From: Patescibacteria group bacterium | GTDB lineage: Bacteria > Patescibacteriota > Microgenomatia > UBA10105 > UBA927 | Reading direction: 5' to 3' | DNA length: 64,000 nucleotides | Assembly (NCBI GenBank): GCA_035510735.1 | Contig: DATKGN010000010.1 | Coordinates: forward strand, 27,814 to 91,813 | Part shown: one piece after another, positions 1 to 64,000 of the stretch | Layout: every line of letters starts with the position of its first letter | Numbering within the stretch: position 1 is the stretch's first letter | The notes under the pieces: generated by a model | Seen by the model: the letters and a program-made list of their open reading frames with translations, nothing else | What the model was told of the DNA's origin: nothing | Database searches by the model: none | Position numbers and translations under genes: made by a program

Positions 1-1709
1 ACCTCAGGAGAAGGCTTGCGCGCCTGATCCCGCCGTAAAGCAGGAATTATCGTGGCGTCAGCCACTCCTGTCCCGATATACTCGATCTCCGGTTGAATAA
101 CTTGAGCGGGTTTTTCTACTTGCTCCGGCTCTTTGCTGATTTTCACAAAGCCATCTTTATCCAATCGTTGCGTGAGATTCCTAAGACTACTGACAACTAA
201 TTCGATCGGCATGTTGTATATTTCAGCTATTTTTTGCGCATCCATGTGACGGAGGTAAAAAGAGGAATACAGATGACCGAATGTTACGACATATTCAGCT
301 GAAAATGTGTGTAACTCATTTGTTGAAATATCTGAATCCTCATCATGAGTCGGACTCGTTTCAAAATAAAAGAAGTATCCATCTTTTGCGATAACCGGAT
401 CATCGAGCGTACCGTCCTCAAAAACATACGTCCCATCGGTTAAGAATAATTTTGGATTTGGGATAATAGTTCGTTTGCTTAATCCGATGGTAGCCCATTG
501 AATTTTTGTATCATCAAATCGTTCAGACCGTACTCCTAATTCATACAGTTTCTCATCAATGTCAGGCTCATTTTCCCAATCTTCTTCTGCATCAGCGTCG
601 TGTTCTGCGTCATCATCCTCACTAAAATTACTGGAGTCAAAATCAGCATCGCGCATCTGGTGAGCGTGTTCGATGGCTATATCATCGACGGAAAAACGCT
701 CGGAAATACCATATACGGACGACAATATATCCTGGACGTCGGCATTGATGGGTTGATCAGCGCGAAGACCTAAAAATACCCGGGTTATATCAACGTTATT
801 CGACCGTAAATATTCATCAAGAGCAAATATCATCGCCTTATTTGGATTGCCCCTTGAATCTTTATCAACACGCAGCACAAAAAGTATGCAACCCATCAGA
901 TGCACCATATCGTTATGATTCAGATGCCATCGGCTTTCCATGAGGGTCTGAGCAAGACGATGTGGAAAACCCGAGTCCAAACGACCGCGCGCCATACTCA
1001 TAACTTTATTTGCTTCGTCGCTATATTCATAACCAACGCGTTTACTTATCTCCATTTGATGTACACGTCCACCAACCCAATGGGCGCGCCGCGGCGAAAG
1101 CGCAGTACCTTTATATTGTATTTCCGGAAGCGATTTCTTTTGACGTCGTTTCTGAAATAATTCATGCATCATTGCATCGTTAAGCGCCCGGTTGATATCT
1201 AAGTCTGGCACTATGCGATGGACCAGACGAATATTTTCCATCATCTCCGTAGACACTTTGATTCCCGTCTTCTTCGGCATCGCGTCTGAGAGCTTATCAA
1301 TATCAGAATCCATCGTTACGGCTAAAGGTGAAAGCGGAACAATTGTCTTTTTTGGATCGGCATATTTGCTCCACACGGATAGTGTGTATATCAAACGATT
1401 CCTGGCAATTTCATCAAGTTGCCATCTACCGGTCTCTGCTGTTTGTTGCATCTCTTGTTTAGCCTGAAGTACTACTGTATCGGCTAAATTTTTATCAAGC
1501 GCCAACAGTTGCATCCATTGAAAGTGCAGATGTTCTTTTGCAGTTTGGGTCACTTCATTATCCCCGATAAGATGGAGATTCTTCAAATCGTCATTTGTTA
1601 TCCATTGCTGCGCATTATCAGCCATTTGGCGCAACTGGCCGATTGGCGATTGGGCGAAGCTTTGTTTCGCCTGAGAGAACTCCCGATCAAAACTGACGTC
1701 TACTACCAT
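1..1709 (-). CDS. hypothetical acidic protein (start at 1709; C-terminus runs past the window start)
   Basis: Hand translation of the minus strand gives an uninterrupted ORF from ATG at 1707-1709 to position 1. It includes a long Asp/Glu-rich segment. The plus-strand track ORFs at 900-1796 overlap it and look spurious. Confidence 0.45.
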   Translation of the reverse strand, partial: MVVDVSFDREFSQAKQSFAQSPIGQLRQMADNAQQWITNDDLKNLHLIGDNEVTQTAKEHLHFQWMQLLALDKNLADTVVLQAKQEMQQTAETGRWQLDEIARNRLIYTLSVWSKYADPKKTIVPLSPLAVTMDSDIDKLSDAMPKKTGIKVSTEMMENIRLVHRIVPDLDINRALNDAMMHELFQKRRQKKSLPEIQYKGTALSPRRAHWVGGRVHQMEISKRVGYEYSDEANKVMSMARGRLDSGFPHRLAQTLMESRWHLNHNDMVHLMGCILFVLRVDKDSRGNPNKAMIFALDEYLRSNNVDITRVFLGLRADQPINADVQDILSSVYGISERFSVDDIAIEHAHQMRDADFDSSNFSEDDDAEHDADAEEDWENEPDIDEKLYELGVRSERFDDTKIQWATIGLSKRTIIPNPKLFLTDGTYVFEDGTLDDPVIAKDGYFFYFETSPTHDEDSDISTNELHTFSAEYVVTFGHLYSSFYLRHMDAQKIAEIYNMPIELVVSSLRNLTQRLDKDGFVKISKEPEQVEKPAQVIQPEIEYIGTGVADATIIPALRRDQARKPSPE

Positions 1710-1801
1710 ATATCTACATCCAGATTAACGGGAACCTGTAATAAAGTAAACATAGTCCAACATTTTCTTCTCTCCCCCGTTCGTATGGTATACTAATCCC
1801 C

Positions 1802-4087
1802 ATGAACGTTTCATCGTGGTGCACGAAAGTAATCCGTTGGTCGTTTTATCTTCTCTTCATCCTCGTGCCCTTAATTCTCACACCTGTCAATTACGAACTG
1901 TTTGAATTCAATAAGATGATGGTGACGTATGCCATAACGATCATTATCGCCTCAGCATGGCTCATCAAGATGGTGAGCGACCGGCAAGTACGCATCGTGA
2001 AAACTCCCCTTGACGTGCCGATTGCACTTTTTGTCGCATCCCAACTAGTCAGCTCCGTGTTTTCCATAGATCCCCACGTTTCGTGGCTTGGATATTACAG
2101 CAGGTTTAATGGCGGCATGTGGTCAGTGATTTCCTACGTCGTACTCTACTATGCATGCGTCACTAATTTTTCAACTTCAGGCTCCAATGAGGCACAACGC
2201 GAAGATAGAGGCTCGAAGTCTTCTATCATCTATCTTCTCCTACGAGTTATCCTGGGCACCGCCTCGGTCGTCGCTCTTTACGGCGTCGCAGAGCACTTCG
2301 GCATCGATAAACACCTCTGGGTCCAGGATGTGCAGGACCGCGTATTTTCAACACTCGGACAACCCAACTGGCTCGCTGCATATTTGATCGCACTGTTCCC
2401 CATCGCGATGGCACTCGCGTTACAAACTCAAATTACAAAACTCAAAACTCAAAATAATATAAAAGTTCCAAATTCAAAACAATTTGGTTCTTTAAATTTT
2501 GAATTTCCTTTGGATTTGGGGTTTTGGATTTGGAGCTTTATCTCTGTTCTTTTTTTCCTCGTTCTTCTGTTTACCCGTTCACGCTCAGGACTTTTAGGAA
2601 TTACTGTCGCTGACGTATTATTCTGGGTCGTCATGTATTTGAGCACAAAGGATGTCAAACGGATACTCCCAGCTGGAATTCTTCTCCATGTTCTTTTTGT
2701 CGTCATCGTGTTTTTCAACGGAACCTCGATAAGTCAGATCGATAACCATTTCACTTTAAGCGGCATACAAAATATTTTTGCTAGTCACACCGCTTCAAAA
2801 GCGCCAACTCCTGCTCCGCCCGCATCAACCGGGCCGCAACTTGAAGAAGGCGGCACGGAATCAGGCACTATAAGGAAATACGTCTGGCAGGCGGCAGTTT
2901 TTGCATGGCAGAGCTCCGTCAAAACGGTTCTCATAGGGACGGGAACGGAAACATTTACCTTTGATTTCTACCGGTTTAGGCCTGCCGGACACAACCTCAC
3001 GAGCGAGTGGGATTTTCTTTACAATAAAGCACACAATGAATATCTCAATTATTTAGCGACAACCGGTTTATTCGGTTTAGGAAGCTACCTATTTTTTATC
3101 GGAGCGTTTATCGTTTGGTTTATTAAATCCCAAATTCTAAGCACAAAATCCAAAATAAATCTAAAGACTCAAATACAAAATTCAAAACAATTCGGAAATT
3201 CTGAATTCGGATTTCCTTTGGATTTGGAATTTGGAATTTTGGAATTGGCCCTCTTCGCCGGCTGGATTTCCATCCTCATTACGAACTTTTTCGGTTTCTC
3301 CGTCGTCATCATGCAACTATTGCTTTTTCTCATACCCGCCATGGCGTTTGTTATCTCAGAGTCAGAGTCAAAAATGCTCCGGGTCTACGTGGTGAAACTC
3401 GCTGTCCCATCATGGATTTCCTGGCTCGTCGCAATATCAGGCATCCTTCTCGTCGTCCGGGTCGGATCGTATTGGTACGCCGATAAACTCTATGCGACCG
3501 CCTATCGTCTCGCGAGGAGTGGACAGTACGCTCAGGCAGAAAACTATGATCTCCAATCGATTGCAATAAATTCCAACGAGCCCGTCTACCACGACGAACT
3601 AGCTACGACGATCGCAACTATAGCCGTCTCGCTCTTTGATCAGCAAAATGCAACGCTCGGAGGCCAACTTGCTAACCGTGCACTCAAAGAAAATGACCTG
3701 ACACTTATGACCTCGCCGCAAAACGTCAATTTCTGGAAAACGAGAACGAAAATTTTCTACTCCCTGTCGGCTTATGACCCGAAACTAAACACCGACGCGA
3801 TTAATGCGCTTACACAGGCGTCTGCGCTTTCTCCTAACGACCCGAAAATTTATTACAACCTAGCGATTCTGTATGGGCGCCAGGGAGATAATCAAAAGGC
3901 AATCAGCCTCCTCCAAAAATCAATTTCCCTCAAACGAGATTACCACGATGCGTACTATGCGCTCTATATATTTTATATTGATTTGAAGCAACCGGATCTT
4001 GCAAAAGGAGTCCTCCAAGATTACGTCAGCCATATTGACGCCAAAGATCAGCAATTTACGGAATTATTAGGTAAAATGGGACAATGA
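1802..4087 (+). CDS. O-antigen ligase (Wzy_C)-like polytopic membrane protein with C-terminal TPR repeats
   Basis: Many TM helices. Motif 'YNKAHNEYLNYLATTGLFGLGSYLFF' resembles the Wzy_C/O-antigen ligase signature. The C-terminus has TPR-like 'YYNLAILYGRQGDNQKAISLLQKSI'. Two in-frame copies of a palindromic repeat are present (see findings). Confidence 0.6.
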   Translation: MNVSSWCTKVIRWSFYLLFILVPLILTPVNYELFEFNKMMVTYAITIIIASAWLIKMVSDRQVRIVKTPLDVPIALFVASQLVSSVFSIDPHVSWLGYYSRFNGGMWSVISYVVLYYACVTNFSTSGSNEAQREDRGSKSSIIYLLLRVILGTASVVALYGVAEHFGIDKHLWVQDVQDRVFSTLGQPNWLAAYLIALFPIAMALALQTQITKLKTQNNIKVPNSKQFGSLNFEFPLDLGFWIWSFISVLFFLVLLFTRSRSGLLGITVADVLFWVVMYLSTKDVKRILPAGILLHVLFVVIVFFNGTSISQIDNHFTLSGIQNIFASHTASKAPTPAPPASTGPQLEEGGTESGTIRKYVWQAAVFAWQSSVKTVLIGTGTETFTFDFYRFRPAGHNLTSEWDFLYNKAHNEYLNYLATTGLFGLGSYLFFIGAFIVWFIKSQILSTKSKINLKTQIQNSKQFGNSEFGFPLDLEFGILELALFAGWISILITNFFGFSVVIMQLLLFLIPAMAFVISESESKMLRVYVVKLAVPSWISWLVAISGILLVVRVGSYWYADKLYATAYRLARSGQYAQAENYDLQSIAINSNEPVYHDELATTIATIAVSLFDQQNATLGGQLANRALKENDLTLMTSPQNVNFWKTRTKIFYSLSAYDPKLNTDAINALTQASALSPNDPKIYYNLAILYGRQGDNQKAISLLQKSISLKRDYHDAYYALYIFYIDLKQPDLAKGVLQDYVSHIDAKDQQFTELLGKMGQ

Positions 4088-4632
4088 AGCAGCATATCGT
4101 TACCGTACCAAACGAAGTTTTGACAACCCCGTCGCGTCCCGTTAGTGCTTTTGACAAACGACTTCTCAAACTCATTGACGATCTAACAACTACTCTTATA
4201 GCAACGAGGAATCCTAAGGGCGTTGGACTCGCCGCACCGCAGATCGGTGAATCATATAGGATTTTTGTCACGCGTCCCCACGAAAAGGATACGATCCGCA
4301 TATTTATAAATCCTGAAATCATACATAAATCGGACGGAAAAACCCAAGGCGTGCCGGAGCGGGAAAATAAACTTGAGGGATGCCTGTCGATCCCCCATAT
4401 CTGGGGCAAGGTCGCGCGCAGTGCATCAATCACGCTCCGTTTTCAGGATGAAACCGGCAAACAGCACGAAGAGGATTTTAAAGGATTTTTCGCGACAATT
4501 ATCCAGCATGAAACCGACCACTTAAACGGCATCCTATTCACCCACCGCGTACTTGAGCAGCAGGGTAAATTTTATGAGTCCAGTCGCGACGAACACGGGA
4601 AAGAAATACTCGAGGAAATCGAATTAAAATAG
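4084..4632 (+). CDS. def: peptide deformylase
   Basis: All three PDF motifs are present: 'GVGLAAPQIG', 'EGCLSIP' and 'QHETDHLNG'. Start overlaps the upstream stop by 4 nt. Confidence 0.9.
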   Translation: MKQHIVTVPNEVLTTPSRPVSAFDKRLLKLIDDLTTTLIATRNPKGVGLAAPQIGESYRIFVTRPHEKDTIRIFINPEIIHKSDGKTQGVPERENKLEGCLSIPHIWGKVARSASITLRFQDETGKQHEEDFKGFFATIIQHETDHLNGILFTHRVLEQQGKFYESSRDEHGKEILEEIELK

Positions 4633-4738
4633 ACATCATTTGTCATCGCGAGTCCGTTCTTACGGCGCGGCGATCTCCAAAACCTGCATGTGTAGGACGG
4701 AAAGATTGCTTCGTCGCTCGACGACTCGCACGATCGCA

Positions 4739-5893
4739 ATGACACAGATAATAAAAATACTATTTTTCGGCTCGACGGCGGACTCGGTCATCGTCCTTTC
4801 ACGTTTAAACGGATTACGAATGACGGATTACGAATTACGTGTTGTCTGTATAGTAACCCAGCCGCCAAAACCCGTGGGACGACAACTCGTAATCACGCCG
4901 ACGCCGGTTGAAGACTGGGCGAAACAACATACCATACCGGTTGTCTCATTTGCGTCAAGTAATGAAAATCCGTCGCTCTACGAACGTGAAGAATTGGTCG
5001 CAGATACGCTCGCACCGTTTAAAGCTGACCTTCTGGTGAGCGCTTCCTACGGTCAGCGAATTCCGATGCGGACCATTAACGAAGCCCGGTTCGGCGGCCT
5101 CAATGTCCACCCGTCAATTCTCCCCCGCTGGCGGGGCGCCGACCCTGTGCCATGGGCAATTCTTGCCGGCGACCATCAAATCGGCGCAACAATAGTGACA
5201 CTCACCGAAAAATTCGATGAAGGCAAAATTATCGCGCAAAAGAAAATCTCAATTATGGATACGGATACATCCGATCCTCTTCGAACAAAACTTTTTGATC
5301 TGGGAGCCCACCTCCTCATCACGTCTCTGCCTAACTATCTTAGTCAAAATCACAAGGAATTCCCTCAACAATATAACAATAAAACAATAAAACAATCATC
5401 TTCTTATGCCCGTAAATTTGTACGGGAAGACGGCTACATTCCGTGGGAATTGATACAGGCGGTTATCCAACCGGCGACAAGGAACACGGAACAAGGGACA
5501 AGCAAATCGGCAAATGTTTCAACAATAGAACACTATAACAATATAACAATTATAAAAGACTACCTGAAGTGTAGAGGCAGTTCCGATCAGGATAAGCCTC
5601 TCGGTGTGATTCTTGAGCGTTTTTTCCGTGCGCTTTCCCCATGGCCGGGGGTTTGGACTAAAATAACAATTCAACGAGAACAACAAATTAACAAATTGAC
5701 AACACAACAAAGCGATAATACAACAAAACAACGAAATAACACGGAAGAAAAACGGTTAAAAATACTCGCTTGTCACTTACAACCTACAACCAACAACCTC
5801 ATTCTGGATTCCGTCCAACTCGAAGGCAAAAAATCGGTTTCGTGGAAGCAATTTGAGGCTGCTTATTTGTACCAATCAACCCCTCAGAAATAA
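4739..5893 (+). CDS. fmt: methionyl-tRNA formyltransferase with low-complexity in-frame insertions
   Basis: 'ILFFGS' N-terminus and 'NVHPSILPRWRGADPV' (Fmt HPSLLP..RG motif). The track ORF starts at 4640 but reads through a TGTCAT palindromic element. ATG 4739 (MTQIIKILFFGS) lies inside the element's terminal repeat. The C-terminal half carries Asn/Gln/Thr-rich inserts. Confidence 0.8.
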   Translation: MTQIIKILFFGSTADSVIVLSRLNGLRMTDYELRVVCIVTQPPKPVGRQLVITPTPVEDWAKQHTIPVVSFASSNENPSLYEREELVADTLAPFKADLLVSASYGQRIPMRTINEARFGGLNVHPSILPRWRGADPVPWAILAGDHQIGATIVTLTEKFDEGKIIAQKKISIMDTDTSDPLRTKLFDLGAHLLITSLPNYLSQNHKEFPQQYNNKTIKQSSSYARKFVREDGYIPWELIQAVIQPATRNTEQGTSKSANVSTIEHYNNITIIKDYLKCRGSSDQDKPLGVILERFFRALSPWPGVWTKITIQREQQINKLTTQQSDNTTKQRNNTEEKRLKILACHLQPTTNNLILDSVQLEGKKSVSWKQFEAAYLYQSTPQK

Positions 5894-5905
5894 CACCGTA
5901 AACGA

Positions 5906-6213
5906 TTACGTTTGCGTTTCCGGATTATCAAAATACAACTCCGCGGAATTTGCCCGTTTATCTACAATCACATAATACATGTGACCTTTTTCTAATAGTG
6001 AATTATTTTTAGGCCTATCAAACGGCCACTCAATGAGGAGCTGCATTGTATCGGGAACGCCCAAGAGAACCCGTGCATCTGTAGCCGTAAGCGCAGGATC
6101 CCCATCCATTGAAATGCAATCGGCTTTCCGTCTGACATATACACAATCGTCATCTTCGCTGGGTTAATTACATCGCCTTGTTGGGCTAAAAGTTCATTTC
6201 CCATAAAATGCAT
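5906..6213 (-). pseudogene. possible frameshifted cupin-like small gene
   Basis: Two overlapping minus-strand ORFs in different frames (5992-6213 and 5906-6109) both look like fragments of one small beta-barrel (cupin-like) protein. A single frameshift near 6110 would join them. Confidence 0.2.
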
Positions 6214-6286
6214 TATACTCTAACGTGAATAGTCGTTGAAACTTTCACACAAATATCCTATAATTTGTATTCCTAAAGAATAGCAT

Positions 6287-8038
6287 ATGGCAATAGAATC
6301 ACCTCAATGGCTCAGCGACTGGACCTCAAACAACCAGGAACAGGTCTTTGATGTATCAATCGAAGAACGGTACGACGAGAATCTCGAAGAAACCGGCCTT
6401 GTCATTCACGGTCAACTCGCAGTGTCACAGTTTGACGGCGATACAACGGTTGCAATCTCAACCCCTATTGAAGTAGTTCCAAATGAAGATGAAGACGGTT
6501 GGTTTATGGATATTGAGGCCCGGATTCTCGAGCTTGATAGCGTAGTTGCAGAAAAAATGGACAACCTCATTGATGTATTGGAATCGGAGTGGCATAGATA
6601 TGAAACTGAGGTACTGTCAAAAGACGGTATTATCCTAAATTCCGGAATCGGTGACCCGGACGCCGATGAAGAAGCGGAAATCCCTTATGTTCAGATTGAA
6701 ACGGGAGATGAAGATGAGGGAGGAGACCATCCGGGCATCTCCTTATTCTGGGAAGAAGCAAGCGGAAAAGATCCACGGGAAGTACTTAACGCTAAAACCG
6801 CTATCATCCAGACACTATTCCCCTATTTTCGCCATTTTACTCAGTGGTTTATCGAAAACCGCCTCCCGGAGATTGAAGCACACTTAGCACAAATGCATCC
6901 TGATTGGCCTAAACACGTGCTTCAAAATTATCCCAATGCTCATAATATCCACGAAGATCAAAATGAAGATACAACATATGTATATGCGGATCTCACGGTA
7001 AACAACAATGGAAGCATGTCAGAAACACCCGTCAGGATACGGTATGAAGACGCTAACAGCGTCAATAGTGACATCAGTGTGAATCTCGTTATATGGTCAG
7101 CCGCGACCGATGCTGATAATAGACTTTTGAATAGAACAAATCGTTTAGCAGGAGGACTTCGGGATGACTGGGGGAAATTTACAACATCATCGCTTCATAA
7201 GGCATATAAGCGCGCGGGCCTCACGGACGATGAGATAGACGCAATACGCCCATATTTTTTCTTATTGGATGTTTTTACCGATAAATCCTTGCCGTCAGGC
7301 ATCTCATTGAGCCCGCATCTATTCGGGCAGGGATCTGAATTCACATCCGAAGATTCTCTTGCCTCAATGCTTTCCGTTCTTCCGAAATTATACCCCGAAG
7401 TCCGTAGATTCCTTGAAAATTTTTTCAATCATAGACTTCCGGAACTTGAAAAACAACGGGAAATGAATACAAAACAGAAACCAGATGGCATTATCGGATT
7501 ATGGGCATCTACACCCCGCCAATATTTTGTCGAACCAAAACATGAGTGGATCGAACCAGAGATGGGTCTTGATCCGTATATCGAACTTATTGCCGGTAAA
7601 ATCGTGGGTGCAACGGGCACTGTCTTAGATGGATATGAAATAGCACTCACGGACTATACGAATGAATACCATGAGGAACAGATGAAAATATCTATAAAAC
7701 TTCCCCAATATGTCGTCCGAGCTATCGAAGCCAATCAAAAACAGTTTACTGAATTAATGAGGAATCTTCAGAATGATCCGCAGAGCTTACCGGTTACTCC
7801 AACCATTGGAGATATTCAACTGCCGACTGACTTAGAAATTATGAGAGAAATAAACGGCAATCACGTATTTATACTCATGCATTGGATCGTCAATCGAGAG
7901 GTTTATACGTCCTTAAAAACGGTCGGGTGGACGAAGCAAATCATATTGGGAGAGCTCTATCCGCAGTGCATGAATATGTTTTTCGCATGGCAGCCGCATT
8001 TGGAAACCTTCGCCTCGGGATTTAAGACAACCTCTTGA
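6287..8038 (+). CDS. hypothetical protein, acidic N-terminal half
   Basis: 583-aa ORF, Asp/Glu-rich, with no recognisable catalytic motif. Confidence 0.5.
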   Translation: MAIESPQWLSDWTSNNQEQVFDVSIEERYDENLEETGLVIHGQLAVSQFDGDTTVAISTPIEVVPNEDEDGWFMDIEARILELDSVVAEKMDNLIDVLESEWHRYETEVLSKDGIILNSGIGDPDADEEAEIPYVQIETGDEDEGGDHPGISLFWEEASGKDPREVLNAKTAIIQTLFPYFRHFTQWFIENRLPEIEAHLAQMHPDWPKHVLQNYPNAHNIHEDQNEDTTYVYADLTVNNNGSMSETPVRIRYEDANSVNSDISVNLVIWSAATDADNRLLNRTNRLAGGLRDDWGKFTTSSLHKAYKRAGLTDDEIDAIRPYFFLLDVFTDKSLPSGISLSPHLFGQGSEFTSEDSLASMLSVLPKLYPEVRRFLENFFNHRLPELEKQREMNTKQKPDGIIGLWASTPRQYFVEPKHEWIEPEMGLDPYIELIAGKIVGATGTVLDGYEIALTDYTNEYHEEQMKISIKLPQYVVRAIEANQKQFTELMRNLQNDPQSLPVTPTIGDIQLPTDLEIMREINGNHVFILMHWIVNREVYTSLKTVGWTKQIILGELYPQCMNMFFAWQPHLETFASGFKTTS

Positions 8039-8082
8039 CAGAAAACCAACTTCACCGTACGCTCAATATAAGGAGTAAATAT

Positions 8083-8346
8083 ATGGCAAAACGAAGAACA
8101 TCACGGTCAAATTTTAAAACAGAAGATTTCGGTTCATGGAACTTTGTTCTCTTCTTAACGCTCGCATTCATCCTCCTTGTCGTACTTCTATCAGCCATGA
8201 AGGGCGTCAGCAACGATATTAGGAGTAAAGCTGGCTTAATTTGTCCGACGGTTGCCCTCCCCAGAGCCGAAGATTGTCCGGGCGGCTGGAAATATATGCG
8301 GGACGTGACGAACGGCTGTCCAACCTTCGTGTGTGAAGCGAAATGA
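8083..8346 (+). CDS. small membrane-anchored Cys-containing protein
   Basis: SD 'aaggag' lies 8 nt upstream of ATG 8083 (MAKRRTSRS). One TM helix and a C-terminal 'CPGGWKYMRDVTNGCPTFVC'. Confidence 0.45.
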   Translation: MAKRRTSRSNFKTEDFGSWNFVLFLTLAFILLVVLLSAMKGVSNDIRSKAGLICPTVALPRAEDCPGGWKYMRDVTNGCPTFVCEAK

Positions 8347-8349
8347 ATA

Positions 8350-8386
8350 ACGTATAACCAATTGACAAATTAACCAATTAACAAAA
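8350..8386. repeat. 'aaccaattgacaaattaaccaattaacaa' block, inverted relative to the 'ttgttaat' tandem repeats downstream of the gene
   Basis: Reverse complement of the unit repeated at 8752-8830. Confidence 0.5.
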
Positions 8387-8388
8387 AT

Positions 8389-8751
8389 GTGAAAACATTT
8401 CGTTTTCTTGATTTTCCCGTTTATAAGGAATCAAAACTCTTTCATCAATACTGCATTAAAATAACCACAGCATTACCTCGAACATATTGGGAATTAGGTG
8501 ATCAATTGCGACGTGCTGCACTCTCCATTTGTTTGAATATTTCAGAGGGATCAGCTAAATATTCTGACCGAGATTTTAAGCGTTTTATTGAAAACGCATT
8601 AGGGTCCGCAAATGAGTCATTCGCATGTCTTGATATCGCGATTAACCAGAAATTAATTACCCAAAAAACATTTCTAGAAGGGCAAACGCTAATAGAGAGC
8701 ATTACTAGGCAACTTGGAGGATTATCAAAAAAGCTTCGTGCGTTTTGTTAA
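8389..8751 (+). CDS. four-helix-bundle protein (23S rRNA intervening-sequence protein family)
   Basis: Family motif 'DQLRRAALSICLNISEGSAKYSDRDFKRFIENALGSANE'. Flanked by inverted 'ttgttaat' repeat blocks. Confidence 0.8.
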   Translation: MKTFRFLDFPVYKESKLFHQYCIKITTALPRTYWELGDQLRRAALSICLNISEGSAKYSDRDFKRFIENALGSANESFACLDIAINQKLITQKTFLEGQTLIESITRQLGGLSKKLRAFC

Positions 8752-8830
8752 TTTGTTAATTTGTTAATTTGTTGTTTCCGTCAATTTGTTAATTAGTTAC
8801 TTTGTTAATTGGTAAATTTGTCACAATCGC
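8752..8830. repeat. tandem 8-nt 'ttgttaat/aatttgtt' repeats
   Basis: 'tttgttaatttgttaatttgttaatttgttg...ttgttaattagttactttgttaattggtaaatttgtc'. Confidence 0.7.
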
Positions 8831-9055
8831 GGCTTTCCTGATATCAAACTTCACCCGTTTAATGCATTTTGCACACGAACGGACTCTGGTTGAAACCCCA
8901 TGAATCGGCATCGTAATCCAGTGAAGGTTCGGGGCAAACGACCGCACGGTCTTTTGTGCACGTTTTTTCCACTGTCCACCAGCAACACCTGTGTGATGGG
9001 TGTGCTGTCTTCCTGCGTGAGTTTTTTTACTGCAAAGGTCACATTGGTACGCCAT
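8789..9055 (-). CDS. rpmB: 50S ribosomal protein L28
   Basis: 'MAYQCDLCSKKTHAGRQHTHH...FAPNLHW...VRSCAKCIK' matches the L28 pattern (MxxVCxxCGKK...NxSHx...PNLQ). Confidence 0.75.
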   Translation of the reverse strand: MAYQCDLCSKKTHAGRQHTHHTGVAGGQWKKRAQKTVRSFAPNLHWITMPIHGVSTRVRSCAKCIKRVKFDIRKAAIVTNLPINKVTN

Positions 9056-9067
9056 ATTAAAAGAAAT

Positions 9068-9155
9068 GAGAGCATTAGTGTTTAGAATTTAGCGTGAATT
9101 AATTAACTGAGCCCAAGTCTCTAATGCACTAAACTCTAATTTACTAAGCTCCTCT
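9068..9155. repeat. 'TAGAG/CTCTA'-word imperfect palindromic element (family copy 1)
   Basis: 'agcattagtgtttagaatttagcg...ctctaatgcactaaactctaatttactaagctcc'. Confidence 0.55.
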
Positions 9156-9175
9156 ATTGCCGTATACTATACCAC

Positions 9176-9823
9176 ATGATCGGCCAATTGATCAATAACC
9201 CCATCGCATTTGTCTTCTGGATCATCGCGCTCGTTGTTGCTATATCGATACACGAATTTTCCCATGCGTTTATGGCTGACTACCTCGGAGACCCCACGCC
9301 CAGGCTCCAGGGCCGGCTCACACTCAATCCACTCGCCCACCTGGATCCGATCGGTACGATACTGCTTCTCATCGCCCGGTTCGGCTGGGGAAAGCCGGTC
9401 ATCTTTGATCCGTATAATCTACGAAATCCGAAGCGTGACAGCGCGCTTATTTCTATTGCCGGCCCCATCTCAAACTTCCTCCTGGCATCAGTTTGTGCGA
9501 TTATCGTACATTTTTTAATGAATATAAATTCCACAGCCGTTGACGTACTCATTGCGCTTCTCCAATCCATCATTGTCCTCAGTGTCATGCTCGGAGTGTT
9601 TAACCTGGTCCCGATCCATCCGCTGGACGGATTTAAGATTGTTGAGGGGATATTACCCGATGAATATGCAAGACAATGGCACGAGCTTCAACCGTACGGG
9701 CTTATTTTCCTCCTGTTTCTTGCGTTTCCGATTCTCGGGAATGTCGCACCGCTAACCCGCGTGATCTCACCGGTGATTAATGGAATTCTTGGGATTTTGC
9801 TGCCAGGGACTTCGCTGTTCTAA
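9176..9823 (+). CDS. site-2 protease family (peptidase M50) membrane metalloprotease
   Basis: 'HEFSHAFMA' (HExxH) in a TM helix, and a downstream 'LVPIHPLDGFKIV' (LDG motif). Confidence 0.75.
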   Translation: MIGQLINNPIAFVFWIIALVVAISIHEFSHAFMADYLGDPTPRLQGRLTLNPLAHLDPIGTILLLIARFGWGKPVIFDPYNLRNPKRDSALISIAGPISNFLLASVCAIIVHFLMNINSTAVDVLIALLQSIIVLSVMLGVFNLVPIHPLDGFKIVEGILPDEYARQWHELQPYGLIFLLFLAFPILGNVAPLTRVISPVINGILGILLPGTSLF

Positions 9824-10011
9824 TGATGCGTAGGTGGACCACCTTCATCACCCGCGAGTGCTGCCGCCAAGTCTTGTTCCTGCATCTGTAATTCACCTTC
9901 ACCGAGAAATGGTATTGCGAATAGCCAAAGGGTTAACAGCTTCGTAATCACATTGCCGGCAAGCGCTGCTGCTTCTTTAGCTTTTTCATAGGGCGCAATC
10001 GTTTCGCTCAT
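9820..10011 (-). CDS. small hypothetical membrane protein
   Basis: 63-aa ORF filling the gap between convergent genes, with a hydrophobic core. Weak. Confidence 0.25.
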   Translation of the reverse strand: MSETIAPYEKAKEAAALAGNVITKLLTLWLFAIPFLGEGELQMQEQDLAAALAGDEGGPPTHH

Positions 10012-10082
10012 GGGGTAATTATATCATTTAGCGCTTCATATTTGGTACTTTCTTGATCCTTACAGTATAATAACCATATTGT

Positions 10083-10646
10083 ATGAATGTTTACTTCACG
10101 GCCTCCATCGTCGGCAAGAAAGACTATTTATCAAACTACAAGAAAATTATTAACCTTTTAATGGCCCGCGGCTACACCGTCCAATCAGAACACATCCTGA
10201 ACGTCACGGAACCCGAGATTCATATGAAAACCCGTGAGGAAAGGCTCAAGTTCCATAAGAAGCTCGAAAACTGGATCCAGCACTGTGATTTTATGGTCGT
10301 CGAGAGCTCCTTCCCGAGTATCAGTGTCGGGTATGAGATTTCGCTTGCGCTCCAATACCGGAAGCCCGTCCTTATCCTCTATAGTGTCGGCGACCCGCCC
10401 AGCCTCTTCGCCTCTCACGCAGATGAAAAAGTCGTATGTGAAAAATATACACTGGATACAGTAGAAGAAACCATTAATGAATTTATCAATTTTGTCCACG
10501 GGGCGGCAGACACCCGTTTTACCTTTTTTATCACTCCGCAGATTGCCGCGTACCTTGACCGTATATCGGTCGCCGAGAAGATGCCGAAATCAGTGTATCT
10601 AAGGAAACTCATCGAGCACCACATTAAAGAACATCCCGCGAAATAG
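10083..10646 (+). CDS. nucleoside 2-deoxyribosyltransferase-like domain fused to a C-terminal ribbon-helix-helix-like tail
   Basis: N-terminal 'MNVYFTASIVGKKDY...CDFMVVESSFPSISVGYEISLALQYRKPVLILY' matches the NDT-like fold pattern. The C-terminal 'RFTFFITPQIAAYLDRISVAEKMPKSVYLRKLIEHHIKEH' is RHH-like. Confidence 0.45.
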   Translation: MNVYFTASIVGKKDYLSNYKKIINLLMARGYTVQSEHILNVTEPEIHMKTREERLKFHKKLENWIQHCDFMVVESSFPSISVGYEISLALQYRKPVLILYSVGDPPSLFASHADEKVVCEKYTLDTVEETINEFINFVHGAADTRFTFFITPQIAAYLDRISVAEKMPKSVYLRKLIEHHIKEHPAK

Positions 10647-10746
10647 CCTCAAAACATCCTAAAATCCCATATGTGCATCATGGTGATGTATAGGTTGTTT
10701 GTGATATGGCACTATACAATAAGTAAGATATCTCACAGACAAAAGT

Positions 10747-10980
10747 ATGGAACTGACTTACGATGCAATTAGTTTTCCGGCACAATTTATGAAAAAAACA
10801 CGATTATCACCGATAGCGTTTTTAAGTGGAGCCCTCTACAATAATGTCGTCCTGTGGCGGTCTACATTTTGGCATGTCTGGGAACCGCTTCGGTTCGATG
10901 AGAAACTCACGTGGATCGTATTTATCGGTCAGACCGTCGCCGTCATTACGCTTCTTGAATTTATTCTCTTCAAGAGATAG
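10747..10980 (+). CDS. small hypothetical membrane protein
   Basis: 77-aa ORF with two hydrophobic segments. Weak. Confidence 0.25.
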   Translation: MELTYDAISFPAQFMKKTRLSPIAFLSGALYNNVVLWRSTFWHVWEPLRFDEKLTWIVFIGQTVAVITLLEFILFKR

Positions 10981-11409
10981 CTCCAAAATGCCATATTGAC
11001 AACCAAAGATTCAGTGTACTACGATAACTATGCTCGTGTGGAGAACTTGAAGCTTATTTTTCTCTACAAGTTCAAAACAATTGAGGTATCCTGATAATTT
11101 CTATCAGGAGACAGGACTACGTGTCTTATTACCCGAGGGTACTAAGCCAGTCCATCCGATTTACGAATCGGGAAAAATACTTCAAGCCCACACAAGCGGA
11201 ATTATTTATTTGATTGGACATTTTCCCCTCTTCTCGTTCCCTTTTCACTCTCCGTTTGATACCCGAGTAGAACACTCGCCGTTCCCGATCCGTCAGCTGA
11301 CGGATTCGCGCCCGCCCGCCAGCGAGGCAGGTCACGGTGTCGTGTCTACAGGGCCCGGCAATTTATGTTCCACTCATCGAGTAAATTTGATACAATCTAT
11401 AAAACACTC

Positions 11410-11481
11410 GCCTCTCTAGCTCAATGGCAGAGCGACGGTTTTGTAAACCGCTGATAACAGTTCGATTCTGTTGAGAGGCTC
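11410..11481 (+). tRNA. tRNA-Thr (anticodon TGT)
   Basis: Cloverleaf: acceptor gcctctc/gagaggc, D-stem gctc/gagc, anticodon loop ttTGTaa, T-arm aacag-ttcgatt-ctgtt. CCA not encoded. Confidence 0.7.
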
Positions 11482-11498
11482 ATGTTCATCAATGAGGC

Positions 11499-11822
11499 TC
11501 ACTTGAAGTATTTCGAAAGCACCTCTTTTTCAAACGGCGTATCTTCAAATAACCGGTTAAATTCAAAAAACGCCTTTTCGTTTAAACGATAGGTGATAAG
11601 TCTGCCGCGCTGAAGCTTCAACACCCACCCGCCCAGATATAGCTGCTTCAAGTGATGGGAAACAAGATTTTCCGCGAGTCCCAAATGATCCGTTATTTCA
11701 TTGACTTCCATCGGCTCATGAGCCAATAAATAGAGAATAGCCAACCGGTGTGTGTGGGCAACCCCGTGGATCCGCCTCGCAAATGGTTTCACTTTTTCAC
11801 GCAATCGTGCCCGGGTCAACAT
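11499..11822 (-). CDS. ArsR/SmtB-family transcriptional regulator
   Basis: HTH 'HRLAILYLLAHEPMEVNEITDHLGLAENLVSHHLKQL'. Confidence 0.75.
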   Translation of the reverse strand: MLTRARLREKVKPFARRIHGVAHTHRLAILYLLAHEPMEVNEITDHLGLAENLVSHHLKQLYLGGWVLKLQRGRLITYRLNEKAFFEFNRLFEDTPFEKEVLSKYFK

Positions 11823-11835
11823 ATGAAAGTGAATA

Positions 11836-12150
11836 TTATTGAACTACCTGAATCGAATCAACGTAGAGTGTCGTTCCGGAATTCTGGCCGGTAGCTGCAA
11901 CTTTTTTACCCAGATATAGGTCTAAATTGACGGAATAAGAAGCGACTCCCCACGAATTTCCGTCACCGACGATAATATGGGTGAAATCGGCTCCGGCTAC
12001 TGTTGATTTGCTTAATATCCCGGTCCGCGTAATTTTTGCAGTCTGATAGACCGTACTTGCGGCTTCTTTACTGCCGAAATACCGAATAGCGAAATACCCG
12101 CCAACTGCAACAATGACGAGAAAAAGAATACCTACTAAAAATGCTTTCAT
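11836..12150 (-). CDS. hypothetical secreted/membrane-anchored protein
   Basis: N-terminal TM/signal 'MKAFLVGILFLVIVAVGGYFAI'. Upstream of ArsR. Confidence 0.5.
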   Translation of the reverse strand: MKAFLVGILFLVIVAVGGYFAIRYFGSKEAASTVYQTAKITRTGILSKSTVAGADFTHIIVGDGNSWGVASYSVNLDLYLGKKVAATGQNSGTTLYVDSIQVVQ

Positions 12151-12234
12151 ATATAGTCACTGTATAAAGATCCGCACACCTCGTCAAGGACATCGTATTC
12201 AAAGAAGTAAAAAACAGATATAATAGGCACCATA

Positions 12235-12285
12235 GCTGGGATGGCGGTCGCCTCATCGGTGACCCGCCGATGAGGCGGGAGTGGC
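12235..12285 (+). other. tRNA-Tyr 5' fragment interrupted by a perfect 11-bp hairpin
   Basis: 'gctgggatggcgg' (identical to the first 13 nt of the tRNA-Tyr at 12547) + hairpin 'cgcctcatcgg-tgaccc-gccgatgaggcg' + 'gcgggagtggcc' (compare tRNA 'gcggagtggtc'). Confidence 0.6.
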
Positions 12286-12291
12286 CAATGT

Positions 12292-12543
12292 ATGTACTAT
12301 GTCTATATACTCAGAAGTATTAAAGACGGTAAACTATATATTGGCAAAACACGTAATCTCAGAGATAGATTTAATAAACATGAGCAAGGCCAAGTAACTG
12401 CAACAAAAAATAGATTACCCGTGCAGTTAGTCTTTTATGAGGCATTTGTCAATAAAACGGACGCGGGACGAGAAGAATTATTTTATAAAAGCGGTTTTGG
12501 ACGTGAGGCATTACAAAGCAAATTATTGAACACACTAAAATAA
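12292..12543 (+). CDS. GIY-YIG nuclease superfamily protein (small stand-alone)
   Basis: 'MYYVYILRSIKDGKLYIGKTRNLRDRFNKH' contains the GIY...YIG motif. Confidence 0.75.
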   Translation: MYYVYILRSIKDGKLYIGKTRNLRDRFNKHEQGQVTATKNRLPVQLVFYEAFVNKTDAGREELFYKSGFGREALQSKLLNTLK

Positions 12544-12546
12544 CAA

Positions 12547-12631
12547 GCTGGGATGGCGGAGTGGTCAAACGCAACAGTCTGTAAAACTGTCGCCTTAACG
12601 GGCTACCTAGGTTCGAATCCTGGTCCCAGCA
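12547..12631 (+). tRNA. tRNA-Tyr (anticodon GTA), class II with long variable arm
   Basis: Acceptor gctggga/tcccagc, 3-bp D-stem, anticodon stem acagt/actgt with loop ctGTAaa, long variable arm, T-arm ctagg-ttcgaat-cctgg. Confidence 0.8.
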
Positions 12632-12864
12632 CCCTTCGACTCGCGCGGGCTCGCTCAGGGCAAGCGTACGAGTCGATAGTAAGACCAGAATGAGAAGTTG
12701 AGTCGTAATCGACGAAATCCTGAGCGTTTACCCTGAGTACTATCGAAGGAAAGTCGAAGGGAATCCTGGTCCGGAGCACTTTTCGACTCTCCGCCAATTG
12801 GCGGATCGTTCAGGGCAGGCTCATAAATTGACGAAGGATACGAATCTATACTATAGTAAGTTTC

Positions 12865-13833
12865 ATGGATCCAACTGTCCCATCTGACCCGACAAACATC
12901 GCTCCTCCGATTGATTCCACACCGGTAAAACCATTAGATCCTGTCATACCTTCCCAAATTAAACCCTCCTTTTTCGATAAAATCATTGCGCTTTTTATGC
13001 CACCGTTTACACCACAGAAGATATTGGCAATTGTGTTATGTGTCATTGTTGTTCTAAGTATAACCGGCGGACTATTCGTATTCGGCATGAGAGCGCAGTC
13101 AAAAAACGGTACCCCATCACAGGCTCCGGTCGCATTATCATCATCGCCAACACCGACAGACATCCCAACGGATACACCAACAGATGCAGTCGTACCGACG
13201 GACACCGATACACCAACTCCAACGATCGCCGTTTCACCGACGCCAACAGTGAACCCGATGCCGACATCTACAGGAACACCTACTCCAACACCGACACCAA
13301 GTACTCAAACGCAGACGATTACATCGCAGGCATCACTGGATGGCTATGAGTCAAGCGACGGAAGCGGCAGCACGACGGGAGATATTCAGGCGGGAAGAAA
13401 TAATGCGCTGACTATGAGGGGTTTTGTCAGTTTCCCGTTAAATTCAATTCCCACAGGCGTCACCATTGATCAGGCAACGATCCGGCTATACCAAAAGAGT
13501 GTTGATGGTAATCCATACAGTGCTTTAGGCAATCTGGTATTAGACCATCTGAATTATGCAACACTTGATAATTCAGACTATGACAATAGCTCAGAGATTA
13601 TTTTATCCAACTTCGCAACACTCAGTTCTTCGGCCGCAACGGGAGAATGGCGGGAAGCCGATGTATCGGATAGGGTTAGAGATGATATAACAAACCATAG
13701 AAGTAACTCACAATACCGATTGCGCTTCTCAACGGAAACTGTCGGCGGCGGAGGAAGTGGAGACTTTGCACATTTTGAAGCAGCAGATACCGGATCAAAT
13801 ACTATTCCACAACTCTTCATCCGTTATCATTAA
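12865..13833 (+). CDS. secreted Pro/Thr-linker protein with C-terminal DNRLRE-like beta domain
   Basis: TM/signal, long 'PTPTDIPTDTPTD...TPTPTPTPS' linker, then 'LDGYESSDGSGSTTGDIQAGRNNALTMRGFVSFPLNSIPTGVTIDQATIRLYQ', which resembles the DNRLRE domain. Confidence 0.45.
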   Translation: MDPTVPSDPTNIAPPIDSTPVKPLDPVIPSQIKPSFFDKIIALFMPPFTPQKILAIVLCVIVVLSITGGLFVFGMRAQSKNGTPSQAPVALSSSPTPTDIPTDTPTDAVVPTDTDTPTPTIAVSPTPTVNPMPTSTGTPTPTPTPSTQTQTITSQASLDGYESSDGSGSTTGDIQAGRNNALTMRGFVSFPLNSIPTGVTIDQATIRLYQKSVDGNPYSALGNLVLDHLNYATLDNSDYDNSSEIILSNFATLSSSAATGEWREADVSDRVRDDITNHRSNSQYRLRFSTETVGGGGSGDFAHFEAADTGSNTIPQLFIRYH

Positions 13834-14027
13834 ATTCTCTGAACTTTCGACTTTTATTTTTCATATACACTTATGTCGAGAGTCCTCATTATTAGCCTAT
13901 ACATCAATGTAATTTACATTACAAAAACTTCGAAAAATCATCAATAAATCATAAAATATTTTCTGCCCACGACCCCCTCATTTTACCCTATTGCATTTCT
14001 ATAAAATAGTGTTTATATTATGGTTAT

Positions 14028-14531
14028 ATGGAAGAAGAAACAATGGAAAACTCAACCAGCAGCAGTAGTTCTATGTATTATGTATTGGGTGCTATCGTTC
14101 TTGTCGCAGTCATCGGGGCAGGCTATATGCTGAGACCGAAAACTGACACTTCAACATCAGCCCCTGTTGCTATGACACCGGCACCGACGCCGACACCGGG
14201 TCCGATTACACGGCTTGCATGTGATACGCAATATTACAATCCGGTTCTCGGATTTCCGAAATACTACCTCTCTGCACAGGGAGGCGATGTGACCGGTGCG
14301 ACAAAAGTTGACTGTGCGATGACAATGATACAGGAAAATAAAGTCGTAGCTACTCAGACAATCACGTCACCGTTGACGGCAAATCCGGCACGGGGCGGAA
14401 GTGAATTTAAGTGTACGACACCGGGTGTTGAGCTTAAACCGACAGTTCCTACCAAAGTTGACGTCGTATTGACGGATGACCAGGGAGCAAAAGCAACATG
14501 CAGCGCGTCATTCTCGCTGCCTAAATCATAA
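14028..14531 (+). CDS. small secreted protein with TM anchor and PT linker
   Basis: 'YYVLGAIVLVAVIGAGYML' TM helix, 'PAPTPTPGP' linker and a Cys-containing C-terminal domain. Confidence 0.5.
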   Translation: MEEETMENSTSSSSSMYYVLGAIVLVAVIGAGYMLRPKTDTSTSAPVAMTPAPTPTPGPITRLACDTQYYNPVLGFPKYYLSAQGGDVTGATKVDCAMTMIQENKVVATQTITSPLTANPARGGSEFKCTTPGVELKPTVPTKVDVVLTDDQGAKATCSASFSLPKS

Positions 14532-14546
14532 ATCTATTTGAAACTA

Positions 14547-14580
14547 TAAAAAACCGCGGGATTAGCCGCGGTTTTTTTTG
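14547..14580 (+). terminator. rho-independent terminator
   Basis: 'aaaaaccgcggg-atta-gccgcggtttttttt'. Confidence 0.65.
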
Positions 14581-14589
14581 ACATTTTGG

Positions 14590-14660
14590 ATGTCATTGCG
14601 AGACCGTTCATACGCCTGCCTGCGCAGGCAAGGAGAAGCAATCTCTCAAAGAGAATGCAC
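14590..14660. repeat. TGTCAT-element (partial copy)
   Basis: 'tgtcattgcgagaccgttcatacgcctgcctgcgcaggcaaggagaagcaatctc'. Shares the 'tgtcattgcgag' and 'gaagcaatc' blocks. Confidence 0.55.
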
Positions 14661-14705
14661 ATCAACATCGAGAAAAACGTAAGAAATCAGGAAGAATCCC
14701 GGAGT

Positions 14706-15692
14706 TTATTTTAAATACTTAGTGTAAAATGCAACATCGCGGGCGACAACCGTATTCCAGGATCCTGTCATATCATGATCAGCGCCGGAATAGGTATAAT
14801 ACGTAACATCCTTCCCCTTCCCTTTCAGTTGGCTTGCAAGCGCGTCACTCCAAGCCAAAGGAACTGCATTGTCAGCTGTCCCCTGATGAAGTTGAATAGG
14901 TCCTTGGACCCTGTCGAGGTAATTGGTTAGCGAAAATAATTCAACGTCATAGAGTTTTTCAAACGCTGCCAACTCTTTGCGTAATAATTTTCCGTGATCA
15001 TCGGCGTCATCCGTGTAATATAAAATGGAATACGGAAATGGTTTTGAAACCGGTGCCCATAGCACTAGGGGATACGGTTTAGCTACTATTTCTGAAACGG
15101 TAAGAGCGATATGACCGCCGTTACTGTGGCCCCAGACACCCACACGCGATGCGTCTACCATTGACAGTGATCCCACTGAAACCAAGAGATTGACTGCAGT
15201 CGTATACGTTTGAAACCGCTCCTCAAACACATCGCCTGATGGTTTGTCCGATCCTCCGAATCCCAAAAAATCAGGAGCCAGCGTTATAAATCCGTTTTGT
15301 GCATATACCTCTGCACTATGCGCTGTCCCATCTCCCGAAAAATAATTTGCCGGATCTATAAAACCGCGGTACTCTACGATCACCGGTTTTTTATTGACTG
15401 GGGAAGCGTCGTTCGGAATATGTGCAACACCCGTTACTTTGAGCCCGTCACTTATATAATGGAAGGCGTATACGGTATAGGCTGATGTTGTCGCGGTGGC
15501 ACCATCAAGAATAATTTGCGTCGGAACATATTGCCGCCTACTGAGATTTTCTATCGTATATTTGAGAAGCGGCTTCGGCGTTACCATCCCAAGCGGCGAG
15601 AGGATTCCTGAAGATATAGCACGATTCCCGATGTAATATCCCGCCCCGAACGCAACACAAACAGAAATGACGAGGATAACGATCCATTTCAT
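14706..15692 (-). CDS. alpha/beta hydrolase (S9/dienelactone-hydrolase-like), secreted
   Basis: N-terminal TM, nucleophile elbow 'GVWGHSNGGHIAL' (GxSxG). Confidence 0.7.
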   Translation of the reverse strand: MKWIVILVISVCVAFGAGYYIGNRAISSGILSPLGMVTPKPLLKYTIENLSRRQYVPTQIILDGATATTSAYTVYAFHYISDGLKVTGVAHIPNDASPVNKKPVIVEYRGFIDPANYFSGDGTAHSAEVYAQNGFITLAPDFLGFGGSDKPSGDVFEERFQTYTTAVNLLVSVGSLSMVDASRVGVWGHSNGGHIALTVSEIVAKPYPLVLWAPVSKPFPYSILYYTDDADDHGKLLRKELAAFEKLYDVELFSLTNYLDRVQGPIQLHQGTADNAVPLAWSDALASQLKGKGKDVTYYTYSGADHDMTGSWNTVVARDVAFYTKYLK

Positions 15693-15862
15693 GCGATTAA
15701 GTGTATCACGCTTCTGTCGTCATTGCCTCTTCTCTCTCGAATTTGATAGAATCGAAGAATCACGCCGGAGATGGCTCCCACCTTCGTGATGACTTCCGCC
15801 TTCGCTGAAGCTTCGGTGGACAAGTCGGTGGGCGGCAGTGGTAAAATGTTTCTTTATAAGCA

Positions 15863-15890
15863 CAGATAGCTCAGTGGTAGGGCGAGTTCC
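15863..15890 (+). other. truncated 5' half of a tRNA-Thr (pseudo-tRNA fragment)
   Basis: 'agatagctcagtggtagggcgagttc' closely matches 'ggatggctcagtggtagagcgagttc' of the intact tRNA-Thr 30 nt downstream. Confidence 0.45.
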
Positions 15891-15921
15891 GGTGCCGTAA
15901 TCTAAGCCGTGTAAAAAATAC

Positions 15922-15993
15922 GCCTGGATGGCTCAGTGGTAGAGCGAGTTCTTGGTAAGAACTAGGTCGGGGGTCCAATTCCCCCTCCAGGCT
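15922..15993 (+). tRNA. tRNA-Thr (anticodon GGT)
   Basis: Acceptor gcctgga/tccaggc, D-arm gctc-agtggta-gagc, anticodon stem agttc/gaact with loop ttGGTaa, T-arm ggggg-tccaatt-ccccc. Confidence 0.8.
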
Positions 15994-15995
15994 CA

Positions 15996-16110
15996 AGAGC
16001 TTACGCGGCGAGATTACGGGATAATACCTAGATCGAGGGTCCCCCGCCTGCCAATCGCCTTCGGCGATAACCGATGGCGGGCAGGGATTCCTGCCTCAAC
16101 GCTTGCCTCA
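15996..16110. repeat. tRNA-associated element (copy 1)
   Basis: 'agagcttacgc...ccccgcctgcc...ggcgggcaggga', shared with the segment downstream of tRNA-Trp. Confidence 0.5.
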
Positions 16111-16253
16111 TCGCGATCCGGTTCAAAAAAATTCTCCCAAAAACCACTCGTGTTGCCATCTAGTCCATAAATATGTAACTATGGATATATACCCTTCACA
16201 ATTCTAAATTGTTTCGGGTATAACTCCTTCTCATCCAAATCCGCAAGGAGGAT

Positions 16254-17186
16254 TTGGAAAGAAGCGTATATATGAGTTTATTCTCATTTTTTATTGGCGT
16301 GGTGTTTGCGGCAGAGATGGTGATTTCCCCGCTGGCTGACAGCGTTTCACCAATATCGACAAATACAGCGAAGCCAACAATCTCATTCGGAAACCTTCTG
16401 AGTTACAAATCATCAATATCGGAAAATGTTTTAGGAGCATCCGTCGAAGCTTCGCCAACCGCAACGCCCGCCGAAGCTTCAGCGCAGGAGGGAACGCCAA
16501 CCCCTATTTCATACCATGCACGGAAAAGCCATTATACGATTGCGCTCCTCGGCGATTCGATGATAGATACGTTAGGGCCTGACGCTCCCCAATTAAAGGA
16601 TAAATTACACGTACTTTTTCCTGTGACAACATTCAAAATACTTAATTACGGCGTCGGAGGAACCAATATCGATTACGGGCTCGAGCGTCTCACGAATGCC
16701 TACACCTATCTCGGAAACAACATCCCGTCTCTTATATCAACAAATCCCGACGTCGTCGTCGTCGAGTCATTCGGGTATAACCCATATCCGTATGATGCAG
16801 GAGCCTTAGATCACCATTGGCTGCAGCTTGCGGCGATCGTCCAAACGGTTAAGACCGATATCCCGGGCGTGAAGATAATCATAGCGGCAACTATCGCACC
16901 TAACAGCCAGGTATTCGGTGACGGAGCACCGGGGATTTCCTTTGCCCCGGATGATAAAATCAGAAGAACTTCGACCATAAAACAATATCTTGATTCAACG
17001 GTAAAGTTTGCGCTTAGCCAACATCTGCCGCTTGCGGATGTGTTTCATGCAAGTATCGACAGAAACGGAGACGGCCTTCTCATGTATATTAATCCCGGCG
17101 ATCACATTCATTATTCTGATGCCGGACGCACGCTTTTTGCCCAAATTCTTGCAGGTACCATTATCGATAACCATATACTCGAATAA
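16254..17186 (+). CDS. secreted SGNH/GDSL-family hydrolase
   Basis: Signal/TM, block I 'IALLGDSMIDT', block II 'GVGGTN', block V 'DHIHYSDAG'. Confidence 0.65.
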   Translation: MERSVYMSLFSFFIGVVFAAEMVISPLADSVSPISTNTAKPTISFGNLLSYKSSISENVLGASVEASPTATPAEASAQEGTPTPISYHARKSHYTIALLGDSMIDTLGPDAPQLKDKLHVLFPVTTFKILNYGVGGTNIDYGLERLTNAYTYLGNNIPSLISTNPDVVVVESFGYNPYPYDAGALDHHWLQLAAIVQTVKTDIPGVKIIIAATIAPNSQVFGDGAPGISFAPDDKIRRTSTIKQYLDSTVKFALSQHLPLADVFHASIDRNGDGLLMYINPGDHIHYSDAGRTLFAQILAGTIIDNHILE

Positions 17187-17230
17187 TAAACCCCTTGGCG
17201 GGAACGCTCGAATGCGATATAATTGTTTTT

Positions 17231-17302
17231 GAGAGATTAGAGCTTAGGGTTTAGAGCTTAGTAAATTTCTTACTAAACTCTAATGCGCTAAACACTATAC
17301 TC
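17231..17302. repeat. TAGAG/CTCTA palindromic element (copy 2)
   Basis: 'gagagattagagcttagggtttagagcttag...ctaaactctaatgcgctaaacactatactc'. Confidence 0.6.
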
Positions 17303-17310
17303 TATTTTAT

Positions 17311-17484
17311 ATGGCCAAGAAAGATCAACGGGAACTGCTTGCACTCATCTGCACTGTATGTAAATCCCAGAACTATATTACAAAGAGGAATAAGATCAAT
17401 ACGCCGGAAAAACTGGTGCTTCAAAAGTATTGTCCTCACTGCCGAAAACATACACAACACAAAGAGACGAGTAAGTTGGATTAA
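17311..17484 (+). CDS. rpmG: 50S ribosomal protein L33
   Basis: 57-aa ORF 'MAKKDQRELLALICTVCKSQNYITKRNKINTPEKLVLQKYCPHCRKHTQHKETSKLD', the canonical L33 CxxC...CxxC zinc ribbon. Too short to appear in the ORF track. Confidence 0.8.
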   Translation: MAKKDQRELLALICTVCKSQNYITKRNKINTPEKLVLQKYCPHCRKHTQHKETSKLD

Positions 17485-17520
17485 AAGAGCTTAGGGAATT
17501 AGGGTATTAGAGTTTAGGAA
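17485..17520. repeat. TAGAG/CTCTA palindromic element (copy 3, short)
   Basis: 'aaaagagcttagggaattagggtattagagtttaggaat'. Confidence 0.5.
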
Positions 17521-17521
17521 T

Positions 17522-17896
17522 ATGGAAAAGTCCGTATTTAACTTCGAGAGACTCACGGTATACCAACGTGCATTAGCATTCGCCTTGAACATTTATTCAC
17601 GTACACAAAAATGGCCGCGGGAACATCTTTTTGGTTTAACAGATCAACTAAGAAGAGCATCTTTATCCATTCCGTTAAATATCGCTGAGGGGTATAGTAG
17701 GTCGCGAAAAGACTTTCAGCATTTTTTGACTCTATCACGGGGATCCTGTTTTGAATGTGTTCCGATAATAAAACTAGCGGAGTCTCTCACTTTGCTTACT
17801 TCAAAAGAAGCTGATATGTTTTATAATGAATTAGAGGAAATTGCTAAGATGCTTAGTGGACTACGGAGTTCGCTATTGAAACAACCTAAACTCTAA
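17522..17896 (+). CDS. four-helix-bundle protein (23S rRNA IVS protein family)
   Basis: 'DQLRRASLSIPLNIAEGYSRSRKDFQHFLTLSRGSCFEC'. Bracketed by TAGAG-family repeats on both sides. Confidence 0.8.
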   Translation: MEKSVFNFERLTVYQRALAFALNIYSRTQKWPREHLFGLTDQLRRASLSIPLNIAEGYSRSRKDFQHFLTLSRGSCFECVPIIKLAESLTLLTSKEADMFYNELEEIAKMLSGLRSSLLKQPKL

Positions 17897-17935
17897 AACC
17901 CTAAGCTCTAATCTCTAATGCTCTAAACTCTAACT
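17897..17935. repeat. TAGAG/CTCTA palindromic element (copy 4, short)
   Basis: 'aaccctaagctctaatctctaatgctctaaactctaact'. Confidence 0.5.
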
Positions 17936-18457
17936 ATGCATCGTAATACGTATTTTGTCGTGACGTTCTTAGCGGTTTTTGCCGCACTGGTAGTCGGAGT
18001 TAACATCGGGAAGAAATTCACGGGTCAAAATGCCCCGCCAATCCAACCTTCTCCCACCGCTTCACCCACACTTGCATCTATCCCATTATCTACTTATACA
18101 AATTCTGAGTGCGGCGCTACGTTAGAATTTCCAAGCACCCTTACGAAGCTTGAAGACGGCTCAGGAAGCGCAGTCCTTGTCAACCAGACCGATACAAAAC
18201 AATCCATTCTTATCACCTGCCAGGATAGTATCCCGCGGCCGCCCTTAGATTCAAATAAAATTGTGCAGGCGTTCGTACCGTATTCAACCGGCACCGGAAG
18301 CGTCGCGGCAACGCTCTATCACGACAGTTCGGCAAAAGACGGAACACCGGTCGACGACTTTATCGTCCGGATTCCGAAAACAACATTGGATTTTTATCTC
18401 TCAGGATTCGGCACCGCCTTCGATGACGTTGTGAAATCTATTCGACTCACCCACTAA
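17936..18457 (+). CDS. hypothetical membrane-anchored secreted protein
   Basis: TM 'YFVVTFLAVFAALVVGV', Pro-rich linker, no catalytic motif. Confidence 0.5.
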   Translation: MHRNTYFVVTFLAVFAALVVGVNIGKKFTGQNAPPIQPSPTASPTLASIPLSTYTNSECGATLEFPSTLTKLEDGSGSAVLVNQTDTKQSILITCQDSIPRPPLDSNKIVQAFVPYSTGTGSVAATLYHDSSAKDGTPVDDFIVRIPKTTLDFYLSGFGTAFDDVVKSIRLTH

Positions 18458-18568
18458 CCTCTTTTTATCACCGCATTAGCATTAAAACAGACTGGAAAAC
18501 GTTAAAACAATTCGGGTGTTCGTATCACGGTTTAATTAAACAGCTGAAACTGATAAAATAGGTCCATT

Positions 18569-18638
18569 AGGGCCATGATGCAATGGTAGCATGAGGGTCT
18601 CCAAAACCCTTCATCCAGGTTCAAGTCCTGGTGGCCCT
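18569..18638 (+). tRNA. tRNA-Trp (anticodon CCA)
   Basis: Acceptor agggcca/tggccct, D-arm atgc-aatggta-gcat, anticodon stem agggt/accct with loop ctCCAaa, T-arm ccagg-ttcaagt-cctgg. Confidence 0.8.
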
Positions 18639-18717
18639 GCAAAGGGGTCGTGGTTCCCCGCCTGCCAGAGCTTACGCTCAGGCGTTAGCGGGCAGGGACT
18701 CCACGTGGCCCTGCAAA
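18639..18717. repeat. tRNA-associated element (copy 2), bounded by a direct repeat of the tRNA-Trp 3' end
   Basis: 'gtggccctgcaaa' occurs at 18631-18643 and again at 18705-18717. Between them lies 'ccccgcctgccagagcttacgctcaggcgttagcgggcaggga'. Confidence 0.6.
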
Positions 18718-18791
18718 CCAAACACGTTAGAATGACACTATTGTTCATTATTTCGTTTCATTTCGAAAATCTTCTATTATAGAATATAACT

Positions 18792-19322
18792 ATGCGTAAA
18801 CAATATTTACTTATACTCTGTGGACATCCATTTTCCGGCAAAACAACTCTCGCTCAAGCGATTGTAAATCAATATGATTTGGCATTTGTAAATCTTGACG
18901 AAATAAATCGAAGCCGAGGTGTTGGAATCAAGGGTAAGCCCATGACTCCTCGACTCTGGAAAGAAACGTACGAGTTGGGTTTTAAAGAAACAAAAAAACT
19001 ACTACAAGGTGGAAAATCAGTTGTATATGAAGGAGCCAACTTTACCGAACTACTTCGGTCAGAAATTCTAGCCATAACAAAACATACAAATATTATTCCA
19101 ATCATCATACACGTTGCCACAACCCAGAACGAATGCCATAAAAGATTACTACACAACCGGAAAACAAATAGTAGATACGACGTTAAAGACAAAGATTTTT
19201 CATTAGTATGTAATAACTTTCAGATACCGACTGAAAAAGAAGCAAAAGTACTTACGTATAATGCAGACTCTCCTCTGGGTTATTGGCTAATAGAGAATCT
19301 AGATGTTTGCTTTAAAAAATAA
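18792..19322 (+). CDS. P-loop NTPase/nucleotide kinase-like (AAA_33/zeta-toxin-like fold)
   Basis: Walker A 'LCGHPFSGKTTLA'. AT-rich by eye compared with its neighbours. Confidence 0.55.
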   Translation: MRKQYLLILCGHPFSGKTTLAQAIVNQYDLAFVNLDEINRSRGVGIKGKPMTPRLWKETYELGFKETKKLLQGGKSVVYEGANFTELLRSEILAITKHTNIIPIIIHVATTQNECHKRLLHNRKTNSRYDVKDKDFSLVCNNFQIPTEKEAKVLTYNADSPLGYWLIENLDVCFKK

Positions 19323-19365
19323 TATAATTCATCACAGTCTACCGGTGCCGGCATCTTAAAACACT

Positions 19366-20091
19366 ATGTTTACCTACGAACAAATATTTAAGGATAAACA
19401 CTCAGTTTTATTCGTAACTGCGCATCCTGACGATATTTTGGTTTATTATGCTGCTCTCGTTCATAAACTTCGAAAAGAAAATAAAAACGTATATGCCGTA
19501 ACGGTAACGAATGGCGCCCGGGGCAGTGGTGATAAAAACATATCGGAATCGGAACTTTCCCGTATGCGCATAAAAGAAGAAACTGCTGCCCTCAAGTTTT
19601 TGGGAGTCAATGCGGAAAATACGCTTTGCCTCGATTATAAAGACGGCGAGGTGGAAAGTAACTACAAGTTCATTGGTGAAATTTCAAAATATATTCGCAA
19701 ATTCAAAGCTGACATCGTCTGCACTCATGAGCCAACGGCAATCTATCAAGCGACGTATAAACGTGATGGATTTTTCGTCCAACATCGGGATCATCGAAAA
19801 GTAGCGGAAGCGGTGGTTGATGCCGTATATCCCTTCTCACGAGATCGATCATTCTTTCCCGAGCAAATAAAAGAAGGCATCGAACCGCATACGCTTTACG
19901 ACATCGTTATGACGGACGAAATCTCATGTAATTTTGAACTGGATTACACTGAAGATTTAGAGGTTAAAAAGGCAGCGATGCGTATTCATAAAAGCCAGTT
20001 TGATGAAGCATTTATCAACGATATTGTGGATACGGTACGAAATAATGATCGGTACGTGGAAAAATACTTCTATGTAAAACTATTATGGTAA
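19366..20091 (+). CDS. PIG-L/LmbE-family N-acetylglucosaminyl deacetylase
   Basis: 'LFVTAHPDDILVYY' (AHPDDE motif) and downstream His/Asp-rich motifs. Confidence 0.7.
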   Translation: MFTYEQIFKDKHSVLFVTAHPDDILVYYAALVHKLRKENKNVYAVTVTNGARGSGDKNISESELSRMRIKEETAALKFLGVNAENTLCLDYKDGEVESNYKFIGEISKYIRKFKADIVCTHEPTAIYQATYKRDGFFVQHRDHRKVAEAVVDAVYPFSRDRSFFPEQIKEGIEPHTLYDIVMTDEISCNFELDYTEDLEVKKAAMRIHKSQFDEAFINDIVDTVRNNDRYVEKYFYVKLLW

Positions 20092-20804
20092 ACAAGCTCC
20101 GACCGACTGTTATTTGCCATATGATGATGACCATCGATGGGAAAATCACGAGTGGTGAACAAACAGATATTCTCAACAACTATTTTGACCTCTATACCAA
20201 AACGGAAGATATGCTCCCCGCTCATACAGCTTGGATGTGCGGACGTGTGACGATGCAAATGTTTGCGAGTACTAAAGATGTCTCCCTACCAACGCCATCA
20301 CATGCTATTGAGCCAATAGATTATATAGCCCCGCACGAGGGCAATCTGTTCATGTTCGGTGTGGACACTAAAGGCGTACTCCGTTGGGGTAAAAACTCAA
20401 TAAAACTCTCAAATGTTGCCGAGCCGCTCCATCTGGTAGTCATAGTGACCACATCAACTCCGAAAGAGTATCTCCAATATCTGCAAAATAATGGTATCTC
20501 GTATCTCGTAGCGGGTACTAATGAAATAGATTTCCTTAAACTTTTTACAACAATGAAGGAAAAATTCGGAGTTGAAACGCTTCTTCTTGAAGGTGGCGGT
20601 CTTCTCAATGGATCAGTAATGGCAGATAACCTCGTCGATGAAATTAGTATACTCGTCACACCTACAGTGACCAATCGAAGCAAAGCTCCATCAGTATTTG
20701 AACGAAAACAAGAAGAACCCCTAAACCTGCGACCCTACTCGCTCGTGGGTGTACAAAAACTAGATAAAGACACGGTTTGGTTGAGGTATAAAAAACATGA
20801 ATGA
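20085..20804 (+). CDS. RibD C-terminal domain/dihydrofolate-reductase-like reductase
   Basis: 'VICHMMMTIDGKIT' start typical of the RibD_C/DHFR-like family, and 'LLLEGGGLLNGSV'. Confidence 0.6.
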   Translation: MVNKLRPTVICHMMMTIDGKITSGEQTDILNNYFDLYTKTEDMLPAHTAWMCGRVTMQMFASTKDVSLPTPSHAIEPIDYIAPHEGNLFMFGVDTKGVLRWGKNSIKLSNVAEPLHLVVIVTTSTPKEYLQYLQNNGISYLVAGTNEIDFLKLFTTMKEKFGVETLLLEGGGLLNGSVMADNLVDEISILVTPTVTNRSKAPSVFERKQEEPLNLRPYSLVGVQKLDKDTVWLRYKKHE

Positions 20805-21081
20805 TAGCATTTATACACAAATACAAACAATTTCTGACGGTGGATTTGGCTCATGTGATGTATACACAATGAAGTCCGGCGGGATCGAGCGGAAACACTA
20901 CCATAACGGCATCGAAATCGTATATGTCATCAAAGGAAACTGTAAAACTCACAAGCAGGGACAAGTATACGTCTATCAAAAAGGTCAAATCCACGAAGTG
21001 ATTAATGACTCGAAAAATGAACTTGTTTTTGTTTGTTTAACAATCCCTCCGGAATCAAAAGAAAATACTATGTATATATAG
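20797..21081 (+). CDS. cupin-domain protein
   Basis: 'HYHNGIEIVYVIKGNC...GQVYVYQKGQIHEV', the two cupin motifs. Confidence 0.6.
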   Translation: MNDSIYTQIQTISDGGFGSCDVYTMKSGGIERKHYHNGIEIVYVIKGNCKTHKQGQVYVYQKGQIHEVINDSKNELVFVCLTIPPESKENTMYI

Positions 21082-21118
21082 AGCAACTATTATTTAATAA
21101 AACCATAAATTATCCTCC

Positions 21119-22003
21119 ATGTTTCAAATACTAAACTTTTTTGAACGAATGTATTGGAAAATATCACGAAAAATTGTGGGATTGACGAGCTACAAAGTCT
21201 ACCATGATGACCCACTTCATGAATTTCCCATCCTGCCATTTCCTAAGTTTGTCCGGTCAGTAAAAACCAAACTGAAACGAAACAACGGCACGTGGTTTCT
21301 TGACATGAAACTCGGAAATGAAAAGCGTATGACCTACGCATTTTTGGAAAAACCATTTGACCCCAAACAACCGACAATTATTTTTCATCACGGAGCCGGA
21401 ATGATCAATTATCGAAATTTATTATGGCTCTATTTCCTCCGCGGACCATTAACCAAATACAACCTTATTTCAATTAAAGCCCAGGAGCATGAATCCACGA
21501 TGACGTTTGCGAAAACCGGATTTAATACGCTTACTCACCAGCTGGCGACATTCGCGGGATCCGTTCTCATGGTCGAAGCGCTGGTGAAATGGCTGCGGGC
21601 AGAGCGATCAATGCCTGTGGTAATCGGCGCGTCCATGGGCGGGATTGTCGCTTCTTGGCATTGGTTATTATTTAATACGGCAGCGTTTTATTTTCCCATC
21701 ACCGCATATCCAAATGTGACGGAAATATTTTTAGGTGTCGGCTATGACGGCGCGACCGACCACCGATACGAAAGGCAATTATTATCAACATATGCGAATG
21801 CATTTCTTGCGCCTTGGAAGAATCCAAAATTATATAAAGACAAGGTGTTTCCCATTCTCGGAAAAAATGACACGATTGTCCCCTATCAACACGCACGCGA
21901 ATTCTGGAAGGGATATGATGTACTCACCTTCCCGAATGGCCACATGACAACGGCGCTTCATTATAATAAGATAACCACACACATCGCATCAAAGCTGCCG
22001 TAG
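21119..22003 (+). CDS. alpha/beta-fold hydrolase
   Basis: 'IFHHGAGM' and nucleophile elbow 'VIGASMGGIVA'. Confidence 0.5.
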   Translation: MFQILNFFERMYWKISRKIVGLTSYKVYHDDPLHEFPILPFPKFVRSVKTKLKRNNGTWFLDMKLGNEKRMTYAFLEKPFDPKQPTIIFHHGAGMINYRNLLWLYFLRGPLTKYNLISIKAQEHESTMTFAKTGFNTLTHQLATFAGSVLMVEALVKWLRAERSMPVVIGASMGGIVASWHWLLFNTAAFYFPITAYPNVTEIFLGVGYDGATDHRYERQLLSTYANAFLAPWKNPKLYKDKVFPILGKNDTIVPYQHAREFWKGYDVLTFPNGHMTTALHYNKITTHIASKLP

Positions 22004-22025
22004 AATCAAAAAGTATATTATCCCG

Positions 22026-23129
22026 TTATAGAACTGATAGGAGTATGAGTTGTACCCAATGAACGACACCGAGGGGCTGGACACAGGCAAAAATAACCCA
22101 CGCAATAAACGCCGCATTGCGCCTTTGGTCGCGCTTTTTTGAAATCCCGTAAAATATGGAAAGTGTCCATCCGATGAATAGTAAAAGACCGATACTCCCC
22201 GACCAGAGTGCAACGTCAAGAAATACGTTATGCGACCGGTCGATCATGAAATTCACAAGATTCACGTGCTCTAGTTTCATCGCATTATCGTAAATCACCT
22301 CTTCTGTTTCGGCGCCGTATCCGAGTATCGGCCGCTTGAGAAATTCCCCAAGTCCGACGCGCCAATAAAGAAGACGATTCTCGTAAATAGACGGGGGGCG
22401 GGACAATGTAATGGAGCGATATTGCATTAAACCTGCGATTGCGATCGCCACAAATATCAAAATCATGCCAACAACAACGAGGGTGTGTTTCCTCTTTTCC
22501 ATAAGTGACCGGACACCGAATCCGAGCATTACGATCACGGCACAAATGAGTGCGCTCCGCGATTCCGTTGCTACAATTGCAGCTCCGCTAATGATATAAA
22601 AAATAATCCGCATCCAATTGGGTATTCGCGGCCACAGAAGTATCCACAATAATCCGACCGCTAGATAGCCGCCGAGTGCATTGGGTTCTCCGAATGTGCC
22701 AAGCGGCCGCACGGACCACGCAAGGATTTTTTGCTCTAAGGTAAGTACGCTTTCGATAAGTACCCCGAAACCGAGAAGCGACAATACATATTCACGGTGT
22801 TTCAATGAGAACTGTCGTACGGTTTCGAGAATTAACAGTAAGGTAAAGAAAAATAATATTCCCTGATGCCGGTAGCTGCCGCCGATGAACGAATCAATCG
22901 GGTGAATACCGATAAGACTTGCAATGCCCAAAATTCCAATCCACCCCAATAACCACTCACCCGTTTGGCTTAACCGGAGCGGGTGCAAACGGATGAGCCG
23001 TATGAACCAATACAGTGTCAGGAAAAATCCTCCGATCCACAGCCACACAACTTTTGTGCCCTCGAACGCGCCGTAAAGCATGACGAACGGCATACATGCA
23101 ATCCAGTAGGTAAGTAGCAGTGTAAGCAT
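22026..23129 (-). CDS. O-antigen ligase (Wzy_C)-family membrane protein
   Basis: About 10 TM helices, 'ATESRSALICAVIVMLGF', 'RSHNVFLDVALWSGSIGLLLF'. Confidence 0.55.
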   Translation of the reverse strand: MLTLLLTYWIACMPFVMLYGAFEGTKVVWLWIGGFFLTLYWFIRLIRLHPLRLSQTGEWLLGWIGILGIASLIGIHPIDSFIGGSYRHQGILFFFTLLLILETVRQFSLKHREYVLSLLGFGVLIESVLTLEQKILAWSVRPLGTFGEPNALGGYLAVGLLWILLWPRIPNWMRIIFYIISGAAIVATESRSALICAVIVMLGFGVRSLMEKRKHTLVVVGMILIFVAIAIAGLMQYRSITLSRPPSIYENRLLYWRVGLGEFLKRPILGYGAETEEVIYDNAMKLEHVNLVNFMIDRSHNVFLDVALWSGSIGLLLFIGWTLSIFYGISKKRDQRRNAAFIAWVIFACVQPLGVVHWVQLILLSVL

Positions 23130-23227
23130 CTACTAAAAGTATACGGACTTTCGGATATTCCTGCTACCCATAAATAAGTAAAGTTAAATATATATATATT
23201 TGTAATCTATATTACTTTATTAGTTAT

Positions 23228-23256
23228 TGACGACTCATACACATGACGATACGATG
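23228..23256 (+). promoter_or_regulatory. candidate sigma70-like promoter for the giant surface-protein gene
   Basis: 'TTGACG' - 17 nt - 'TACGAT' in an AT-rich leader before ATG 23262. Confidence 0.3.
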
Positions 23257-23261
23257 ATAGT

Positions 23262-26200
23262 GTGAATTTATATCAATCGAGAACGCATTTTGTCATGACT
23301 CAGCGGAATTATCTTCTGCGCGTTTTTATCGGCCTTGTTCTCCTTTTCCTCTTGCCGTTATTTATTTGGGCCGTATTGACACAGCGGATTGAGCTTCGTA
23401 AACGGGCTGCTTCTGCCGAACCGGTCACATGTTGGGGTCGGGCTTTCGAACAAAATAATACTCCTTATTGGCCTGACCGATGCGGCGCCGGCGGAGCAAA
23501 CGCAAGTTCAAGCGCCTGTGCACAAGTGACAACGCCGTTATCAATCGTTGAAATGTCCGGATACAAAAAATGGAAAACGGAAGGAAGAAAACCAATCTAC
23601 GGTTGTGTTGCCCCAATTAACTGGCAAACACAATACGCTTCCCTTCAGGCGAGTGACATATTGGTCGTAGCAAACGATAGCTCATTCACAGCAAATTACG
23701 CAACCGATCTCGTGCTACATTCAAATCCACCCGATACAGATCCCAACTACATGACGCTTGAGTCAACGTGGACGCAAAACGGGTTCAATATGGGATTGAA
23801 TATGTATTTTACGGCAGAGACGGCAACCCCAGCCGGGATACTCGGGATATTCGGAACCCCGTCCCGAAAGTGGCGCGTCACGGAAATCAGAACGTCTGAC
23901 AGCCAAGTCGGCAGCGGTTGGATTTATTATAAAAATCCGAACATCCCCGCGATGAATATAGGGAAACCATTCACAGGAACTATTGATTTGACGTCAACGG
24001 ATGGCGGCACCGGAGAGATACGATTTACGAACCTTCGTCTCCAGGCATTCTTAAACGAAACTCCTCCTAATCCAAGTCACACGCCTAAACCGATACCAGC
24101 ATCTTCAGAATGCGGCCCCTGCGGTTCTGGTTGCCCTTCGGGTCTGGTTTGCCAAACTATGCCGACGCCTACGCCGTTTTGCCCAAATGGCTCCAACGGA
24201 CCCTGTAGCACGATAGTCGTTAGCCCCTATCAGGCATGTGTGAAACCGGACGGCTCAAGCCTGTGTCCCGTACAACGTGATGCTATGTGTTTCGGGCAAC
24301 CCAACGGAAAACAATGTAACGGCGCGTGTACCGATTCGATGCCAACGCATTGTTCTACCGGCGTCTGTCAAAACAACCAGTGTGTCTTTGACTCGACCCC
24401 CACGCCGACGCCCGTAGCATGTCTTGACGTCACAAGAGCGCTCGCGAGCGTTGCTCCCCTGAAAGCTGGCTCGAGTATTGGCTTAAATTGGGGCGGCCTC
24501 AATGAAAAATGGTTCCAGGATAAAAATAATCAGTGGTATTATATTTACGCAGATCCGAGCGGCGTACCGCCGCTCTATGTTGTTTGGCTTTGGAACGGGG
24601 CCACGGGACTTCAGCAAAATGGTTATAATGTCCGAGGAGATGCCCCAATAACGCCTTCAACAAAAAGCTGTTACGACGCCATAACGCCGGACTATGTTTT
24701 CCCATCAATTGCACATAGCTCGTGTGCGGGCCCAAATGGCTCAACATGTCAATACGACGATTGCAATACATGTACTACAGTTCCTAACGGAAAAGTTCAT
24801 TGCACATTAGAGAAGGCATGCATGAAAACGGGCATCTGTACGAACAATCTCTGCCAACCACCCCCTGCCCCGACTCCAACGCCGCACAATTACTGTGCCG
24901 GTGCGAACGGCTCAACCTGCCAATACGACGCCAGCAATACGTGTACTACAGCTCCTAACGGAAAAGTTGCTTGCACATTAGTGAAGGCACGTATGAAAAC
25001 GGGCATCTGTACGAACAATCTCTGCCAATCTGCGCCAAGCCCGACTCCAACGCCGCACAATTACTGTGCGGGCGCAAACGGCACGGCTTGTCCGTATACA
25101 CCGTGTACTCCCTGTAACGGCACAAATTGTACAAACATCTGGTGCCCTGCCACTCCCGGAATGTGTACAAATAATCAATGCCAGCCACCGCCTCAAGCGG
25201 GATGTTATTATCAGACAATGGAATGTTTTGCGGCGCCGTGCCCGGTTACGCTCGTGTGTCCGACGCCTACGCCGACACCCGCCTGTGTCAGAAACAACCC
25301 GACTATAACTATTAATCCATCAAATCAATCCGGCCACCCGGGCGATAATCTATTTTATAAAATATTATTTACCGATACAGACAGCCGTGAATGTGCCCCA
25401 TCTGAATTTTCCATAACTGCACAGCCGGGCACGGGTCTGACATCCTTATTAACATTTACAACCTTACCTAATGTGTATCCCCAAAATACTCCCGGTGATG
25501 GCATGAATGTGACGTCTGCCACGTCAGGTTTTTCATCACCCACAACGGTTCCGATTATTGTCACCGTAACTAATAACAATTCAGGATTGTATACACAGCT
25601 CAATACAACAACATACACCATCGTACCAACGCCGACTCCAACGCCTACTCCGACACCCTCACCCACACCGACGCCGACAGTTACGCCGACGCCGACCAAT
25701 AGCCCGACGCCGACGCCGACGCCCACGCCGACGCCGCAGAATTTGGAATTCCTGGTGAAGCTCGCCGGCGTTACCGGTGGAGCAGCTGAAGGCGCAAAGA
25801 TAACCGTTAAATTTAATGTGCAGGGCGGATCGACGCTCCAATTATCATCACCCCTCACGCTTACTCATATCGGCAACGGTGTGTATAGAACAACAGCTAC
25901 GATCACAAATCCATTCCCAGCAGGCACAAACTATACTATTTCCATCAAAGGTGAAAAGCACGCGGCAATTGTATTCACTCATCAATCGAGCCAGACGAAT
26001 GAATGTTCCGACGGGCAATATATTACGATGCCGAACCCCGTGCCAAGCGGATTGACATTTGACTTTACCGGTGTACCACTCCCTGCGGGAGACACAAATC
26101 CTCAGGATAATCAGGTTAATCAAACTGATATCGACCGCGTCGTAGCGCTCATGGGGAAATCAAGTAGTAGTCTGACGGATAACGATAAACTCGTCGGCGA

Positions 26201-26282
26201 TCTCAATTATGACGGAGTCATTAATATCAATGATTTATTCCTGATGTATAAAACATTACAGACACGCTGCGATGCAAATTAA
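23262..26282 (+). CDS. giant secreted Cys-rich repeat protein with PT linkers and C-terminal dockerin-like module
   Basis: N-terminal TM. Three tandem Cys modules 'YCAGANGSTCQYD..NTCTT.PNGKV.CTL.KA.MKTGICTNNLCQ'. '(TPTP)n' linkers. C-terminal 'GDLNYDGVININDLFLMYKTL' plus a preceding 'DNQVNQTDIDRVVAL' (dockerin-type Ca-binding repeats). Confidence 0.6.
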   Translation: MNLYQSRTHFVMTQRNYLLRVFIGLVLLFLLPLFIWAVLTQRIELRKRAASAEPVTCWGRAFEQNNTPYWPDRCGAGGANASSSACAQVTTPLSIVEMSGYKKWKTEGRKPIYGCVAPINWQTQYASLQASDILVVANDSSFTANYATDLVLHSNPPDTDPNYMTLESTWTQNGFNMGLNMYFTAETATPAGILGIFGTPSRKWRVTEIRTSDSQVGSGWIYYKNPNIPAMNIGKPFTGTIDLTSTDGGTGEIRFTNLRLQAFLNETPPNPSHTPKPIPASSECGPCGSGCPSGLVCQTMPTPTPFCPNGSNGPCSTIVVSPYQACVKPDGSSLCPVQRDAMCFGQPNGKQCNGACTDSMPTHCSTGVCQNNQCVFDSTPTPTPVACLDVTRALASVAPLKAGSSIGLNWGGLNEKWFQDKNNQWYYIYADPSGVPPLYVVWLWNGATGLQQNGYNVRGDAPITPSTKSCYDAITPDYVFPSIAHSSCAGPNGSTCQYDDCNTCTTVPNGKVHCTLEKACMKTGICTNNLCQPPPAPTPTPHNYCAGANGSTCQYDASNTCTTAPNGKVACTLVKARMKTGICTNNLCQSAPSPTPTPHNYCAGANGTACPYTPCTPCNGTNCTNIWCPATPGMCTNNQCQPPPQAGCYYQTMECFAAPCPVTLVCPTPTPTPACVRNNPTITINPSNQSGHPGDNLFYKILFTDTDSRECAPSEFSITAQPGTGLTSLLTFTTLPNVYPQNTPGDGMNVTSATSGFSSPTTVPIIVTVTNNNSGLYTQLNTTTYTIVPTPTPTPTPTPSPTPTPTVTPTPTNSPTPTPTPTPTPQNLEFLVKLAGVTGGAAEGAKITVKFNVQGGSTLQLSSPLTLTHIGNGVYRTTATITNPFPAGTNYTISIKGEKHAAIVFTHQSSQTNECSDGQYITMPNPVPSGLTFDFTGVPLPAGDTNPQDNQVNQTDIDRVVALMGKSSSSLTDNDKLVGDLNYDGVININDLFLMYKTLQTRCDAN

Positions 26283-27468
26283 ACTGCCGACATCTGTTCT
26301 CGCATTAATCCTCGCCATCCTGGCGTTTAGTTTCCCTGTGGCGAAAGCCTATGCAGCACCGAATCTGCAATTTGATCAGACATCCGTCACTGCCGCCCAA
26401 AATGCAACGTTCCAGTTAAATATAACTATCAATGTTGATACAAATACGGTGATGGGAAGTGATGCGGTCGTCAACTACGCGGCCGCTGACTTACAGGTCA
26501 CGGATGTTTCAAGCGGGGGATTTTTTCCCCAATTTACAAAAGCAACAGATACTGCAGGTAAAATAGAAATTCACGGCTTTACCGGACAAAACGACAGCAG
26601 AACCGGCACCGGAACGTTCGCAACTATCACGTTTAAAGCGTTAAAAAACAGTGGCAGCAGTAATATCTCCTACACATGCACCGGTTCAGGAACGGACACT
26701 GATATCATTACTACAACAGGGCAAAATATCCTCGTTTGCACACAACTTAATAACGCAGGCATTAGTTACGCCTCAAGCGGAACGAGCTCGCCTACACCTA
26801 CGGCAACGACAGCGCCCGGGGTCACTGCGACGCCTACGCCAACCACCGCGCCATCAACGGGCGGCAATACGATCCCAACCTGTTCAGGACTAACGGCCAA
26901 CGTTACATCATCCGTCGGAACTCCACTGGCCGTAACGTTCACTTGCAGCGGAACTGATCCGGACGGCTATATGAACGGTGCACTCTTTACGTTCGGTGAC
27001 GGTACAAATCAGACAATAACGAAAAATGTCGGTAGTCCGGGCTCGATAGCAACCACGCACACCTATACAACCATCGGCGCACTCGGCGCCTCCTGTATCG
27101 TTCAGGATAATAATAATGCATGGTCAAACAGCGTAAGCGCGTGTACATCAGTTATTACCATTCAACCAACTCCATCGCCGACACCGCGGCAATCGATAGC
27201 CTATATCAGTGGCTACACAACTGGTCAGATAACCCCGACGCCTACTCCCGTTATCGTTTCAATTATTTCGGAGACTCCGGAGCCTACGTTTGAACTTACC
27301 CCAACGCCGACACCGGTATCTGAAGGAGAATCTAATGGCTCTGGTCGGCTGTGGTGGATAATTGGCGGAGTCATCGCAGTAGTCGTTGCGCTCATCCTCA
27401 TCCTGAGGCGCAAAAATCCCCCACCGAAAATTCCCCTAGCGAATGAAATCCCTATTGCCGAAGGATAG
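26272..27468 (+). CDS. membrane-anchored cohesin-like protein (cohesin-like + Ig/PKD-like + PT linker + C-terminal TM)
   Basis: Start overlaps the stop of the dockerin protein by 11 nt. Signal peptide. 'TAAQNATFQLNITINVDTNTVMGSDAVVNYAAADLQVTDVSSGGFF...GTFATITFKALKNSGSSNISY' is cohesin-like. C-terminal 'LWWIIGGVIAVVVALILILRRK' anchor. Confidence 0.5.
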   Translation: MQIKLPTSVLALILAILAFSFPVAKAYAAPNLQFDQTSVTAAQNATFQLNITINVDTNTVMGSDAVVNYAAADLQVTDVSSGGFFPQFTKATDTAGKIEIHGFTGQNDSRTGTGTFATITFKALKNSGSSNISYTCTGSGTDTDIITTTGQNILVCTQLNNAGISYASSGTSSPTPTATTAPGVTATPTPTTAPSTGGNTIPTCSGLTANVTSSVGTPLAVTFTCSGTDPDGYMNGALFTFGDGTNQTITKNVGSPGSIATTHTYTTIGALGASCIVQDNNNAWSNSVSACTSVITIQPTPSPTPRQSIAYISGYTTGQITPTPTPVIVSIISETPEPTFELTPTPTPVSEGESNGSGRLWWIIGGVIAVVVALILILRRKNPPPKIPLANEIPIAEG

Positions 27469-27832
27469 AACGGACACTCCTAACATCCTCTTCCATCTGA
27501 CGTGTGAGTGCGTCAACGGACGGAAATTTTATGATATCACGAAGCTTTCTCATCGGTTCGACCAATATCTGCGTCATATCGCTCATTGATAAATCCATCC
27601 CATCCAAACCTAATAAAAAAACTTCAAGATTGCGGCTGGCGTCATCAAACGTCGGTATCGGACCCCAGTGCATGGCTCCCCGAAATTTCGTACCGCTTAT
27701 CGTGACCCATGCAGCGTAGACACCTTCCGCAAGATCAAACCCCTCTGGAATTGCCATATTGACGGTAGGGTATCCCAAAAATCTTCCTCTTCCTTTTCCC
27801 TTTATTTGTTTCGTTACGAAATGCGTGGTCAC
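27452..27832 (-). CDS. riboflavin kinase (monofunctional, RibF C-terminal-type)
   Basis: 'KGKGRGRFLGYPTVNM' (GRGRxLGxPTAN flavokinase motif). Confidence 0.7.
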   Translation of the reverse strand: MTTHFVTKQIKGKGRGRFLGYPTVNMAIPEGFDLAEGVYAAWVTISGTKFRGAMHWGPIPTFDDASRNLEVFLLGLDGMDLSMSDMTQILVEPMRKLRDIIKFPSVDALTRQMEEDVRSVRSILRQ

Positions 27833-27838
27833 AGTAGG

Positions 27839-28405
27839 TTATTGGATAATTTCGTCAATAGGAGGACCGACTACCATGGATTTTTTACTTCTCCCCAACC
27901 GCTTCCAGTTCGGATTGACGTGCCCCAGAATAAGGACATCTTCAAAAATATCGTACGCATAATGCGTGAGCATCGCACCAAACAGAATGACCCAAAAACG
28001 CGAATCATACATATACGCAATCACGCACCCGGTGAATAATAATGCAACAACATAATAGTTATGAAACGTAAGATTGGTATTATATTTATGTCCCCTTGCT
28101 ATGAATTTGACAAGAATCCGCCATTCCTTATTCTTCAAAAAGGTAAATATCGCTTTTGTGTACGGATCGCGTTTGCCGTAGGTTAACCAGTATACAAAAT
28201 GGTCAGCGTCAGGAAGAAGACTGCCGAATATCGCCGTCCAAATCCATTTAACATTAAACTCCTGCCACTGTTCGCGCATCACCCACGCCCACATGAGCCC
28301 GAGAAGAACATGATAAAACTCATGTCGTGCCTGCCAGAGAATAAAACCCATTCCGCGGATGCGGGCAACACTCCGTCTGAGACGTGTCGGTTTCTTCGCT
28401 TTCAT
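27839..28405 (-). CDS. membrane-bound metal-dependent hydrolase-like (YdjM/DUF457-like)
   Basis: Several TM helices and 'GSLLPDADHFVYWL'. Confidence 0.35.
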   Translation of the reverse strand: MKAKKPTRLRRSVARIRGMGFILWQARHEFYHVLLGLMWAWVMREQWQEFNVKWIWTAIFGSLLPDADHFVYWLTYGKRDPYTKAIFTFLKNKEWRILVKFIARGHKYNTNLTFHNYYVVALLFTGCVIAYMYDSRFWVILFGAMLTHYAYDIFEDVLILGHVNPNWKRLGRSKKSMVVGPPIDEIIQ

Positions 28406-29287
28406 TTAAATCTTCAAAGTCTTCAAGTACGCACGAAATTCACCGTTTACTTCTTTATGCGTGAGAGCAAATTCAACAACGGTCTTCAAATATTCAAGTT
28501 TATTGCCGGTATCATAATACTTTGCGTCCGCCACTTCACACGCGTAAATAGGCCGTGTCTTCATAAGTTCCTTTATAGCATCCGTAAGCCATATTTCACC
28601 GCTTCTCCCCGGTCGCACCTCTTCTAATATAGGGAAAATATCAGGGGTCAACACATAGCATCCGTGCGCTGCAAGATTTGACGGCGCTTCGTCCGGAGAC
28701 GGTTTCTCCAGCAATTTTTTTATCTGCCAGATATTTTTCTCGACATTGGTCGCTTCAACAATGCCGTAGCGGGAAACGTCTTCCTTTGGCACACGGACGG
28801 CGGAGATGACGGGATCACCGTATTTCTCAAAAACCCTGATGCATTGAAGGGCTCTCGGTGGCTTCGCATAGATAAATTCATCTCCCCAGATAGCGACAAA
28901 CGGTTCGTCCCCGATAACGTTTTTCGCACATAAAACCGGCGTTCCGTTACCGTACGGGCCCTTTTGGCGGATATAGATGAAATTAGCAAGCGATGCGGTC
29001 CGCTTCACCTCATCCAACAGATCATACTTGTTTTGCTGTTCAAGCGTTTTAATAAGCTCATACGGATAGTCAAAATGATCCTCAATCGCCCGTTTATGCC
29101 AACCGGTGACGATAACAATATCGGTAATCCCCGAGGCCACAAGCTCCTCAACGACATATTGAATAACGGGTTTATCGACGATGGGGAGCATCTCCTTAGG
29201 CATCGCTTTGGTCTGAGGCAAAAATCTGGTACCAAAACCGGCCGCCGGTATGACTGCTTTTCGGACTTTAGTGGTTCGTTTTACCAT
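28406..29287 (-). CDS. galU: UTP--glucose-1-phosphate uridylyltransferase
   Basis: 'AVIPAAGFGTRFLPQTKAMPKEMLPIVDKPVIQYVVEE' is the GalU signature. Confidence 0.85.
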   Translation of the reverse strand: MVKRTTKVRKAVIPAAGFGTRFLPQTKAMPKEMLPIVDKPVIQYVVEELVASGITDIVIVTGWHKRAIEDHFDYPYELIKTLEQQNKYDLLDEVKRTASLANFIYIRQKGPYGNGTPVLCAKNVIGDEPFVAIWGDEFIYAKPPRALQCIRVFEKYGDPVISAVRVPKEDVSRYGIVEATNVEKNIWQIKKLLEKPSPDEAPSNLAAHGCYVLTPDIFPILEEVRPGRSGEIWLTDAIKELMKTRPIYACEVADAKYYDTGNKLEYLKTVVEFALTHKEVNGEFRAYLKTLKI

Positions 29288-29333
29288 ATGAATTCAAGGC
29301 AGATGTCACAATTGTATTGCGCTTCCTTCCCTT

Positions 29334-31205
29334 TTGTCAATTTGTTATCATACAAATAGCATGAAGCGTTTTATCCTGTACCTCAGTGTTATCTTCGTTT
29401 TTAGTTCAATTGTCCTAGCGTTACCCCGACAACACGTCTACGCCGCGGCCTCTTCCTCCGACTATCCGATTCTCCAGGCTATTCTTGATTTTTTAGGCAT
29501 CCACCCAATTAAAAAGGTGCCACCGCAGGTTGCGGGTGAAGGATCGTGGAATTTCAAAGTAGACTTTGGCAGAGGCTCAGGTATAAGAGACGTTCTAACC
29601 GGCCAGCTCAAGGGGCAATCAAATTCGTGGCAGCATACGCTCCCGACGCTCGATAATATCCAAGAGGGATTAGAACTCAAAAATGGCTGTATTTCTCTCT
29701 TATCAAACACACTCCAGCAAAATGCAGTCCACTGGCCACCGGATCATCTAAGTCTTTTAAATAGTTCAACATTTTATCATATTACTGCAAACCATACGCT
29801 CCAATTTTATGATGAAAACGGCGGCTCTTGTCATCACCCGGATCAGGGGCGGCCGACACAGCTTGATGATCTCGGGTGGAATAATGTGTACCCGGCCTCA
29901 GAACTTTGCTGGGCGACGCTGTCAAATGGAACACTTTCGACAGATGATTTGAACTTCCCGGTTTCACTTCCCGACGAAAAAGTATCACTCGAGAATGGGT
30001 TCTGCAACCAACAGGATAAAGGCCAACCGATCAAGGTCCTCCCATGGGGCGATACAAGTGATGAATATTATACCGGTATTGACGCGACGCAATTCACAGA
30101 CACCCATTTTTTCTCTGCTCAGGAAATAGCTGATGCGAAAGCATGTGTTTCTCATGTACGAAACCATAGAATTGACGGTAATCCCTGCCAGCCTCTTGTT
30201 GCCGGCGTCGGCGCCAATATCGTACTTTCGACGAATAATCCGGGAGCTGCAAATGTAGCGCTCTGGACGGGAAAAGGACCAAACGGCGAAAAAGAGGGTT
30301 TTACCTATACGCTCATTCCCAGCATGTTTAATCTGTCCAACGAACACGGAATTTTCGAAGGCTTTTTACAGTTAAACGCATCAGCCCTGTCGCAGGCCGG
30401 AGCAAAATTTAATGGTGAAATTGATATCCCGAAGGCAGTCTATGCATACGAATTCGGCAGAAGACAGCACATCCAGGCATTTAACTGCGCCCTCACTCCC
30501 CAGTCAGAAATCGCGAGATCCGGACAAACGTGCCAATTTCCGATAACTCCCGTAAGTACCGGAGTACCCGTGCCGTCCGGAACTATTACCAGTTCCGCCG
30601 GTCTGCCCCCGACAAGACCTCCAAATCTCTGCACAGATCCTTCGGCTTCAGGCGGGCTCATCAGCAATGATGCCATTAAAAGTGCGATAACGCAGGCTAC
30701 AGCGGGTAAAATTCCGTCCTGCGTTCTTGACGGCGTCGCGCAAAACGAGGGCGCATATGATGGAACATATTTAGTTAACGGCAAGTGCTCTCCTAATGAA
30801 TGCGGAGCGACAGGGCCCTTCCAGATCACGATTGGCCACACATATTCGACACAGCGCGTATGCGCACAGGACACTTCGTGTAATGCCTGCAGTACCCTCG
30901 CGGATAAATCTTCCTGTCCGGATGCAATAAAGGCGTACGGCTTACCGTCTAATACCAATCCGTGTGACCCGGTATCCGCGGCTAATGCTGCGGTTTCACT
31001 CCTCATTGATAAATCGTTTAATCAGTTAAATAATGGCGATTATGCAAGCCAGCAGGCTGCGATCATCACGGCCGGAAATGGGTATTACGGAACCTCAGAT
31101 CCTCAGGATCGTTTCGGCGGATGCAGCTACGGAGAACAAGTCTACAAAAACTGTGACGCGTCGTATGTGTGCCAGAGCCAGGCTCAACCGACTCCGACGC
31201 CGTAA
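29334..31205 (+). CDS. secreted Cys-rich protein with C-terminal lysozyme-like/SLT-like region
   Basis: Signal/TM, many Cys. C-terminal 'GVAQNEGAYDG...NECGATGPFQI...ITAGNGYYG' loosely matches the lytic transglycosylase 'AQQES...GAxGLMQ...AYNAG' blocks. Confidence 0.4.
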   Translation: MSICYHTNSMKRFILYLSVIFVFSSIVLALPRQHVYAAASSSDYPILQAILDFLGIHPIKKVPPQVAGEGSWNFKVDFGRGSGIRDVLTGQLKGQSNSWQHTLPTLDNIQEGLELKNGCISLLSNTLQQNAVHWPPDHLSLLNSSTFYHITANHTLQFYDENGGSCHHPDQGRPTQLDDLGWNNVYPASELCWATLSNGTLSTDDLNFPVSLPDEKVSLENGFCNQQDKGQPIKVLPWGDTSDEYYTGIDATQFTDTHFFSAQEIADAKACVSHVRNHRIDGNPCQPLVAGVGANIVLSTNNPGAANVALWTGKGPNGEKEGFTYTLIPSMFNLSNEHGIFEGFLQLNASALSQAGAKFNGEIDIPKAVYAYEFGRRQHIQAFNCALTPQSEIARSGQTCQFPITPVSTGVPVPSGTITSSAGLPPTRPPNLCTDPSASGGLISNDAIKSAITQATAGKIPSCVLDGVAQNEGAYDGTYLVNGKCSPNECGATGPFQITIGHTYSTQRVCAQDTSCNACSTLADKSSCPDAIKAYGLPSNTNPCDPVSAANAAVSLLIDKSFNQLNNGDYASQQAAIITAGNGYYGTSDPQDRFGGCSYGEQVYKNCDASYVCQSQAQPTPTP

Positions 31206-31254
31206 TAGTTCGCCCGCCCCTCTTTACAAAAGCCCCATCATGCGCTACACTATG

Positions 31255-31282
31255 CGGGAACCCCTGGGAGGGGGTTTTTGTT
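31255..31282 (+). terminator. rho-independent terminator
   Basis: 'gggaacccctgggagggggtttttgtt'. Confidence 0.5.
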
Positions 31283-31361
31283 AGCCTTTCTTTCCACTCA
31301 GGTGGATTAGAAAGACTTACATCCGCCGACTTGTCCGCCGTAGCTTTAGCGAAGGTGGAAG

Positions 31362-31394
31362 CATTGGCGAAGAAGAAGCGGTGAGATATAATGA
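31362..31394 (+). promoter_or_regulatory. candidate promoter for secE-nusG
   Basis: 'TTGGCG' - 17 nt - 'TATAAT', then a GAGG SD before ATG 31403. Confidence 0.3.
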
Positions 31395-31402
31395 GGTATT
31401 GT

Positions 31403-31618
31403 ATGGATAAACCAAATACGCCATCGATCCCAAATGTATCACCGGTCAGATTCTTAAATGAAGTAGTCGCTGAACTTAAGCGCGTCACCTGGCCGACACG
31501 CGAAGAGTTAATCAAGCTCACGACAGTCGTGATCGCGATTTCAATTCTCGTCGGTGCATTCATCGGCGGATTGGACGCACTTCTCGTTCAAGTACAAAAA
31601 ATAGTCTTTACACGATAA
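31403..31618 (+). CDS. secE: preprotein translocase subunit SecE
   Basis: 'FLNEVVAELKRVTWPTREELIKLTTVVIAISILVGAFIGGLD' is the SecE pattern. Immediately precedes nusG. Confidence 0.75.
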   Translation: MDKPNTPSIPNVSPVRFLNEVVAELKRVTWPTREELIKLTTVVIAISILVGAFIGGLDALLVQVQKIVFTR

Positions 31619-31620
31619 CT

Positions 31621-32244
31621 ATGGCAGACCAAACAACAGTTCAGGAAGAAAAGAAAACAGAAGTAGCTCACCCTGCGGCCCCACCGATTATTGAGGAAGC
31701 TAAACCGCGCGTCGCCCCCGCCAATGCAAAATGGTACGTTGTGCACACATATTCAGGCCATGAAAACAAAGTCTCCACAAATTTGAAGCAGCGCATTGAA
31801 ACGATGAAATTGGCTGATAAAATCTTTGATATCGTCGTACCAACCCGTAATATCGTGACAGTGAAGCACGGTAAAAAGGAAGAACAGAAGGAAAAGATCT
31901 TCCCGGGGTACATTCTCGTCAAAATGGTGCTTGATGACGAATCCTGGCTCGCTGTGCGGACTACACAAGGCGTAACGGCATTCGTAGGCGCCGGCAATAA
32001 ACCAACACCAATCTCAGAATCCGAGGTAGCCACAATCCTGAAGTTCATGCAGATGGAAGCGCCGAAATACAAAACGTCCTTCTCTATGGGTGAAGCGGTG
32101 AAAATTGTTGACGGGCCGTTTGCCGACTTTTTGGGTACGATTGACGCAATTGATGAAGAAAAAGGCAAAGTGAAGGTGTTGGTCTCAATATTCGGCCGCG
32201 AAACGCCGGTTGAGCTAGATTTCTTACAAGTATCAAAATTATAG
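31621..32244 (+). CDS. nusG: transcription termination/antitermination factor NusG
   Basis: NGN domain 'KWYVVHTYSGHENKV' and KOW 'GEAVKIVDGPFADFLGTIDAID'. Confidence 0.9.
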   Translation: MADQTTVQEEKKTEVAHPAAPPIIEEAKPRVAPANAKWYVVHTYSGHENKVSTNLKQRIETMKLADKIFDIVVPTRNIVTVKHGKKEEQKEKIFPGYILVKMVLDDESWLAVRTTQGVTAFVGAGNKPTPISESEVATILKFMQMEAPKYKTSFSMGEAVKIVDGPFADFLGTIDAIDEEKGKVKVLVSIFGRETPVELDFLQVSKL

Positions 32245-32264
32245 ACTTATCTAGCGAAATCCAG

Positions 32265-32391
32265 AGCGAAGCGTCGGATTGAGCTAGACTTCCTTCAAGT
32301 TAGTAAATTATAAATCTTCTCCAGCGAGATCCCGATGAGCGAAGCGATATCGGGATACGAACTCGACTTCCTCCAAGTTTCAAAACTTTAA
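32265..32391 (+). repeat. two re-coded tandem copies of the nusG 3' end (last 10 codons + stop), each with an adjacent hairpin
   Basis: 'gagctagacttccttcaagttagtaaattataa' (32281-32313) and 'gaactcgacttcctccaagtttcaaaactttaa' (32359-32391) both encode ELDFLQVSKL-stop, the same as the nusG C-terminus, with different codons. Hairpin 'atcccgat-gagcgaagcgat-atcgggat' lies at 32329-32356. Confidence 0.75.
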
Positions 32392-32457
32392 TCTTTTCTC
32401 GGTTGACCTCCACGAAAAGGAACACCCGTATAACGTTACTTCCGGAATCAGATGAAA

Positions 32458-33759
32458 CTATAGCGATTTATAGTAGACGTACGCGCCGAATCCTACGGCC
32501 ACAAGGACCATGATAAGGATGATCCATCCCCATCCGAAGCCGCCTTTGGCGGACGCGATGACAGTGAATGATTGCTTCACCTGACCCTGACCGTCCGCGA
32601 GCTTTGCGACAACAAGAAGATCTTTTTTACCTGCTGTTAATGGTTTTGTCGGCCTCCACGTCCATTTTCCTGCTGAGTCTGCGATAACCTCACCGTTCAC
32701 GCCATCCGGTAATATGGATATATCGATCGTGGCGCCGGGCTCGCTAATGCCGGAGATAGTCGGTGTATCGTTCGTCTCACCTTTACCATTCGTGAATGTC
32801 GACACAGACAACACGATCGTGCGCCCTGAGACAATGGGAGTCGGCTCAGCTACGGAGGGCACAACCGTCAAATTACCGCCGGTTGAGCTGTTGCCGCAGA
32901 TACAGGACGATTCCCCGGAACAGAATGCGCTACGGCATACTTTACCTCCGGTTAATTGAGTCACACAAACAAGTCCACCCGGACAATCCAAATTATCGAC
33001 ACACGTTTGCCCGCAGGCGCTCAATATATAGAACGTCGGCGTGGGCGTCATGGTCGGCGTATCCGTCGGCGTATTGTAGTTGTAATAATATGTGGTCGGC
33101 GTATTGTAGTAATACGTTACCGGTGTATCAGTCGGCGCACAGGAACAACTGGTGTCGCTAAGACAATTCGAATTTCTACAACTTCCTGACGATCCAACGA
33201 TTCCGCTTGAAGAATAACAGACATAGCCGTTCTGGCAATTCGTCGGCGGATTAGTTGAGGGATTGCAGGTCGAATTACATCCGACCGTTACCGGAGTCGG
33301 TGTACTCGTCGGCGTATCAGTGTTGGGTGGATTGGTAGTCGTCGGATTTGTTGTCGGGTTTGTCGTTGTTGCCGGCGCCACGCACGGACCGGAATACGTA
33401 TTTCCTGCACAAGCGCTCATGTCTGTCGTCCAGTGCGCTCCAAATCCCGGACAGCAATATTGCGCGCCACCGCAAAGCCCCACACGACCTGCTCCGTTAC
33501 ACAGTTGTATATCCCCATCCGGCTCTGCGGGACAGTTCGTGAAATTCGTAATCTGCCACATGCTGCCGTTTTGACACTGATTGCAGCTGGCGGGATTACA
33601 CTTTGAGGCTAAATCACGAATTTCAGTCGTATGGGATGAAGCAGCGACAAGTACAATAAGTCCGATTAATAATGAAAACAGAAGGAGAACAGGTCCCCAA
33701 TTAAACCAAATGCCGGTTCGGCGGATACTTCTATTATGTCGTCTTTTTGCCATAATCAC
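32458..33759 (-). CDS. Pro/Thr- and Cys-rich surface protein with N-terminal signal/TM and C-terminal TM anchor
   Basis: 'TTNPTTNPTTTNPPNTDTPTSTPTP' linkers, 'NTPTTYYYNYNTPT' repeats, C-terminal 'GWGWIILIMVLVAVGFGAYVYY'. Confidence 0.5.
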   Translation of the reverse strand: MIMAKRRHNRSIRRTGIWFNWGPVLLLFSLLIGLIVLVAASSHTTEIRDLASKCNPASCNQCQNGSMWQITNFTNCPAEPDGDIQLCNGAGRVGLCGGAQYCCPGFGAHWTTDMSACAGNTYSGPCVAPATTTNPTTNPTTTNPPNTDTPTSTPTPVTVGCNSTCNPSTNPPTNCQNGYVCYSSSGIVGSSGSCRNSNCLSDTSCSCAPTDTPVTYYYNTPTTYYYNYNTPTDTPTMTPTPTFYILSACGQTCVDNLDCPGGLVCVTQLTGGKVCRSAFCSGESSCICGNSSTGGNLTVVPSVAEPTPIVSGRTIVLSVSTFTNGKGETNDTPTISGISEPGATIDISILPDGVNGEVIADSAGKWTWRPTKPLTAGKKDLLVVAKLADGQGQVKQSFTVIASAKGGFGWGWIILIMVLVAVGFGAYVYYKSL

Positions 33760-33970
33760 CTTCTATGATCACGCATATTTCATCCTTTTGCAAGGGCGTA
33801 TTTGCCTCACTCTTGCCAATAGCGGCATTGTTATGATATAGTTCAACTTACTTCGTCCGTCGGAAGACTCATGAAGGAGAAACCGGGATTTTGTTTGGGT
33901 TTCGATCGTAAAGTAAGACTGACTTCAAAAGCATCTTCTTTCTTTCGCACCACTCCCCGATTTTTAGTCA

Positions 33971-34052
33971 AGAGCTTAGAGCATTAGAGTGTAGAGCTTA
34001 GTATTTCTAAACTCTAAACCTAAACTCTAATGCCCTAATTTACTAAACCCTA
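33971..34052. repeat. TAGAG/CTCTA palindromic element (copy 5)
   Basis: 'agagcttagagcattagagtgtagagcttag...ctaaactctaaacctaaactctaatgccctaatttactaaaccctaact'. Confidence 0.6.
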
Positions 34053-34056
34053 ACTT

Positions 34057-34485
34057 ATGGTCGCAAAAAAAATCAAAACAATTATCAAGTTAAACCTCAA
34101 AGCCGGTGAAGCGACGGCAGCCCCTCCGGTCGGACCCGCGCTGGGACAGCACGGACTTCCGATCATGGAATTCGTCAAAGCCTACAATGAAAAGACGTCA
34201 AAACTCAAGGGTCAGATTATCCCTGCCGTCATTACCGTCTTCGTGGACCGGACGTTTACCTTTATCACCAAGCTTCCGCCGGTATCCGCAATGATCAAAA
34301 AGACACTGGGAATTGACAAGGGTGGCGGTAAAGCAGGCCGCGAAATTGCCGGAAAACTCACCAAAGAACAGGTAAAGCAAATTGCAACAGATAAATTACC
34401 GGACATGAATGCAAATACCGTTGAAGCCGCTATAAAAGTGGTTATGGGGACAGCGAGAAGTATGGGGATTGAGGTTGAAAGTTGA
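34057..34485 (+). CDS. rplK: 50S ribosomal protein L11
   Basis: 'KLNLKAGEATAAPPVGPALGQHGLPIMEFVKAYNEKT'. Confidence 0.9.
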   Translation: MVAKKIKTIIKLNLKAGEATAAPPVGPALGQHGLPIMEFVKAYNEKTSKLKGQIIPAVITVFVDRTFTFITKLPPVSAMIKKTLGIDKGGGKAGREIAGKLTKEQVKQIATDKLPDMNANTVEAAIKVVMGTARSMGIEVES

Positions 34486-34487
34486 TA

Positions 34488-34560
34488 GAGCTTAGAGCAT
34501 TAGGGCATTAGAGATTAGAAAAACTAAACTCTAAGTTCTAAATACTAAACTCTAATTTAT
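34488..34560. repeat. TAGAG/CTCTA palindromic element (copy 6)
   Basis: 'gagcttagagcattagggcattagagattagaaaaactaaactctaagttctaaatactaaactctaatttatt'. Confidence 0.6.
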
Positions 34561-34561
34561 T

Positions 34562-35419
34562 ATGGGCAAAATCAGAGTCGCCAAATTAGGCGACGAATCA
34601 CAGGAAAAAGAACAAAAACGACGTGCAGACGCACGGCGCCAAACGAAGGATTCCAAAAAATCCAAAGTAGAGGGCGTCCATCTCCATGGCGGTGAACGGG
34701 TCGCAGTCGTTGAGGGAACCGAAATCAGACCGGAGTTTAAAAAGCTTATTGAAGAAGTTGAAGGCACCGATACCGCTAAAGACGGGAAAAAAGCGAAAAA
34801 AGAACATAAAGCGCGGGTTCGCTCAAAGCGGTATGTTGAAAAAGCCTCGCTCATTGAAAAAAATAAATTGTATCCCCTTGGCGACGCCGTATCACTCGTC
34901 AAACAAACAAGCCTTACGAAGTTCGACGGCACGGTAGAGATGCATATCAATTTAAATTCGCAAATGTTAGGAGAAAAGAAAGATTTCCGCGGATCAGTCT
35001 CGCTTCCTCATGGCACGGGCCGCGAGGTCCGGGTCGTCATCGCCGATGATGCAGTAATAGCCGCCGTCACGGATGGAAAAATTGATTTTGATATTCTGGT
35101 TGCCCACCCCAGCATGATGCCAAAGCTCGCTAAAATAGCTAGAGTGTTAGGGCCCAAAGGGCTTATGCCCAATCCCAAAAACGGCACGGTATCTCCTGAT
35201 CCTGAAAAACGCGCAAAAGAGCTCTCTCACGGGCAGGTGAACTTTAAAACTGAACCGGATCAGCCGCTTATTCACTTATCCGTCGGCAAAGTATCGTTTG
35301 ATGACACGAAGCTCGTCGAAAACATTGAAGCGGTTGTCCGCGCCGTCGGCGCCAATAAAATCTCGCGTGCCACCCTCACCGCCACCATGGGCCCGGGTGT
35401 TAAAATCGCACTTTCGTAA
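34562..35419 (+). CDS. rplA: 50S ribosomal protein L1 with ~85-aa Lys/Glu-rich N-terminal extension
   Basis: Core 'LYPLGDAVSLVKQTSLTKFDGTVEMHINLN...GSVSLPHGTG' is L1. It is preceded by 'MGKIRVAKLGDESQEKEQKRRADARRQTKDSKKSK...KKAKKEHKARVRSKR'. Confidence 0.85.
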   Translation: MGKIRVAKLGDESQEKEQKRRADARRQTKDSKKSKVEGVHLHGGERVAVVEGTEIRPEFKKLIEEVEGTDTAKDGKKAKKEHKARVRSKRYVEKASLIEKNKLYPLGDAVSLVKQTSLTKFDGTVEMHINLNSQMLGEKKDFRGSVSLPHGTGREVRVVIADDAVIAAVTDGKIDFDILVAHPSMMPKLAKIARVLGPKGLMPNPKNGTVSPDPEKRAKELSHGQVNFKTEPDQPLIHLSVGKVSFDDTKLVENIEAVVRAVGANKISRATLTATMGPGVKIALS

Positions 35420-35468
35420 AACTCAACTTGCTATAGCAGCCTAAACCCCGTATAGTACGCTCCTATCT

Positions 35469-35888
35469 ATGGGCAATCCGCGGACAAACGGACAATTAAA
35501 GCGTGAGGAAACCGAAAACGCACTTATGACCATCATTGAGTGGCTAGCTGACCAAAACGAAGAGAAGTTCAGACCACGGACGCTTGAGGGTATATATTTC
35601 AAAGATCTAAAAGGAAGATCTCATCTCATATCATGGGCTAGATTTTCTGTAGAAAATCTAGAACTTCTACACAAGAGGCTTACGAGTGAATTGCGTGACG
35701 AACAGACGACCGGAGAAGATCGATTTACGTTTGGCACTATACGCAACTCACATGAAGATGTCCTCGGTTTAGCCTTTGCTCGTCCAAGCATCGCCCGGGA
35801 ATACGGTGCAAACAGCAAACTTCTCGATCATATGATCGCCGCAGAGGGAAATGTCACTCTCAAAGCCAGCTGTTCTAAGGAAACATAA
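35469..35888 (+). CDS. hypothetical protein (inserted between rplA and rplJ)
   Basis: 139-aa ORF, no recognisable domain. Confidence 0.4.
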   Translation: MGNPRTNGQLKREETENALMTIIEWLADQNEEKFRPRTLEGIYFKDLKGRSHLISWARFSVENLELLHKRLTSELRDEQTTGEDRFTFGTIRNSHEDVLGLAFARPSIAREYGANSKLLDHMIAAEGNVTLKASCSKET

Positions 35889-35955
35889 CAAATTGACCTT
35901 CCCCAATCTCTCCGCACTTGTCCCCCATCTTATAATTGACTATAGTGAATATAGT

Positions 35956-36519
35956 ATGATTGATACGCGCATCGTGCAGTCCCTCAAAGACTCAGCAAGC
36001 GTATTTGTGACTGAGTGCGTCAATAACCCCCAAAAGTGCGGACTCTCGCGGAGTGAAAAGAATTGGATGGAGGAATTAAGTAAAGTCTACCTCTGTGCCG
36101 AGCTTCACGTCGACCTCCCTGCCCATCCAACCCGCGAATTCCTGGAAAAAATCAGGAAAATGACGGAATTCGGCCACGACAGCGCCGTTACGACGCGTAT
36201 GATTCTCTACAGCGCCAATATCGCCTGCGAGAAGGATTTTGCTACCAACACTCCCGCCTATTTAGCCACGCTCGAGCACCACCAGGAGCACTGGAGCCAG
36301 AAACATGTTGAATCCCAGCATGCATATATACAAAAACGGTCGATAGAGGATTTCATGCAGGCGTATTTTGATACACCGGAATCAATATCAGAGCCCGAAC
36401 TCACGTTCTACCTCACTCTCTACTTTAAGCATTTTTATCGACTCCTCTACCAGTTTATGCTATTCTATACGCAGTCGCAGTCACCTGTTTACTATGGCAG
36501 AGGAAACCCAAAATCCTGA
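35956..36519 (+). CDS. hypothetical protein
   Basis: Track ORF 35851-36519. An internal ATG at 35956 (MIDTRIVQSL) avoids overlap with the upstream gene. Confidence 0.35.
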   Translation: MIDTRIVQSLKDSASVFVTECVNNPQKCGLSRSEKNWMEELSKVYLCAELHVDLPAHPTREFLEKIRKMTEFGHDSAVTTRMILYSANIACEKDFATNTPAYLATLEHHQEHWSQKHVESQHAYIQKRSIEDFMQAYFDTPESISEPELTFYLTLYFKHFYRLLYQFMLFYTQSQSPVYYGRGNPKS

Positions 36520-36655
36520 CAACGACGAAGCAAGGTTTGATAAATCCCGCAATATGACGGCCGTGCTTGAGCGCGCTCTGGAGGGAGCTGGGAAAATCGG
36601 CGCCAAACTCATAGACGCCGCAGGCGAAATCTTCAGCATGATTTTTAAACGGTAG
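36494..36655 (+). CDS. small hypothetical protein
   Basis: 'MAEETQNPDNDEARFDKSRNMTAVLERALEGAGKIGAKLIDAAGEIFSMIFKR'. Weak. Confidence 0.25.
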   Translation: MAEETQNPDNDEARFDKSRNMTAVLERALEGAGKIGAKLIDAAGEIFSMIFKR

Positions 36656-36718
36656 AGTCCCCTTTCTTGCATTTTCCAACCCTCCTTGTTATAAAGCCAC
36701 TAACTACCCGAACGTGAT

Positions 36719-37561
36719 ATGACCATCCAAGAACAAGCTGAATTAAAACGCGGAGCCCCCTCGCATGAAACTCCAACATTTGATAAGGAATCGGTCATTG
36801 GCGCTACTCGTGTCTTAATTGGCCAACTCGACGGTTTGAGGCAGTTTGCAGATCGCGAGAACCTTGACACCTCAATGGAAATCCTCACAAATCTCTTAGT
36901 GCGCGTGCCTCCCACGGAGGAAATCAGGGAATCGCTCACTGATTTTGTTACCAATGTGCCGGATAAATCAAATGAGAAGGAAAAAAGACATTATGTCCGG
37001 ATGCTCAGATTCCTGGCTCCATTTGTCGACTCCGCAAGCGTACTTAACGGTTTAAATCATGCAAAAAGATATCCGGGATTCAACAAGTTCAAAGATGCAC
37101 TCCCGATCCTCATACAGCTAGATGATAAGTCAGAGGCAATCTCAGCGATGCAAACATTAGCAAAAAATACGAACAGGTGGTCCCGAGAATTTGTATCAGT
37201 AGCAACCGTTTTTGAAGGGTTAGCCTATATTCACAACGAAGATGCGGTCACTATGCTCCAAGAAGGACTCACGATAACAAACCAAAAAATGGAAACAATT
37301 GAACGCAAATCGGCCTACACTGCAAAAGACGGTGATGATATGCACGCGTATTCCTATATCCGTGAGTCCATAATATCCGCGCTTGCCCATAATAACGACC
37401 CTCATGCGCTGGCCGTATTAACACAAGAACTTGAAATTGTGACTAATCAGATAGTCGATTATAAGGAAGCAAATAAAAGAGTTTTCGAAGTAAATCATAC
37501 AACGAATCTGCTAGAGATAGTCAGAGCACTGATGGCGAAGGCTGATGGGCGCGCCGCTTGA
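36719..37561 (+). CDS. hypothetical alpha-helical repeat protein
   Basis: 280 aa, helical-repeat-like composition. Overlaps the next ORF by 17 nt in another frame. Confidence 0.45.
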   Translation: MTIQEQAELKRGAPSHETPTFDKESVIGATRVLIGQLDGLRQFADRENLDTSMEILTNLLVRVPPTEEIRESLTDFVTNVPDKSNEKEKRHYVRMLRFLAPFVDSASVLNGLNHAKRYPGFNKFKDALPILIQLDDKSEAISAMQTLAKNTNRWSREFVSVATVFEGLAYIHNEDAVTMLQEGLTITNQKMETIERKSAYTAKDGDDMHAYSYIRESIISALAHNNDPHALAVLTQELEIVTNQIVDYKEANKRVFEVNHTTNLLEIVRALMAKADGRAA

Positions 37562-38303
37562 TCAAAAAACGTTTGACGCGTGTATGCGGGCGTTCTCGTT
37601 GGGTAACACAGAAATAACGAATATCGTCGGGTATTCGTTGCTCCCATCCGGCCCGCTCGATCATGACGAAGCAACATTTGAACTTCGCCCATGGGACTAC
37701 CAAGAATGTGATCTGTTTATGGCGGAGTTGGCAATACTCCATAATCAGGGTTCAGAGAGCGACAAGCGTCTTGTCAAAAATAAAACGCTCTACACAAACA
37801 TGGTTGAGTTTGTCCCTTATAACCACCGCGCACACGATTTAGACGTTATAGCCCGATACATCGGGATAAATAATAAATCATTCTTACCTGAAGCGGTATT
37901 CAATACTCCAATGCCTACCCTCCAAAACATCGATAACCTTATGATGAATAAAGCTATTGTAAAACTTCCTAAAATAATCGAACCCATTTGGTATCAAAGG
38001 TTTGGTCCAATAAGCATGATAACACTGCATAACCCTCATGCATCCGTTGAGGATCGTATTGGCGCGGCGATGGCAATAAAAGATAAATATGTGCGAAAAC
38101 CCGTGGAAAGCATTGAGAGGTCACTTAGATTCGCAGAATTAGTGGGTGAGCTTTTTAAGAACAATCCTGATCTTGTAAAAACTGCTGTGGCAGCAGTCTG
38201 TGTGAGCATTGTGCCCGGACGGACCGCAGAACTGCTTAACAACTTCTCCGGTGATACGGCCATTAAGCGCGGTATTTTGTGGGCACTTGAACAATCGAAG
38301 TAA
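37545..38303 (+). CDS. hypothetical alpha-helical protein
   Basis: 252 aa. Possibly the continuation of the previous ORF after a frameshift. Confidence 0.4.
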   Translation: MGAPLDQKTFDACMRAFSLGNTEITNIVGYSLLPSGPLDHDEATFELRPWDYQECDLFMAELAILHNQGSESDKRLVKNKTLYTNMVEFVPYNHRAHDLDVIARYIGINNKSFLPEAVFNTPMPTLQNIDNLMMNKAIVKLPKIIEPIWYQRFGPISMITLHNPHASVEDRIGAAMAIKDKYVRKPVESIERSLRFAELVGELFKNNPDLVKTAVAAVCVSIVPGRTAELLNNFSGDTAIKRGILWALEQSK

Positions 38304-38380
38304 AACGAATATAATACACTAATCCTAAAGACCGTGCGCCATTCGATAAAGGATATAAGCCGCACCGAGGGAAATTAGTA

Positions 38381-38448
38381 AGAACTTAGGGCGTAGAGCA
38401 TTAGAGCTTAGAAAAACTAAACTCTAAGCACTAAACCCTAAACTCTAA
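38381..38448. repeat. TAGAG/CTCTA palindromic element (copy 7)
   Basis: 'gaacttagggcgtagagcattagagcttagaaaaactaaactctaagcactaaaccctaaactctaaca'. Confidence 0.6.
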
Positions 38449-38474
38449 CATTCCCTCATCAAGAGGGATTTTTT

Positions 38475-39020
38475 ATGGAACACCCATCGAAAGGGACGCC
38501 GAAAAAAGTAAATACCGTAACCGAACTAACGGAGAGGGTCGCAAAGGCCAAATCCATGATCGTCGTGGAATATCAGGGTGTCAAACACAAGCAATTTGAA
38601 GAGCTCCGGAAAACCCTCAGGAAGACGAATGCGGAATTTGTCGTGACGAAAAACAGACTTTTCAAACGCGCGCTCGGCGATAAATCAAAATTACTGGAAT
38701 CACTTCTCGAACAGCCGACGGCTACCCTTTTCACCTATGGTGACGAGGTTGCCCCCCTTAAAGATCTCATGAAGTTTTTCAAGACTGTGGGATTCGGCAA
38801 AGCCAAAGGCGGGCTGTTGGGCACAACCGTATTAAGTGACACGGATGTAACCCGGCTTTCCACCCTTCCCACCCGAGAACTTCTCCTCGGCAGTCTGGTA
38901 CGGCAGCTTAACGCGCCGATCCAAAGCCTGCACTACGGACTTCAATGGAATTTGAATAAGTTAGTTTGGGCGATAAATAGTATAAAAAATTCAAAATCCG
39001 AAGCACTAAATTCAAAATAA
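38475..39020 (+). CDS. rplJ: 50S ribosomal protein L10
   Basis: 'AKSMIVVEYQGVKHKQFEELRKTLRKTNAEFVVTKNRLFKRAL'. Confidence 0.85.
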   Translation: MEHPSKGTPKKVNTVTELTERVAKAKSMIVVEYQGVKHKQFEELRKTLRKTNAEFVVTKNRLFKRALGDKSKLLESLLEQPTATLFTYGDEVAPLKDLMKFFKTVGFGKAKGGLLGTTVLSDTDVTRLSTLPTRELLLGSLVRQLNAPIQSLHYGLQWNLNKLVWAINSIKNSKSEALNSK

Positions 39021-39029
39021 TATCAAAAT

Positions 39030-39115
39030 TCAAATATCGAATGTTTTGAATTTAAGATTTGTTCATTTAGATTTATTTTGGATTTAGAGTTTTGAAATTA
39101 GGATTTGTTTATTGA
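39030..39115. repeat. 'aattcaaaa/ggatttgg' low-complexity repeat, related to the in-frame repeats inside the O-antigen ligase gene
   Basis: 'aaaattcaaatatcgaatgttttgaatttaagatttgttcatttagatttattttggatttagagttttgaaattaggatttg'. Confidence 0.45.
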
Positions 39116-39134
39116 AAGGTGGTGACAACAAATT

Positions 39135-39524
39135 ATGGCAAAATTATCCAAAGATGAAATACTAGCGGCAGTAGGTGAAATGACCGTACTCGAACTGGCA
39201 GATCTCGTGAAAGCACTCGAGGAAAAATTTGGTGTCACCGCAGCTCCTGTCGCCGTTGCCGGTGCCGCACCAGCAGCCGCAGCAGATAGCGGAGAACCCA
39301 AAGAGGAACAAACAGTATTTAACGTCGTTCTGGCTGCCGCAGGCGCCAACAAAATCGGCGCTATTAAAGCGGTCCGTGAACTCGTTCCGACGCTCGGTCT
39401 TCAGGAAGCAAAGACACTCGTTGAGAGCGCTCCCAAAGAAGTCCTGACAGGCGTTAACAAAGCAGCAGCTGAGGAAGCCAAGAAAAAGCTGGAAGCCGCA
39501 GGGGCCAAGGTGGAACTAAAGTAA
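39135..39524 (+). CDS. rplL: 50S ribosomal protein L7/L12
   Basis: '[34 protein letters not shown]...[12 protein letters not shown]'. Confidence 0.9.
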
Positions 39525-39925
39525 TAACTGAAGCAAAAGGAAGTCCGTGGTCAGTTTTCGAGTTTTCGAGAAATTACTGCCACGGATCCCGCATGAGCGC
39601 TCTTTCGAGTCGAGGATGTAAACCTCGCGAGAAAGTAAGCTTCGTGCGGGACGAAAAAGAAATTAGAGGCCGCGGGCGCGAAGGTCGAGCTCAAATAAAA
39701 AATACGATAAAACCCAATTCATATTGGGTCGAGATCCCGACGAATAATATGAGTCGGGATAAGAGCTCAAATAAGAATAAAATAGAAATCCGGCGAAGCC
39801 GGATTCGAGATTCTGATGAGATTTACGAATCAGAATGTGAGCTCAAATAATTATAAAATAAAGTCCAGCTTAGCTGGACCGACATCCCGATAAGTTATAC
39901 GAATCGGGATAAGAGCTCAAGTAAT
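39525..39925 (+). repeat. array of hairpins each followed by a re-coded copy of the rplL 3' end plus stop codon
   Basis: 39669-39698 'gccgcgggcgcgaaggtcgagctcaaataa' encodes AAGAKVELK-stop, the same as the rplL C-terminus, with different codons. Then 'gagctcaaataa' at 39763 and 39839 and 'gagctcaagtaa' at 39913 (ELK-stop). Each is preceded by a hairpin such as 'atcccgac..gtcgggat', 'attctgat..atcagaat' or 'atcccgat..atcgggat'. Confidence 0.75.
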
Positions 39926-39933
39926 GACTTTCT

Positions 39934-40013
39934 TGTCATCGTGAGTCGAGTCTTCGAGACGTGGCGATCTCAAACAAGATTGCTTCGCCGTCCGAACGGT
40001 CTCGCAATGACAT
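39934..40013. repeat. TGTCAT-element (complete; TIR 'tgtcatcgtgag...ctcgcaatgaca')
   Basis: Internal 'tcgagtcttcgagacgtggcgatc...gattgcttcg' is nearly identical to the copy at 61945-62037. Confidence 0.7.
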
Positions 40014-40025
40014 TACTATAAAATC

Positions 40026-40070
40026 TAAAAATCCCCCGCAACCCTTACAGGGTAAAGGGGGATTTTTTTG
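40026..40070 (+). terminator. strong rho-independent terminator
   Basis: 'aaaaatccccc-gcaacccttacagggtaaa-gggggatttttttg'. Confidence 0.6.
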
Positions 40071-40155
40071 ATAACACGTGTAATCTACTTGACAATTAGA
40101 CCCTTTTGATCGACACTACGCACCAATAACTCCTGCCCGCCAAAAAGGAGAATAT

Positions 40156-40707
40156 ATGAAGGAATATATATTAGGTCATGTCGAGAAAGGTCCCGCTCCG
40201 GTTCAGGCGGCGGACCGGTTATTAGCCAAGCTTCTTGCAAATCATATTGTGTTACGATCATCCTACATAGCGGATAAGGATTATCCGAACCTTCGTAAGG
40301 GGGCTCCAATAGAAAACCGCGAGATACGGTTGGGTTTAGTCGATGCGCCAAAAGGTGCACCGCATGTCGTATTTGTCGGAAAGGAATCCGACCTAAAGGG
40401 GATGAAGGCAGCGTTCTTACAGGGAGAAACAACCGAGACATGGTCCCTTAAAATCCAATCCACCAACAAAGTCTCCGAGGGTGAACGAACGATTACCATC
40501 GTCAACGGCTTTGTGTGTAGCGATATAATGAAAGTCGAAGACAGGTTGGAGCCGTTAGTTATCAGCACCCGCGCGATGGGGACCGGCAATCTTATAGAGG
40601 GACATCCCTCAACACCCGCTGATGGGATTATTGTTTTTGTCGGCACACGACTGAGTGATACAGGTACAGAGATAGCCAGCATAAACGCTGTACATGTAGG
40701 AGATTAA
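40156..40707 (+). CDS. hypothetical protein
   Basis: 183-aa ORF with SD-like 'aaaaggag' upstream. No recognisable domain. Confidence 0.45.
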   Translation: MKEYILGHVEKGPAPVQAADRLLAKLLANHIVLRSSYIADKDYPNLRKGAPIENREIRLGLVDAPKGAPHVVFVGKESDLKGMKAAFLQGETTETWSLKIQSTNKVSEGERTITIVNGFVCSDIMKVEDRLEPLVISTRAMGTGNLIEGHPSTPADGIIVFVGTRLSDTGTEIASINAVHVGD

Positions 40708-41094
40708 TTTCTTATCCCTCTACGGTCACTACAGTGGCTTGTGGAAATGGCCTAAGCAATCACCGAAGATAAGTGCTACACCAAGCTAAACTGCTTTTCC
40801 CGAAGCTATCCCGAACGCCAAAAATAGCCTGAAGCACTCCCTAGGGCTCATTGCCAACAACGTGGAAAAGCATCGTTACTACAGGATAACATAGTTTGAT
40901 ATGGTTACAGCTCCCCGCCTTTCTGCGGGGATACGGAAATAATCAAAGACGAATACCCCCAGGTTACCACTATAACACCATCACCTGTATTGAACACAAT
41001 TCGTATCCTATTTTGTTCCGATTCAAATTTTTGGACACTTTTTGTTGACAACGGATATTTTAATGAACACAACATTTATAGGACATTACTTGAG

Positions 41095-41182
41095 TGTCAT
41101 TGCGAGTCCGTTCGGACGGCGAAGCAATCTCGTTCACCAAGAAAGAGATCGCCACTCCGCCAGTCGGCGGATCGCGATGACA
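41095..41182. repeat. TGTCAT-element (TIR 'gtgtcattgcgag...atcgcgatgaca')
   Basis: Contains 'ggcgaagcaatctcg'. Confidence 0.65.
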
Positions 41183-41262
41183 AAAAATGTCAATACAGTG
41201 ACGTCGCAAAATACATTATTATTACCACAAGTTATCAACAAACGTCTTATTATCCCAGACTT

Positions 41263-41339
41263 TTGTCATCCTCGGGTCAAGCCCGAGGATCTGCTTTAAA
41301 TTGAAGCCAAACCGATTCCCGCCTTCGCGGGAATGACAT
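41263..41339. repeat. TGTCAT-element variant ('ttgtcatcctcgggtcaagcccgaggat...ttcccgccttcgcgggaatgacat')
   Basis: Shares the 'cctcgggtcaagcccgaggat' arm with the in-gene copy at 50152-50179. Confidence 0.6.
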
Positions 41340-41390
41340 AAGGATATAATCAATAACAATCTATATCGTACTATCTGCATTCATTTGATA

Positions 41391-41419
41391 CCCCTTGACA
41401 ACGTTTGATGTGACGTGTA
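41391..41419 (+). promoter_or_regulatory. candidate sigma70-like promoter upstream of the excisionase-like gene
   Basis: 'TTGACA' - 17 nt - 'TATTGT'. Confidence 0.3.
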
Positions 41420-41561
41420 TTGTTGTGAATGATTAACAATCATTTATAGTTTCTCCCCTCCTTCTCCGTCAGTTGACGGATTCGGAGGGCAGGCTGCTCA
41501 AAATATAAATATACGTCTTCTTGCCCTGAGGTTTGTTATTTAACCTTAGCATTCGGTCTTC

Positions 41562-41598
41562 ACGAATTAACTAAGTAACTAAGTAACAAAGTAACTAT
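41562..41598. repeat. tandem 8-nt 'taactaag/taacaaag' repeats
   Basis: 'taactaagtaactaagtaacaaagtaac'. Confidence 0.6.
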
Positions 41599-41599
41599 T

Positions 41600-41800
41600 A
41601 TGTCATTAGGAGATGAATGGCCGGACCTGTTAACAGTCCGCGAGGTCGCAAAAATATTACGCGTCTCGCCGCTCACGATCAAACGCTGGGGCAAGCGCGG
41701 TAAGCTTCCTGCTATCCGCATCAACTCACGGGGCGACCGCAGATATAAGAAAGAGGCCGTCATGTGGCTCCTGGGACTACAGCAAAAAGGGGCTGTGTAA
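41600..41800 (+). CDS. excisionase/AlpA-family helix-turn-helix DNA-binding protein
   Basis: 'LLTVREVAKILRVSPLTIKRWGKRGKLPAIRINSRGDRRYKKE' is the Xis/MerR-type HTH of excisionase-family proteins. Confidence 0.6.
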   Translation: MSLGDEWPDLLTVREVAKILRVSPLTIKRWGKRGKLPAIRINSRGDRRYKKEAVMWLLGLQQKGAV

Positions 41801-41872
41801 TATAGCAACACGAGCAAGGCCGGTTACTTAGTTACTTGGAAAACACGAGCGTGAGCAAGACTAGTTACCTAG

Positions 41873-42226
41873 TCACTTAGAAAGACTTGAACGGAGTGCC
41901 GTAAGCATCTTCGATATCTCAAATATTTTCTGTTTTAACTCTTGAAAATCACGTTCTGCTATAAGGCGTTGATCCTTTGCAATAGTGATAATTGGTACGC
42001 ACTCATAGCAAGATCCCCTGGCAATTGAAAGAAAATGCTGAAAGTCTTTTCCTGTTCTACTGGACCCCTCGGCAATATTTAGAGATATAGATAAAGCGGC
42101 GCGATTTAGCTGATCCCCTAAACTAAATCGCAGTTGTGAGGGCCATTTGCCCGTTAAAGTGAATATTTTGTTTGATAGAACAACAGCCTCCTGATAAACC
42201 AACAGATTTTCAAATCGAAATTCCAT
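41873..42226 (-). CDS. four-helix-bundle protein (23S rRNA IVS protein family)
   Basis: 'MEFRFENLLVYQEAVVL...GDQLNRAALSISLNIAEGSSRTGKDFQHFLSIARGSCYEC'. Flanked by 'gttacttagttacttgg' / 'ccaagtaac' inverted octamer repeats (41825-41880 and 42232-42262). Confidence 0.75.
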   Translation of the reverse strand: MEFRFENLLVYQEAVVLSNKIFTLTGKWPSQLRFSLGDQLNRAALSISLNIAEGSSRTGKDFQHFLSIARGSCYECVPIITIAKDQRLIAERDFQELKQKIFEISKMLTALRSSLSK

Positions 42227-42267
42227 AGTGTTACTAAGTAACCAAGTAACTTGCGTTGCTCGCGTTG

Positions 42268-43086
42268 CTATATTGACACTTTCGCTTCCCCAAACTCCCC
42301 TATTTTTTTCATCGATCGTGCATGACCCCACACAAAATCAAACATCTGCTTCTGCATGGAGGCAAAGTCGGGATTCACAATCTCCACGCAGAATATATCG
42401 TCGTGTAAATAGTGATATTGGGCCGTCACATCGTTATAAATAACAATCTCGGAGGTAATGGCAAGTTCTTTGGGGTCCATATACCGCGGCGTCCAGAATG
42501 TAACCGCAGCTGCTTTGATTTTCGTCCACGCCTCCATATGGGCGATGTTGGTGAGCTGGAGCGTATGAATTTTATGTTCAACCAGTTCCGCTCTCACTTT
42601 TTCACTGAATTCCTGGGGAAGGAAGGCGGTCATGCTTGTGGCCACTTCATAAATCCGAAGCTCTCCCCGGGCCCTGATCGAATTCCATGTGACGTGCTTT
42701 AACCCGTCAATCCCATGATGGTAATAAACCTTTGATCCCGTCATCCCCCGCCTGTGGAGGGCCGCAAGCTCCTCAAATACAGCAGGCATGGAGGCTTTGA
42801 GGCTGTCCAGATCGCTTTGCCTCTGGGCAAGGATGAGTTCCATCTGCTCATACGGGCTGGCCGTGAACTTGAGACCAAGCGTATCGAACTTCTGGGTGAC
42901 AAGTCCGTGAGCCTCCAGCTTGTCCAAAAGCCGATACACGCGTGTTCTGGCCATATGGATCTGACGGCTGATCTCAAGCGCTGAAAGCGTGCCTTTTTCC
43001 AGTAAATACAGGTAAATCTCCACTTCGGGAGTGGCAAGGCCCAAGCGGGTCAACGTGCGGGTGAGTATGTCTGTTTGATCGGACAT
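42268..43086 (-). CDS. TrmB-family transcriptional regulator (sugar-responsive type)
   Basis: N-terminal 'LGLATPEVEIYLYLLEKGTLSALEISRQIHMARTRVYRLLDKLEAHGLV' TrmB HTH, plus a C-terminal effector domain. Confidence 0.7.
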   Translation of the reverse strand: MSDQTDILTRTLTRLGLATPEVEIYLYLLEKGTLSALEISRQIHMARTRVYRLLDKLEAHGLVTQKFDTLGLKFTASPYEQMELILAQRQSDLDSLKASMPAVFEELAALHRRGMTGSKVYYHHGIDGLKHVTWNSIRARGELRIYEVATSMTAFLPQEFSEKVRAELVEHKIHTLQLTNIAHMEAWTKIKAAAVTFWTPRYMDPKELAITSEIVIYNDVTAQYHYLHDDIFCVEIVNPDFASMQKQMFDFVWGHARSMKKIGEFGEAKVSI

Positions 43087-43140
43087 CAGCTTGGAGTATA
43101 GCGCTATCAGACCATATAATCAAATACGAAAAGGAGACAT

Positions 43141-43473
43141 ATGGAAAAACCAATTCAAACAAATATAACAGACCGTGGACTTTTATCGGTGGATCTACTT
43201 ACATATATTTTAACGCGTCGTCCCGGTAGAGGTTTACATCAGCTCTTTGCTCCCGATATTCCGATCGGCGAGCAGCTGGCCCAAAGTTATTTGCTCACAG
43301 GTCCGGAGGGATTGCCAGAGCCCATGACAACAAAAGCTGAAGAACAGCGAAAAACTCTGAATATGACTCGTGAAGAGGCTAAAAATCGATTTGACGCACA
43401 GCTTGCTAAAGTCGGAATTACTCGAGATACATTTTTGGGATGGACGGAATCAGTGGCCAATAAAATACAATAA
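43141..43473 (+). CDS. hypothetical protein
   Basis: 110 aa, no motif. Confidence 0.35.
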   Translation: MEKPIQTNITDRGLLSVDLLTYILTRRPGRGLHQLFAPDIPIGEQLAQSYLLTGPEGLPEPMTTKAEEQRKTLNMTREEAKNRFDAQLAKVGITRDTFLGWTESVANKIQ

Positions 43474-43485
43474 TCATTTGCATAT

Positions 43486-44065
43486 GAAACCGATATTTCT
43501 ATTATTAAGTATCATCCTGCCAATCTATTCTCCGATCCTCTACATCAAGTCCATCCTTAGAGGCGGAGCAAGGCCGCACCGGACAACGCGGTTTGTCATC
43601 CTCATGACAACCACGCTGACGACGCTATCGCTCCTTGCGGCTCATGATCATGTGGCTCTTTGGTTGTCAGTAATATCAACCTTGCAGGCTATCGCTATAT
43701 TTTCCCTCAGTATCAAATACGGCATGGGTGGATGGGCAAAAAGCGATATTGTGTGCATGGGATTAGCCGTTATCGGAATCGTGGTGTGGCAAGTCACGAA
43801 AAATCCGGTCTATGGTTTATATTTTGGGATATTGGCCGATTTCATGGGGATGTTGCCTACTATTCTTAAAACGTATCGGTATCCTGAAACGGAAATGTGG
43901 CAATTCTTCGGCATTGACGCCCTGGCGGGTACGTTTAATTTTCTCGCATTGAGTTCATTTGCCCCGGCAACTTTCTCCTATCCGCTCTATCTGGTGTTTA
44001 TTAACGGGGTTATTGCAATCCTTGCAATACGAAAAAAAACAGACCGTTACCTACGCTATAACTGA
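43486..44065 (+). CDS. hypothetical polytopic membrane protein
   Basis: ATG 43486 'MKPIFLLLSIILPIYSPIL', about 5 TM helices. Confidence 0.45.
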
Positions 44066-44068
44066 AAG

Positions 44069-44890
44069 TTAATGTCCGTGGTGGCCTTCGTCTTTACGTT
44101 CTTTCGCTTCTTCATTCCTAAGGTCAGCTGCCATTTGATCTAAAAGCATCAACGGAGCTAATCTTATCGCCTCTTGAACAGCCTGAGCCAGTTGACCAAG
44201 ATGTTCAAGACGTGTACGGATCGGGAAGAGAATTGATTTGACCTCTTTATATCCCCTTGGCGCAAAAGCATTTAATTCATTGTCGGTAAATAGATCAGTT
44301 ACCTTACCTGTATTATAAAACCGTAATTTGGTAAGTGCCGGTGTTTTTGGATCATTAATCGCATATAAATATTCAAGCCGCGTAGCAGTGTCACGTTGGG
44401 TTTCTTTATCAACCCGGCTATGGCTCAAGCGAGCATAAACTTCTTGAAGATCGTCTTGATTGACGGGTTCCGGTTTGCCATGCGCGTTTTTTTCAAAACG
44501 GGGCGCCCATAAAAGACCGAATTTATGAAACATACCATCCATCATCGGATTATTAAAAATTGACCCCTTCACCGTGACGTCGCCCGATGACCCTCTGGTA
44601 AGAGTGACTATGCCATCATCCCATCGATACACCGAAGCCTTACTATGCCAGGCAAGTTGGACAATTGTCCTTTGATCTGATGTTCCAGAGGCAATGATGT
44701 GAAAGTCAGTCTGCTCAAACGGATCAGTAAGAGCCGCGACATATTGATTATGAACACCGGGAAGGTGACCGGTTGGCACTTCTACCCCTTTTATCGCGCG
44801 ATCTAAGACTAAATCAAATAAATCTGAAGGAGTTACTTCTTTATCTTCTATCTTACGTGCGTTACCGGGAAAAATGTATTCTGGTTGCAT
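44069..44890 (-). CDS. hypothetical protein
   Basis: 273 aa, no recognised motif. Confidence 0.45.
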   Translation of the reverse strand: MQPEYIFPGNARKIEDKEVTPSDLFDLVLDRAIKGVEVPTGHLPGVHNQYVAALTDPFEQTDFHIIASGTSDQRTIVQLAWHSKASVYRWDDGIVTLTRGSSGDVTVKGSIFNNPMMDGMFHKFGLLWAPRFEKNAHGKPEPVNQDDLQEVYARLSHSRVDKETQRDTATRLEYLYAINDPKTPALTKLRFYNTGKVTDLFTDNELNAFAPRGYKEVKSILFPIRTRLEHLGQLAQAVQEAIRLAPLMLLDQMAADLRNEEAKERKDEGHHGH

Positions 44891-44968
44891 AATCCGTTTA
44901 TTATAGGATAATAATTACCCCGTGTCAAGCTTAGACTTTCACATTTTGAAGCTCCTCCTCAGCGGTTT

Positions 44969-45241
44969 TTATCGATATAACTGGTTATGTGTACCGAGAG
45001 CAACAAAGTATGCAAACGGACCATCGATAAGCGAATCAACTTCTCGATATATTGCCCTCCAATCGCCGGTAATATTAATGCTGCGACGCCCCATGTATTC
45101 CCCAACGAGTTTATGATTTCTTAAAAGCGGATGATAGGGGTTGGAAACAAACAAATCTAACCGGATACTAACTACCCGTTGGACATCATGGGGCGAATTC
45201 TGTAATTGTTTATCAAATTTCGGACTAAACTTAATCCTCAC
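44969..45241 (-). CDS. type II toxin, RelE/ParE family
   Basis: 'HKLVGEYMGRRSINITGDWRAIYRE' matches the RelE/ParE core. Confidence 0.65.
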   Translation of the reverse strand: MRIKFSPKFDKQLQNSPHDVQRVVSIRLDLFVSNPYHPLLRNHKLVGEYMGRRSINITGDWRAIYREVDSLIDGPFAYFVALGTHNQLYR

Positions 45242-45250
45242 CTTATCAGA

Positions 45251-45529
45251 TTATCGCTTGCGATGTAACCACGCAATGGCATCTTTCGCATTATCAAAGA
45301 CAGGCGATCCTTTATCGTCTTTCAAATCCTTGTCAGCCTTCTTGAGAATCCGCGCGAGATACGGCGTAGGTTCGTAGGATTCTGAAAACTCTATAGTCTT
45401 TGTTTTCACCAAACTGCGCAAATAGGCATTAACGAGTGAACTAAGAGTAAACCCCAAGGACTCTGCTACCTTGGCAGCTTCCCTTTTCACTTTCGGATCA
45501 GTACGGACATTCAGGATTGTGGTCCTCAT
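45251..45529 (-). CDS. type II antitoxin, RelB/DinJ (RHH) family
   Basis: 'MRTTILNVRTDPKVKREAAKVAESLGFTLSSLVNAYLRSLV'. Immediately upstream of the toxin. Confidence 0.6.
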   Translation of the reverse strand: MRTTILNVRTDPKVKREAAKVAESLGFTLSSLVNAYLRSLVKTKTIEFSESYEPTPYLARILKKADKDLKDDKGSPVFDNAKDAIAWLHRKR

Positions 45530-45569
45530 ATATACAAAGTATATACATTGTATATACACCTGTCAAGAG

Positions 45570-46430
45570 CTACAATGCAACCTTCTGGAGTTCTTCCGCC
45601 GCAGTCGCAGGGTCAACGACGTTGACGTTAAGGCCGGTGCCAAGCTCAAAGCCCGCACGATGGATGAATCGGGGTACGATCCGGATAAACCAGCTTTGCC
45701 CGTGGGAAATATAATAATTGTACATAAAGGGGTCTGTCTGACGATCCTTCGGCCGGATCACGGAATCTCGCCAGATATATTCAATCTTTTGGAGCGCGCG
45801 CTGGAGAACGCCTGCAAAATCGGTCAAGTGATTTTCCGGCAGGTCACCAAACATGTCTCCCTCCCCTTTTGGCGCAATCCATACTTCATAGGGCCATTGG
45901 GAAAAATCCGGACAATACATCACGAAATTGGTGTCTTCCTCGACCACATTATTGATGGGCTCCCTGGAGAGTGAATCGAGGTTAATCTGTTTCGGCACAA
46001 CAACAAGCTGTGAGTGGGGGTGGGCAAGACTTGCGCCTGCGTGGTAGCCGTGGTTACAAAATATAAGCACCTGGCCGTCATTCTCGTGCGCCCGAAAGCG
46101 ATCGCGGTATGCGGAGAGAATCCGCGTGACTTGATCTAGCGGCAGCTTATCCACATCATCCGTGTGACTTGTACTATGGATGAATACTTCATGCGTATCG
46201 GTGATCGGGAATTTATTGGGAACTACGCGGACTTGCCATCCCGGTCCATCCTTCTCGCCCGTGCCGATGCGGTATACCTCTGGCGGCGTTGACTTCTCAT
46301 TGCCCGCACAAAAAGGGCATCCCTTCACCGACACTACTGCGGGTTGGGCGGTTGAGTCAGGCCGTTTCGTACGCATGGGCGAGATAACCACCCACCGCTG
46401 CGTCTTCACATCAGGAACATATCTGGCCAT
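45570..46430 (-). CDS. galT: galactose-1-phosphate uridylyltransferase (HIT family)
   Basis: 'CPFCAGNE' zinc site and 'HGYHAGASLAHPHSQLVVVP' (HxHxQ). Confidence 0.8.
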   Translation of the reverse strand: MARYVPDVKTQRWVVISPMRTKRPDSTAQPAVVSVKGCPFCAGNEKSTPPEVYRIGTGEKDGPGWQVRVVPNKFPITDTHEVFIHSTSHTDDVDKLPLDQVTRILSAYRDRFRAHENDGQVLIFCNHGYHAGASLAHPHSQLVVVPKQINLDSLSREPINNVVEEDTNFVMYCPDFSQWPYEVWIAPKGEGDMFGDLPENHLTDFAGVLQRALQKIEYIWRDSVIRPKDRQTDPFMYNYYISHGQSWFIRIVPRFIHRAGFELGTGLNVNVVDPATAAEELQKVAL

Positions 46431-46470
46431 ACTTATAGAATACTACAAATCCGACAAATACTATAAATAT

Positions 46471-46848
46471 TCAAATGACAGACTTTCGTCTGGTTTTTTC
46501 TAAAATGGCACTTACAATTCGTAGGATTTCTGTACATTCACTAATATACGAATCACTTGTTGTATTTGTCAAAAGCTTTGAATCACGAACAAACGACAAC
46601 CAGTAGATTGTCTCCTTCGTTTCTTTCTTGACGATCATATATTTCGCAATAAAGTCTTTTTTTGACGAAGAAGCATCAGCCTCCTGATCGTTAGCACCCA
46701 TAGAAGTAAGTGAAGACGCTAACTGGGAAATAATAGGAGTTGCCTCAATAGATTTAGGAATTTTTTTTACTATATCTCGAAAACAATTGAGAATAAACAG
46801 ATATATTCTCCTGTGAATATCTTTATCAGTGTTGCGATATTTATTCAT
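46471..46848 (-). CDS. divergent four-helix-bundle (IVS-like) protein
   Basis: 'ISQLASSLTSMGANDQEADASSSKKDFIAKYMIVKKETKETIYWLSF' follows the family pattern (QL..A.S...N..EG...KDF......E....WL). Confidence 0.45.
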   Translation of the reverse strand: MNKYRNTDKDIHRRIYLFILNCFRDIVKKIPKSIEATPIISQLASSLTSMGANDQEADASSSKKDFIAKYMIVKKETKETIYWLSFVRDSKLLTNTTSDSYISECTEILRIVSAILEKTRRKSVI

Positions 46849-46938
46849 TAATTGATTCTATAATTGTTATAAATCATTTGTCGGATTTGCTTATTTGTAG
46901 TATTTGTAGTATTTATCGGATTTGTAATATTTATCGCA

Positions 46939-47910
46939 TTATGTGAATCGTGTAAGCAAACGAGCAACCTCGGTTTTCTTCTCTTTGGTGACCACAACCT
47001 CAACAAGTCCTTCGCGTCCTGTCGACGGCGGATGACCGTAATAGACGATACTGCCGATGGGTGCGTGAACAATAACAGGGAGGGTCAGAAGATCTTCTTC
47101 ACCGTCAATAACCAACACTATTCTTTTGCGTTCCCTAATGCCGCTCGCCCATGCTTCGACGGCTTCAATTGCCGCCTTTGCAATATAACCGGGCCCGCTT
47201 TTCACCCGGACAATGGTATATTCTTTGGGAAATTTGAACGATTCAAATGGTTGGTAGGGCTTCCGCTCGACCTGTAAATCGATAATGGCAAGCGCTGGTT
47301 TCACACCGCACAAAAACACGGTCTCCGTGGTCACGTCGCCAACCGCGATAACAACGTTATCACGATTTTTAAGAACCGCTTGTTTAATACCACTTGATTC
47401 CAATATTTTCCCCAAGGGGCGTTGTAACTCCGGTCGTAAACTATCAGGAAGAAGCAGTCTTCCTTCGCCGTCAATTTCCCCTTCGCGCATACGCGTTGAT
47501 GAGATGGTCCGCTGATCCTCGGCTGGGATAAGCTCAACCTCGACAATGGCAAGCGGCGGAAGCCCACGCTCATGCCGGAGCATATTAATCTCGTCGGCGG
47601 TAGTACGGTTATCACGGGTTACGGCGATGGCATCGATATCCTGGGCGATGATTGTCGACCCCCACCGGTTATCCAGTGGCACGATCATCGTCCGCTCGGC
47701 TACACCCTGATGCCTTAACCATGAAGTAAGTGCCTGATAGCGCTTACTGTGGGGCGTTATATCCTTACCCTTTTTAAACCGACGGATATAGGCTTCCGAT
47801 GTTAATCCGATCGTAACCCGTGCTCCTGATGCAAATGTTTTGGTAAGCAAATAGGTATGGCCCTTATGAAGCCCGTCAAATGTCCCGCCGACGACGATGT
47901 GTTTGTACAT
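46939..47910 (-). CDS. fused archaeal-type phosphopantetheine adenylyltransferase (N-terminal) and DUF359-type GTP-dependent dephospho-CoA kinase (C-terminal)
   Basis: N-terminal 'IVVGGTFDGLHKGHTYLL' (cytidylyltransferase HxGH). C-terminal 'VVIAVGDVTTETVFLCGVKPALAIIDLQVERKPY' matches the DUF359/DPCK core. Confidence 0.55.
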   Translation of the reverse strand: MYKHIVVGGTFDGLHKGHTYLLTKTFASGARVTIGLTSEAYIRRFKKGKDITPHSKRYQALTSWLRHQGVAERTMIVPLDNRWGSTIIAQDIDAIAVTRDNRTTADEINMLRHERGLPPLAIVEVELIPAEDQRTISSTRMREGEIDGEGRLLLPDSLRPELQRPLGKILESSGIKQAVLKNRDNVVIAVGDVTTETVFLCGVKPALAIIDLQVERKPYQPFESFKFPKEYTIVRVKSGPGYIAKAAIEAVEAWASGIRERKRIVLVIDGEEDLLTLPVIVHAPIGSIVYYGHPPSTGREGLVEVVVTKEKKTEVARLLTRFT

Positions 47911-47970
47911 GATACGATCATACTACGCGGCTTCGCCATGCGAGTAAAGGGAGTAGTATAATAGGTCTTC

Positions 47971-48960
47971 ATGACGGTCATAAACGAACAAACTCATGCA
48001 TTCTATCAACAGGCAAATATGTATTTTCTCAATTTACCACCTGAGTTGAAAAATGCTCCTCTTTCGATCTTAACTGTGGATCTCGGGCGAAACAATGCTA
48101 TATCCGCCAAGTACATCGAACAGGCATTAGAGTCGCAAGATTTTGATTCTGTCCCCGAACAGTACCCAATTGGTGCCCGAATACTCGCCGAAACGGCACG
48201 GTTAATGGGATCCGCCTCACTGTCGACACCCGCCCAATTTCCGATCTCATTTAATAGGGAACGTGTGAGTAATTGGTCGGAGGGGATATTTAAACTGACA
48301 CTCTCATGGCAAAAAGAGGCATGGAAGAAGAATGGGAAAATAGTGAAGTGGGATCATAAGGTTGCATCCGCACGGTTGTATGAGCTGGGAATATCAGGAG
48401 ACCAGTACGGTCATCTCGTCATTCGTGGGGTTCAAAAACATCGTCTCAACCTCGTTTACCGACAGACACAGAATGCGCAAAATGTAGGACTTTTAGAAGA
48501 AAAGCGGGCAGGTGAAAATATTTGGAAATATATTAAAAAACATTCCGGTCGTAAGCCCGAACTATTCGGATTCTTAACTGCCGCACTCATCTTTGGCCCG
48601 CATGCCCGGGACGGAAAAATTGTCTTCCCGACGCCTGATTTCCAGCCAGAAATACGAAGTAGAGCAAACGAGATTAATGCCCTAAAAAAGAGCTCAGGAG
48701 ATTACTTAGACGATCATGCAAAAGACGAGATTAAAAAACGAGAAGATACTATCGCTATGATCCGTAAACGGACGGACTTTGCCGGTATGCTCGGCTCATT
48801 GGGTGTTCCAGTTGCAGAAGGTTCGCGTGAAGGCTATATGACGACAACACTCAACGATATTCTTAAGGGGATTGAGCGTTCCTGGCTAGACGATACGGGA
48901 GCGACGGTATATCCCCTCCGCACGATTCTCAATAAGCTCTATACCATGCAGATGCAATAA
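47971..48960 (+). CDS. hypothetical protein
   Basis: 329 aa, no motif. Confidence 0.45.
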   Translation: MTVINEQTHAFYQQANMYFLNLPPELKNAPLSILTVDLGRNNAISAKYIEQALESQDFDSVPEQYPIGARILAETARLMGSASLSTPAQFPISFNRERVSNWSEGIFKLTLSWQKEAWKKNGKIVKWDHKVASARLYELGISGDQYGHLVIRGVQKHRLNLVYRQTQNAQNVGLLEEKRAGENIWKYIKKHSGRKPELFGFLTAALIFGPHARDGKIVFPTPDFQPEIRSRANEINALKKSSGDYLDDHAKDEIKKREDTIAMIRKRTDFAGMLGSLGVPVAEGSREGYMTTTLNDILKGIERSWLDDTGATVYPLRTILNKLYTMQMQ

Positions 48961-48972
48961 CGAAGCGCAAAT

Positions 48973-50463
48973 TTATTTATTGATTCTATACACCCCGACG
49001 AACTCATCATCCAGCGGTTTTTTATATTTTGCCACTAGCGTCATGTACTTTTCCAAACCCCCGTATTGATTTCCCCGTGACACAAAATACCACGGACGAT
49101 TGTTAAATACTCCAAAGCCTGCGACTTCTTTCATTTGTTCAAGGTAAAAGACCGGAATATGTTCGCGCGTCATATAGCTTAGGACCGCATCCTCAGGATT
49201 GCCGCTGTCAAGGCGCACAAAGACCACAATCGGCTGTTTTGCCGATTGGCGAGTCAGATACCCGACAGCCTCACTGACCCCCCAGCCTGACGTCCAGCCG
49301 GTCACATATTGGCTGAAATCCAACCGCGCCGCGGGAAGCGGTTTCAGAATAGAATAGAACTGTAACGGGAAAAAACTCAAAAGAACGCCCTCAAATGCAA
49401 CGGAAACGATAACAGCATACACAATAACACGCTTCTTACAATACGATAACCATAAAGCCGCCAATAATAATAAAGGAACCGAGCTCACGGCGAGATAACG
49501 GGCGGTTAAACTCGTTAACAGCATATATTCGATGAATATCGGGCCGAAAATCCACAGAGCCAATACCTGTACTTCCCGTTTTTTCCAGAATTGCCAGAGT
49601 GCGATACAAAAGACAATAACGGCAACGGGCCCTACAAATGCAAGAAGCCAACTCACAATCGCCTGTGCATTATTGAACCATTGATCGGGTGGCGTTGCTA
49701 AAATTTGCATGAGTGTTCTTGTTCGCACAATAGCCGTCATAGTTTTTGAATAATCGATATTCGGATTAAAGAGCACCGGCACCATGAGGGCAAATGCCGT
49801 CAATACTCCGCAAATAACCCAACTGACTACCACCTGCCACGTGGCGGCCCACTGTTTCCAGTTGATAAGCAGGGTGAAAAATACCAAAGGAACCGCAAGG
49901 AGCATGGTCGATTTATACCACCAGCCTGTGGCAACAACCGCGCCAAGGAGTATTCCTTTTGCGAGGGTAGGCTTCTGGGAAAACAGCAAGGAAAGATACA
50001 GAGCAAGCGTGAAGCACGCGGTAACCGGGCTTTCGGCAAGAGCCAACGTGTCAAAAAGGATGAGAAATGGACAGAGTGCGATGAGGAGTAATGTATAGTT
50101 TATGTCATTCTCGCGCAGGCGAGAATCGGTATTCATTTTCAAAGAATATATGGATCCTCGGGTCAAGCCCGAGGATGACAATATGGAAAAAACGCCCCAG
50201 AAGGTTACACAGGACCAGAGGATGCTGACAAGCCGCATGGAAATCAAGGGATCGAAGGGCAAACGTTGTATTATACCAAATGAAATGGCGACGAGCGGCT
50301 GTTTGCCGTCAAGGGTCCACGCCCACCAACGGCTGGGATCCTGTAAAAACCCAAGTCCCCAGTGCATATAAATGGCTTCATCATTAAAAATCGGTAAGCG
50401 GAAAGCCAATAGGAGCCGGAGGGTCAGGAATAATCCAAATATCACCCAAATACGACGGTTCAT
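48973..50463 (-). CDS. GT39/ArnT-like (PMT_2 family) membrane glycosyltransferase carrying an in-frame palindromic-element insertion
   Basis: Polytopic membrane protein. Nt 50100-50180 is a TGTCAT-element read in frame as 'GLTRGSIYSLKMNTDSRLRENDINY'. Confidence 0.6.
   Translation of the reverse strand: MNRRIWVIFGLFLTLRLLLAFRLPIFNDEAIYMHWGLGFLQDPSRWWAWTLDGKQPLVAISFGIIQRLPFDPLISMRLVSILWSCVTFWGVFSILSSSGLTRGSIYSLKMNTDSRLRENDINYTLLLIALCPFLILFDTLALAESPVTACFTLALYLSLLFSQKPTLAKGILLGAVVATGWWYKSTMLLAVPLVFFTLLINWKQWAATWQVVVSWVICGVLTAFALMVPVLFNPNIDYSKTMTAIVRTRTLMQILATPPDQWFNNAQAIVSWLLAFVGPVAVIVFCIALWQFWKKREVQVLALWIFGPIFIEYMLLTSLTARYLAVSSVPLLLLAALWLSYCKKRVIVYAVIVSVAFEGVLLSFFPLQFYSILKPLPAARLDFSQYVTGWTSGWGVSEAVGYLTRQSAKQPIVVFVRLDSGNPEDAVLSYMTREHIPVFYLEQMKEVAGFGVFNNRPWYFVSRGNQYGGLEKYMTLVAKYKKPLDDEFVGVYRINK
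50100..50180. repeat. TGTCAT-element inserted in frame within a coding sequence
   Basis: 'tgtcattctcgcgcaggcgagaat...atcctcgggtcaagcccgaggatgacaa'. Confidence 0.65.
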
Positions 50464-50577
50464 GAGTAAATAGTATCACGAAATTGATATATACGAGGTC
50501 AAATCGAACGTGATAGTAAGAAAATTTGCATTAATGCGATATATCAATTATAATTATAGGACATTCAGAACTCTCAT

Positions 50578-51051
50578 ATGACGGAAAAGCTCCAGCAAAT
50601 TTCAGTGAAAGATATTGACTTCGCAAGGCGTAGATTGGACCCCTTTTTAAATTACGAACTGCAGCAAAAGGATCCTGAGAGGCAAATTACTGAAACGTTA
50701 GGGTATCACTTTGAGTCGTTAGGACACAAACTAACACATGAAGGCTATCCATGTGAACTTTCAGAATACAGGGAAGGTTTTATACATGCGATTAGAAATG
50801 TATCTCAGGCAATTGAAACAGATGAAACTCAAATTCAATTTGACAGCCTCATTGCGATAAATATAGTTCAGTTTGTAAATTACAATGATAAAGCGGAGAT
50901 CGGAATAATGCACACGACAGGATATATAGATGCGTTGGCATTTCTTAAAAAGTATTATGATATATCGAAGAGAAAAGATCTAACATTTACTGAAATGACC
51001 CACGTGCTCGTACAATTTCATAATGCCGCAATGGGTTATCAATTTAGTTAA
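50578..51051 (+). CDS. hypothetical protein
   Basis: 157 aa, no motif. Confidence 0.4.
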   Translation: MTEKLQQISVKDIDFARRRLDPFLNYELQQKDPERQITETLGYHFESLGHKLTHEGYPCELSEYREGFIHAIRNVSQAIETDETQIQFDSLIAINIVQFVNYNDKAEIGIMHTTGYIDALAFLKKYYDISKRKDLTFTEMTHVLVQFHNAAMGYQFS

Positions 51052-51901
51052 CTATCCCCTTCCAATCCTCCCAAAACCGGGCAACGCCGGAATCAGTAAG
51101 ATCATGGTGAAGATCAAATACTTTCCAATCCTGATCAAGAGAAAGTTCTTTATACGGAATCGGGATTAACCCCGGCACGTCATACACAAAATCATCGGAC
51201 GGTAAAGTAAATCCCCCATCACTCCACTCTTTAAATACTTTGAAAGGGATTGTTATGACGTGACTTTTTAGCCATAATGCATACAGTAAGTGTTTGATCG
51301 TCCGAACACTTGCCGTAAGGACATTGACATGTCCGTCACCCATCTTAAGCATGGCAAGTTCGTTGACGACTACGTCCATCCCGTTTTCCCCTTTATCATC
51401 AAGCCTGCCTACAAACGGCGAGAGAAATACGTCATAATTGTGTGTTTTGGTCACCGCGTAAACCGCAGCCGCCTGTTCCTGGGAAAAGTTTAACGTGATG
51501 TTAACCGGCCCCTCTTCACAAAATTCCTCGACAGCGGAGAGTCCCGCCGTCGTACACGGAAATTTAATAACGCCGTTCTTAATCCACGTAATGCGGTCGC
51601 GGGCTTGGGAAAGCATTTCTTCACTCGTCAATATCGCAGGGTCGCCGATCACCTGGATGGAAATTTTGCCATCGGGGATGATCTTACTCATTTGTGTAAC
51701 AACCCGGCGGTACTCGCTAAATGCTTCACCCATCGAAACCTTTTTCCCGCCGTTTTTGGCGGCAAAATTCTTGGCAATGAGGGTCGGGTTTGTCGTCTGC
51801 CCATCCAGTCCGTGATGACCTGCTTTTTTAAGCAGGTCATCCGCCTGTCTGGTCTCTTCCGGATCCCCGCCGTCTATATAAATATGTGATGGTAAATTCA
51901 T
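51044..51901 (-). CDS. tal: transaldolase (short/FSA-type)
   Basis: 'DGQTTNPTLI' and 'IKFPCTTAGL...SPFVGRLDD'. Confidence 0.8.
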   Translation of the reverse strand: MNLPSHIYIDGGDPEETRQADDLLKKAGHHGLDGQTTNPTLIAKNFAAKNGGKKVSMGEAFSEYRRVVTQMSKIIPDGKISIQVIGDPAILTSEEMLSQARDRITWIKNGVIKFPCTTAGLSAVEEFCEEGPVNITLNFSQEQAAAVYAVTKTHNYDVFLSPFVGRLDDKGENGMDVVVNELAMLKMGDGHVNVLTASVRTIKHLLYALWLKSHVITIPFKVFKEWSDGGFTLPSDDFVYDVPGLIPIPYKELSLDQDWKVFDLHHDLTDSGVARFWEDWKGIVN

Positions 51902-52032
51902 AGTTCCTTTCTTTGCTTAAGGTCGGTGTGCAATTTGTGCGCAACTCTCAGGTAACATAAATTATCACCTTTCGGTATCCATAAGCTACGTGAGAGTGCT
52001 GAGCAAATTGTACACCTCCCCGCGCAGTATTA

Positions 52033-53946
52033 TTATTTACTCACTTTCACGAATGCATTAACCGATTCAATTATATCTGGCGCCGCAATCCCCTCATAGT
52101 CAAGAAGCTCTTTCGCTTTTCCCGACCTTGGCGTTTTGTTAACGGCAAGATGGATAAACGGAATCTTCGATCTTCCGACAATGGCTGATGCCACCGCTTC
52201 TCCCAATCCCCCTTCAGGATAATGGTCTTCAACAACAATGATTGCCTTCGTCTCCTTTGCAGCAGTGAGTAACGTCTTTTTGTCTATCGGTTTAACGGAA
52301 TACGCATCAATTACCCGGATGCCCACGCCGTCATTCTCTAGTTGTTCCTGCGCTTTGAGCGCTTCAAAAAGCGTGATGCCTGCGGCAACAACCGTAACAA
52401 TCTCTTTGGTATTTGCGTGATGGGTTTTACTGCCGCCAACAGGAAATTCATCGCTCTGGGTGTAGAGAATCGACGTCTCGGGACGGGTTGTTCGGATATA
52501 ACAAATGCCCTTTGTATTTAATGCATCTTCGGTAAGCCGCTCCGTGGCGTACGCATCAGCCGGGTAAAGAACGGTCGATCCGTGCACAGTGCGGAATAAG
52601 GCAAGATCTTCAAGCCCCATCTGCGATGGACCATCCTCACCAATTGAGACGCCTGCGTGCGAGCCGTTGAATATAATTGATGAACCGGAAAATGCCGCCA
52701 TCCGGATCTGATCGGCAGCACGGGTTAAAAAGCATGCAAATGATGAGACGACCGGATGAAAGCCGCGCGCGGAAAGACCGACAGCAACGCCGGTCATATT
52801 CTGTTCGGCGATAAAAAGCTCAAAAAACCGCTTCGGATACGCCACTCCGAAAAACTCGGTATAGGTTGAATTTTTCACATCCCCGTCAACAACGACAATA
52901 TGGGGGTCCGTCGCTCCGACCCGTTTCAAAGCGTTACCGAATGCTTTACGCGTTGCAACAGGTTTTGTGGGATCATAAAAAGGTGATGTCGGCTTGGTTT
53001 TATCGAGCGTGAGAGACACAGTAACGCTTGGCGCCTTATTGATGATGCCTCTCACTTTCTTATCAACAGGTGCAATTTCAGCGATCGCCTTTTCAAGCTC
53101 CTCTTTGGATAGCGGTTTCCCGTGCCACCCCGGCATATTTTCTATGAACGAGACGCCTTTGCCCTTCGTGGTTTTAGCAAGAATTACTGTTGGCCCCTTG
53201 CCGCCCAGCGCTTCCATCCACGCCGAATCAACGGATGCGACATCATTCCCGTCACTAACCGTAATGACGCGCCAACCGAATGCTTCAAAGCGCCGCTGAT
53301 ATATTTCAAGTTCATATTCGTACATCGTCGGGTCCGACTGTCCTAAACGGTTGACATCGACAACAAGGTAAAGATTGTTTATCTTTTTAAAGCTCGCGGC
53401 TGCTGCTGCCTCCCACACGGACCCTTCGGCAATTTCTCCGTCACCGGCGAGAATAAAGACACGAGGTAACGTATTAGGGGTTTCGTATTTTGTATTAGGG
53501 TTAATATTATTGTTTTCTCCGTACCCCCTAATTCCAATTCCCTGATACGACAAGCTCATCGCCAATGCTTCACCCAAACCGATGGACAATCCCTGTCCTA
53601 AGCTACCGGTTGCCGCCTCTGTATAGCGGAAACGCTCCGTCGGATGGCCCTCAAGATTGCTGTCAAACGTCCGGTACTTCATGAGCTCTTCTTCGGTAAT
53701 GGCACCCGCTGCTGCATACAAAGAATAATAAAGAGGCGATGCATGACCTTTGCTGAAAATCACGCGGTCGTTGCCTGGGTCTTTGGGATCAGCGAGGTTG
53801 TACCGCAAGTACTTAAAAAATAATACGGTCATAAGTTCCACAGCGGAAAGCGATGATGACGGGTGTCCGCTTCCGGCCTGGGTCGTTATTGTGAGGATGT
53901 AGTAGCGGATAAGATGCGTCAGTTTATCAAGTGATGTCTTATTCAT
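52033..53946 (-). CDS. tkt: transketolase
   Basis: 'GSGHPSSSLSAVELMTVLF', 'ILAGDGEIAEG', full length 637 aa. Confidence 0.9.
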   Translation of the reverse strand: MNKTSLDKLTHLIRYYILTITTQAGSGHPSSSLSAVELMTVLFFKYLRYNLADPKDPGNDRVIFSKGHASPLYYSLYAAAGAITEEELMKYRTFDSNLEGHPTERFRYTEAATGSLGQGLSIGLGEALAMSLSYQGIGIRGYGENNNINPNTKYETPNTLPRVFILAGDGEIAEGSVWEAAAAASFKKINNLYLVVDVNRLGQSDPTMYEYELEIYQRRFEAFGWRVITVSDGNDVASVDSAWMEALGGKGPTVILAKTTKGKGVSFIENMPGWHGKPLSKEELEKAIAEIAPVDKKVRGIINKAPSVTVSLTLDKTKPTSPFYDPTKPVATRKAFGNALKRVGATDPHIVVVDGDVKNSTYTEFFGVAYPKRFFELFIAEQNMTGVAVGLSARGFHPVVSSFACFLTRAADQIRMAAFSGSSIIFNGSHAGVSIGEDGPSQMGLEDLALFRTVHGSTVLYPADAYATERLTEDALNTKGICYIRTTRPETSILYTQSDEFPVGGSKTHHANTKEIVTVVAAGITLFEALKAQEQLENDGVGIRVIDAYSVKPIDKKTLLTAAKETKAIIVVEDHYPEGGLGEAVASAIVGRSKIPFIHLAVNKTPRSGKAKELLDYEGIAAPDIIESVNAFVKVSK

Positions 53947-53985
53947 GAAGCTATCATACTCTAGGGATTATTATCCGTCCAGAGA

Positions 53986-54831
53986 TTAAAATAGGATCCA
54001 GAGTACGAAGAGGTATATCGCACCCATTTGGGTTAAAAACTTAACGACCTTGACTCCCCGCTGAAGCGAGACTATCTGTTGAGCTCCGCGTCCGGAGAGT
54101 GAAATCCAAATACCGTAAAATACCAATAATATAGGAAGCTGAATGATAATCGGGATGGTAAAAGTTGCCCAGGAGTACATATTGAAAACCAGGTAAAGAA
54201 TACCTGCCGCTGCTGCCAAAACCAAACCTGAAACGAGACTCCGGTCAATTCCTAATACGACATGGGTGTTGGCCAATCCCGCCTTTTCATCAGCCTGAGT
54301 GTCCGCAATTTGATACGGGAACATACCTGCAAGAATCGCAAGACTAGATATGATGCTAAATGCGGCAATAAAATTGACATTTGCTTTTCCCCATAAAGGA
54401 GCAAAAAACGGCAGCATCCAGGTAGCCACTATCTGTGAAATCAAATCCAGACCAAATCTGCGTTTGAGACGAATAGGCTCAAGGGAGTACGAAAGAGCGA
54501 TAGCGTAAATAACTACTGCCCACCAAATAAACCCGACATACCAACTCAATGCTAATCCAACGAGGGAACAAGTAATAAACATCAAAAGTACGACACGCTT
54601 ATCCAGGATGTCATTCTTTCTTATATGAATATTATTCCAACTGAGCCTGTCCGTATCGTTCCGGTCGGTGATCTCATTCACGATAAATGCAGAGATGGAG
54701 AGGAGTACTACCCCTATCGCCCACCAAAAGATGGACCAGTTACGGATTCCGGCGAATAGTCCGGCAGCAATTACTGAACTGAATGCCAGATATTGATCCT
54801 GGAGACGGAAAAGACGGATATATTTCCCCAT
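53986..54831 (-). CDS. UbiA-family prenyltransferase (DPPR-like)
   Basis: Polytopic. 'IVNEITDRNDTDRLS' is an Asp-rich UbiA motif. Confidence 0.55.
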   Translation of the reverse strand: MGKYIRLFRLQDQYLAFSSVIAAGLFAGIRNWSIFWWAIGVVLLSISAFIVNEITDRNDTDRLSWNNIHIRKNDILDKRVVLLMFITCSLVGLALSWYVGFIWWAVVIYAIALSYSLEPIRLKRRFGLDLISQIVATWMLPFFAPLWGKANVNFIAAFSIISSLAILAGMFPYQIADTQADEKAGLANTHVVLGIDRSLVSGLVLAAAAGILYLVFNMYSWATFTIPIIIQLPILLVFYGIWISLSGRGAQQIVSLQRGVKVVKFLTQMGAIYLFVLWILF

Positions 54832-54846
54832 ACGGGAAATATCATA

Positions 54847-55518
54847 TCACGAAGACGAGACGTCCTTGAGTTGTTCGATGGCCGAGGGAATTCCGTCGGG
54901 ATTGTTGTATATAAACGAGGTAGACACCAATCTTGTGGCTCCTGCATCTACTGCAATTCTCGCTGTTTTATCATTAATCCCGCCGTCTACTTCAATAGGC
55001 AAATCCGGATAATGTTCATGGATCCGGCGTATTTTTTCCGTCGTCTCTTCAAGAAACGGCTGACCGCTGAAACCGGCCTCAATCGTCATCACGAGAACCG
55101 TATCAACCTGGTCCAAAAACGGCTCGGCCACCTCAAGCTCGGTTGCCCCGTCAATGGCTATCCCAACCTCGACGTGCTCATACTGAGCCTGGTCAAAGAA
55201 CACACGCGGATCATGTGCCTCAACGTGCGCAATAATCCGTTTGAATCCGTTATCGACAAGGGTTTTGAGATATTTTTCGGGACTGACGACCATGAGATGC
55301 GCTTCAAAAGACAAATGGGAAAGCTCGCGTTTGAGTACTGGCGTCCCAAACTTGGAAAAATCGAGGATGGTCGTATTTTGGACTAGCGTGTTATCGGCAA
55401 TATCAATTTGCACCCACTCCACATGCGGAGCTACAAGTAACAACCGTTCCTCAACGCGCGCCCACTCTTTTTCTAATATTCCCGGGATTACGTCAATCAT
55501 AGATTCGTCATCAGACAC
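54847..55518 (-). CDS. rpe: ribulose-phosphate 3-epimerase
   Basis: 'WVQIDIADNTLVQNTT', 'HLMVVSP', C-terminal 'VDGGIN'. Confidence 0.8.
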   Translation of the reverse strand: MSDDESMIDVIPGILEKEWARVEERLLLVAPHVEWVQIDIADNTLVQNTTILDFSKFGTPVLKRELSHLSFEAHLMVVSPEKYLKTLVDNGFKRIIAHVEAHDPRVFFDQAQYEHVEVGIAIDGATELEVAEPFLDQVDTVLVMTIEAGFSGQPFLEETTEKIRRIHEHYPDLPIEVDGGINDKTARIAVDAGATRLVSTSFIYNNPDGIPSAIEQLKDVSSS

Positions 55519-55519
55519 T

Positions 55520-55605
55520 CGTCATTCGTCATCCGGAGTCCGATATTCGACATTCGGGATTACATATTGCGGATCACGAATTACGGATGTCGGATTACTT
55601 TTGTA
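55520..55605. repeat. degenerate heptanucleotide tandem repeats
   Basis: 'cattcgt catccgg agtccga tattcga cattcgg gattaca tattgcg gatcacg aattacg gatgtcg gattact'. Confidence 0.6.
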
Positions 55606-56049
55606 TTATGTATCTCTTTCACTAATCTTATTTAAGCGCCGGTTATGCCGTTCGCCTGCTTCAAATTCAACAAGCAAAAAAGCCTTCACGAGCTCTTTTG
55701 CCTCGTCAAAATCGGTAAAATCTGCGGATAATGAAAGCACATTGATATCATTACTCTGACGATTGTGTTTTACATCCGCAACATGGACCGCAGTCGTGCT
55801 CCGTATACCATGAACCTTATTTGCCGCTATCGTGACGCCTCCACCTGATCCGCAAATCACAATACCGCGGCTCCCGGGGTCAGCTGCCACCTTATCTGCA
55901 ACGGCAAATGAAAAATCGGGAAAATCATCATCGGGATCATACTGTGTGTTCCCGCAATCCTGTATATCATTTCCCTGTTCACGAAGCCATAAAATCAATT
56001 TCTCCTTGAGGTGAAACCCGCGATGGTCGGCGCCTGTATAGATGGTCAT
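55606..56049 (-). CDS. rpiB: ribose-5-phosphate isomerase B
   Basis: 'GIVICGSGGGVTIAANK'. Confidence 0.85.
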   Translation of the reverse strand: MTIYTGADHRGFHLKEKLILWLREQGNDIQDCGNTQYDPDDDFPDFSFAVADKVAADPGSRGIVICGSGGGVTIAANKVHGIRSTTAVHVADVKHNRQSNDINVLSLSADFTDFDEAKELVKAFLLVEFEAGERHNRRLNKISERDT

Positions 56050-56069
56050 AAGTTAACAAATCAACAATA

Positions 56070-56112
56070 CAACAAAGTAACAAAGTAACAAAGTAACAAA
56101 GTAACAAAGTAA
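56070..56112. repeat. tandem octamer 'caaagtaa' x5
   Basis: 'caaagtaacaaagtaacaaagtaacaaagtaacaaagtaac'. Confidence 0.75.
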
Positions 56113-56113
56113 C

Positions 56114-56842
56114 TTATTTTAGAGTACCAACTGCCTGATCAGTGTACAAGAGGCAGTGTGGCATTTCATTTATTATCCGGGCCGGAGTTTTATACAGCTC
56201 ACCCGTTGGCGCGAGCGCCGCATCAAGCGCTTTCTTTTTCCCTGATCCAACCGCATACACAATAGATGTCGTCACTTTCCGCAAAAACGGCAGGCTGACT
56301 GTAACCCGAAGCGGAAAGGGGTTGCGCCAACTGGCATCGTAGCCCACGACCCAGGTATCGCTATCCTCAAAGTAAAACTCAAATGTCCGCTTATCATCGG
56401 CGTACGGCATGATACCCGCGGTGTGTCCGTCCGGCCCCACTCCCTGAAGAGCGATAATAATGCCATCCGTATGAGCCATACTCCATGCTTTGAGAAAATC
56501 TTCAAACCGTTTAGCTAATTCTCCAATCGCTTCGTTGTCTTTAGGAACGCTTTCAAACGTTGTCACCCCACGCTTCACCGCTTCTTTATAAAAGTCGGTC
56601 TGGGAAAGCCGCAGGAAATTGTTGACGCCGGGATCTTTGGAAAACCGTTCGTCAAGAACCGCAACCGCCACATGCGCATCAAAAAGATCCATGGGAATGG
56701 AATGGAGAAGATTCAGTGATGAACCGCCGGAAACCAACAGAAGAACTGGTGTATTTTTATTCTCCCCAAGAACCTGGGTAAGCGCTTCCGATGCTTCCCG
56801 TGTCACTGTTGCTGTGTCTGAATATGAATGTATGTCGACCAT
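56114..56842 (-). CDS. pgl: 6-phosphogluconolactonase
   Basis: 'VLLLVSGGSSL'. NagB/Pgl fold; located between gnd and rpiB. Confidence 0.7.
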   Translation of the reverse strand: MVDIHSYSDTATVTREASEALTQVLGENKNTPVLLLVSGGSSLNLLHSIPMDLFDAHVAVAVLDERFSKDPGVNNFLRLSQTDFYKEAVKRGVTTFESVPKDNEAIGELAKRFEDFLKAWSMAHTDGIIIALQGVGPDGHTAGIMPYADDKRTFEFYFEDSDTWVVGYDASWRNPFPLRVTVSLPFLRKVTTSIVYAVGSGKKKALDAALAPTGELYKTPARIINEMPHCLLYTDQAVGTLK

Positions 56843-56936
56843 AATTATTTCGTTAACCGTTAACCGAAAATCGTTAAACGCTTTCTATCTATTTTAAGGG
56901 TTGACGGTTCACGATTCACGCTTAACGTTTTTTCGT

Positions 56937-57932
56937 TTACCGCGGCTCCTTATGTCCGCCGTACCCGGCCCGCAGAGCCGAGACTACTTTCCCTGCAAAC
57001 GTCGGATTGGTCACTGATTTTTCCCTGGCCCGTATTGAATCCTCAATAACTTTTGCTTCAACACCAAGTTCATATGCCTCCTCAAGGGTCCATTTACCGG
57101 TCTCTCCTCCGCCGACTTTTCCCGAATACGCTGTAAGTTTCGGATCACTGTCGAAAGCATTCGCCAATAGTTCAACGAGCCAACTCCGGACGACACTTCC
57201 ATGGCTCCACGTATGGGCAACCTTGGCAAAGTCAAGATCGTATGGCCCGTCTGCAAGAATCTCAAATCCTTCGCCGATTGCTTCATTCATCCCGTATTCA
57301 ACTCCGTTGTGAACCATTTTAACGTAATGTCCGGCGCCTGACGGACCGAAGTGCGCCCATCCATCTTTCACCGCAGCTGCATTCCAGAGCCAATCGAGCT
57401 TTTGAACTTCAGAAGTCTCCCCACCGATCATGAGACATGCGCCGTGCCGGGCTCCGGAGAGTCCTCCGCTCGTGCCGCAGTCGATGTAATGAATCCCTTT
57501 CGCCGCAAGCTCCTTACTACGTCGAACCGTATCTTTGTAGTAACAATTGCCTCCATCTATAACAATATCCCCTTTTTGTATACCAGAGGACATCAATTGT
57601 TCCAATACTTCATCGACGGGTTTACCATTAGGAACCATGAGCCAGATAACTCGAGGTGGAATTAATTGTTTTATGAGATCCAGAAGATCATAGGCGGGGT
57701 TGAGAGTACCAAGCTTTATCTTCTCGTGATCCGTGATCCGTGATCCGTGATCCGTATTAGCTTTTCCAATAACCGATGTCGGATTCCGAATGTCGGATAT
57801 CGACTTTGCGAACTCTTCCGTCACTTCACGTGTCCTGTTAAAGGCGACCACGTCAATATCCTGCTCCAACAGATGAAGCACCATATTCTTTCCCATGCGA
57901 CCAAGCCCAATAAAACCGAGTTGATGGCCCAT
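56937..57932 (-). CDS. gnd: 6-phosphogluconate dehydrogenase (decarboxylating, short Gnd-like form) with in-frame repeat insertion
   Basis: 'LGFIGLGRMGKNMVLHL'. Residues ~50-73 ('SISDIRNPTSVIGKANTDHGSRITDHEKIK') are encoded by the 'gtgatcc' x4 and 'gatgtcggat' repeats. Confidence 0.8.
   Translation of the reverse strand: MGHQLGFIGLGRMGKNMVLHLLEQDIDVVAFNRTREVTEEFAKSISDIRNPTSVIGKANTDHGSRITDHEKIKLGTLNPAYDLLDLIKQLIPPRVIWLMVPNGKPVDEVLEQLMSSGIQKGDIVIDGGNCYYKDTVRRSKELAAKGIHYIDCGTSGGLSGARHGACLMIGGETSEVQKLDWLWNAAAVKDGWAHFGPSGAGHYVKMVHNGVEYGMNEAIGEGFEILADGPYDLDFAKVAHTWSHGSVVRSWLVELLANAFDSDPKLTAYSGKVGGGETGKWTLEEAYELGVEAKVIEDSIRAREKSVTNPTFAGKVVSALRAGYGGHKEPR
57713..57810. repeat. heptanucleotide tandem repeats located inside the gnd coding sequence
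   Basis: 'cgtgatccgtgatccgtgatccgtgatccgt' and 'gatgtcggattccgaatgtcggatatcgac'. Confidence 0.7.
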
Positions 57933-58496
57933 ATACCCATGGTAAATATAATTGATAAAACAATCAATAGAGAGGAATATCCCCGATCCCCACCCGCTCT
58001 ATGCCTCTCTGGCGGGCCCGCTTTCGTGCAAATCATAGCGGGTCCTGCTGGCTTCACTACTAATCGCTCGGGAACGGATTTTTAAAGACACGTTCGGTAG
58101 AGTCTTTGCGTATGAGTAATAGGTTGTTCCCACCTCACTAAGTGCGCGTTTGCACCATAGTAAGACACCTTTATTCCTGTGCAAACGCGCGAGTTGTCTT
58201 TAGAAAATCGTTCCCTTCGCGCTTTCTCTCGTTTACGGGTGGCGTGGGATAAGGGACCCCGGCAGCACGGAGCGCGACCACGAATACCACAAGAAATAAG
58301 AAAGAATACGTCCGTGGTATGAATGTGGGCAGAAGACGTGATATATCAATACCACGGTTGGTGGTGCCGGGAGTACTGACGGGAATATATCCCACGACAG
58401 GACCCGTAAGTTACGGGAGATTCTCCGCTATAGCCACAAAAAAGCCCCGCATCGCTGCAGAGCTTTTTTGTTTTTTTTGTACTTTTTTTACCGAGT

Positions 58497-58883
58497 TTAA
58501 TACCGGTTTCCGCCACCACGTCGATCGTGTCCGCCGCCGTGACCGCCACCGAATCCGCCGCCACCGCGTCGATCTCCACCACCACCGCCGCCGCGATATC
58601 CGCCGCCGCCACCACCGAACGAGTTATCTCGCGGTGCCTGGGGTTTGGCCTCATTGACGACGATTGCACGTCCGTCAAGCGTCTGGCCGTTTAATGTTTC
58701 GATTGCCTTTTTCGCTTCCTCTTCAGAGGACATTTCGACAAATCCGAATCCTCTGGATTTTCCAGAGTATTTGTCCATGATGACGGTTGCACTGACAACC
58801 GTACCTGCCTGACCAAAAAAATCATGGAGCGACGCATCGGTCGTGTCCCATGAAAGACTTCCTACAAACAATTTCGCTGCCAT
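58497..58883 (-). CDS. RRM-type glycine-rich RNA-binding protein
   Basis: RNP1/RNP2 'KLFVGSLSW' and 'RGFGFVEM', plus an RGG/Gly-rich tail. Confidence 0.8.
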   Translation of the reverse strand: MAAKLFVGSLSWDTTDASLHDFFGQAGTVVSATVIMDKYSGKSRGFGFVEMSSEEEAKKAIETLNGQTLDGRAIVVNEAKPQAPRDNSFGGGGGGYRGGGGGGDRRGGGGFGGGHGGGHDRRGGGNRY

Positions 58884-59065
58884 ACTGGCCCTCCTAATAA
58901 ACCTTCCTTCGCGTCAATAGACGTGAGAAAAACTAATACGGCCCTAATAATACCGTATTGGTGAAATAATAGCTAGTACGAAAATGAGGTTGTGGTTGAC
59001 ATGAGGGCGTGATTGCGCTATAACGCTCGTACTGTCCGCTAGTGACAGTATTTTTTTAAAAAACT

Positions 59066-59572
59066 ATGAAAGAAGATATTAAAAGCGCAATCGTCACATT
59101 AACTCAACACACAAATAATTCTGGAGTTTCCGAGGAGCAATGGAAAGAAAACAAAGAAATGGAACATGCGATCGAACAGGCCTGGATGCACGCAGATGAC
59201 ATTACGGTAAAGTACGGTCTTCCAAAAACTAACTCGCTGAAAGAAAAATCACATGCTGATACGAAACAAATACCATTATTTTCAACTGAAGATGAACAAA
59301 TTCCTCAAGAACTTTGGTTCAATTTAACCGGAATCAATCCTCCTGAATCGGGAAAATCCAATTCATTTTCACAGATAACGTGCTGGGTTCGGAACGAAAA
59401 TAACGCAGTAGATCCTTTATTTGTACTATCCCATGACTCTGCGACTTTGATGCATAACCAGAAACTAGTCAAATTAGAATTATCGCATATAGAAGCTATA
59501 GAAACGATCCTTTCATTTATAGAACAGGGTTGTGCAGAAATGGCAAACGCACCGGCTCCTACCGAAGCCTGA
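59066..59572 (+). CDS. hypothetical protein
   Basis: 168 aa, no motif. Confidence 0.4.
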   Translation: MKEDIKSAIVTLTQHTNNSGVSEEQWKENKEMEHAIEQAWMHADDITVKYGLPKTNSLKEKSHADTKQIPLFSTEDEQIPQELWFNLTGINPPESGKSNSFSQITCWVRNENNAVDPLFVLSHDSATLMHNQKLVKLELSHIEAIETILSFIEQGCAEMANAPAPTEA

Positions 59573-59608
59573 ATATCGGGCTCGCCTTCATAAACTGCAG
59601 AATTTCTT

Positions 59609-59923
59609 TTACCGGGGTAATTTATTCGACAAGGCTTCATAGGCCCCGTCGAGCTTGGCAAAAACGTCATCGGGAAGCGCATCCTGCGCCCAGGCCACGG
59701 AGAGCATGCTTCTGACGCCTGCAACAAGCCCCATGGCATCGCGGAGGATGTCATCGTGTAATCGTCGGTCGCGCCTCGAAACGCCGTCTGCGATCGTTGT
59801 AAGGGTTTTGAGACCTAATCGTTGGGCACGTTTGACTACCATATTACTGTCATCAAGCTCCAAGAGATCAAGAACCGCCGTGTAGGCTTCCTGCCAAAGT
59901 TTATCGTCGTGGAATGTAGACAT
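59609..59923 (-). CDS. hypothetical protein, possibly a divergent four-helix-bundle paralog
   Basis: 'KLWQEAY...RLGLKTLTTIADGVSRRDRRL' weakly follows the family pattern. Confidence 0.3.
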   Translation of the reverse strand: MSTFHDDKLWQEAYTAVLDLLELDDSNMVVKRAQRLGLKTLTTIADGVSRRDRRLHDDILRDAMGLVAGVRSMLSVAWAQDALPDDVFAKLDGAYEALSNKLPR

Positions 59924-59924
59924 A

Positions 59925-59962
59925 TGTTTCGTAATCCGTCATCCGTAATCCGTCATCCGAGT
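59925..59962. repeat. tandem 'cgtaatccgtcatc' repeats
   Basis: 'cgtaatccgtcatccgtaatccgtcatccgagtac'. Confidence 0.6.
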
Positions 59963-59964
59963 AC

Positions 59965-60330
59965 TTATCCGGTCGCGTGCACTCGAATCAGACCATTGAT
60001 GACTTGACCTCCTCGAATTATCAATGAATATAATGCATCAAACTCTTTTTCCTTTATCAAGCCCAGATCTTTTGCGAGTATGAGAAAATTTGCCACCTCA
60101 CTGTTCGACCCGCGTGCTTGATAGTAAAAGCGTAGCTTATCTGGATAATGGTATCGACCAAATCCTTCGGCAATATTCGCAGTTACAGAACTTGCTGCTC
60201 GCCTTAACTGATCAATGATACCAAACTTTTCCTCTTTCGGAAAGCCAACCGTCAATTTATAGATAGCGAGTACAATTTGATGGTTAATTTTCCACGCTTC
60301 CAAATCAGTAAATGAAGCAATTTTGCTCAT
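59965..60330 (-). CDS. four-helix-bundle protein (23S rRNA IVS protein family)
   Basis: 'IDQLRRAASSVTANIAEGFGRYHYPDKLRFYYQARGSNSEVANFL'. Start likely 'MSKIASFTDLEAWK' at 60330. Confidence 0.75.
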   Translation of the reverse strand: MSKIASFTDLEAWKINHQIVLAIYKLTVGFPKEEKFGIIDQLRRAASSVTANIAEGFGRYHYPDKLRFYYQARGSNSEVANFLILAKDLGLIKEKEFDALYSLIIRGGQVINGLIRVHATG

Positions 60331-60351
60331 ATTTATACTCGTCACTCGGAA

Positions 60352-60432
60352 CTCGTCATCCATCATCCGTATTGCGCTTCCCAGCTGTCAAATGTTGGAT
60401 GTCGGATGTCGAGTGTCGAATGTCGCCGCTAC
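60352..60432. repeat. degenerate heptanucleotide tandem repeats
   Basis: 'ttggatgtc ggatgtc gagtgtc gaatgtc gcc'. Confidence 0.6.
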
Positions 60433-61919
60433 GCGTCGTCCTCCAAATACCAATGCCTGCCGTCTTTTTTCATAAGTTCGTTCGATTCAGACGGGCCCCA
60501 TGTCCCCTTGGTATAGGTGATGAGCGGCGCTTTCTTGGCGTGCGTTTTCCAGCCCTCAAGAATTTTTGTTGCAAACGACCACGACGCATCAATCTCGTCG
60601 GTTCGGGAGAATAGCGTCTGATCACCGCCAATGGCATCAAGAAGAAGCCGCTCATACGCCATCGGCTGTGGTTCTTTTGTAAATGAATCTTTGTAGGCGA
60701 AGTTCATCTGAACGGGCGTTAATTTCATGCCAAATCCCGGTTTTTTGGCCATAAGCCGGAGGATAATCCCCTCTTTCGGATCAATCCGGATAGCAAGGAC
60801 GTTCCGCATCACATCGGGTTCAGGAAATAGGCACACGTCGCCAATGCACACTGCCGGTTTTTTGTAATGGATGGAAATCTCCGTCGTTTTTTTAGATAAG
60901 TGTTTGCCGGCACGAAGGTAAAATGGCACGTCGCGCCACCTCGGGGTATCAAGTGTGAGACGAAGTGCGACGAATGTTTCGGTCGTCGAGTGGGAGTCTA
61001 CATTTTTTTCCTTCGTATAGCCCTCATATTGTCCGCGGACAACATAGCGGCCGACATCTTTTGGCTCAATACAGTTAATCGCCCGCGTCACTTTCACGCG
61101 CTGGTCCCTAATGGACTCGGCATCAAACGCGCGCGGCTGGTCCATGGCGGTCGTCGCAAGCATCTCGAGCATATGGTTCTGTACAACATCCCGTAGGGTG
61201 CCGACGCCATCATAGAACTCACCACGGGTGCCGACGCCGATATCTTCAGCGAGCGTTATCTGCACGTGGTCGATAAACTTGCGGTTCCATGTCGGCTCAA
61301 AAATACCGTTGGCGAACCGGAAACTAAGCAAATTCTGCACGGTTTCTTTCCCCAGATAATGGTCAATCCGGTAAATTTGCCGCTCTTCAAAAATAGTCCC
61401 CAGCAACTGGTCGAGGTGCTGTGCTGTTGTAAGATCTTTCCCGAACGGCTTTTCAATAAGCACGCGGGTATACAAACTAGTTCCCTGTCCGCAGCCCTCT
61501 GAGAGTTTGCTTTTGTGGAGATGGTTTAATATGGTTTCATAATGCTGCGGCGGTGTGGCTAAGTAAAAAAACCGGGGAACACAAGCTTGTATCTCTGTAT
61601 CAAACCCTTCAAGAAGCTTTGTAAGATCACTGTAAAGTGCTGCGTCTTCAAATTTCCCCTTACTGTAGTGCATGTGCTCGATAATATGGCTCCAGAGAGT
61701 GAGGTCAAACTCGCTCCCAAGTGATTCACGGACGGCGGCCGCCATCATCTCGCGGAATTGATCGGTCGTGATCTCCCGCCGGCCAACGCCCACAATATAA
61801 ATATCCCGCGAAACTGCGCCGTCCCTTATAAGATGGTAGAGCGCCGGCATAAGTTTCCGGTGCATGAGATCGCCGGTCGCACCGAAGATAACCATAACAA
61901 GGAGGGATGAGGAAGTCAT
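60429..61919 (-). CDS. zwf: glucose-6-phosphate 1-dehydrogenase
   Basis: 'IFGATGDLMHRKLMPALYHL', 'RIDHYLGKE', 496 aa. Confidence 0.9.
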   Translation of the reverse strand: MTSSSLLVMVIFGATGDLMHRKLMPALYHLIRDGAVSRDIYIVGVGRREITTDQFREMMAAAVRESLGSEFDLTLWSHIIEHMHYSKGKFEDAALYSDLTKLLEGFDTEIQACVPRFFYLATPPQHYETILNHLHKSKLSEGCGQGTSLYTRVLIEKPFGKDLTTAQHLDQLLGTIFEERQIYRIDHYLGKETVQNLLSFRFANGIFEPTWNRKFIDHVQITLAEDIGVGTRGEFYDGVGTLRDVVQNHMLEMLATTAMDQPRAFDAESIRDQRVKVTRAINCIEPKDVGRYVVRGQYEGYTKEKNVDSHSTTETFVALRLTLDTPRWRDVPFYLRAGKHLSKKTTEISIHYKKPAVCIGDVCLFPEPDVMRNVLAIRIDPKEGIILRLMAKKPGFGMKLTPVQMNFAYKDSFTKEPQPMAYERLLLDAIGGDQTLFSRTDEIDASWSFATKILEGWKTHAKKAPLITYTKGTWGPSESNELMKKDGRHWYLEDDA

Positions 61920-61944
61920 AAAATATAATCTACCACGTCTCCCC

Positions 61945-62037
61945 TGTCATTGCGAGTCGAGTCCGCGAGACGTGGCAATCTTATTATTGGGATTGCTTCG
62001 TATTCGCAACGTCGCTCGGGATCCTCGCAATGACAAT
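61945..62037. repeat. TGTCAT-element (complete; 'ctgtcattgcgagtcgagtccgcgagacgtggcaatc...gattgcttcg...ctcgcaatgacaa')
   Basis: Near-identical arms to the copy at 39934-40013. Confidence 0.7.
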
Positions 62038-62044
62038 GTTGAAT

Positions 62045-62803
62045 TTATTTCTTATCCGCCCCGAGAATAACGAGGAAATCAGATGAGGGCGTCGCTTCTC
62101 CTGCCGGAAGCGGACTAACGGTAAGACCCAAGTCTTTTGCAAGCTGTTCCGCCTGCGCCTTATTTGTCCCGGTTACGTCGATAAGGAGCGACGTCGCGTA
62201 ATCCCTACTCTTTGCGTTATCGGTGTCTGTGACAACAGAGTTTGGCACCTTCGACTTGAGTTCCGTCTCATATTTCCGGGTCAACCCGATTGTGCTTGTG
62301 CCGTTTAAAATAACGAATTTAACCTGCACGGGTGTAGGCGTTGCTGCCGTTTGAGTAGCAGACGCCGTCGCCGAGTTTGTCGTTGCGGGCCCGATATTCA
62401 CCGGTGCAACGGCAATTATTTTACCGAGTGAAGGCCGATATAAAATAGCTTCTTTGGCATTCGTGTAGATGAGGACTTTATCACCGTTTTGGGCGTGAGA
62501 AAAAAATGCCTGACCTTTTAATTTATCTTTGTCCTGTACCGTTGCAATCGTCGGCGTCTCGTCGGTCGGTAAAGTCATGAGCTTTCCGACGTCGGCGACC
62601 AGACTTTTCACTTCCTGCTGTGCAAAAATTGACGGATTGGTTAATCGAAGTTGTGCCTGTTGGTATTGGTGATAAAAATAGATGGAAGGGACCAGTGCGA
62701 TAATAACAATAATTGTTCCGATAATATATTCCTTCTTTATTTTTGTTATATCGGGGAATGAAAATTTTCCGTAATCTGGAGTTTCCAAAGACATATGACC
62801 CAT
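62045..62803 (-). CDS. LytR_C-domain (LytR/CpsA/Psr C-terminal) membrane-anchored protein
   Basis: TM anchor, PT linker, 'VKFVILNGTSTIGLTRKYETELKSK...TSLLIDVTG'. Confidence 0.55.
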   Translation of the reverse strand: MGHMSLETPDYGKFSFPDITKIKKEYIIGTIIVIIALVPSIYFYHQYQQAQLRLTNPSIFAQQEVKSLVADVGKLMTLPTDETPTIATVQDKDKLKGQAFFSHAQNGDKVLIYTNAKEAILYRPSLGKIIAVAPVNIGPATTNSATASATQTAATPTPVQVKFVILNGTSTIGLTRKYETELKSKVPNSVVTDTDNAKSRDYATSLLIDVTGTNKAQAEQLAKDLGLTVSPLPAGEATPSSDFLVILGADKK

Positions 62804-62846
62804 TATAACGACTTTTTACGCTAAGGCAAGTGCTGCCTCCTGAGGA

Positions 62847-63029
62847 TTAAAATAACGTGTAGATGAACGGTGAAACCGGTGACGTTTGGGCGAGAACGAT
62901 AAGAATGCCGAACAGAACCACGACAACAACAAACGGGATAATCCACCATAGTCTGTTTTCCCATAAAAAGGCAAATAGCTCTTTAAGGGTCGCACTCCTA
63001 CTTGCAACCGATCGCAGTACTTTTTTCAT
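62847..63029 (-). CDS. small membrane protein (DUF5989-like)
   Basis: 'LKELFAFLWENRLWWIIPFVVVVVLFGILIVLAQTSPVSPFIYTLF' matches the conserved small-protein pattern. Confidence 0.45.
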   Translation of the reverse strand: MKKVLRSVASRSATLKELFAFLWENRLWWIIPFVVVVVLFGILIVLAQTSPVSPFIYTLF

Positions 63030-63041
63030 ATAATAAGTAGT

Positions 63042-63629
63042 TTACTTTACACCGACAATAAGCTCTGCCGCAGCAGTTGATCCGGTAAGGTCACCTGAAT
63101 TAGTAGCAACGCTAAATAACGCTGCAGCATCCCCAAGGATTTGCGCTTGGACTTGGGAAGAGAGCGATGAACTAAAATAGAGCTTCGTCGTTGCACTTTG
63201 TTTTGCATTGCCGACCGATACAACCACATATCCTTTCGAGGCAAGTTGTTGGGCTGCTTTTCCTGCCGCCCCCGTTACACCCGATGCGTTCAATACCGCA
63301 AATGTTACCGGAGCGAATGCTGGAGTTGGGGTGGGCGTCATAGCAGCCGAAACGACCTCTTTTTTGGCAGGCATTGTTTGGGAGCTTCTCAGATATACCA
63401 AACTGACACTCATTACGATGACTATGATTATTGCCGTAATAACAAGGCCAATACTGAACAATACGGTATTTTTTTGTTCAAGCGGAGCGACTTCGTCATT
63501 TTCTTCAAGAATCGACTCAAGATTAGGAGCTACCGGCGGGTCAGTATCATCGGGCTTAGACACCAAAGGGACAACAACTGTCGTATCATTTTGGGATAAT
63601 TCTGTAGTCTTTTTCTTTTGGGCAGGCAT
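63042..63629 (-). CDS. LytR_C-domain membrane-anchored protein
   Basis: TM anchor, 'VTFAVLNASGVTGAAGKAAQQLASKGYVVVSVGNAKQSATTKLYF'. Confidence 0.55.
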   Translation of the reverse strand: MPAQKKKTTELSQNDTTVVVPLVSKPDDTDPPVAPNLESILEENDEVAPLEQKNTVLFSIGLVITAIIIVIVMSVSLVYLRSSQTMPAKKEVVSAAMTPTPTPAFAPVTFAVLNASGVTGAAGKAAQQLASKGYVVVSVGNAKQSATTKLYFSSSLSSQVQAQILGDAAALFSVATNSGDLTGSTAAAELIVGVK

Positions 63630-63725
63630 GGGTTAGTTCATGGTGTATGGTTCATGGTGTATGGTTCATGGTCAATGGTGATTACAATGAACTATGAACA
63701 ATGAACTATGAACGAATAACCGTTC

Positions 63726-64000
63726 TTATGACCCCGGCACGTCTTCGCGGCTGTGCGCTGCAATAATTTCTTTTACCATCGCGACTACCTGCTTCGGGTC
63801 ATATTCGCTCTTCACGATATATTTAACGGCTCCCTTAAGGAGTGCGTTTTCTGCATCCTTCTCTCCGGCAAGATTCGTGAGCATGATGACCGGAATACCT
63901 TTCATCTCGGGGTCAACCTTTAACTTCTCAAGGACCTGAAGTCCGTTCATCTTGGGCATCATGACATCAAGAAGAATAAGTGTTGGCTTAATCTGACGGG
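63726..64000 (-). CDS. response-regulator receiver domain protein (N-terminus beyond the window end)
   Basis: 'LDVMMPKMNGLQVLEKLKVDPEMKGIPVIMLTNLAGEKDAENALLKGAVKYIVK' is a CheY-like receiver C-terminal half. The ORF is still open at 64000. Confidence 0.7.
   Translation of the reverse strand, partial: RQIKPTLILLDVMMPKMNGLQVLEKLKVDPEMKGIPVIMLTNLAGEKDAENALLKGAVKYIVKSEYDPKQVVAMVKEIIAAHSREDVPGS

Follow-up and report, generated by a model that had tools for sequence, protein, structure and literature searches.

Four-helix-bundle genes and their arms

The window, that is the whole stretch of 64,000 nt analysed here, covers positions 27,814-91,813 (forward strand) of contig DATKGN010000010.1 from the Patescibacteria group bacterium GCA_035510735.1. 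It contains five clear four-helix-bundle (4HB) genes, all matching PF05635 and passing TIGR02436 in profile searches (Table 1); they belong to the "23S rRNA intervening-sequence protein" family, as also shown by a match to PDB 2GSC (E=3.5e-14). Gene 5 encodes 121 aa from the ATG at 60330 or 133 aa from the ATG at 60366. The window paralogues are 20-54% identical to one another, and no additional copy was found in a search across the window.

An earlier note on this DNA had counted six paralogs. Searched by itself, the sixth (gene 6) passes in neither profile library (Pfam E=0.027); its orthologues in loci L091 and L095 (38% identity, E~1e-25) match an 85-sequence 4HB HMM (E 2e-7 and 3e-6), and a three-sequence gene 6 profile aligns with the 4HB profile over 109 columns (hhalign probability 95.2%, E=2.7e-8). 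Gene 6 is therefore counted as a divergent relative, as judged by profile-profile comparison only. The motif 'DQLRRA..SI..NIAEG', attributed by that note to all copies, is present in four ORFs and has diverged in 46471 and 59609, and the rRNA-intervening location implied by the family name does not apply here, as none of the window copies is inside an rRNA gene.

Every repeat string quoted in the earlier note is present in the sequence, and its description of mini-cassettes is borne out by discrete units of arm, ORF and arm. Four of the five clear genes are enclosed by two matching arms in inverted orientation, 20-52 nt long. Each arm repeats a 7-9-nt unit about 4-5 times, the unit differs from gene to gene, and its variants follow in matching order between the arms (e.g. 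23 nt at 96%). The arm pairs of cassettes 1-4, 360-430 nt apart, are the top inverted repeats in the entire window. Gene 5 differs: the hairpin on its upstream side is complete in itself, and the array on its downstream side runs in the same sense. The arms can overlap their surroundings: the downstream arm of cassette 1 reaches the 3'-terminal part of the minus-strand gene rpmB (8789-9055), that of cassette 2, whose gene lies between rpmG (17312-17484) and gene 17936-18457, includes the final codons of the 4HB gene, and that of cassette 3 can also pair with the array 41568-41597 across an HTH gene. The latter (41600-41800, HTH_17/MerR) is the 'excisionase-like' neighbour of the earlier note; it is 98.5% identical in a relative, and no integrase, transposase or reverse transcriptase was found near it, so mobility cannot be argued from it.

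Table 1. Positions of 4HB genes, cassette arms and related palindromes in the window
Feature	Position	Strand	Remarks
4HB gene 1	8389..8751	+	120 aa, GTG start; PF05635 E=1.4e-23; TIGR02436
4HB gene 2	17522..17896	+	124 aa; PF05635 E=2.9e-33; TIGR02436
4HB gene 3	41873..42226	-	117 aa; PF05635 E=5e-32; TIGR02436
4HB gene 4	46471..46848	-	125 aa; divergent subfamily; PF05635 E=8.9e-15; TIGR02436
4HB gene 5	59965..60366	-	PF05635 E=8.9e-34; TIGR02436
Gene 6, divergent 4HB-like	59609..59923	-	104 aa; without own arms
Cassette 1 upstream arm	8352..8386		AACCAATT/AACAAATT octamer array
Cassette 1 downstream arm	8743..8826		TTTGTTAA x9.6
Cassette 2 upstream arm	17487..17521		TTAGGG/TTAGAG units, up to start codon
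Cassette 2 downstream arm	17885..17933		CTCTAA/CCCTAA units
Cassette 3 upstream arm	42227..42274		GTTACTT units and unique part AATATAGCAACGCGAGCAA
Cassette 3 downstream arm	41799..41846		
Third GTTACTT-class array	41568..41597		TAACTAAG x3.8; upstream of HTH_17/MerR gene
Cassette 4 upstream arm	46876..46940		ATTTGTAGT/ATTTATCGG 9-mers x7.3
Cassette 4 downstream arm	46436..46470		
Heptamer hairpin upstream of gene 5	60331..60428		CGACATC arm and GGATGAC arm; between zwf and 4HB gene
Array between genes 5 and 6	59926..59962		CGTAATCCGTCATC x2.1; sense as proximal upstream arm
Inverted pair, cassette 1	8363-8385 / 8801-8823		23 nt, 96%
Inverted pair, cassette 2	17499-17518 / 17885-17904		20 nt, 95%
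Inverted pair, cassette 3	41799-41842 / 42231-42274		44 nt, 84%
Inverted pair, cassette 4	46439-46469 / 46901-46931		31 nt, 90%
Period 7-9 arrays (TRF)	8355-8382, 8744-8821, 17491-17510, 17886-17933, 41568-41597, 46439-46469, 46876-46940, 59930-59959, 60386-60425		
ORF-less hairpin, TTAGAG class	9066..9154		between rpmB and M50 peptidase gene
ORF-less hairpin, TTAGAG class	17228..17306		directly 5' of rpmG
ORF-less hairpin, TTAGAG class	33968..34056		directly 5' of rplK
ORF-less hairpin, TTAGAG class	34486..34558		rplK/rplA spacer
ORF-less hairpin, TTAGAG class	38372..38451		5' of rplJ
ORF-less palindrome, AAATTCAAAAT class	38984..39109		rplJ/rplL spacer
In-frame palindrome, AAATTCAAAAT class	2424..2531	+	inside Wzy_C/TPR ORF
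Second in-frame palindrome, AAATTCAAAAT class	3125..3246	+	same Wzy_C/TPR ORF
In-frame heptamer array, CGTCATC class	4809..4839	+	ACGGATTACGAATG x2.2; inside fmt
More in-frame arrays in fmt	5367-5396, 5521-5555, 5682-5739		
ORF-less hairpin, CGTCATC/GGATGAC class	55500..55600		cassette 5 class
Single-arm array	56050..56113		AACAAAGT x5.4; directly 5' of rpiB
ORF-less hairpin, CGTTAAC class	56848..56931		
ORF-less hairpin, GTTCATG class	63632..63715		

Palindromes without an ORF and enrichment around 4HB genes

Cassette arms are not the only such repeats. This genome has at least 12 ORF-less palindromes of that kind between its genes, a count that takes in three lying in frame inside two genes; 11 ORF-less elements fold as hairpins (z-scores -1.8 to -6.0), and hairpin loops of 4-8 nt are abundant. 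The repeats are not confined to 4HB genes: the same arrays occur as ORF-less hairpins at rpmG, rpmB, rplK and rplA, and also at rplJ, rplL and rpiB and within the two coding genes. All five ORF-less TTAGAG hairpins adjoin ribosomal-protein genes, and their 3' arms stop a few nt before start codons. The hairpin in the rplK/rplA spacer is 89% identical to 38394-38448 over 55 nt, loop included, which makes the two copies of one element rather than results of separate slippage. Near the hairpin 5' of rpmG there is a promoter-like site (17195-17223).

When the upstream flank was aligned with the reverse complement of the downstream flank, the five 4HB genes scored 43, 34, 57, 48 and 17. Gene-bracketing arms (score at least 34) are found at 4 of 5 4HB genes and at 1 of 82 other ORFs in the window (Fisher p=1.1e-5), the single exception being rplK; in the inverted-repeat listing of the window rplK, rpmG and the HTH gene are bracketed too, because each stands between two elements. 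Repeat arrays occur in about 11 of about 45 non-4HB spacers, so the specific feature is the split, matched arms around an ORF and not the presence of repeats. Cognate-class arrays are dispersed through the window, with a weak (2.3-fold) enrichment at other places of the same locus.

The association is general across phyla. An inverted-repeat score of at least 26 was obtained at 27 of 80 4HB loci from many phyla versus 11 of 364 (p=3.5e-14), and arrays on both sides at 20% versus 1.5% (p=5e-8), with a median distance of about 10 nt between arm ends and the start and stop codons. Enrichment over other genes, whose absence the earlier note had named as a refutation, was found both in the window and at 80 unrelated loci. 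In the family at large, clearly matched arms accompany only about a third of the members, and 42% lack an array within 70 nt. A tRNA gene lies within 300 nt at 25 of the 80 loci, and in other genomes the elements are often directly downstream of tRNA genes.

Variation between relatives and predicted RNA pairing

Elements come and go between relatives. In L007 a 4HB gene lies directly 5' of rplK, and in L010 directly 5' of rpmG, at positions where the window carries ORF-less hairpins; the unit is TTATGAGT in both L007 and L010, for 4HB arms and ORF-less hairpins alike, and TTAGAGC in the window. The rplK hairpin is absent from most closer relatives. Decay is also seen: in L095 an array comes after what is left of a truncated 4HB gene, and the L010 4HB gene has an in-frame stop. 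Arm sequence tracks protein sequence, since at least 8 arm 7-mers are shared in 62% of pairs with protein identity of at least 70% and no detectable flank homology, versus 2-4% of pairs below 55% identity. In one 4HB subfamily, from MAGs labelled as three phyla, the upstream heptamer hairpin is conserved and similarity stops at the stop codon. Three Saccharibacteria cassettes keep the core GGCTATTGGAA in both arms, while their 3-nt spacers vary without compensation. The two arms of one cassette do not consistently resemble each other more than arms of orthologous cassettes do. The locus is the same in seven assemblies of this strain; the paralogues are divergent and no two window cassettes are identical or nearly so, which means that nothing shows recent transposition.

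In the minimum-free-energy fold of the whole cassette RNA, the 5' flank is predicted to pair with the 3' flank by 22, 31, 44 and 36 bp in four of five cassettes (duplex z-scores between -6.9 and -10.4). Arm mismatches on the sense strand comprise 43 G-U versus 38 A-C, and this lack of a G-U excess gives no sign of selection for sense-RNA pairing.

The motif has precedents. Tandem GACAGAT heptamers stand just before the S23p start in the Coxiella 23S IVS, whose stem was shown experimentally to be cut by RNase III at the first heptamer repeat, and whose ORF is decaying, the protein being apparently not made (PMC4990558); in Xanthomonas, the start codon of XCC0516, whose protein is PDB 2GSC, falls within a GGGAATC x4 array (PMC4692102, S2 file). 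Neither case had been generalised. The earlier note called IVS mobile and excised by RNase III: excision is experimental (PMC4990558), whereas mobility is a hypothesis of the literature. The window cassettes share the architecture of ORF-bearing 23S rRNA IVS but, unlike these, lie in ordinary operons (after rpmG, beside rpmB, after zwf, etc.).

Interpretation

The explanation that we consider best, and hold with about even confidence, is that these are selfish palindromic elements of the IVS type that reside outside rRNA and carry the 4HB gene as cargo. All the palindromes together would be selfish duplicative DNA, comparable to RPE, REPIN or MITE elements, and the ORF-bearing forms their 'full' members, in which two inverted arrays (~4-5 copies of a 7-9-nt unit) form the arms and a canonical 4HB ORF fills the loop. 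For four of five window cassettes the flanking spacers are short, and no room for an own promoter was found in them (cassette 59965 lies behind a 98-nt spacer), so read-through transcription from strong host promoters is expected. The arms of the transcript are predicted to pair as a 22-44-bp stem closing over start and stop codons, and RNase III would be expected to process the window arms at this stem, as shown experimentally for the Coxiella IVS. The 4HB protein, an Avd-like pentamer, may bind its own arms. The mode by which the elements move and spread, and the role of the protein, are what we infer here; a 120-aa helical bundle is unlikely as a transposase, and no mobility or DGR enzymes were found near the cassettes.

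A host regulatory system is a possible but rather unlikely explanation: array hairpins would be operators at the RNA or DNA level, serving to process transcripts, to stabilise mRNA or to control translation from start codons, and each 4HB protein, as a trans-acting binder of nucleic acid, would recognise one repeat class, autoregulate via its own arms and control a regulon, such as the TTAGAG class at rpmG, rpmB, rplK, rplA and rplJ. This would suit the position of those five hairpins by ribosomal-protein start codons, the tracking of repeat class with protein sequence, the frequent proximity to stable-RNA (tRNA) genes, and the Saccharibacteria core, which with its free spacers resembles a motif for binding more than the outcome of a constraint on pairing. 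Avd, a relative, binds nucleic acid. Translational control has also been proposed by MacGregor for TAACTGA repeats (PMC4679880). However, most close relatives lack hairpins in the same spacers and the class changes between relatives, an operator inside a coding gene makes little sense, 4HB pseudogenes and fragments exist, cassette neighbours are functionally unrelated, and the Coxiella protein is apparently not made. More doubtful is that the ORF alone is mobile and specifically enters the loops of palindromes already in place, the arms being its split target. IS1397, which inserts specifically into REP sequences, would be the parallel, and the plentiful short-looped hairpins, the abutting of arms on start and stop codons and a different arm sequence in every cassette agree with it; yet arm class follows protein similarity even with different flanking genes, in one subfamily the complete upstream hairpin travels with the ORF, and no insertion machinery is plausible for a bare 360-nt ORF.

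Phase variation by invertible segments, with the arms as recombination sites flipping the ORF, is very improbable: the geometry fits (20-44 nt inverted repeats spaced 360-430 nt), but no recombinase gene was found in the window, one orientation is seen in the window and six independent assemblies, and the arms, which match at 79-96%, have the form of degenerate tandem arrays and not of defined crossover sites. An accidental placement of small genes between heptamer repeats in a slippage-rich genome can draw on the arrays in about a quarter of non-4HB spacers and on the bracketing of rplK, rpmG and the HTH gene; it is scarcely credible given the enrichment in the window and at the 80 loci, the independent Coxiella and Xanthomonas cases and the shared order of unit variants between arms. 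Equally hard to credit are DGR remnants, with 4HB proteins as Avd accessory proteins: weak NF033474/bAvd matches exist, but the best Avd score, 25.9 bits, stays below the cut-off of 80, and neither a reverse transcriptase nor a template/variable repeat pair was found.

Occurring both with and without a gene, the palindromes link an orphan protein family with bacterial repeats of a class that is itself unexplained.

The 4HB genes and their flanking arms

The six short ORFs named in the earlier note are all present as described, and its view of them as one family holds fully for five, which are unambiguous members of PF05635/TIGR02436. These five four-helix-bundle (4HB) ORFs, named here by their start (8389, 17522, 41873, 46471 and 59965), score 55-116 bits against the Pfam model and 64-111 bits against TIGR02436, all above the curated cut-offs of 33.8 and 24 bits, with PF05635 E-values of 1e-15 to 1e-34. 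The sixth, ORF 59609, lies under every library threshold (15.2 bits against the Pfam cut-off). Its orthologues on related metagenome contigs (38% identity, E~1e-25) match a 4HB HMM of 85 sequences, and a three-sequence profile of ORF 59609 and such orthologues aligns end to end with the 4HB family profile (95.2% probability, E=2.7e-8); by this profile-profile match it is classed as a divergent 4HB relative. HMM searches of all window ORFs revealed no further copy, and an exact-protein look-up over ~6.7 kb beyond one side of the window gave no additional 4HB gene. The paralogues in the window are old, with 20-54% mutual identity. Residues 8-118 of the 17522 protein match residues 11-122 of 2gsc_A (phmmer, E=3.5e-14), the pentameric four-helix bundle XCC0516 of Xanthomonas. 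PF05635 is the sole Pfam match of the 4HB proteins above a curated cut-off, bAvd, MGMT_N and DUF5363 being weak and sub-threshold; no transposase domain is among their Pfam matches, and PADLOC gave no defence-system match for any of them.

The repeat strings quoted in the earlier note are all found in the sequence. The "repeat blocks" that it saw beside the copies are indeed there, but they are not loose blocks: they are the inverted arms of degenerate tandem arrays. Each arm repeats a unit of 7-9 nt, the two arms of a pair are reverse-complementary, and the unit differs from one cassette (arm, ORF and arm) to the next, being TTGTTAAT, TTAGAGC, GTTACTT or TTTGTAGTA. Of all inverted repeats within 700 nt that the 64-kb window contains, the four arm pairs rank highest. 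Period 7-9 arrays called by TRF adjoin each canonical 4HB copy, and the spacers of the cassettes are almost wholly arm sequence. Minimum-free-energy folds of the sense RNA join the 5' and 3' flanks of four of the five cassettes in a predicted stem of 22-44 bp, which closes over both the start and the stop codon. In cassette 59965, by contrast, a hairpin of the CGTCATC/GGATGAC class is complete on the upstream side, and downstream there is one further array with the same sense. Three arms are present at 41560-42275 and again at 59924-60428, and alternative pairings are therefore possible. No terminator was found within a cassette, and no transposase, integrase, recombinase or reverse transcriptase near one.

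Two neighbourhoods can be described further. The "excisionase-like" neighbour of the earlier note is an HTH_17/MerR-type gene of 66 aa (41600-41800, plus strand), with no integrase nearby. It has GTTACTT-class arrays on both sides, is 98.5% identical in locus L013, adjoins a 4HB gene in L012, L013 and L021 too, and matches the PADLOC model mad1 (E=5e-12). The pair 59965 and 59609 stands at the end of a minus-strand pentose-phosphate cluster (52033-61919) with genes for transketolase, rpiB, a 6-phosphogluconate dehydrogenase-like protein and zwf, three spacers of which contain heptamer hairpins.

Coordinates of 4HB ORFs, inverted arm pairs and in-gene or intergenic repeat copies in the window
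Feature	Coordinates	Strand	Details
4HB ORF	8389-8751	+	PF05635/TIGR02436
4HB ORF	17522-17896	+	PF05635/TIGR02436
4HB ORF	41873-42226	-	PF05635/TIGR02436
4HB ORF	46471-46848	-	PF05635/TIGR02436
4HB ORF	59965-60330/60366	-	PF05635/TIGR02436
Divergent 4HB-like ORF	59609-59923	-	profile-profile match to the family
Inverted arm pair, cassette 8389	8363-8385 / 8801-8823		23 nt, 96%
Inverted arm pair, cassette 17522	17499-17518 / 17885-17904		20 nt, 95%
Inverted arm pair, cassette 41873	41799-41842 / 42231-42274		44 nt, 84%
Inverted arm pair, cassette 46471	46439-46469 / 46901-46931		31 nt, 90%
In-frame palindrome, AAATTCAAAAT class	2424-2531		~110-120 nt, inside Wzy_C/TPR membrane-protein ORF 1802-4087
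In-frame palindrome, AAATTCAAAAT class	3125-3246		~110-120 nt, inside Wzy_C/TPR membrane-protein ORF 1802-4087
Third palindrome copy, AAATTCAAAAT class	38984-39109		intergenic
In-frame arrays in fmt (methionyl-tRNA formyltransferase, 4745-5893)	4809-4839, 5367-5396, 5477-5555, 5682-5739, 5778-5799		7-8-nt units

Inverted arms at 4HB genes in the window and in other phyla

The enrichment of matched inverted arms at 4HB genes was confirmed both in the window and elsewhere. When the sequence upstream of each ORF was aligned with the reverse complement of that downstream, a score of at least 34 was reached by 4/5 4HB genes and by 1/82 other window ORFs (Fisher p=1.1e-5); the sole exception, rplK, is located between two complete hairpins. 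We then considered 80 loci encoding 4HB relatives in species-representative genomes of very different phyla, including Saccharibacteria, Planctomycetota, Omnitrophota, Zixibacteria, Bacteroidota, Chloroflexota, Bdellovibrio and a cultured Mesorhizobium. Of these 4HB genes, 27/80 have matched inverted flanks, as against 11/364 neighbouring ORFs (p=3.5e-14). Moreover, 57.5% of the 4HB genes have an array of period 6-9 no more than 70 nt away on one side or both (13% for the comparison ORFs), and 20% have arrays on both sides (1.5%; p=5e-8). The flanks resemble those of the window, and the unit again changes from locus to locus: Mesorhizobium has GTAGGGC / GCCCTAC, a Bacteroidetes MAG GGGGCTA and Saccharibacteria GGCTATTGGAA, for instance. 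Arrays near 4HB genes hold a median of 4.2 units (IQR 3.6-4.9), and the median distance of the arm ends from the start and stop codons is ~10 nt. In a second recurring architecture, shared by cassette 59965, the ORF is preceded by a complete hairpin; in one subfamily of this kind, labelled as three phyla, the hairpin is conserved, the similarity spans from hairpin to stop codon, and tandem modules are present at two loci.

A tRNA gene is found within 300 nt of 25 of the 80 4HB genes, 21 of these 4HB genes being downstream of the tRNA gene and co-oriented with it, and the tRNA identities are diverse (Arg, Pro, Ala, Val, Ser, Glu, Leu, Thr and others). Together with the ribosomal-protein neighbours and the rRNA site of the classical 23S rRNA intervening sequence (IVS), this suggests that the elements reside in units with very high transcription. 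Co-orientation of 4HB genes with their neighbours does not differ from background (76% vs 69%). Arrays cognate to a 4HB gene are 2.3-fold enriched elsewhere in the same ~6-kb locus relative to other loci, a difference that is not decisive. A comparison of arm-versus-arm with orthologue-versus-orthologue similarity, aimed at concerted evolution of the arms, gave inconsistent results.

Palindromes without an ORF and their turnover

Arrays of the same kind also occur without a gene, in ~11 of ~45 window spacers that do not touch a 4HB gene, and most of them are local hairpins. Five sites beyond the 17522 cassette itself belong to the TTAGAG class (5' of rpmG, beside rpmB, 5' of rplK, in the rplK|rplA spacer and 5' of rplJ), and there are more for the classes of 8389, 41873 and 59965; sites of other classes are in the rplJ|rplL spacer, beside rpiB, at 56848 and at 63632. 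A promoter-like site precedes the rpmG hairpin. A hairpin fold was obtained for all 11 ORF-less elements tested (z-scores from -1.8 to -6.0). Two of these elements share 89% identity over a 55-nt stretch that includes the loop, and are therefore copies of one another rather than independent products of slippage.

Some copies are inside genes. The two palindromes in the membrane-protein ORF bracket its Wzy_C domain and encode similar peptide inserts (…KTQ..NSKQFG..EF.FPLDL…), while the arrays in fmt, two of which match the arms of cassettes 8389 and 59965 in class, yield low-complexity inserts such as NGLRMTDYELR, QQYNNKTIKQS and REQQINKLTTQQSDNTTKQRNN…. The earlier note would have given up its proposal if flanking repeats were equally frequent at other genes. 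Repeats as such are in fact common around genes here, and the criterion therefore needs sharpening: the feature specific to 4HB genes is the placement of the ORF between the two arms.

Relatives differ in what they carry at a given position. Six related MAGs carry the deposited label "uncultured Gammaproteobacteria". Six MAGs have the gene order of the window. Among the latter, L009 has the rpmG-4HB arrangement of the window, while a 4HB gene immediately precedes rplK in L007 and rpmG in L010, the L010 copy having an in-frame stop; at these two positions the window has only ORF-less hairpins. The window and L009 use TTAGAG-type units; in L007 and L010, TTATGAGT is found both in the 4HB arms and in ORF-less hairpins between tRNA genes. 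Since the unit is common to 4HB arms and ORF-less hairpins but differs among relatives, the repeat class is a property of a genome and its 4HB gene together. Arm 7-mers are shared by 62% of pairs with at least 70% protein identity and no detectable flank homology, a test that sharing of a tRNA neighbour would escape, and by 2-4% of pairs below 55% protein identity.

A metagenome scan anchored on rplK, in search of empty and filled sites, covered 80 contigs (604 kb, 55-84% L11 identity). It returned only 4 4HB matches, recovered orthologues of ORF 59609, and found no hairpin in the corresponding spacers of most contigs and hairpins of other classes in a few. Decayed copies were seen in one of these contigs, L095 (8601-8774), where only the C-terminal 57 residues are left, followed by a CGAAGTAA array, and in L010 (2986-3357), which is full length with an in-frame TAA. 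At the rpmG-4HB locus, six other assemblies agree with the window in every base and in orientation, and are therefore uninformative on array instability or insertion polymorphism.

Other repeats were noticed in the window. A second, unrelated family of dispersed palindromes, GTCATTGCGAG…CGCAATGAC (~90 nt), is present at 4640-4745, 14590-14650, 39940-40020 and 61950-62040, and also in the rplK|rplA spacer of the related contigs L091 and L097; as the window has a heptamer hairpin in that spacer, it is a hot spot for small palindromes. The repeat GGATCCTCGGGTCAAGCCCGAGGAT has two copies (41249-41290 and 50135-50176), CCCGCCTGCCA…GGCGGGCAGGGA hairpins directly follow tRNA-Thr and tRNA-Trp (~16030-16110 and ~18660-18740), and a 75-nt unit is tandemly repeated three times at 39729-39934. 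A 1006-aa ORF with no Pfam match (23262-26282), adjoining the gene for a cohesin-domain protein, contains a 171-nt unit 2.1 times at 86% identity and the hexamer ACGCCG 18 times (repeats at 24723-25082 and 25629-25736). The 564 nt at 57933-58496 hold long complementary segments but no ORF of at least 75 aa, and have no Rfam match at the gathering threshold.

Relation to known elements and interpretation

ORF-bearing 23S rRNA IVS are known from Leptospira, Coxiella burnetii, Brucella and Haemophilus, in helix 25 or 45. The window elements work like these: the protein belongs to PF05635, and inverted sequences at the two ends pair into a long stem whose loop contains the ORF, as in four of the five window cassettes, the fifth having a local hairpin upstream. 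They also share the lack of an own promoter, whereby expression rides on a strong host transcript, as well as a sporadic distribution and an ORF prone to decay. In the Coxiella IVS, two to three tandem GACAGAT heptamers stand immediately before the start codon inside the stem, their copy number differs among strains, the first repeat is where RNase III cleaves, and the ORF is in decay (PMC4990558); heptamer arrays directly upstream of 4HB ORFs are thus common to both. Unlike 23S IVS, the window elements are in mRNA operons and spacers (elsewhere also downstream of tRNA genes), with several divergent copies per genome, a repeat unit for each and abundant ORF-less hairpins. No rRNA match was found in the window, where Rfam gives only four tRNAs, and no conserved 23S motif in any of 166 loci; because they are not in rRNA, they are not IVS elements proper.

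The arms are also like the heptameric repeats of Xanthomonas (GGGAATC), of cyanobacteria (STRR/GGGGAYT) and of the TAACTGA type: units of 7 nt, mostly ~4 per array, intergenic, often in convergent pairs, placed near the ends or start codons of genes and differing between close relatives (PMC4692102, PMC4679880). Xanthomonas genomes have ~70 convergent (inverted) pairs of GGGAATC arrays each, mostly of four units (PMC4692102), and TAACTGA arrays lie at start codons in Beggiatoaceae, cyanobacteria and Bacteroidetes, Microcystis being among the carriers compared (PMC4679880). In a supplementary table, Xanthomonas repeat no. 15, (GGGAATC)x4, follows bccP at a distance of 6 nt and overlaps the XCC0516 start codon; that gene is listed as "conserved", the overlap drawing no remark from the authors (PMC4692102). 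The main text of neither paper mentions the 4HB/PF05635 family. What distinguishes the elements described here from the published repeats is the presence of several classes per genome and of an ORF between the arms.

REP/REPIN sequences and their RAYTs show a comparable layout: inverted copies of a short palindromic repeat stand on either side of the gene, further copies are scattered over the spacers of that genome, and different gene variants go with different repeat classes. RAYTs are HUH/Y1 transposases; 4HB proteins match PF05635 alone, have no known catalytic motif and do not qualify as such, and their arms are tandem arrays instead of the single palindrome of a REP. Rickettsia palindromic elements (RPEs) and bacterial MITEs, too, are short palindromes (~80-125 nt here) with several copies, in spacers and in frame inside genes, gained and lost between relatives, but to our knowledge they are not built of heptamer arrays and do not carry a 4HB ORF in the loop. 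The Avd protein of diversity-generating retroelements is a homologous four-helix-bundle protein, whose pentameric barrel binds both nucleic acid and a partner enzyme (PMC10053308). Identity with Avd was rejected, the best NF033474 score being 25.9 bits against an equivalog cut-off of 80; no reverse transcriptase domain was found among the large ORFs and no TR/VR-like direct repeat. We also rejected an inverton, as no recombinase domain was found and six other assemblies have the same orientation and sequence.

The 4HB ORF is located in the loop of a palindrome of heptamer arrays, and the statistical support for this association is strong and extends over many phyla. Copies lacking an ORF are scattered, in some cases almost identical to one another and in others placed within genes; their presence or absence varies between relatives, and the ORFs decay. 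A composite reading, to which we give an even chance, sees the elements as IVS-type selfish palindromes that have settled in operons, in the flanks of tRNA genes and in rRNA. The cassette would be transcribed by read-through; its arms would pair into a long duplex, by analogy with Coxiella an expected substrate of RNase III, and the 4HB protein, as a relative of the nucleic-acid-binding Avd pentamer, may act on its own arms. The mismatches between arms were examined for selection on the sense RNA, and G-U (43) and A-C (38) showed no asymmetry, which suggests that arm complementarity comes from origin as a copy rather than from selection for RNA pairing.

A host regulatory system is the main alternative, though a rather improbable one: the 4HB proteins would each bind a single repeat class, found at a group of strongly expressed genes. 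In three Saccharibacteria cassettes the core is conserved while spacer changes are uncompensated; this favours recognition of sequence, which the regulatory and the composite readings both require. Doubtful, and a little less probable again, is a wider proposal, that PF05635 proteins are the missing trans-acting partner of heptamer-repeat hairpins in general (STRR, GGGAATC, TAACTGA and the window arrays). They would recognise their own unit, in the manner of REPIN/RAYT systems, and promote the origin, spread or maintenance of the palindromes, 23S IVS being one landing site. As the arms hold ~4-5 units, perhaps one repeat unit corresponds to each subunit of the pentamer.

The finding is an IVS-type cassette outside rRNA that is joined to heptamer-hairpin repeats. 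In the searchable literature, from which most subscription journals are absent, we found no link of PF05635/S23p (the IVS-encoded protein) to heptamer repeats as a rule; an earlier description is possible. The figure legend of a terascale clustering screen includes "23S rRNA IVP" among domains linked to CRISPR arrays (PMC10910872), an association that may be explained if heptamer arrays are mistaken for CRISPR.

PF05635/TIGR02436 is a very widespread family whose structure has been solved since 2006. We know of no function for it, and of no explanation for the origin of the heptameric intergenic repeats (STRR, GGGAATC, TAACTGA), which have been catalogued repeatedly. The two are found together in at least four settings: the window, the 80 loci, the Coxiella IVS and the gene of the crystallised XCC0516 itself. 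The link can be tested in X. campestris, which is culturable and has a 4HB protein of known structure. If it is causal, both orphans would gain a testable function, in-frame repeat insertions in the proteins of such genomes would be explained, and the 23S rRNA IVS would be one habitat of a broader class of elements.

Follow-up and report, generated by a model that had tools for sequence, protein, structure and literature searches.

Several tRNA genes of a Patescibacteria group bacterium are flanked by partial copies of themselves in the window analyzed here (the whole stretch of DNA under study, 64,000 nucleotides), which raises the question of what leaves such copies beside an intact gene. 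The initial annotation read them as scars of insertion into tRNA genes with the intact gene kept, a reading that our analysis supports. We consider it probable (roughly 0.6) that the partial copies are the original gene ends, displaced by small selfish cassettes that inserted into the tRNA genes. The habit is widespread in Patescibacteria and so far apparently undescribed.

Table 1 Features of the four tRNA sites, in window coordinates.
Feature	Position	Strand	Basis or remarks
Promoter-region insertion 5' of tRNA-Thr(TGT)	11255-11393	+	Sequence reading; L005/L011 comparison
tRNA-Thr(TGT)	11410-11481	+	Intact; ARAGORN; Rfam 64.3 bits
19-nt insertion relative to L005	11483-11501	+	tgttcatcaat (11 nt) + GAGGCTCA
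TATAAT (-10-like)	12219-12224	+	Sequence reading; 10 nt 5' of tRNA-Tyr 5' fragment
Putative displaced tRNA-Tyr 5' end	12234-12288	+	Positions -1 to 13, double hairpin, positions 14-23
Predicted 83-aa single-domain GIY-YIG nuclease ORF	12292-12543	+	Pfam PF01541, E 1.1e-14
tRNA-Tyr(GTA)	12547-12633	+	Intact; ARAGORN, Rfam
Non-coding insert E, 127 nt	12634-12760	+	Folding -44.6 kcal/mol, z -2.9
Putative displaced tRNA-Tyr 3' end and tail copy	12761-12822	+	Self-alignment, shuffles
Promoter-like TTGCCT-18-TAGAAT	15723-15752	+	Conserved in L005
Oldest putative displaced tRNA-Thr(GGT) 5' end	15764-15843	+	Sequence reading; relatives
Second putative displaced tRNA-Thr(GGT) 5' end	15860-15889	+	Positions 1-30; acceptor strand diverged
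tRNA-Thr(GGT)	15922-15994	+	Intact; ARAGORN, Rfam
Degenerate tRNA-Thr(GGT) 3' copy	16027-16103	+	Variable loop, T arm and acceptor
tRNA-Trp(CCA)	18569-18640	+	Intact; T stem CCAGG/CCTGG; ARAGORN, Rfam
3' copy of a different tRNA-Trp allele	18649-18717	+	Folding -38.9 kcal/mol, z -2.9

ARAGORN and Rfam recovered all four tRNAs that the initial annotation had named, and four of the five repeats around them were non-random (0/500 shuffles each). The exception was the tRNA-Thr(TGT) 8-mer, which is within chance, and several public contigs end inside these tRNA genes. Chance matches or artefacts of a metagenome-assembled genome nevertheless have a negligible probability as the source of the copies, given the four repeats that exceeded all 500 shuffles, identical structures assembled independently from other samples (L001-L004, L009, L010, and L215-L220), and the same architecture in dozens of unrelated genomes.

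At the tRNA-Tyr site, the previously noted 5' fragment was real (12234-12247, 14/14), while the hairpin splitting it was not the 11-bp structure described, as the palindrome folds as a 14-bp hairpin or a double hairpin. These first 14 nt are followed by a 31-32-nt GC-rich double hairpin (12248-12278) and GAGTGGCCAA (12279-12288), and folding of the fragment with its hairpin gave -33.1 kcal/mol (z -2.3). The TATAAT upstream, which a two-hexamer promoter scan did not detect, is likely the original tRNA promoter, now driving fragment, hairpin, ORF, and tRNA. The GIY-YIG ORF, absent from the initial annotation, ends with its stop codon 3 nt 5' of the tRNA. It was single copy in the window and the only ORF there between a fragment and a tRNA. 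Its nearest solved structures were the UPF0213 proteins 1zg2 and 1ywl, with SLX1 next, and the predicted protein has no DNA-binding domain, whereas characterized GIY-YIG homing enzymes have one. The tRNA-Tyr 3' repeat held up as a gapped alignment of ~50 nt (12615-12665 vs 12761-12820) with a score of 37, whereas 500 shuffles reached at most 27. It comprised GAATCCTGGTCCGGAGCAC (12761-12779), which extends from the T loop through the 3' end, and then the CTTTTCGACTC..hairpin..TCAGGG tail once more (12780-12822). Insert E separates this fragment from the gene, and its ends pair mutually (CCCTTCGACTC...CTCAGGG / CCCTGAG...GTCGAAGGG). It was homologous to the insert 3' of tRNA-Tyr in L013, and inverted repeats of the same kind flanked a GIY-YIG ORF in L054. 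In L005, the identical 19-nt 3' fragment adjoined the conserved flank ataaattgacga, with the double hairpin in its T loop, and in L011 the site was empty.

Fragments were stacked 5' of tRNA-Thr(GGT). The one already annotated matched the gene over 15865-15889 (23/25; 0/500 shuffles), and upstream of it we found an older one, the third 5' fragment of the window and not in the initial annotation. This oldest fragment consisted of GCCGGAGATGGCTC (15764-15777), a 58-nt palindromic insert (15778-15835), and CAGTGGTA (15836-15843). The promoter-like sequence ends 11 nt before it, and the start of the fragment is the exact start of the tRNA in L005. The degenerate 3' copy downstream of the gene held a 44-nt hairpin in its T loop (16043-16086, CCCGCCTGCC...GGCGGGCAGGG). 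Both this copy and window positions 15764-15921 were missing in L005, L011, L013, and L214.

The tRNA-Trp 3' repeat was exact, as annotated (18631-18643 = 18705-18717, 13/13; 0/500 shuffles). The segments downstream of tRNA-Thr(GGT) and tRNA-Trp, earlier described as sharing sequence blocks, aligned over 16038-16091 and 18652-18702 (0/500 shuffles), and CCCGCCTGCC, GCGGGCAGGGA, and AGAGCTTACGC each occurred exactly twice in the window, once per segment. Both of these elements proved to be copies of the T arm and acceptor with a hairpin in the T loop, a structure that the initial annotation did not contain. The Trp copy ran from a CGTGG T stem (18649-18653) through TTCC, a 40-nt hairpin (18658-18697), ACT, and CCACG to the acceptor strand TGGCCCT, a G, and CAAA. 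Its complete T arm was that of the functional tRNA-Trp of L005, and either copy may be native with the other imported. The same copy was present in the independent assemblies L001, L002, L009, and L010. DNA 3' of tRNA-Trp was variable: L007 and L008, from one species, diverged directly after GTGGCCCTGCAAAG, and gene content from tRNA-Trp to the Wzy_C gene differed among the window, L011, and L013. The window also contained a 23S_rRNA_IVP cassette at 17522-17896.

At tRNA-Thr(TGT), the second copy of GAGGCTCA lay at 11494-11501, 10 nt from the position first annotated (11504-11511). A repeat of this length was within chance at such a distance (reached by 75/500 shuffles), but the comparison with L005, the closest relative, revealed a 19-nt insertion that includes the 8-nt copy, which makes a genuine small duplication probable. 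The copy supplied the stop codon of a convergent ArsR-like ORF (11499-11822, minus strand). In the promoter region, TTTGATAC at 11255-11262 was repeated at 11386-11393 around ~123 nt of GC-rich palindromic DNA, with the proximal copy forming the complete -10-like TTTGATACAAT. L005 and L011 had a single occurrence (TTTGGTACAAT / TTTGATAGAAT). L005 instead carried a tRNA 5' fragment and hairpin at this place, and that fragment was missing from the window.

Comparison with relatives, which the initial annotation had proposed, found that the arrangements vary between genomes (L005, L011, L013, and L214), and at every site the presence of fragments differed between close relatives. Since the fragments adjoin conserved flanks and are present or absent by genome, they are probably the displaced original ends, and the intact tRNA would lie within the inserted DNA. 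The same variation counts against fragments and hairpins being selected RNA or DNA signals rather than scars, for example processing sites, terminators, 5' stabilizers of a co-transcribed mRNA, or decoys for tRNA-binding enzymes. Such roles would suit hairpins that fold better than shuffles with covarying stems, fragments that lie between promoter and gene and so are probably transcribed, and a Tyr 3' fragment identical between the window and L005. However, the fragments broke at variable points and their acceptor strands were not complementary, covariation is equally expected of a DNA hairpin recognized by a nuclease, and the covariance-model check suggested earlier matched them to no Rfam family, even at E up to 10. 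We judge selected signals highly improbable.

The double hairpin at 12248-12278 belonged to a dispersed family. Its members occurred in L005 (three copies), L214, L030, L038, L039, and L078 as well as on at least 120 metagenome contigs, and many genomes had them at Gln, Gly, Tyr, Thr, and Pro genes. Copies adjoined a tRNA D-arm 12-mer in 42/123 cases compared with 37/615 random positions, and 18/82 had a GIY-YIG ORF 9-38 nt downstream. The hairpins folded significantly better than shuffled sequence, and the stem of hairpin 2 covaried (CC/GG 67, CT/AG 19, TC/GA 10). The preferred context was (T)AG|GG. Hairpin position within the tRNA differed (7/8 in L214, 13/14 in the window, and 21/22 at Gln/Gly loci), a variation not accounted for by one inherited cassette structure. 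Two thirds of the copies did not adjoin tRNA sequence; dead tRNA copies may merely be where an otherwise independent hairpin element survives.

Among 80 loci picked by ORF similarity, mostly on MAG contigs, 45 had a co-oriented tRNA within 170 nt of the GIY-YIG homologue, where ~4.6 were expected. All 50 tRNAs within this distance were encoded on the strand of the ORF, with none on the other. The typical order was fragment–hairpin–ORF–tRNA, with the 5' part (positions 1 to 11-24) repeated 5' of the ORF, or tRNA–ORF–3' fragment, with the 3' part (positions 32-74 or 56-end) repeated 3' of it. A census of 104 tRNAs for same-strand self-copies of at least 11 nt found 34 upstream and 18 downstream, against 0 and 3 in the reverse-complement controls.

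Integrase islands and prophages that enter tRNA genes also restore the gene and leave a partial tRNA copy as a direct repeat, with break points in the anticodon and T loops; Williams reportedly described in 2002 that integrative elements typically leave 3'-part repeats starting from these loops. The copies could be classical att scars if such elements had carried in a substitute for the tRNA part and had since been deleted almost entirely, which would account for the 13/13 repeat and the variable region at tRNA-Trp. We consider this quite improbable, and the term att-like, used in the initial annotation, does not apply in its usual sense: no integrase or recombinase was among the Pfam-annotated genes in ~6-28 kb of the window or in relatives. 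Unlike integrase islands, the units measured tens to hundreds of nt, with only 45-470 nt between repeats, upstream 5' fragments were as frequent as downstream 3' fragments, and the recurrent enclosed ORF over 45 loci was a GIY-YIG nuclease. No further tRNA-Trp 3' copy was found elsewhere in the window. The genome-wide habit of gene-3'-end targeting proposed earlier was real as a habit, but because 5' ends were hit as often as 3' ends it is not specific to the latter. The nusG end occurred three times with differences at 8-9/33 nt, all synonymous, although synonymous changes would make up only 21% of random single changes. The rplL end occurred in at least two copies with only synonymous differences, one copy using other codons for the same amino acids.

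Palindromes could also provoke replication slippage or template switching, leaving tandem partial duplications that decay, with the GIY-YIG gene a resident co-transcribed with tRNAs by happenstance. Local duplication of this kind, without a mobile element, would suit the hairpins at nearly every junction, the nearly full-length second tRNA copies with a hairpin in L110 and L154, and the 5' fragments that equalled the intact tRNA over 12-24 nt in many loci, an identity that fits in-place duplication or gene conversion better than foreign import. We still regard it as unlikely, as other fragments carried other alleles (the L005-type T arm at Trp and the nusG copies), one hairpin family recurred at five kinds of tRNA gene, and close relatives showed pseudogene and empty-site states. 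ORF tree and host tree also conflicted for one and the same site. Between the close relatives L214 and L013, the flanking Rieske protein was 75% identical while the GIY-YIG ORFs at the same tRNA-Tyr site shared 39%; between L214 and the window, the ORF was 73% identical and a 173-aa flanking protein only ~45%. The GIY-YIG copy of L005, where gene calling gave nothing, had a 1-nt deletion, an in-frame stop, and, in a later poly-A run, an extra base that brings the sequence back into frame; by manual reading it appears to be a pseudogene.

Under the favored reading, displacement by cassettes, insertion into tRNA genes would occur repeatedly, within or close to the D, anticodon, or T loop. When complete, a cassette would combine a GC-rich hairpin or double-hairpin module with an ORF for a single-domain GIY-YIG nuclease of ~85 aa, and many copies would be derivatives without the ORF. 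Insertion would bring or generate another copy of whichever tRNA part it interrupts, leaving an intact tRNA beside the cassette, while the old gene end would move outward, decay, and gather hairpins, and successive insertions would stack fragments. With the old tRNA promoter on one side of the ORF and the intact tRNA on the other, ORF and tRNA are probably co-transcribed from that promoter, and RNase P cleavage would probably free the ORF. By analogy with the mORFs of fungal mitochondria, the nuclease may cut tRNA-gene or hairpin DNA and so drive homing-like spread. Three of the four sites in the window (Thr-TGT, Thr-GGT, and Trp) had no ORF and could be tied to the nuclease only by analogy; the ORF-less Trp and Thr(GGT) units and the nusG and rplL stacks would have arisen by the same process.

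Known systems share parts of this anatomy. SegB of phage T4 is a free-standing GIY-YIG homing endonuclease encoded, like the window ORF, among tRNA genes, and it cuts the rival allele to promote its own inheritance and that of the flanking tRNA region (PMC2330249). Unlike the window ORF, SegB is larger, modular, and phage-borne, and neither tRNA-part duplication nor hairpin modules are described for it (PMC2330249). Non-intron insertions in CPR rRNA genes are located at stem-loop tips or bases and code for GIY-YIG or 23S_rRNA_IVP proteins (PMC11270868). These have in common with the window the phylum, both small ORF families, and a preference for loops in structured-RNA genes, but they interrupt a functional rRNA gene, whereas the tRNA in the window is uninterrupted and a duplicate part is left (PMC11270868). 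Ssn nucleases (cd10448; Neisseria SsnA) are likewise single-domain GIY-YIG proteins of ~100 aa whose genes are flanked by dispersed, oriented, hairpin-forming NTS/SRM repeats, an IS-like repeat-gene-repeat arrangement noted by the authors; tRNA nesting or gene-part duplication is not reported for them, and the word tRNA does not occur in that paper (PMC11893778). The published SRM consensus was not enriched beside our GIY-YIG ORFs (2/80 loci), and the nearest solved relatives of the window ORF were UPF0213 proteins.

GC-rich palindromic or double-hairpin elements were reportedly described in fungal mitochondrial genomes by Paquin, Laforest and Lang in 2000. The window family resembles them in being short, GC-rich, dispersed in an AT-rich genome, often at gene ends, and often beside mobile endonuclease ORFs. 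The sequences are unrelated, though, and a third of the window-family copies lie in tRNA D-arm fragments, in the preferred context given above. The nearest analogue, with what we regard as the same geometry, is the fungal mitochondrial mORF, which makes gene hybrids of Allomyces macrogynus atp6 and of Glomus atp6, atp9, cox2, and nad3 (PMC3630166). There, a gene core is followed by an imported copy of the gene end, an endonuclease ORF (LAGLIDADG, or GIY-YIG in atp9), and the displaced native end; most differences between the imported and native ends are synonymous, host gene and ORF are transcribed together, and insertions are polymorphic among close relatives (PMC3630166). The window system differs in its bacterial chromosomal host, in targeting tRNA genes as well as nusG and rplL ends, in duplicating 5' besides 3' ends, in an ORF reduced to a bare catalytic domain of ~85 aa with many units ORF-less, and in the GC-rich hairpin modules within its displaced fragments.

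Partial copies of tRNA genes adjoin intact tRNA genes in the window. The initial annotation, which had read them as att-like scars at tRNA-Thr(TGT), tRNA-Tyr, tRNA-Thr(GGT) and tRNA-Trp, proved largely right in what it described. In local alignments, none of 500 shuffles reached the score of the tRNA-Tyr 3' repeat (~50 nt), the tRNA-Tyr 5' copy (14/14 positions), the tRNA-Trp 3' repeat (13/13) or the element common to the Thr(GGT) and Trp sites; the same held for the tRNA-Thr(GGT) 5' copy (23/25, 0/500), where two stacked fragments lie upstream of the gene instead of the single one described. The exception was the repeat after tRNA-Thr(TGT), whose second GAGGCTCA occupies 11494-11501 instead of 11504-11511; 75/500 shuffles equaled its score. 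Rfam returned the four tRNAs alone and noise, both for the whole window at gathering thresholds and for 11000-19000 at E up to 10, the noise in the permissive scan being spurious Leu_leader and other matches at 14.5 kb.

Features of the window, in window coordinates
Feature	Position	Strand	Basis or detail
tRNA-Thr(TGT)	11410-11481	+	ARAGORN and Rfam
tRNA-Tyr 5' copy	12234-12247 vs 12546-12559		
Palindrome in tRNA-Tyr 5' fragment	12248-12278		31-32 nt, GC-rich
GIY-YIG ORF	12292-12543		83 aa
tRNA-Tyr(GTA)	12547-12633	+	ARAGORN and Rfam
tRNA-Tyr 3' repeat	12615-12665 vs 12761-12820		
Older tRNA-Thr(GGT) 5' fragment	15764-15777 and 15836-15843		Split by 58-nt palindrome
tRNA-Thr(GGT) 5' copy	15865-15889 vs 15927-15951		
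tRNA-Thr(GGT)	15922-15994	+	ARAGORN and Rfam
Element common to Thr(GGT) and Trp sites	16038-16091 vs 18652-18702		
tRNA-Trp(CCA)	18569-18640	+	ARAGORN and Rfam
tRNA-Trp 3' repeat	18631-18643 vs 18705-18717		
nusG-end copies	32212-32391		Starts 32212, 32281, 32359
rplL-end region	39480-39934		Recurrence 39654-39698; 56-nt units at 39729, 39805, 39879
23S_rRNA_IVP region	17486-17932		ORF 17522-17896; inverted repeats 17499-17518 with 17885-17904, 17232-17252 with 17896-17916
Long imperfect palindromes	33971-34567; 38388-38448		Flank rplK; precede rplJ
Further palindrome units	9062-9151		Also around rpmG
TGTCAT-starting hairpins, first family	4641-4677; 14591-14627; 41095-41131		
TGTCAT-starting hairpins, second family	41262-41285; 43592-43615; 50148-50180		
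Tandem 8-nt repeats, intergenic	5367-5557; 5690-5741; 8739-8822; 41554-41604; 56047-56122		AACAAAGT / AACTAAGT and complements
rplA ORF	34562-35419		285 aa
Tandem duplication	24723-25064		171 nt, 86% identity, inside 1006-aa ORF 23262-26282

The tRNA-Tyr 5' fragment consists of tRNA positions -1 to 13, the palindrome, and positions 14-23. Directly 3' of it lies the 83-aa ORF, whose stop codon is 3 nt from tRNA-Tyr. The "elements" 3' of tRNA-Trp and tRNA-Thr(GGT) repeat the T arm and 3' acceptor strand, and their T loop holds a 40-44-nt hairpin. A reading of the hairpins as introns of functional tRNAs, of group I or of the archaeal bulge-helix-bulge type, was rejected, since the copies are either incomplete or unable to pair their acceptor strands; no group I intron matched in Rfam at E up to 10 in 11000-19000. 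The att-like reading stood for the geometry but not for the agent. Direct repeats of tRNA parts bound the inserts (Trp, Tyr 3', Tyr 5' and Thr(GGT) 5'), but no tyrosine or serine recombinase occurred in the Pfam lists of neighboring genes in the window's strain and its relatives, so the classical att reading fails on a defining feature. The repeat-bounded intervals span 45-470 nt, and the only ORF inside them is the GIY-YIG ORF. No further tRNA-Trp 3' copy bounding an island up to secE/rplK was found.

The 83-aa ORF is a GIY-YIG catalytic domain (Pfam PF01541, E 1.1e-14) with an intact catalytic motif, carrying the Tyr, Tyr, Arg, His and Glu that are invariant in alignments of the family. The catalytic domain covers the whole protein, with no separate DNA-binding domain. 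Among solved structures the nearest PDB matches were the UPF0213 proteins 1zg2 and 1ywl, followed by SLX1. NCBIfam gave no family name, with sub-threshold matches to the GIY-YIG parts of UvrC and intron endonucleases. Homologues were mostly 82-107 aa.

A lineage-specific 173-aa protein encoded beside tRNA-Trp placed the organism in the Patescibacteria (Microgenomates/Gottesmanbacteria-like). Syntenic contigs were found via this protein, which is 80% identical to the window's in the closest relative (L005) and ~45-50% identical in three others (L011, L013 and L214). The order of all four tRNAs was conserved among these relatives and the fragments were not. The tRNA-Tyr cassette was present in the window, L005, L013 and L214, and the L011 site was empty. 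On manual reading the L005 cassette ORF appears to be a pseudogene, with a 1-nt deletion, an in-frame stop and, further on, an additional base in a poly-A run that puts the sequence back in frame; gene calling predicted nothing at this place. The L005 tRNA-Tyr 3' fragment adjoins the conserved downstream flank and carries a hairpin of the 12248-12278 type in its T loop. L005 also has a tRNA-Thr(TGT) 5' fragment (positions 1-35) split by a 32-nt hairpin of this type, which the window lacks. At tRNA-Thr(GGT), none of the four relatives had a fragment up- or downstream. The L005 gene starts exactly where the window's oldest Thr(GGT) fragment starts, and just before it is a conserved promoter-like TTGCCT-18-TAGAAT. 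The window's Trp fragment has the T arm (CGTGG/CCACG) of the functional tRNA-Trp of L005, so the Trp fragment and gene are different alleles; this also ruled out RNA selection as the source of the compensatory T-stem changes in the fragment, since the arm is simply the L005 allele. The initial annotation had named identical arrangements in relatives as evidence against itself, and the arrangements differ between L005, L011, L013, L214 and the window. Because the fragments stand at conserved flanks and are absent or different in relatives, they are displaced original gene ends: insertion took place into tRNA genes with an intact copy retained.

On sequence comparison, the ORF at the tRNA-Tyr site has evidently turned over horizontally, with an ORF tree discordant with that of the host. 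L214 and L013 are close relatives by their flanking Rieske protein (75% identity), yet identity between the GIY-YIG ORFs in their common tRNA-Tyr site is 39%; between L214 and the window the ORF is 73% identical and the flanking 173-aa protein 45%. The hairpin position in tRNA-Tyr is 7/8 in L214 and 13/14 in the window.

Every relative compared had its own set of genes between tRNA-Trp and the conserved Wzy_C gene (window 18718-22003, L011 10653-13860, L013 10649-11160), and this interval is a variable gene-cargo hot spot without an integrase. Two contigs of the L005 species (L007/L008) part immediately after the tRNA-Trp 3' end. Contig breaks inside tRNAs in Logan assemblies were rejected as a sign of strain polymorphism because De Bruijn unitigs are also interrupted by sequence that different species have in common. 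Samples SRR8695230, SRR8676592, SRR6960558 and ERZ28653749 contain the window's strain, and ERZ27245402 and JGI 3300031240 the L005 species.

Linkage of the ORF to tRNA genes extended to other genomes. Loci were found with an alignment of close homologues (A2; the initial set A1 was more diverse), which gave at least 562 relatives in one-genome-per-species contigs, and 80 loci, mostly from Patescibacteria, were kept. A tRNA gene lay within 170 nt of the ORF in 45/80, against ~4.6 loci expected at locally high tRNA density. All 50 ORF-proximal tRNAs at these 45 loci, of at least 13 identities, were on the ORF strand and 0 were opposite. Where the ORF precedes the tRNA, the first 11-24 nt of the tRNA were repeated 40-80 nt upstream of the ORF, often exactly; where it follows, the tRNA 3' part (from position ~32 or ~56 to the end) was repeated after the ORF. 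About 25 other loci had the window's tRNA-Tyr pattern, with a duplicated host-gene part flanking the ORF and the displaced native end outside. For 104 tRNAs of non-redundant loci, a search up to 450 nt away on the same strand gave 34 upstream and 18 downstream self-copies 11 nt or longer (0 and 3 in reverse-complement controls), a few of the same-strand matches being neighboring tRNAs with common conserved motifs. At two loci of other genomes (L110 7916-8417 and L154 608-800) an intact tRNA (Gln and Thr-CGT, respectively) stood beside a nearly full-length second copy with a double hairpin in the D arm and non-complementary acceptor strands. Such copies may be early stages of window-type fragments.

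The upstream fragment at fragment-ORF-tRNA loci was almost always broken by 1-2 GC-rich hairpins, and most of these loci had a hairpin 9-38 nt upstream of the ORF, usually on one side only; the window has one copy. At tRNA-Gln and tRNA-Gly loci of other genomes the hairpin belonged to the 12248-12278 family, which an ORF-independent pattern scan of metagenome contigs found in at least 120 contigs. Among the copies listed, 42/123 adjoined a tRNA D-arm 12-mer with up to 2 mismatches, against 37/615 random positions; at 0 mismatches, the matches listed comprised 26 hairpin copies and 3 random positions. A GIY-YIG ORF started 9-38 nt downstream in 18/82 listed copies, and many listed hairpins lay in ORF-less arrangements of fragment, hairpin, short spacer and tRNA, like the window's Thr(GGT) site. 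The structured hairpin and the ORF are both tied to tRNA genes, the ORF strand-specifically. Second-stem pairs among the copies listed were CC/GG (67), CT/AG (19) and TC/GA (10), and in 97/117 distinct copies both variable pairs were Watson-Crick, of three main pair types. By this covariation, selection acts on the hairpin itself. Two-thirds of listed copies were not beside tRNA sequence, which makes the hairpin a dispersed element in its own right. Its left flank favored (T)AG and its right flank GG, and no target-site duplication was seen at its borders. The Trp/Thr(GGT) hairpin (CCGCCTGCC...GGGCAGGG) is of a different family, found in same-strain contigs and otherwise only in two contigs (L059 and L182).

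Ends of protein-coding genes are also present in copies. Three tandem copies of the nusG end (last 10 codons plus stop, ELDFLQVSKL*) are parted by short spacers and hairpins. These differ at 8-9 of 33 nt, and every difference is synonymous, although this would be true of only 21% of single changes. A second copy of the rplL end encodes identical amino acids with different codons, and three more 56-nt units hold ...GAGCTCAA(A/G)TAA copies, in each case with an ATCCCGA...TCGGGAT-type hairpin in front of the copy or inside it. Given synonymous-only differences, each nusG and rplL end copy must have evolved as a working gene end, and the current and displaced ends thus come from different lineages.

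Other repeats and insertions were observed in the window. Between rpmG and the next gene is a 23S_rRNA_IVP (four-helix-bundle) ORF flanked by inverted TTAGGG/CTAAACTCTAA-type repeats. It is missing here in L005 and present in L013, and so represents a second kind of small polymorphic cassette. The long palindromes are built of AGAGCTTAGAGCATTAG... and CTAAACTCTAA units. The SRM consensus published for Ssn-associated repeats is matched by one of the TGTCAT hairpins, at 50180 on the minus strand. In rplA the Pfam L1 domain aligns in two stretches, with the best match at residues 169-278, a pattern suggesting that ribosomal protein L1 has an insertion or extension. The 1006-aa ORF with the tandem duplication also holds Pro/Thr-rich repeats.

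A mechanism consistent with these arrangements would begin with the nuclease cutting tRNA-gene DNA or the hairpin, perhaps extruded or single-stranded, a target in keeping with breaks at the D, anticodon and T loops. A filled donor could then serve in repair, so that the cassette would be copied with the adjoining tRNA part. The tRNA promoter may drive expression of the ORF, which RNase P would release, and ORF-less units would be decayed or trans-mobilised derivatives. We put at roughly 0.3 the probability that a minimal hairpin plus ~85-aa GIY-YIG module spreading horizontally across Patescibacteria forms a new class of bacterial mobile element. The figure is a joint one, tentatively covering specific colonisation of tRNA genes and the ends of conserved genes (nusG, rplL), use of the host gene's promoter with regeneration of the interrupted part so that the host stays viable, and the leaving behind of displaced-end stacks and ORF-less hairpin derivatives; the nuclease would possibly be Ssn-like, acting on single-stranded or extruded hairpin DNA.

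If this reading is correct, minimal selfish nuclease/hairpin cassettes repeatedly land in tRNA and ribosomal-operon genes of the smallest bacterial genomes, and the insertion logic extends beyond fungal mitochondria, its main documented setting so far. Pseudo-tRNA fragments and unusual hairpins between genes in Patescibacteria MAGs would then have an explanation, frequent contig breaks at tRNAs might also be accounted for, and hard-to-study lineages would gain markers of horizontal exchange. Annotators would be warned that a conserved gene can have a functional end that was imported, with its native end left nearby as a relic. An uncharacterised single-domain GIY-YIG branch would gain a natural context and candidate DNA targets, which bears on the recent finding that single-domain GIY-YIG proteins can be site-specific ssDNA nucleases.

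Several known systems resemble the cassettes in part. I-TevI and Seg proteins owe their site specificity to a separate DNA-binding domain, which the window's 83-aa protein lacks. Phage T4 SegB is a functional analogue among tRNA genes. The hairpin is like REP and MITE sequences in being multi-copy, dispersed and kept in structure by compensatory changes, but does not show terminal inverted repeats with target-site duplication. The Ssn family (Ssn/NTS system, cd10448) comprises ssDNA nucleases made of a single GIY-YIG domain, and hairpin repeats flank their genes (PMC11893778). The ORF family is likewise single-domain and in the ~100-aa size class. Its best PDB matches are UPF0213 proteins, and the SRM consensus HGTCWYN(0-2)YYVSBRHN(0-5)WNVSBRGN(0-2)RNCYNB was not enriched within 300 nt on either side of the ORF (2/80 loci). 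In CPR rRNA genes, non-intron insertions at stem-loop tips encode GIY-YIG or 23S_rRNA_IVP proteins (PMC11270868). Searches of the openly accessible literature turned up no account of GIY-YIG genes nested in tRNA genes, whether in Patescibacteria or in other groups. In fungal mitochondrial mobile ORFs (mORFs), an endonuclease ORF (LAGLIDADG or GIY-YIG), transcribed together with the host gene, lies between an imported C-terminus and the displaced native one, and the two C-termini differ largely synonymously; endonuclease-driven mobility was shown in Allomyces (PMC3630166). The window's cassettes have the same geometry, a duplicated host-gene part around an ORF, with filled and empty sites, and are apparently a widespread, undescribed variant of a known selfish-element strategy.

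Follow-up and report, generated by a model that had tools for sequence, protein, structure and literature searches.

The window analysed here, a 64,000-nt stretch of a Patescibacteria contig, carries on its plus strand a minimal nuclease gene of the prokaryotic Slx1/UPF0213 type, i.e. a GIY-YIG ORF of 83 aa with intact catalytic residues (12292-12543). Its stop codon is followed, after 3 nt, by an intact and functional copy of tRNA-Tyr(GTA) (12547-12633), identified by ARAGORN and matched over its full length by Rfam RF00005 with 60.5 bits. Several elements precede the ORF on the same strand: a TATAAT box (12219-12224), read by eye from the sequence and presumed to be the -10 element of the native tRNA-Tyr promoter; an orphan copy of tRNA-Tyr positions 1-13 (GCTGGGATGGCGG, 12235-12247); a module of twin hairpins (12247-12278) defined by folding and by alignment across relatives, comprising HP1 (GTCGCC-TCATC-GGTGAC, 12247-12263) and HP2 (CCGCC-GATGA-GGCGG, 12264-12278); and the resumed tRNA copy (GAGTGGCCAA, roughly tRNA positions 14-23), which together with 3 nt before the ATG occupies 12279-12291. 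Counting the preceding A, the orphan copy is an exact 14-nt repeat: a repeat search placed AGCTGGGATGGCGG at 12234-12247 and at 12546-12559, the second copy being the start of tRNA-Tyr. The same search revealed perfect 11-bp arms at 12249-12259 and 12267-12277, and the D-loop remnant GGAGTGGCCAA (12278-12288) differs from the tRNA D-loop GGAGTGGTCAA at 1 of 11 positions. The end of HP2 and the resumed tRNA copy jointly form an SD-like GGGAG. A consensus promoter scan neither called the TATAAT box nor matched a -35 element. The hexamer recurs 10-26 nt 5' of the tRNA or of its 5' fragment both at ORF-less tRNA-Tyr loci of relatives (L088 and others) and at filled ones (L106, L107, L114 and L099), and we infer that in the window it now drives the 5' fragment, the ORF and the tRNA.

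Downstream of the tRNA lies a structured spacer of 127 nt (12634-12760; fold -44.6 kcal/mol, z=-2.9), bounded by 10-bp inverted repeats (CCCTTCGACT at 12632-12641 and AGTCGAAGGG at 12752-12761). It is followed by an orphan 3' end of tRNA-Tyr from the T-loop onward (GAATCCTGGTCCGGAGCAC, 12761-12779) and a diverged copy of the trailer, which together span 12761-12820. Within this segment GAATCCTGGTCC (12761-12772) is an exact duplicate of the tRNA 3' end, AGCACTTTTCGACTC (12775-12789) and GGATCGTTCAGGGCAGGC (12803-12820) are further repeats of the tRNA 3' end and trailer, and TCCGCCAATTGGCGGA (12790-12805) forms a palindromic hairpin inside the diverged trailer copy. Besides the GIY-YIG gene, the only ORF between the repeats is a spurious one over the tRNA; the neighbours of the locus encode an ArsR-type regulator, a 104-aa membrane-like protein and a CBM96-like protein. 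All elements listed in the first-pass annotation (the ORF, the 5' repeat, the 11-bp hairpin, the D-loop remnant, the intact tRNA-Tyr and the 3' duplicate) were recovered in their places. As a chance control we made 500 dinucleotide-preserving shuffles of 12100-12950, among which a perfect hairpin of at least 11 bp arose in 0/500 and an exact direct repeat of at least 14 nt in 1/500.

Analysis of the protein reveals a catalytic domain and nothing else. Pfam GIY-YIG (PF01541) matches residues 1-68 of 83 (E=1.1e-14), and all 83 aa are accounted for by the catalytic domain, with no C-terminal region (NUMOD, zinc finger or HTH) that would bind DNA and confer site specificity. In an alignment of 31 sequences Y3, Y5, Y16, R26, H30 and E62, i.e. 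the catalytic Tyr/Tyr/Arg/His/Glu set, are invariant, in line with the retention of the catalytic Arg and Glu considered in the first-pass annotation, and there is no invariant Asn after E62. Profile comparison with the PDB ranks 1ZG2 first (E=1.6e-11, 40% identity), followed by 1YWL (2.6e-9), SLX1 (4e-4), I-TevI (8e-3) and UvrC (0.22). The AF2 model (pLDDT 96.8) forms one compact domain, for which the best Foldseek matches are 1ZG2 and the SLX1 structures 7CQ3 and 6SEH (TM about 0.67, rmsd 1.7-2.2 A). We assign the protein to the prokaryotic Slx1/UPF0213 (YhbQ-like) family, of which it is a bare catalytic domain, and not to the I-TevI type; this disagrees with its earlier description as a classical homing endonuclease. 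The gene is under strong purifying selection (pN 0.08-0.26, pS saturated). TIGR01453 reaches 22.7 bits, below its cut-off of 56, and NCBIfam contains no specific family for the 83-aa protein. Two other origins were considered and rejected: PADLOC gave no match to a defence system, and a search for a phage source gave no relative in a viral contig collection and only a weak homing-endonuclease match in PHROG.

GIY-YIG enzymes often accompany group I introns, which are known from bacterial tRNA genes (PMC3984707). The earlier annotation raised the idea of a group I intron, or its remnant, with a GIY-YIG homing endonuclease in the D-arm of an interrupted tRNA-Tyr. We regard this as extremely unlikely. 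A cmscan of 11300-13300 against all of Rfam (E<=10) returned only the two tRNAs and chance snoRNA-level matches, with no intron or ribozyme among them. The non-coding DNA around the ORF is limited to 57 nt on its 5' side and 3 nt on its 3' side; the downstream tRNA is complete over the full model, so that splicing is unneeded; and the protein lacks the I-TevI-type DNA-binding domain, Slx1/UPF0213 members being far better matches.

The distribution of the family was studied in 80 relatives from species genomes (GTDB), using a narrower alignment (A3) in place of an initial profile (A1) that was too diverse for the genome scan. Contigs encoding exactly the same protein (L001-L006) belong to the same strain with 100% identical DNA and are thus uninformative. 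A tRNA gene lies within 200 nt on the same strand in 45/80 relatives and on the opposite strand in none (background 4.4%, P~1e-39); the tRNA link is not due to chance. The 45 tRNA-linked relatives represent 26 anticodon types (27 with Tyr-GTA of the window), and the hosts are mostly genomes labelled Patescibacteria (CPR). The ORF tree (neighbor-joining, no bootstrap) follows the target tRNA apart from occasional switches, its clades being Tyr, Gln(+Gly), Ser, Lys, Val and Cys, and the eight nearest relatives inspected (60-74% identity) lie directly upstream of tRNA-Tyr, except for one at Ser-GGA. A partial tRNA copy is present across the ORF from the tRNA in 26/55 tRNA-ORF pairs (z of at least 5). 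At upstream ORFs these copies usually begin at tRNA position 1, and in most of those inspected the D-, anticodon- or T-loop region is interrupted by a single GC-rich hairpin or a pair of them. The layout of fragment, hairpin, ORF and tRNA is repeated in many lineages, with a minimal unit (tRNA-Thr, twin hairpin, ORF, tRNA-Tyr) in L113 and L115, tandem or multiple copies per locus (L019, L110, L015, L023, L052), and paralogous copies at different tRNAs within one genome. In seven GTDB loci and in L106 the end of the ORF overlaps the 5' end of the tRNA. In five lineages the orphan fragment and the local tRNA allele agree at 57/57 positions despite saturated synonymous sites in the ORF, which indicates ongoing conversion, re-insertion or constraint; fragments of the local-allele type are seen in L106, L107, L111 and L114, and in relatives the tRNA copy after the hairpins likewise resumes with the local D-loop sequence.

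The first-pass annotation had named as its own fallback an ordinary YhbQ-like housekeeping gene placed by chance beside tRNA-Tyr, among unrelated local repeats. As to the protein family (UPF0213/YhbQ type) this description holds; as to chance it is very improbable, given the same-strand adjacency in more than half of the relatives, the recurrence of the whole layout across many lineages and the local repeats that exceed the shuffled controls. The locus looks like a member of a family of cassettes that colonise tRNA genes, neither an intron nor a chance neighbor.

For the hairpin module, we aligned manually the segments that occupy the equivalent position in relatives. The twin-hairpin fold is 98.5% paired across them and 6 of its 11 pairs change on both sides, a result equalled in 0/500 shuffles. 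The 11-bp hairpin emphasised in the first-pass annotation is present and perfect, but it shows no covariation and was rejected as the conserved structure. What is conserved are the two adjacent short hairpins; they are dyad-symmetric and can alternatively fold as the 11-bp hairpin, which is a by-product of this symmetry. The module also occurs at Gln, Gly and Ser-GGA loci. Since its sequence type follows the ORF clade and not the tRNA identity, and since it abuts the ORF in most upstream-ORF loci inspected, the hairpin and the ORF form one unit. Twin hairpins are found, in addition, in 3' pseudo copies with no following ORF (L107, L109, L039). Complementary CCTC and GAGG tetranucleotides lie within HP1 and HP2. 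An asymmetry of G-T wobbles between strands was considered as a sign of a role at the RNA level and set aside, the counts being too small (3 wobble versus 1-2 A-C-type cells).

Relatives with tRNA-Tyr loci devoid of the ORF do exist: none of the 19 tRNA-Tyr loci with the same 5' 26-mer has a GIY-YIG ORF upstream of the tRNA, and at these loci tRNA-Thr or a TATAAT box abuts tRNA-Tyr. Filled and ORF-less alleles of this locus are thus both represented. The complete tRNA beside the cassette has an unaltered D-loop, with 26 nt identical to the ORF-less loci, so that simple immunity of the type "insertion destroys the target" is inapplicable if the target lies inside the tRNA. Precise loss of the cassette would give the junction TATAAT...GCTGGGATGGCGG joined to AGTGGTCAAACGC.

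Within the Tyr clade synteny is conserved, and flanking host proteins show 54-67% identity versus 73-74% for the ORF. The conserved synteny, similar divergence and purifying selection fit long vertical residence, and equally a gene useful to the host. In the latter case the GIY-YIG protein, co-expressed with its own tRNA, would act on RNA (in processing of pre-tRNA or tRNA, or in quality control) or would guard the tRNA gene, and the tRNA-like leader with its hairpins would be a regulatory device and not a scar of insertion. Besides the features just mentioned, the match of the leader fragment to the local tRNA allele is as expected of a functional tRNA mimic, and the CCTC/GAGG complementarity resembles an SD/anti-SD toggle. 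Moreover, prokaryotic Slx1-like proteins reportedly occur as fusions with a TrmH-type tRNA methyltransferase and in linkage to COG4123 methyltransferases, and the authors of that study read the TrmH fusion as hinting at a function in RNA metabolism (PMC1564403). We nevertheless consider such a domesticated factor unlikely. The ORF is patchy, as its absence from the 19 loci illustrates; several paralogues reside at different tRNAs in one genome, and tandem arrays occur; the twin hairpin occurs in 3' pseudo copies that lack the ORF; and a sister clade, described below, is plainly inserted in protein-coding genes with inverted-repeat ends.

Fragments of tRNA genes are not confined to loci with the ORF. 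Duplicates of the 3' end starting in the T-loop are present at the ORF-less loci L088, L093, L094, L097, L102, L104 and L105, and also at L107, L111 and L113; the 3' duplicate is a separate, clade-wide trait of tRNA-Tyr loci, present also without the ORF. In the window itself, partial copies with structured inserts and no ORF flank tRNA-Thr(GGT) and tRNA-Trp, and ORF-less partial copies also flank tRNA-Thr(TGT), with breakpoints in the T-loop or D-loop. Some tRNA fragments may arise by another process. The pseudo copies often represent a different, internally consistent allele, e.g. the Trp T-stem is CGTGG/CCACG in one and CCAGG/CCTGG in the other, the 5' fragment in L099 reads GCCGAGA versus GCTGGGA, and the 3' copy in L113 likewise belongs to a different allele. 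The motif CCCGCCTGCC is common only to the two T-loop inserts. The 127-nt spacer, like the inserts that flank tRNA-Thr(GGT) and tRNA-Trp, was considered as a repeated MITE and rejected as such, since neither the window nor the fetched loci contain a further copy of any of them.

These fragments might be litter left by integrase-mediated integration and decay, or by homology-facilitated illegitimate recombination of imported tRNA alleles, the ORF being merely retained near tRNA genes for their strong promoters and safe intergenic space. The ORF-less partial copies, both in the window and at tRNA-Tyr in relatives, agree with this explanation, and the differing consistent alleles (Trp, L099, L113) point to import. 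Crossover sites in the T-loop and anticodon-loop are typical of tRNA-targeting integrases. However, the cassettes inspected have no recombinase gene inside or adjoining them, and integrases do not leave 5'-end duplications that break in the D-loop. The co-variation of hairpin type with ORF clade and the abutment of hairpin and ORF also argue against litter, and the 45 to 0 bias towards the same strand, together with the overlaps between ORF and tRNA, argues for a precise, repeated geometry of insertion. We judge this explanation to be quite unlikely.

The sister clade is flanked by inverted repeats of 15-16 nt (L018, L025, L038, L055 and others). Its members reside inside genes for YhcG nucleases, at the same position in three loci, and also inside integrase-like, HsdR-like and IS200-like genes. 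No inverted repeat was found between the region upstream of the ORF and the 3' end in the tRNA-type GTDB relatives, nor around the ORF of the window; a DNA transposon or MITE bounded by terminal inverted repeats was accordingly rejected for the window cassette.

Taken together, we lean, with moderate confidence, towards a long-resident selfish cassette of the homing type, about 300 bp in length (12247-12543) and composed of the dyad-symmetric twin hairpin and the nuclease gene. In this lineage its seat is probably, with confidence of the same order, the D-loop region of tRNA-Tyr: to the left are the native promoter and tRNA positions 1-13, and to the right is a complete tRNA-Tyr. The geometry agrees with the first-pass proposal of a cassette lodged in the D-arm with a functional intact copy downstream, and the layout is repeated at many tRNA genes. 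The function of the tRNA is kept, since the complete copy lies immediately to the right. A further point against the cassette is that an 83-aa catalytic domain has no obvious route to sequence-specific recognition. The whole account is comparative, and activity, transcript and transfer are predictions from it.

The cassette is probably expressed from the tRNA promoter: promoter, fragment, hairpins, ORF and tRNA would be transcribed as one unit, from which RNase P would free the tRNA 3 nt past the stop codon. Entry of the cassette and its uniformity might be due to repair of breaks triggered by the nuclease, or to gene conversion, with homology provided by the orphan fragment on the left and by the whole tRNA on the right. 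The twin hairpin could be the cis element of the cassette, i.e. the site that the presumably structure-specific nuclease recognises or by which it is blocked; alternatively, it may act as a translational brake, through pairing of the anti-SD CCTC with the SD GAGG. The putative activity of the nuclease and its target would belong to the same scheme.

It is possible, if doubtful, that the unit of twin hairpin and ORF, together with the sister form bearing inverted repeats, constitutes an unrecognised class of minimal autonomous mobile element. In that case the bare Slx1-type nuclease would recognise a structure of DNA and not a sequence, candidates being its own hairpins or tRNA-gene loops that are extruded when the DNA is single-stranded or transcribed, and such recognition would lead to insertion or to gene conversion at these genes. 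This would be one of the smallest self-mobilising elements known, and a cause of the partial tRNA copies in the window and related loci. If the cassette account is correct, the UPF0213/YhbQ family, filed for twenty years as small repair-type nucleases, would include a large radiation of selfish cassettes, each lineage tied to one particular tRNA gene and carrying a conserved structured module of DNA or RNA, which would account for the many small ORFs of GIY-YIG type that adjoin tRNA genes in the sampled genomes labelled Patescibacteria, and for the partial tRNA copies. It would also offer a natural case of an 83-aa nuclease domain that chooses its target without a DNA-binding domain, and a bacterial counterpart to structure-specific cleavage by Slx1 that is testable on defined hairpin substrates. 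Annotators should be cautious, because tRNA fragments and hairpins beside tRNA genes in such genomes would then be scars of elements and not assembly errors. A literature search, covering mainly papers outside subscription journals, gave no account of tRNA-linked bacterial Slx1-like cassettes, which does not prove that none exists.

Several known systems share some of these features. Mobile endonuclease ORFs of fungal mitochondria (e.g. at Allomyces atp6) supply, on entering a gene, a substitute for the gene end that they displace. As here, a complete copy of the gene lies beside the ORF and the displaced partial copy is left as a pseudogene, but they target protein-coding genes of the organelle, duplicate the 3' end and encode larger endonucleases, and they are not known to have a hairpin module. 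SegB, at about 220 aa, includes a DNA-binding part and is carried by a phage, whereas the ORF described here is a chromosomal 83-aa bare catalytic domain of the Slx1/UPF0213 branch; its cassette has the conserved twin hairpin, and about half of the tested pairs show a partial duplication of the tRNA. Shared with SegB and other free-standing GIY-YIG genes of T-even phages are the location of an intron-free nuclease gene among tRNA genes and its presence or absence between related genomes; SegB is thought to spread by break repair, co-converting the neighbouring region of the T4 tRNA gene cluster (PMC2330249). The members of UPF0213 (YhbQ, BH0048, EF2693; PMC1564403; PDB 1ZG2, 1YWL) are the same in sequence and fold, as stand-alone proteins of ~85-100 aa, and the features that define them, namely the Slx1 nuclease fold, the stand-alone form and the lack of the C-terminal Asn of the UvrC lineage (PMC1564403), are all found here. 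They have so far been regarded as repair or housekeeping proteins that are inherited vertically, whereas the genes described here keep to tRNA genes or lie between inverted repeats within other genes, and are patchy, multi-copy and accompanied by cis hairpins. In tRNA-splitting integrative elements (e.g. the Caldiarchaeum tRNA-Thr locus, PMC3293823) a 5' tRNA fragment is likewise followed by the element and then by the functional tRNA, but these elements span kilobases and encode a recombinase, whereas the insert described here is ~300 bp with the GIY-YIG nuclease as its sole gene. No tyrosine or serine recombinase gene lies inside the inserted DNA. An integrase-borne island would be bounded by a direct repeat of the tRNA 3' end (att core); a 3' duplicate from the T-loop (12761-12779) is present, but it bounds only the 127 nt of structured non-coding DNA, and the ORF is bounded by the duplicate of the 5' end. 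With IS200/IS605 and REP/RAYT elements the cassettes share the tiny size, conserved hairpins as cis elements and, in the sister clade, the lack of a classical target-site duplication. Those elements depend on an HUH/Y1 transposase, which is absent here, the only ORF being GIY-YIG, whose chemistry makes no covalent intermediate; the resemblance is only formal.

The tRNA-Tyr(GTA) gene, one of four tRNA genes in the window (12547-12633, plus strand; identified by ARAGORN and matched over its full length by the Rfam tRNA model, 60.5 bits), begins three bases after the end of an 83-codon GIY-YIG ORF on the same strand (12292-12543; Pfam GIY-YIG, E=1.1e-14). Upstream of the ORF lies AGCTGGGATGGCGG (12234-12247), an exact copy of the last flanking base and tRNA-Tyr bases 1-13, which is followed by a perfect 11-bp hairpin (arms 12249-12259 and 12267-12277) and then by GGAGTGGCCAA (12278-12288), identical to the tRNA-Tyr D-loop at 10 of 11 positions. 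A diverged repeat of the tRNA-Tyr 3' end, from the T-loop onward with about 40 nt of trailer, occupies 12761-12820. Among 500 dinucleotide-preserving shuffles of 12100-12950, none contained a perfect hairpin of at least 11 bp and one contained an exact 14-nt repeat; the ORF, 5' repeat, hairpin, D-loop remnant and 3' duplicate described in the first-pass annotation are all present.

tRNA-Tyr and its 3' repeat are separated by a 127-nt spacer (12634-12760), which folds as a long imperfect hairpin (z=-2.9) and whose ends are perfect 10-bp inverted repeats; no further copies of the spacer were found in the window or the fetched loci. Analogous inserts of 60-130 nt, enclosed by a repeated 18-nt piece of the tRNA 3' end, occur at four related tRNA-Tyr loci that lack the ORF (L093, L094, L097, L102; L-numbers denote fetched loci of relatives), and the 178-bp repeats behind E. 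coli tyrT resemble such inserts. A 46-aa ORF (12553-12693, plus strand), called as a gene on three public contigs (L001-L003), lies wholly over tRNA-Tyr and its trailer and is almost certainly a false gene call.

The suggestion that the ORF belongs to a group I intron in tRNA-Tyr did not survive analysis. Searching 11300-13300 with all 4227 Rfam families (E<=10) returned nothing beyond two tRNAs and chance-level matches; the non-coding DNA next to the ORF, 57 nt upstream and 3 nt downstream, leaves no space for a group I ribozyme, and the tRNA is uninterrupted, so that no splicing is needed. An I-TevI-type enzyme was likewise ruled out: a profile built from 31 homologues matched the UPF0213 proteins BH0048 (1ZG2, E=1.6e-11) and EF2693 (1YWL, 2.6e-9) best, followed by SLX1 nuclease domains (4e-4) and then I-TevI (8e-3), and the 83-aa protein has no DNA-binding extension. 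Its AlphaFold model (pLDDT 96.8) superimposes best on 1ZG2 and SLX1 (TM ~0.67, rmsd 1.7-2.2 A). Residues Y3, Y5, Y16, R26, H30 and E62 are invariant in the alignment, hence the active site is intact and the catalytic residues, whose retention had been in question, are kept. The protein is a member of the "minimal, stand-alone" Slx1-like branch described earlier (PMC1564403).

Linkage to tRNA genes is a family-wide property of this ORF. A search restricted to one genome per species yielded at least 562 relatives, of which 80 loci were kept, labeled mostly as Patescibacteria/CPR, with Melioribacter, Nitrospirota, Opitutaceae and Bacteroidota among the other labels. A same-strand tRNA gene is found no more than 200 nt from the ORF in 45 of the 80 loci and an opposite-strand one in none, as compared with 4.4% expected from how densely tRNA genes occur in the rest of these loci (binomial P~1e-39). 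The adjacent genes represent 26 anticodons, 27 with the Tyr-GTA of the window. When the adjacent tRNA was aligned to the far side of the ORF, a partial copy scoring z>=5 against shuffles was detected in 26 of 55 tRNA-ORF pairs. With an upstream ORF, the copy mostly starts at tRNA position 1; with a downstream ORF, a 3' partial copy follows the ORF (e.g. Lys 8-74 in L009 and L045, Cys 21-75 in L019).

Most inspected loci with the ORF before the tRNA share one layout: a host flank, often with TATAAT; tRNA positions 1 to ~6-24; one or two GC-rich hairpins; a brief resumption of the tRNA copy; ATG and the ORF; a gap of 0-30 nt, or sometimes an ORF/tRNA overlap; and the complete tRNA. In the loci inspected, hairpins lie within a partial copy, at its D-loop, anticodon region or T-loop (e.g. 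L039, L109, and L107 with GGTTC / twin hairpin / GAATCC...), or abut the tRNA 3' or 5' end (L113, L115, L034, L061, L054), and never interrupt a functional tRNA. The window hairpin is the local version of "type A", GTCGCC-TCATC-GGTGAC (HP1, 12247-12263) followed by CCGCC-GATGA-GGCGG (HP2, 12264-12278). Twelve type-A modules at equivalent positions were picked by hand from Tyr, Gln, Gly and Ser-GGA loci; in their alignment the two-hairpin fold is 98.5% paired with both sides changed in 6 of 11 pairs, a result reached by none of 500 shuffles. The single long hairpin, which arises because each of the two is nearly the reverse complement of the other, is 87.9% paired, no better than shuffles; the 11-bp hairpin is really present in the window but is not the conserved fold. 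CCTC occurs in HP1 and GAGG in HP2. The long alternative fold of 12247-12278 (-31 kcal/mol) pairs the two motifs and fully sequesters the Shine-Dalgarno-like GAGG, which suggests translational restraint, or a toggle, of a dangerous enzyme; such restraint, however, leaves unexplained the hairpins of 3' partial copies that no ORF follows.

The hairpin module and the ORF are one unit, as the module type tracks the ORF clade and not tRNA identity. ORFs of the Tyr and the Gln/Gly clade have type A; those of the Ser clade have type B, in which TCCGCC-CAA-GGCGGA occurs twice; a clade found at Leu, Asp and Arg has type C (GTGAACC...GGTTCAC and CCGCACC...GGTGCGG); and a further Ser clade has an 85-nt nested repeat. 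L113 and L115 show the unit bare: the tRNA-Thr 3' end, twin hairpin, 6-11 nt, ORF and tRNA-Tyr follow each other, while in relatives without the ORF just 2-10 nt separate the two tRNAs. In the window and ~560 kb of fetched DNA, type-A twin hairpins turned up only at these cassettes.

Among the eight nearest homologues with fetchable context (L106, L107, L109, L111-L115; 60-74% identity), seven lie immediately upstream of tRNA-Tyr(GTA), the exception being L109 at tRNA-Ser(GGA). Relatives also have tRNA-Tyr loci without the ORF: when metagenomes were scanned for the 26 nt that open the tRNA-Tyr gene of the window, 19 loci emerged, and none has a GIY-YIG ORF upstream of the gene; in one of them, L097, a distant relative (38% identity) lies on the other strand ~6 kb away. 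The tRNA-Tyr closest to that of the window (L099, reverse strand, 1075-1233) is preceded by TATAAT, a 5' fragment of another tRNA-Tyr allele (GCCGAGA...) and a hairpin, with no ORF; the tRNA-Thr of this locus is followed by a 3' partial copy of another tRNA-Thr allele. Within the Tyr clade synteny is kept, with flanking proteins 54-67% identical, and the ORF shows saturated synonymous sites (pS 0.6-0.98) and low pN (0.08-0.26), from which it follows that the cassette is old at tRNA-Tyr and under strong purifying selection. In five lineages with differing acceptor stems, the orphan 5' fragment and the tRNA allele of the locus agree at 57 of 57 positions, which requires ongoing conversion, re-insertion or constraint.

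The anatomy, tRNA linkage, ORF-less loci, covariation, correspondence of clades with targets and hairpins, selection and protein fold are established features; a mechanism can be proposed as follows. The cassette would be transcribed from the native tRNA promoter (TATAAT at 12219-12224), and RNase P would release tRNA-Tyr from the joint transcript. The nuclease may break DNA in or near a tRNA gene, whereupon repair would copy the cassette, with tRNA sequence on both sides as homology; such repair would regenerate the fragment-cassette-tRNA order and preserve the identity between fragment and tRNA. A cis element of the cassette would be provided by the twin hairpin: enzymes of the Slx1 type cleave branched DNA and stem-loops, and the hairpins may thus either be recognised by the nuclease or block it. 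Three observations sit uneasily with this mechanism: the functional tRNA-Tyr beside the cassette keeps an unaltered D-loop, the 83-aa protein has no recognisable specificity domain, and tRNA-Thr(GGT) and tRNA-Trp of the window, too, are flanked by tRNA fragments that contain structured inserts but come with no ORF.

A mobile past of the whole family is hard to doubt, because its sister clade has the character of an insertion element. No tRNA lies close by in 35 of the loci; most of these lack the twin hairpin, and in at least 19 the ORF is bounded by 12-16-nt inverted repeats (<=1 mismatch), the commonest upstream one being (T)CACCCCGTGAGATA; in 14 of these the right repeat encodes the C-terminal YLTG-stop. 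In L018, L025 and L085 (about 2440-2760) the element lies at the same place within a YhcG PD-(D/E)XK nuclease gene (...EFAGKM / NFYL...), and the downstream host piece matches Pfam YhcG_C from profile position 79-92 onward. The L085 junctions are resolved to the base: removal of the element gives GGG AAG ATG AAT TTC TAC, exactly restoring the host frame, and the element's stop codon is completed by host bases. Other copies lie in integrase-like genes (L038, L055, L068), an HsdR-like gene (L056) and an IS200-like gene (L059), the last two with weak Pfam matches. The inverted repeats around the elements inserted in these genes measure 15-16 nt.

Three kinds of known system come nearest to the cassette. 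Certain mitochondrial endonuclease ORFs bring a replacement gene end. Free-standing GIY-YIG homing genes include T4 SegB, in a tRNA cluster (PMC2330249), and certain integrative elements leave tRNA fragments (PMC3293823). The window cassette differs from all three in its Slx1/UPF0213 protein branch, ~300 bp size, conserved twin hairpin and 5'-end duplication. A full-text literature search of incomplete coverage found no published account of such a tRNA-linked cassette; that the cassette belongs to a new class of minimal mobile elements guided by structure is a tentative and rather doubtful proposition.

Partial tRNA copies occur elsewhere in the window. An ORF-less 5' partial copy (GATAGCTCAGTGGTAGGGCGAGTTCC, 15866-15891) precedes tRNA-Thr(GGT) (15922-15994), and a 3' partial copy (16029-16105) follows it, with a 44-nt GC-rich structured insert in the T-loop (CCCGCCTGCC...GGCGGGCAGGG). 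The 3' partial copy (18647-18717) of tRNA-Trp (18569-18640) has a 41-nt T-loop insert with ends in common with the former (CCCGCCTGCC...GCGGGCAGGG); its T-stem reads CGTGG/CCACG versus CCAGG/CCTGG in the functional gene, and since these changes are compensated, the copy comes from another functional allele. tRNA-Thr(TGT) (11410-11481) ends in 8 nt, GAGGCTCA, that recur 11 nt downstream (span 11475-11501), so all four tRNA genes of the window have some partial duplicate nearby. Among the relatives, two loci are tandem arrays: in L110 (1420-2680) a 1.2-kb stretch about tRNA-Ser(GGA) contains three GIY-YIG ORFs, twin hairpins on either side of the gene and a 3' pseudo copy from a different tRNA, and L019 (40-665) consists of tRNA-Cys, ORF, hairpin-bearing pseudo copy and second ORF.
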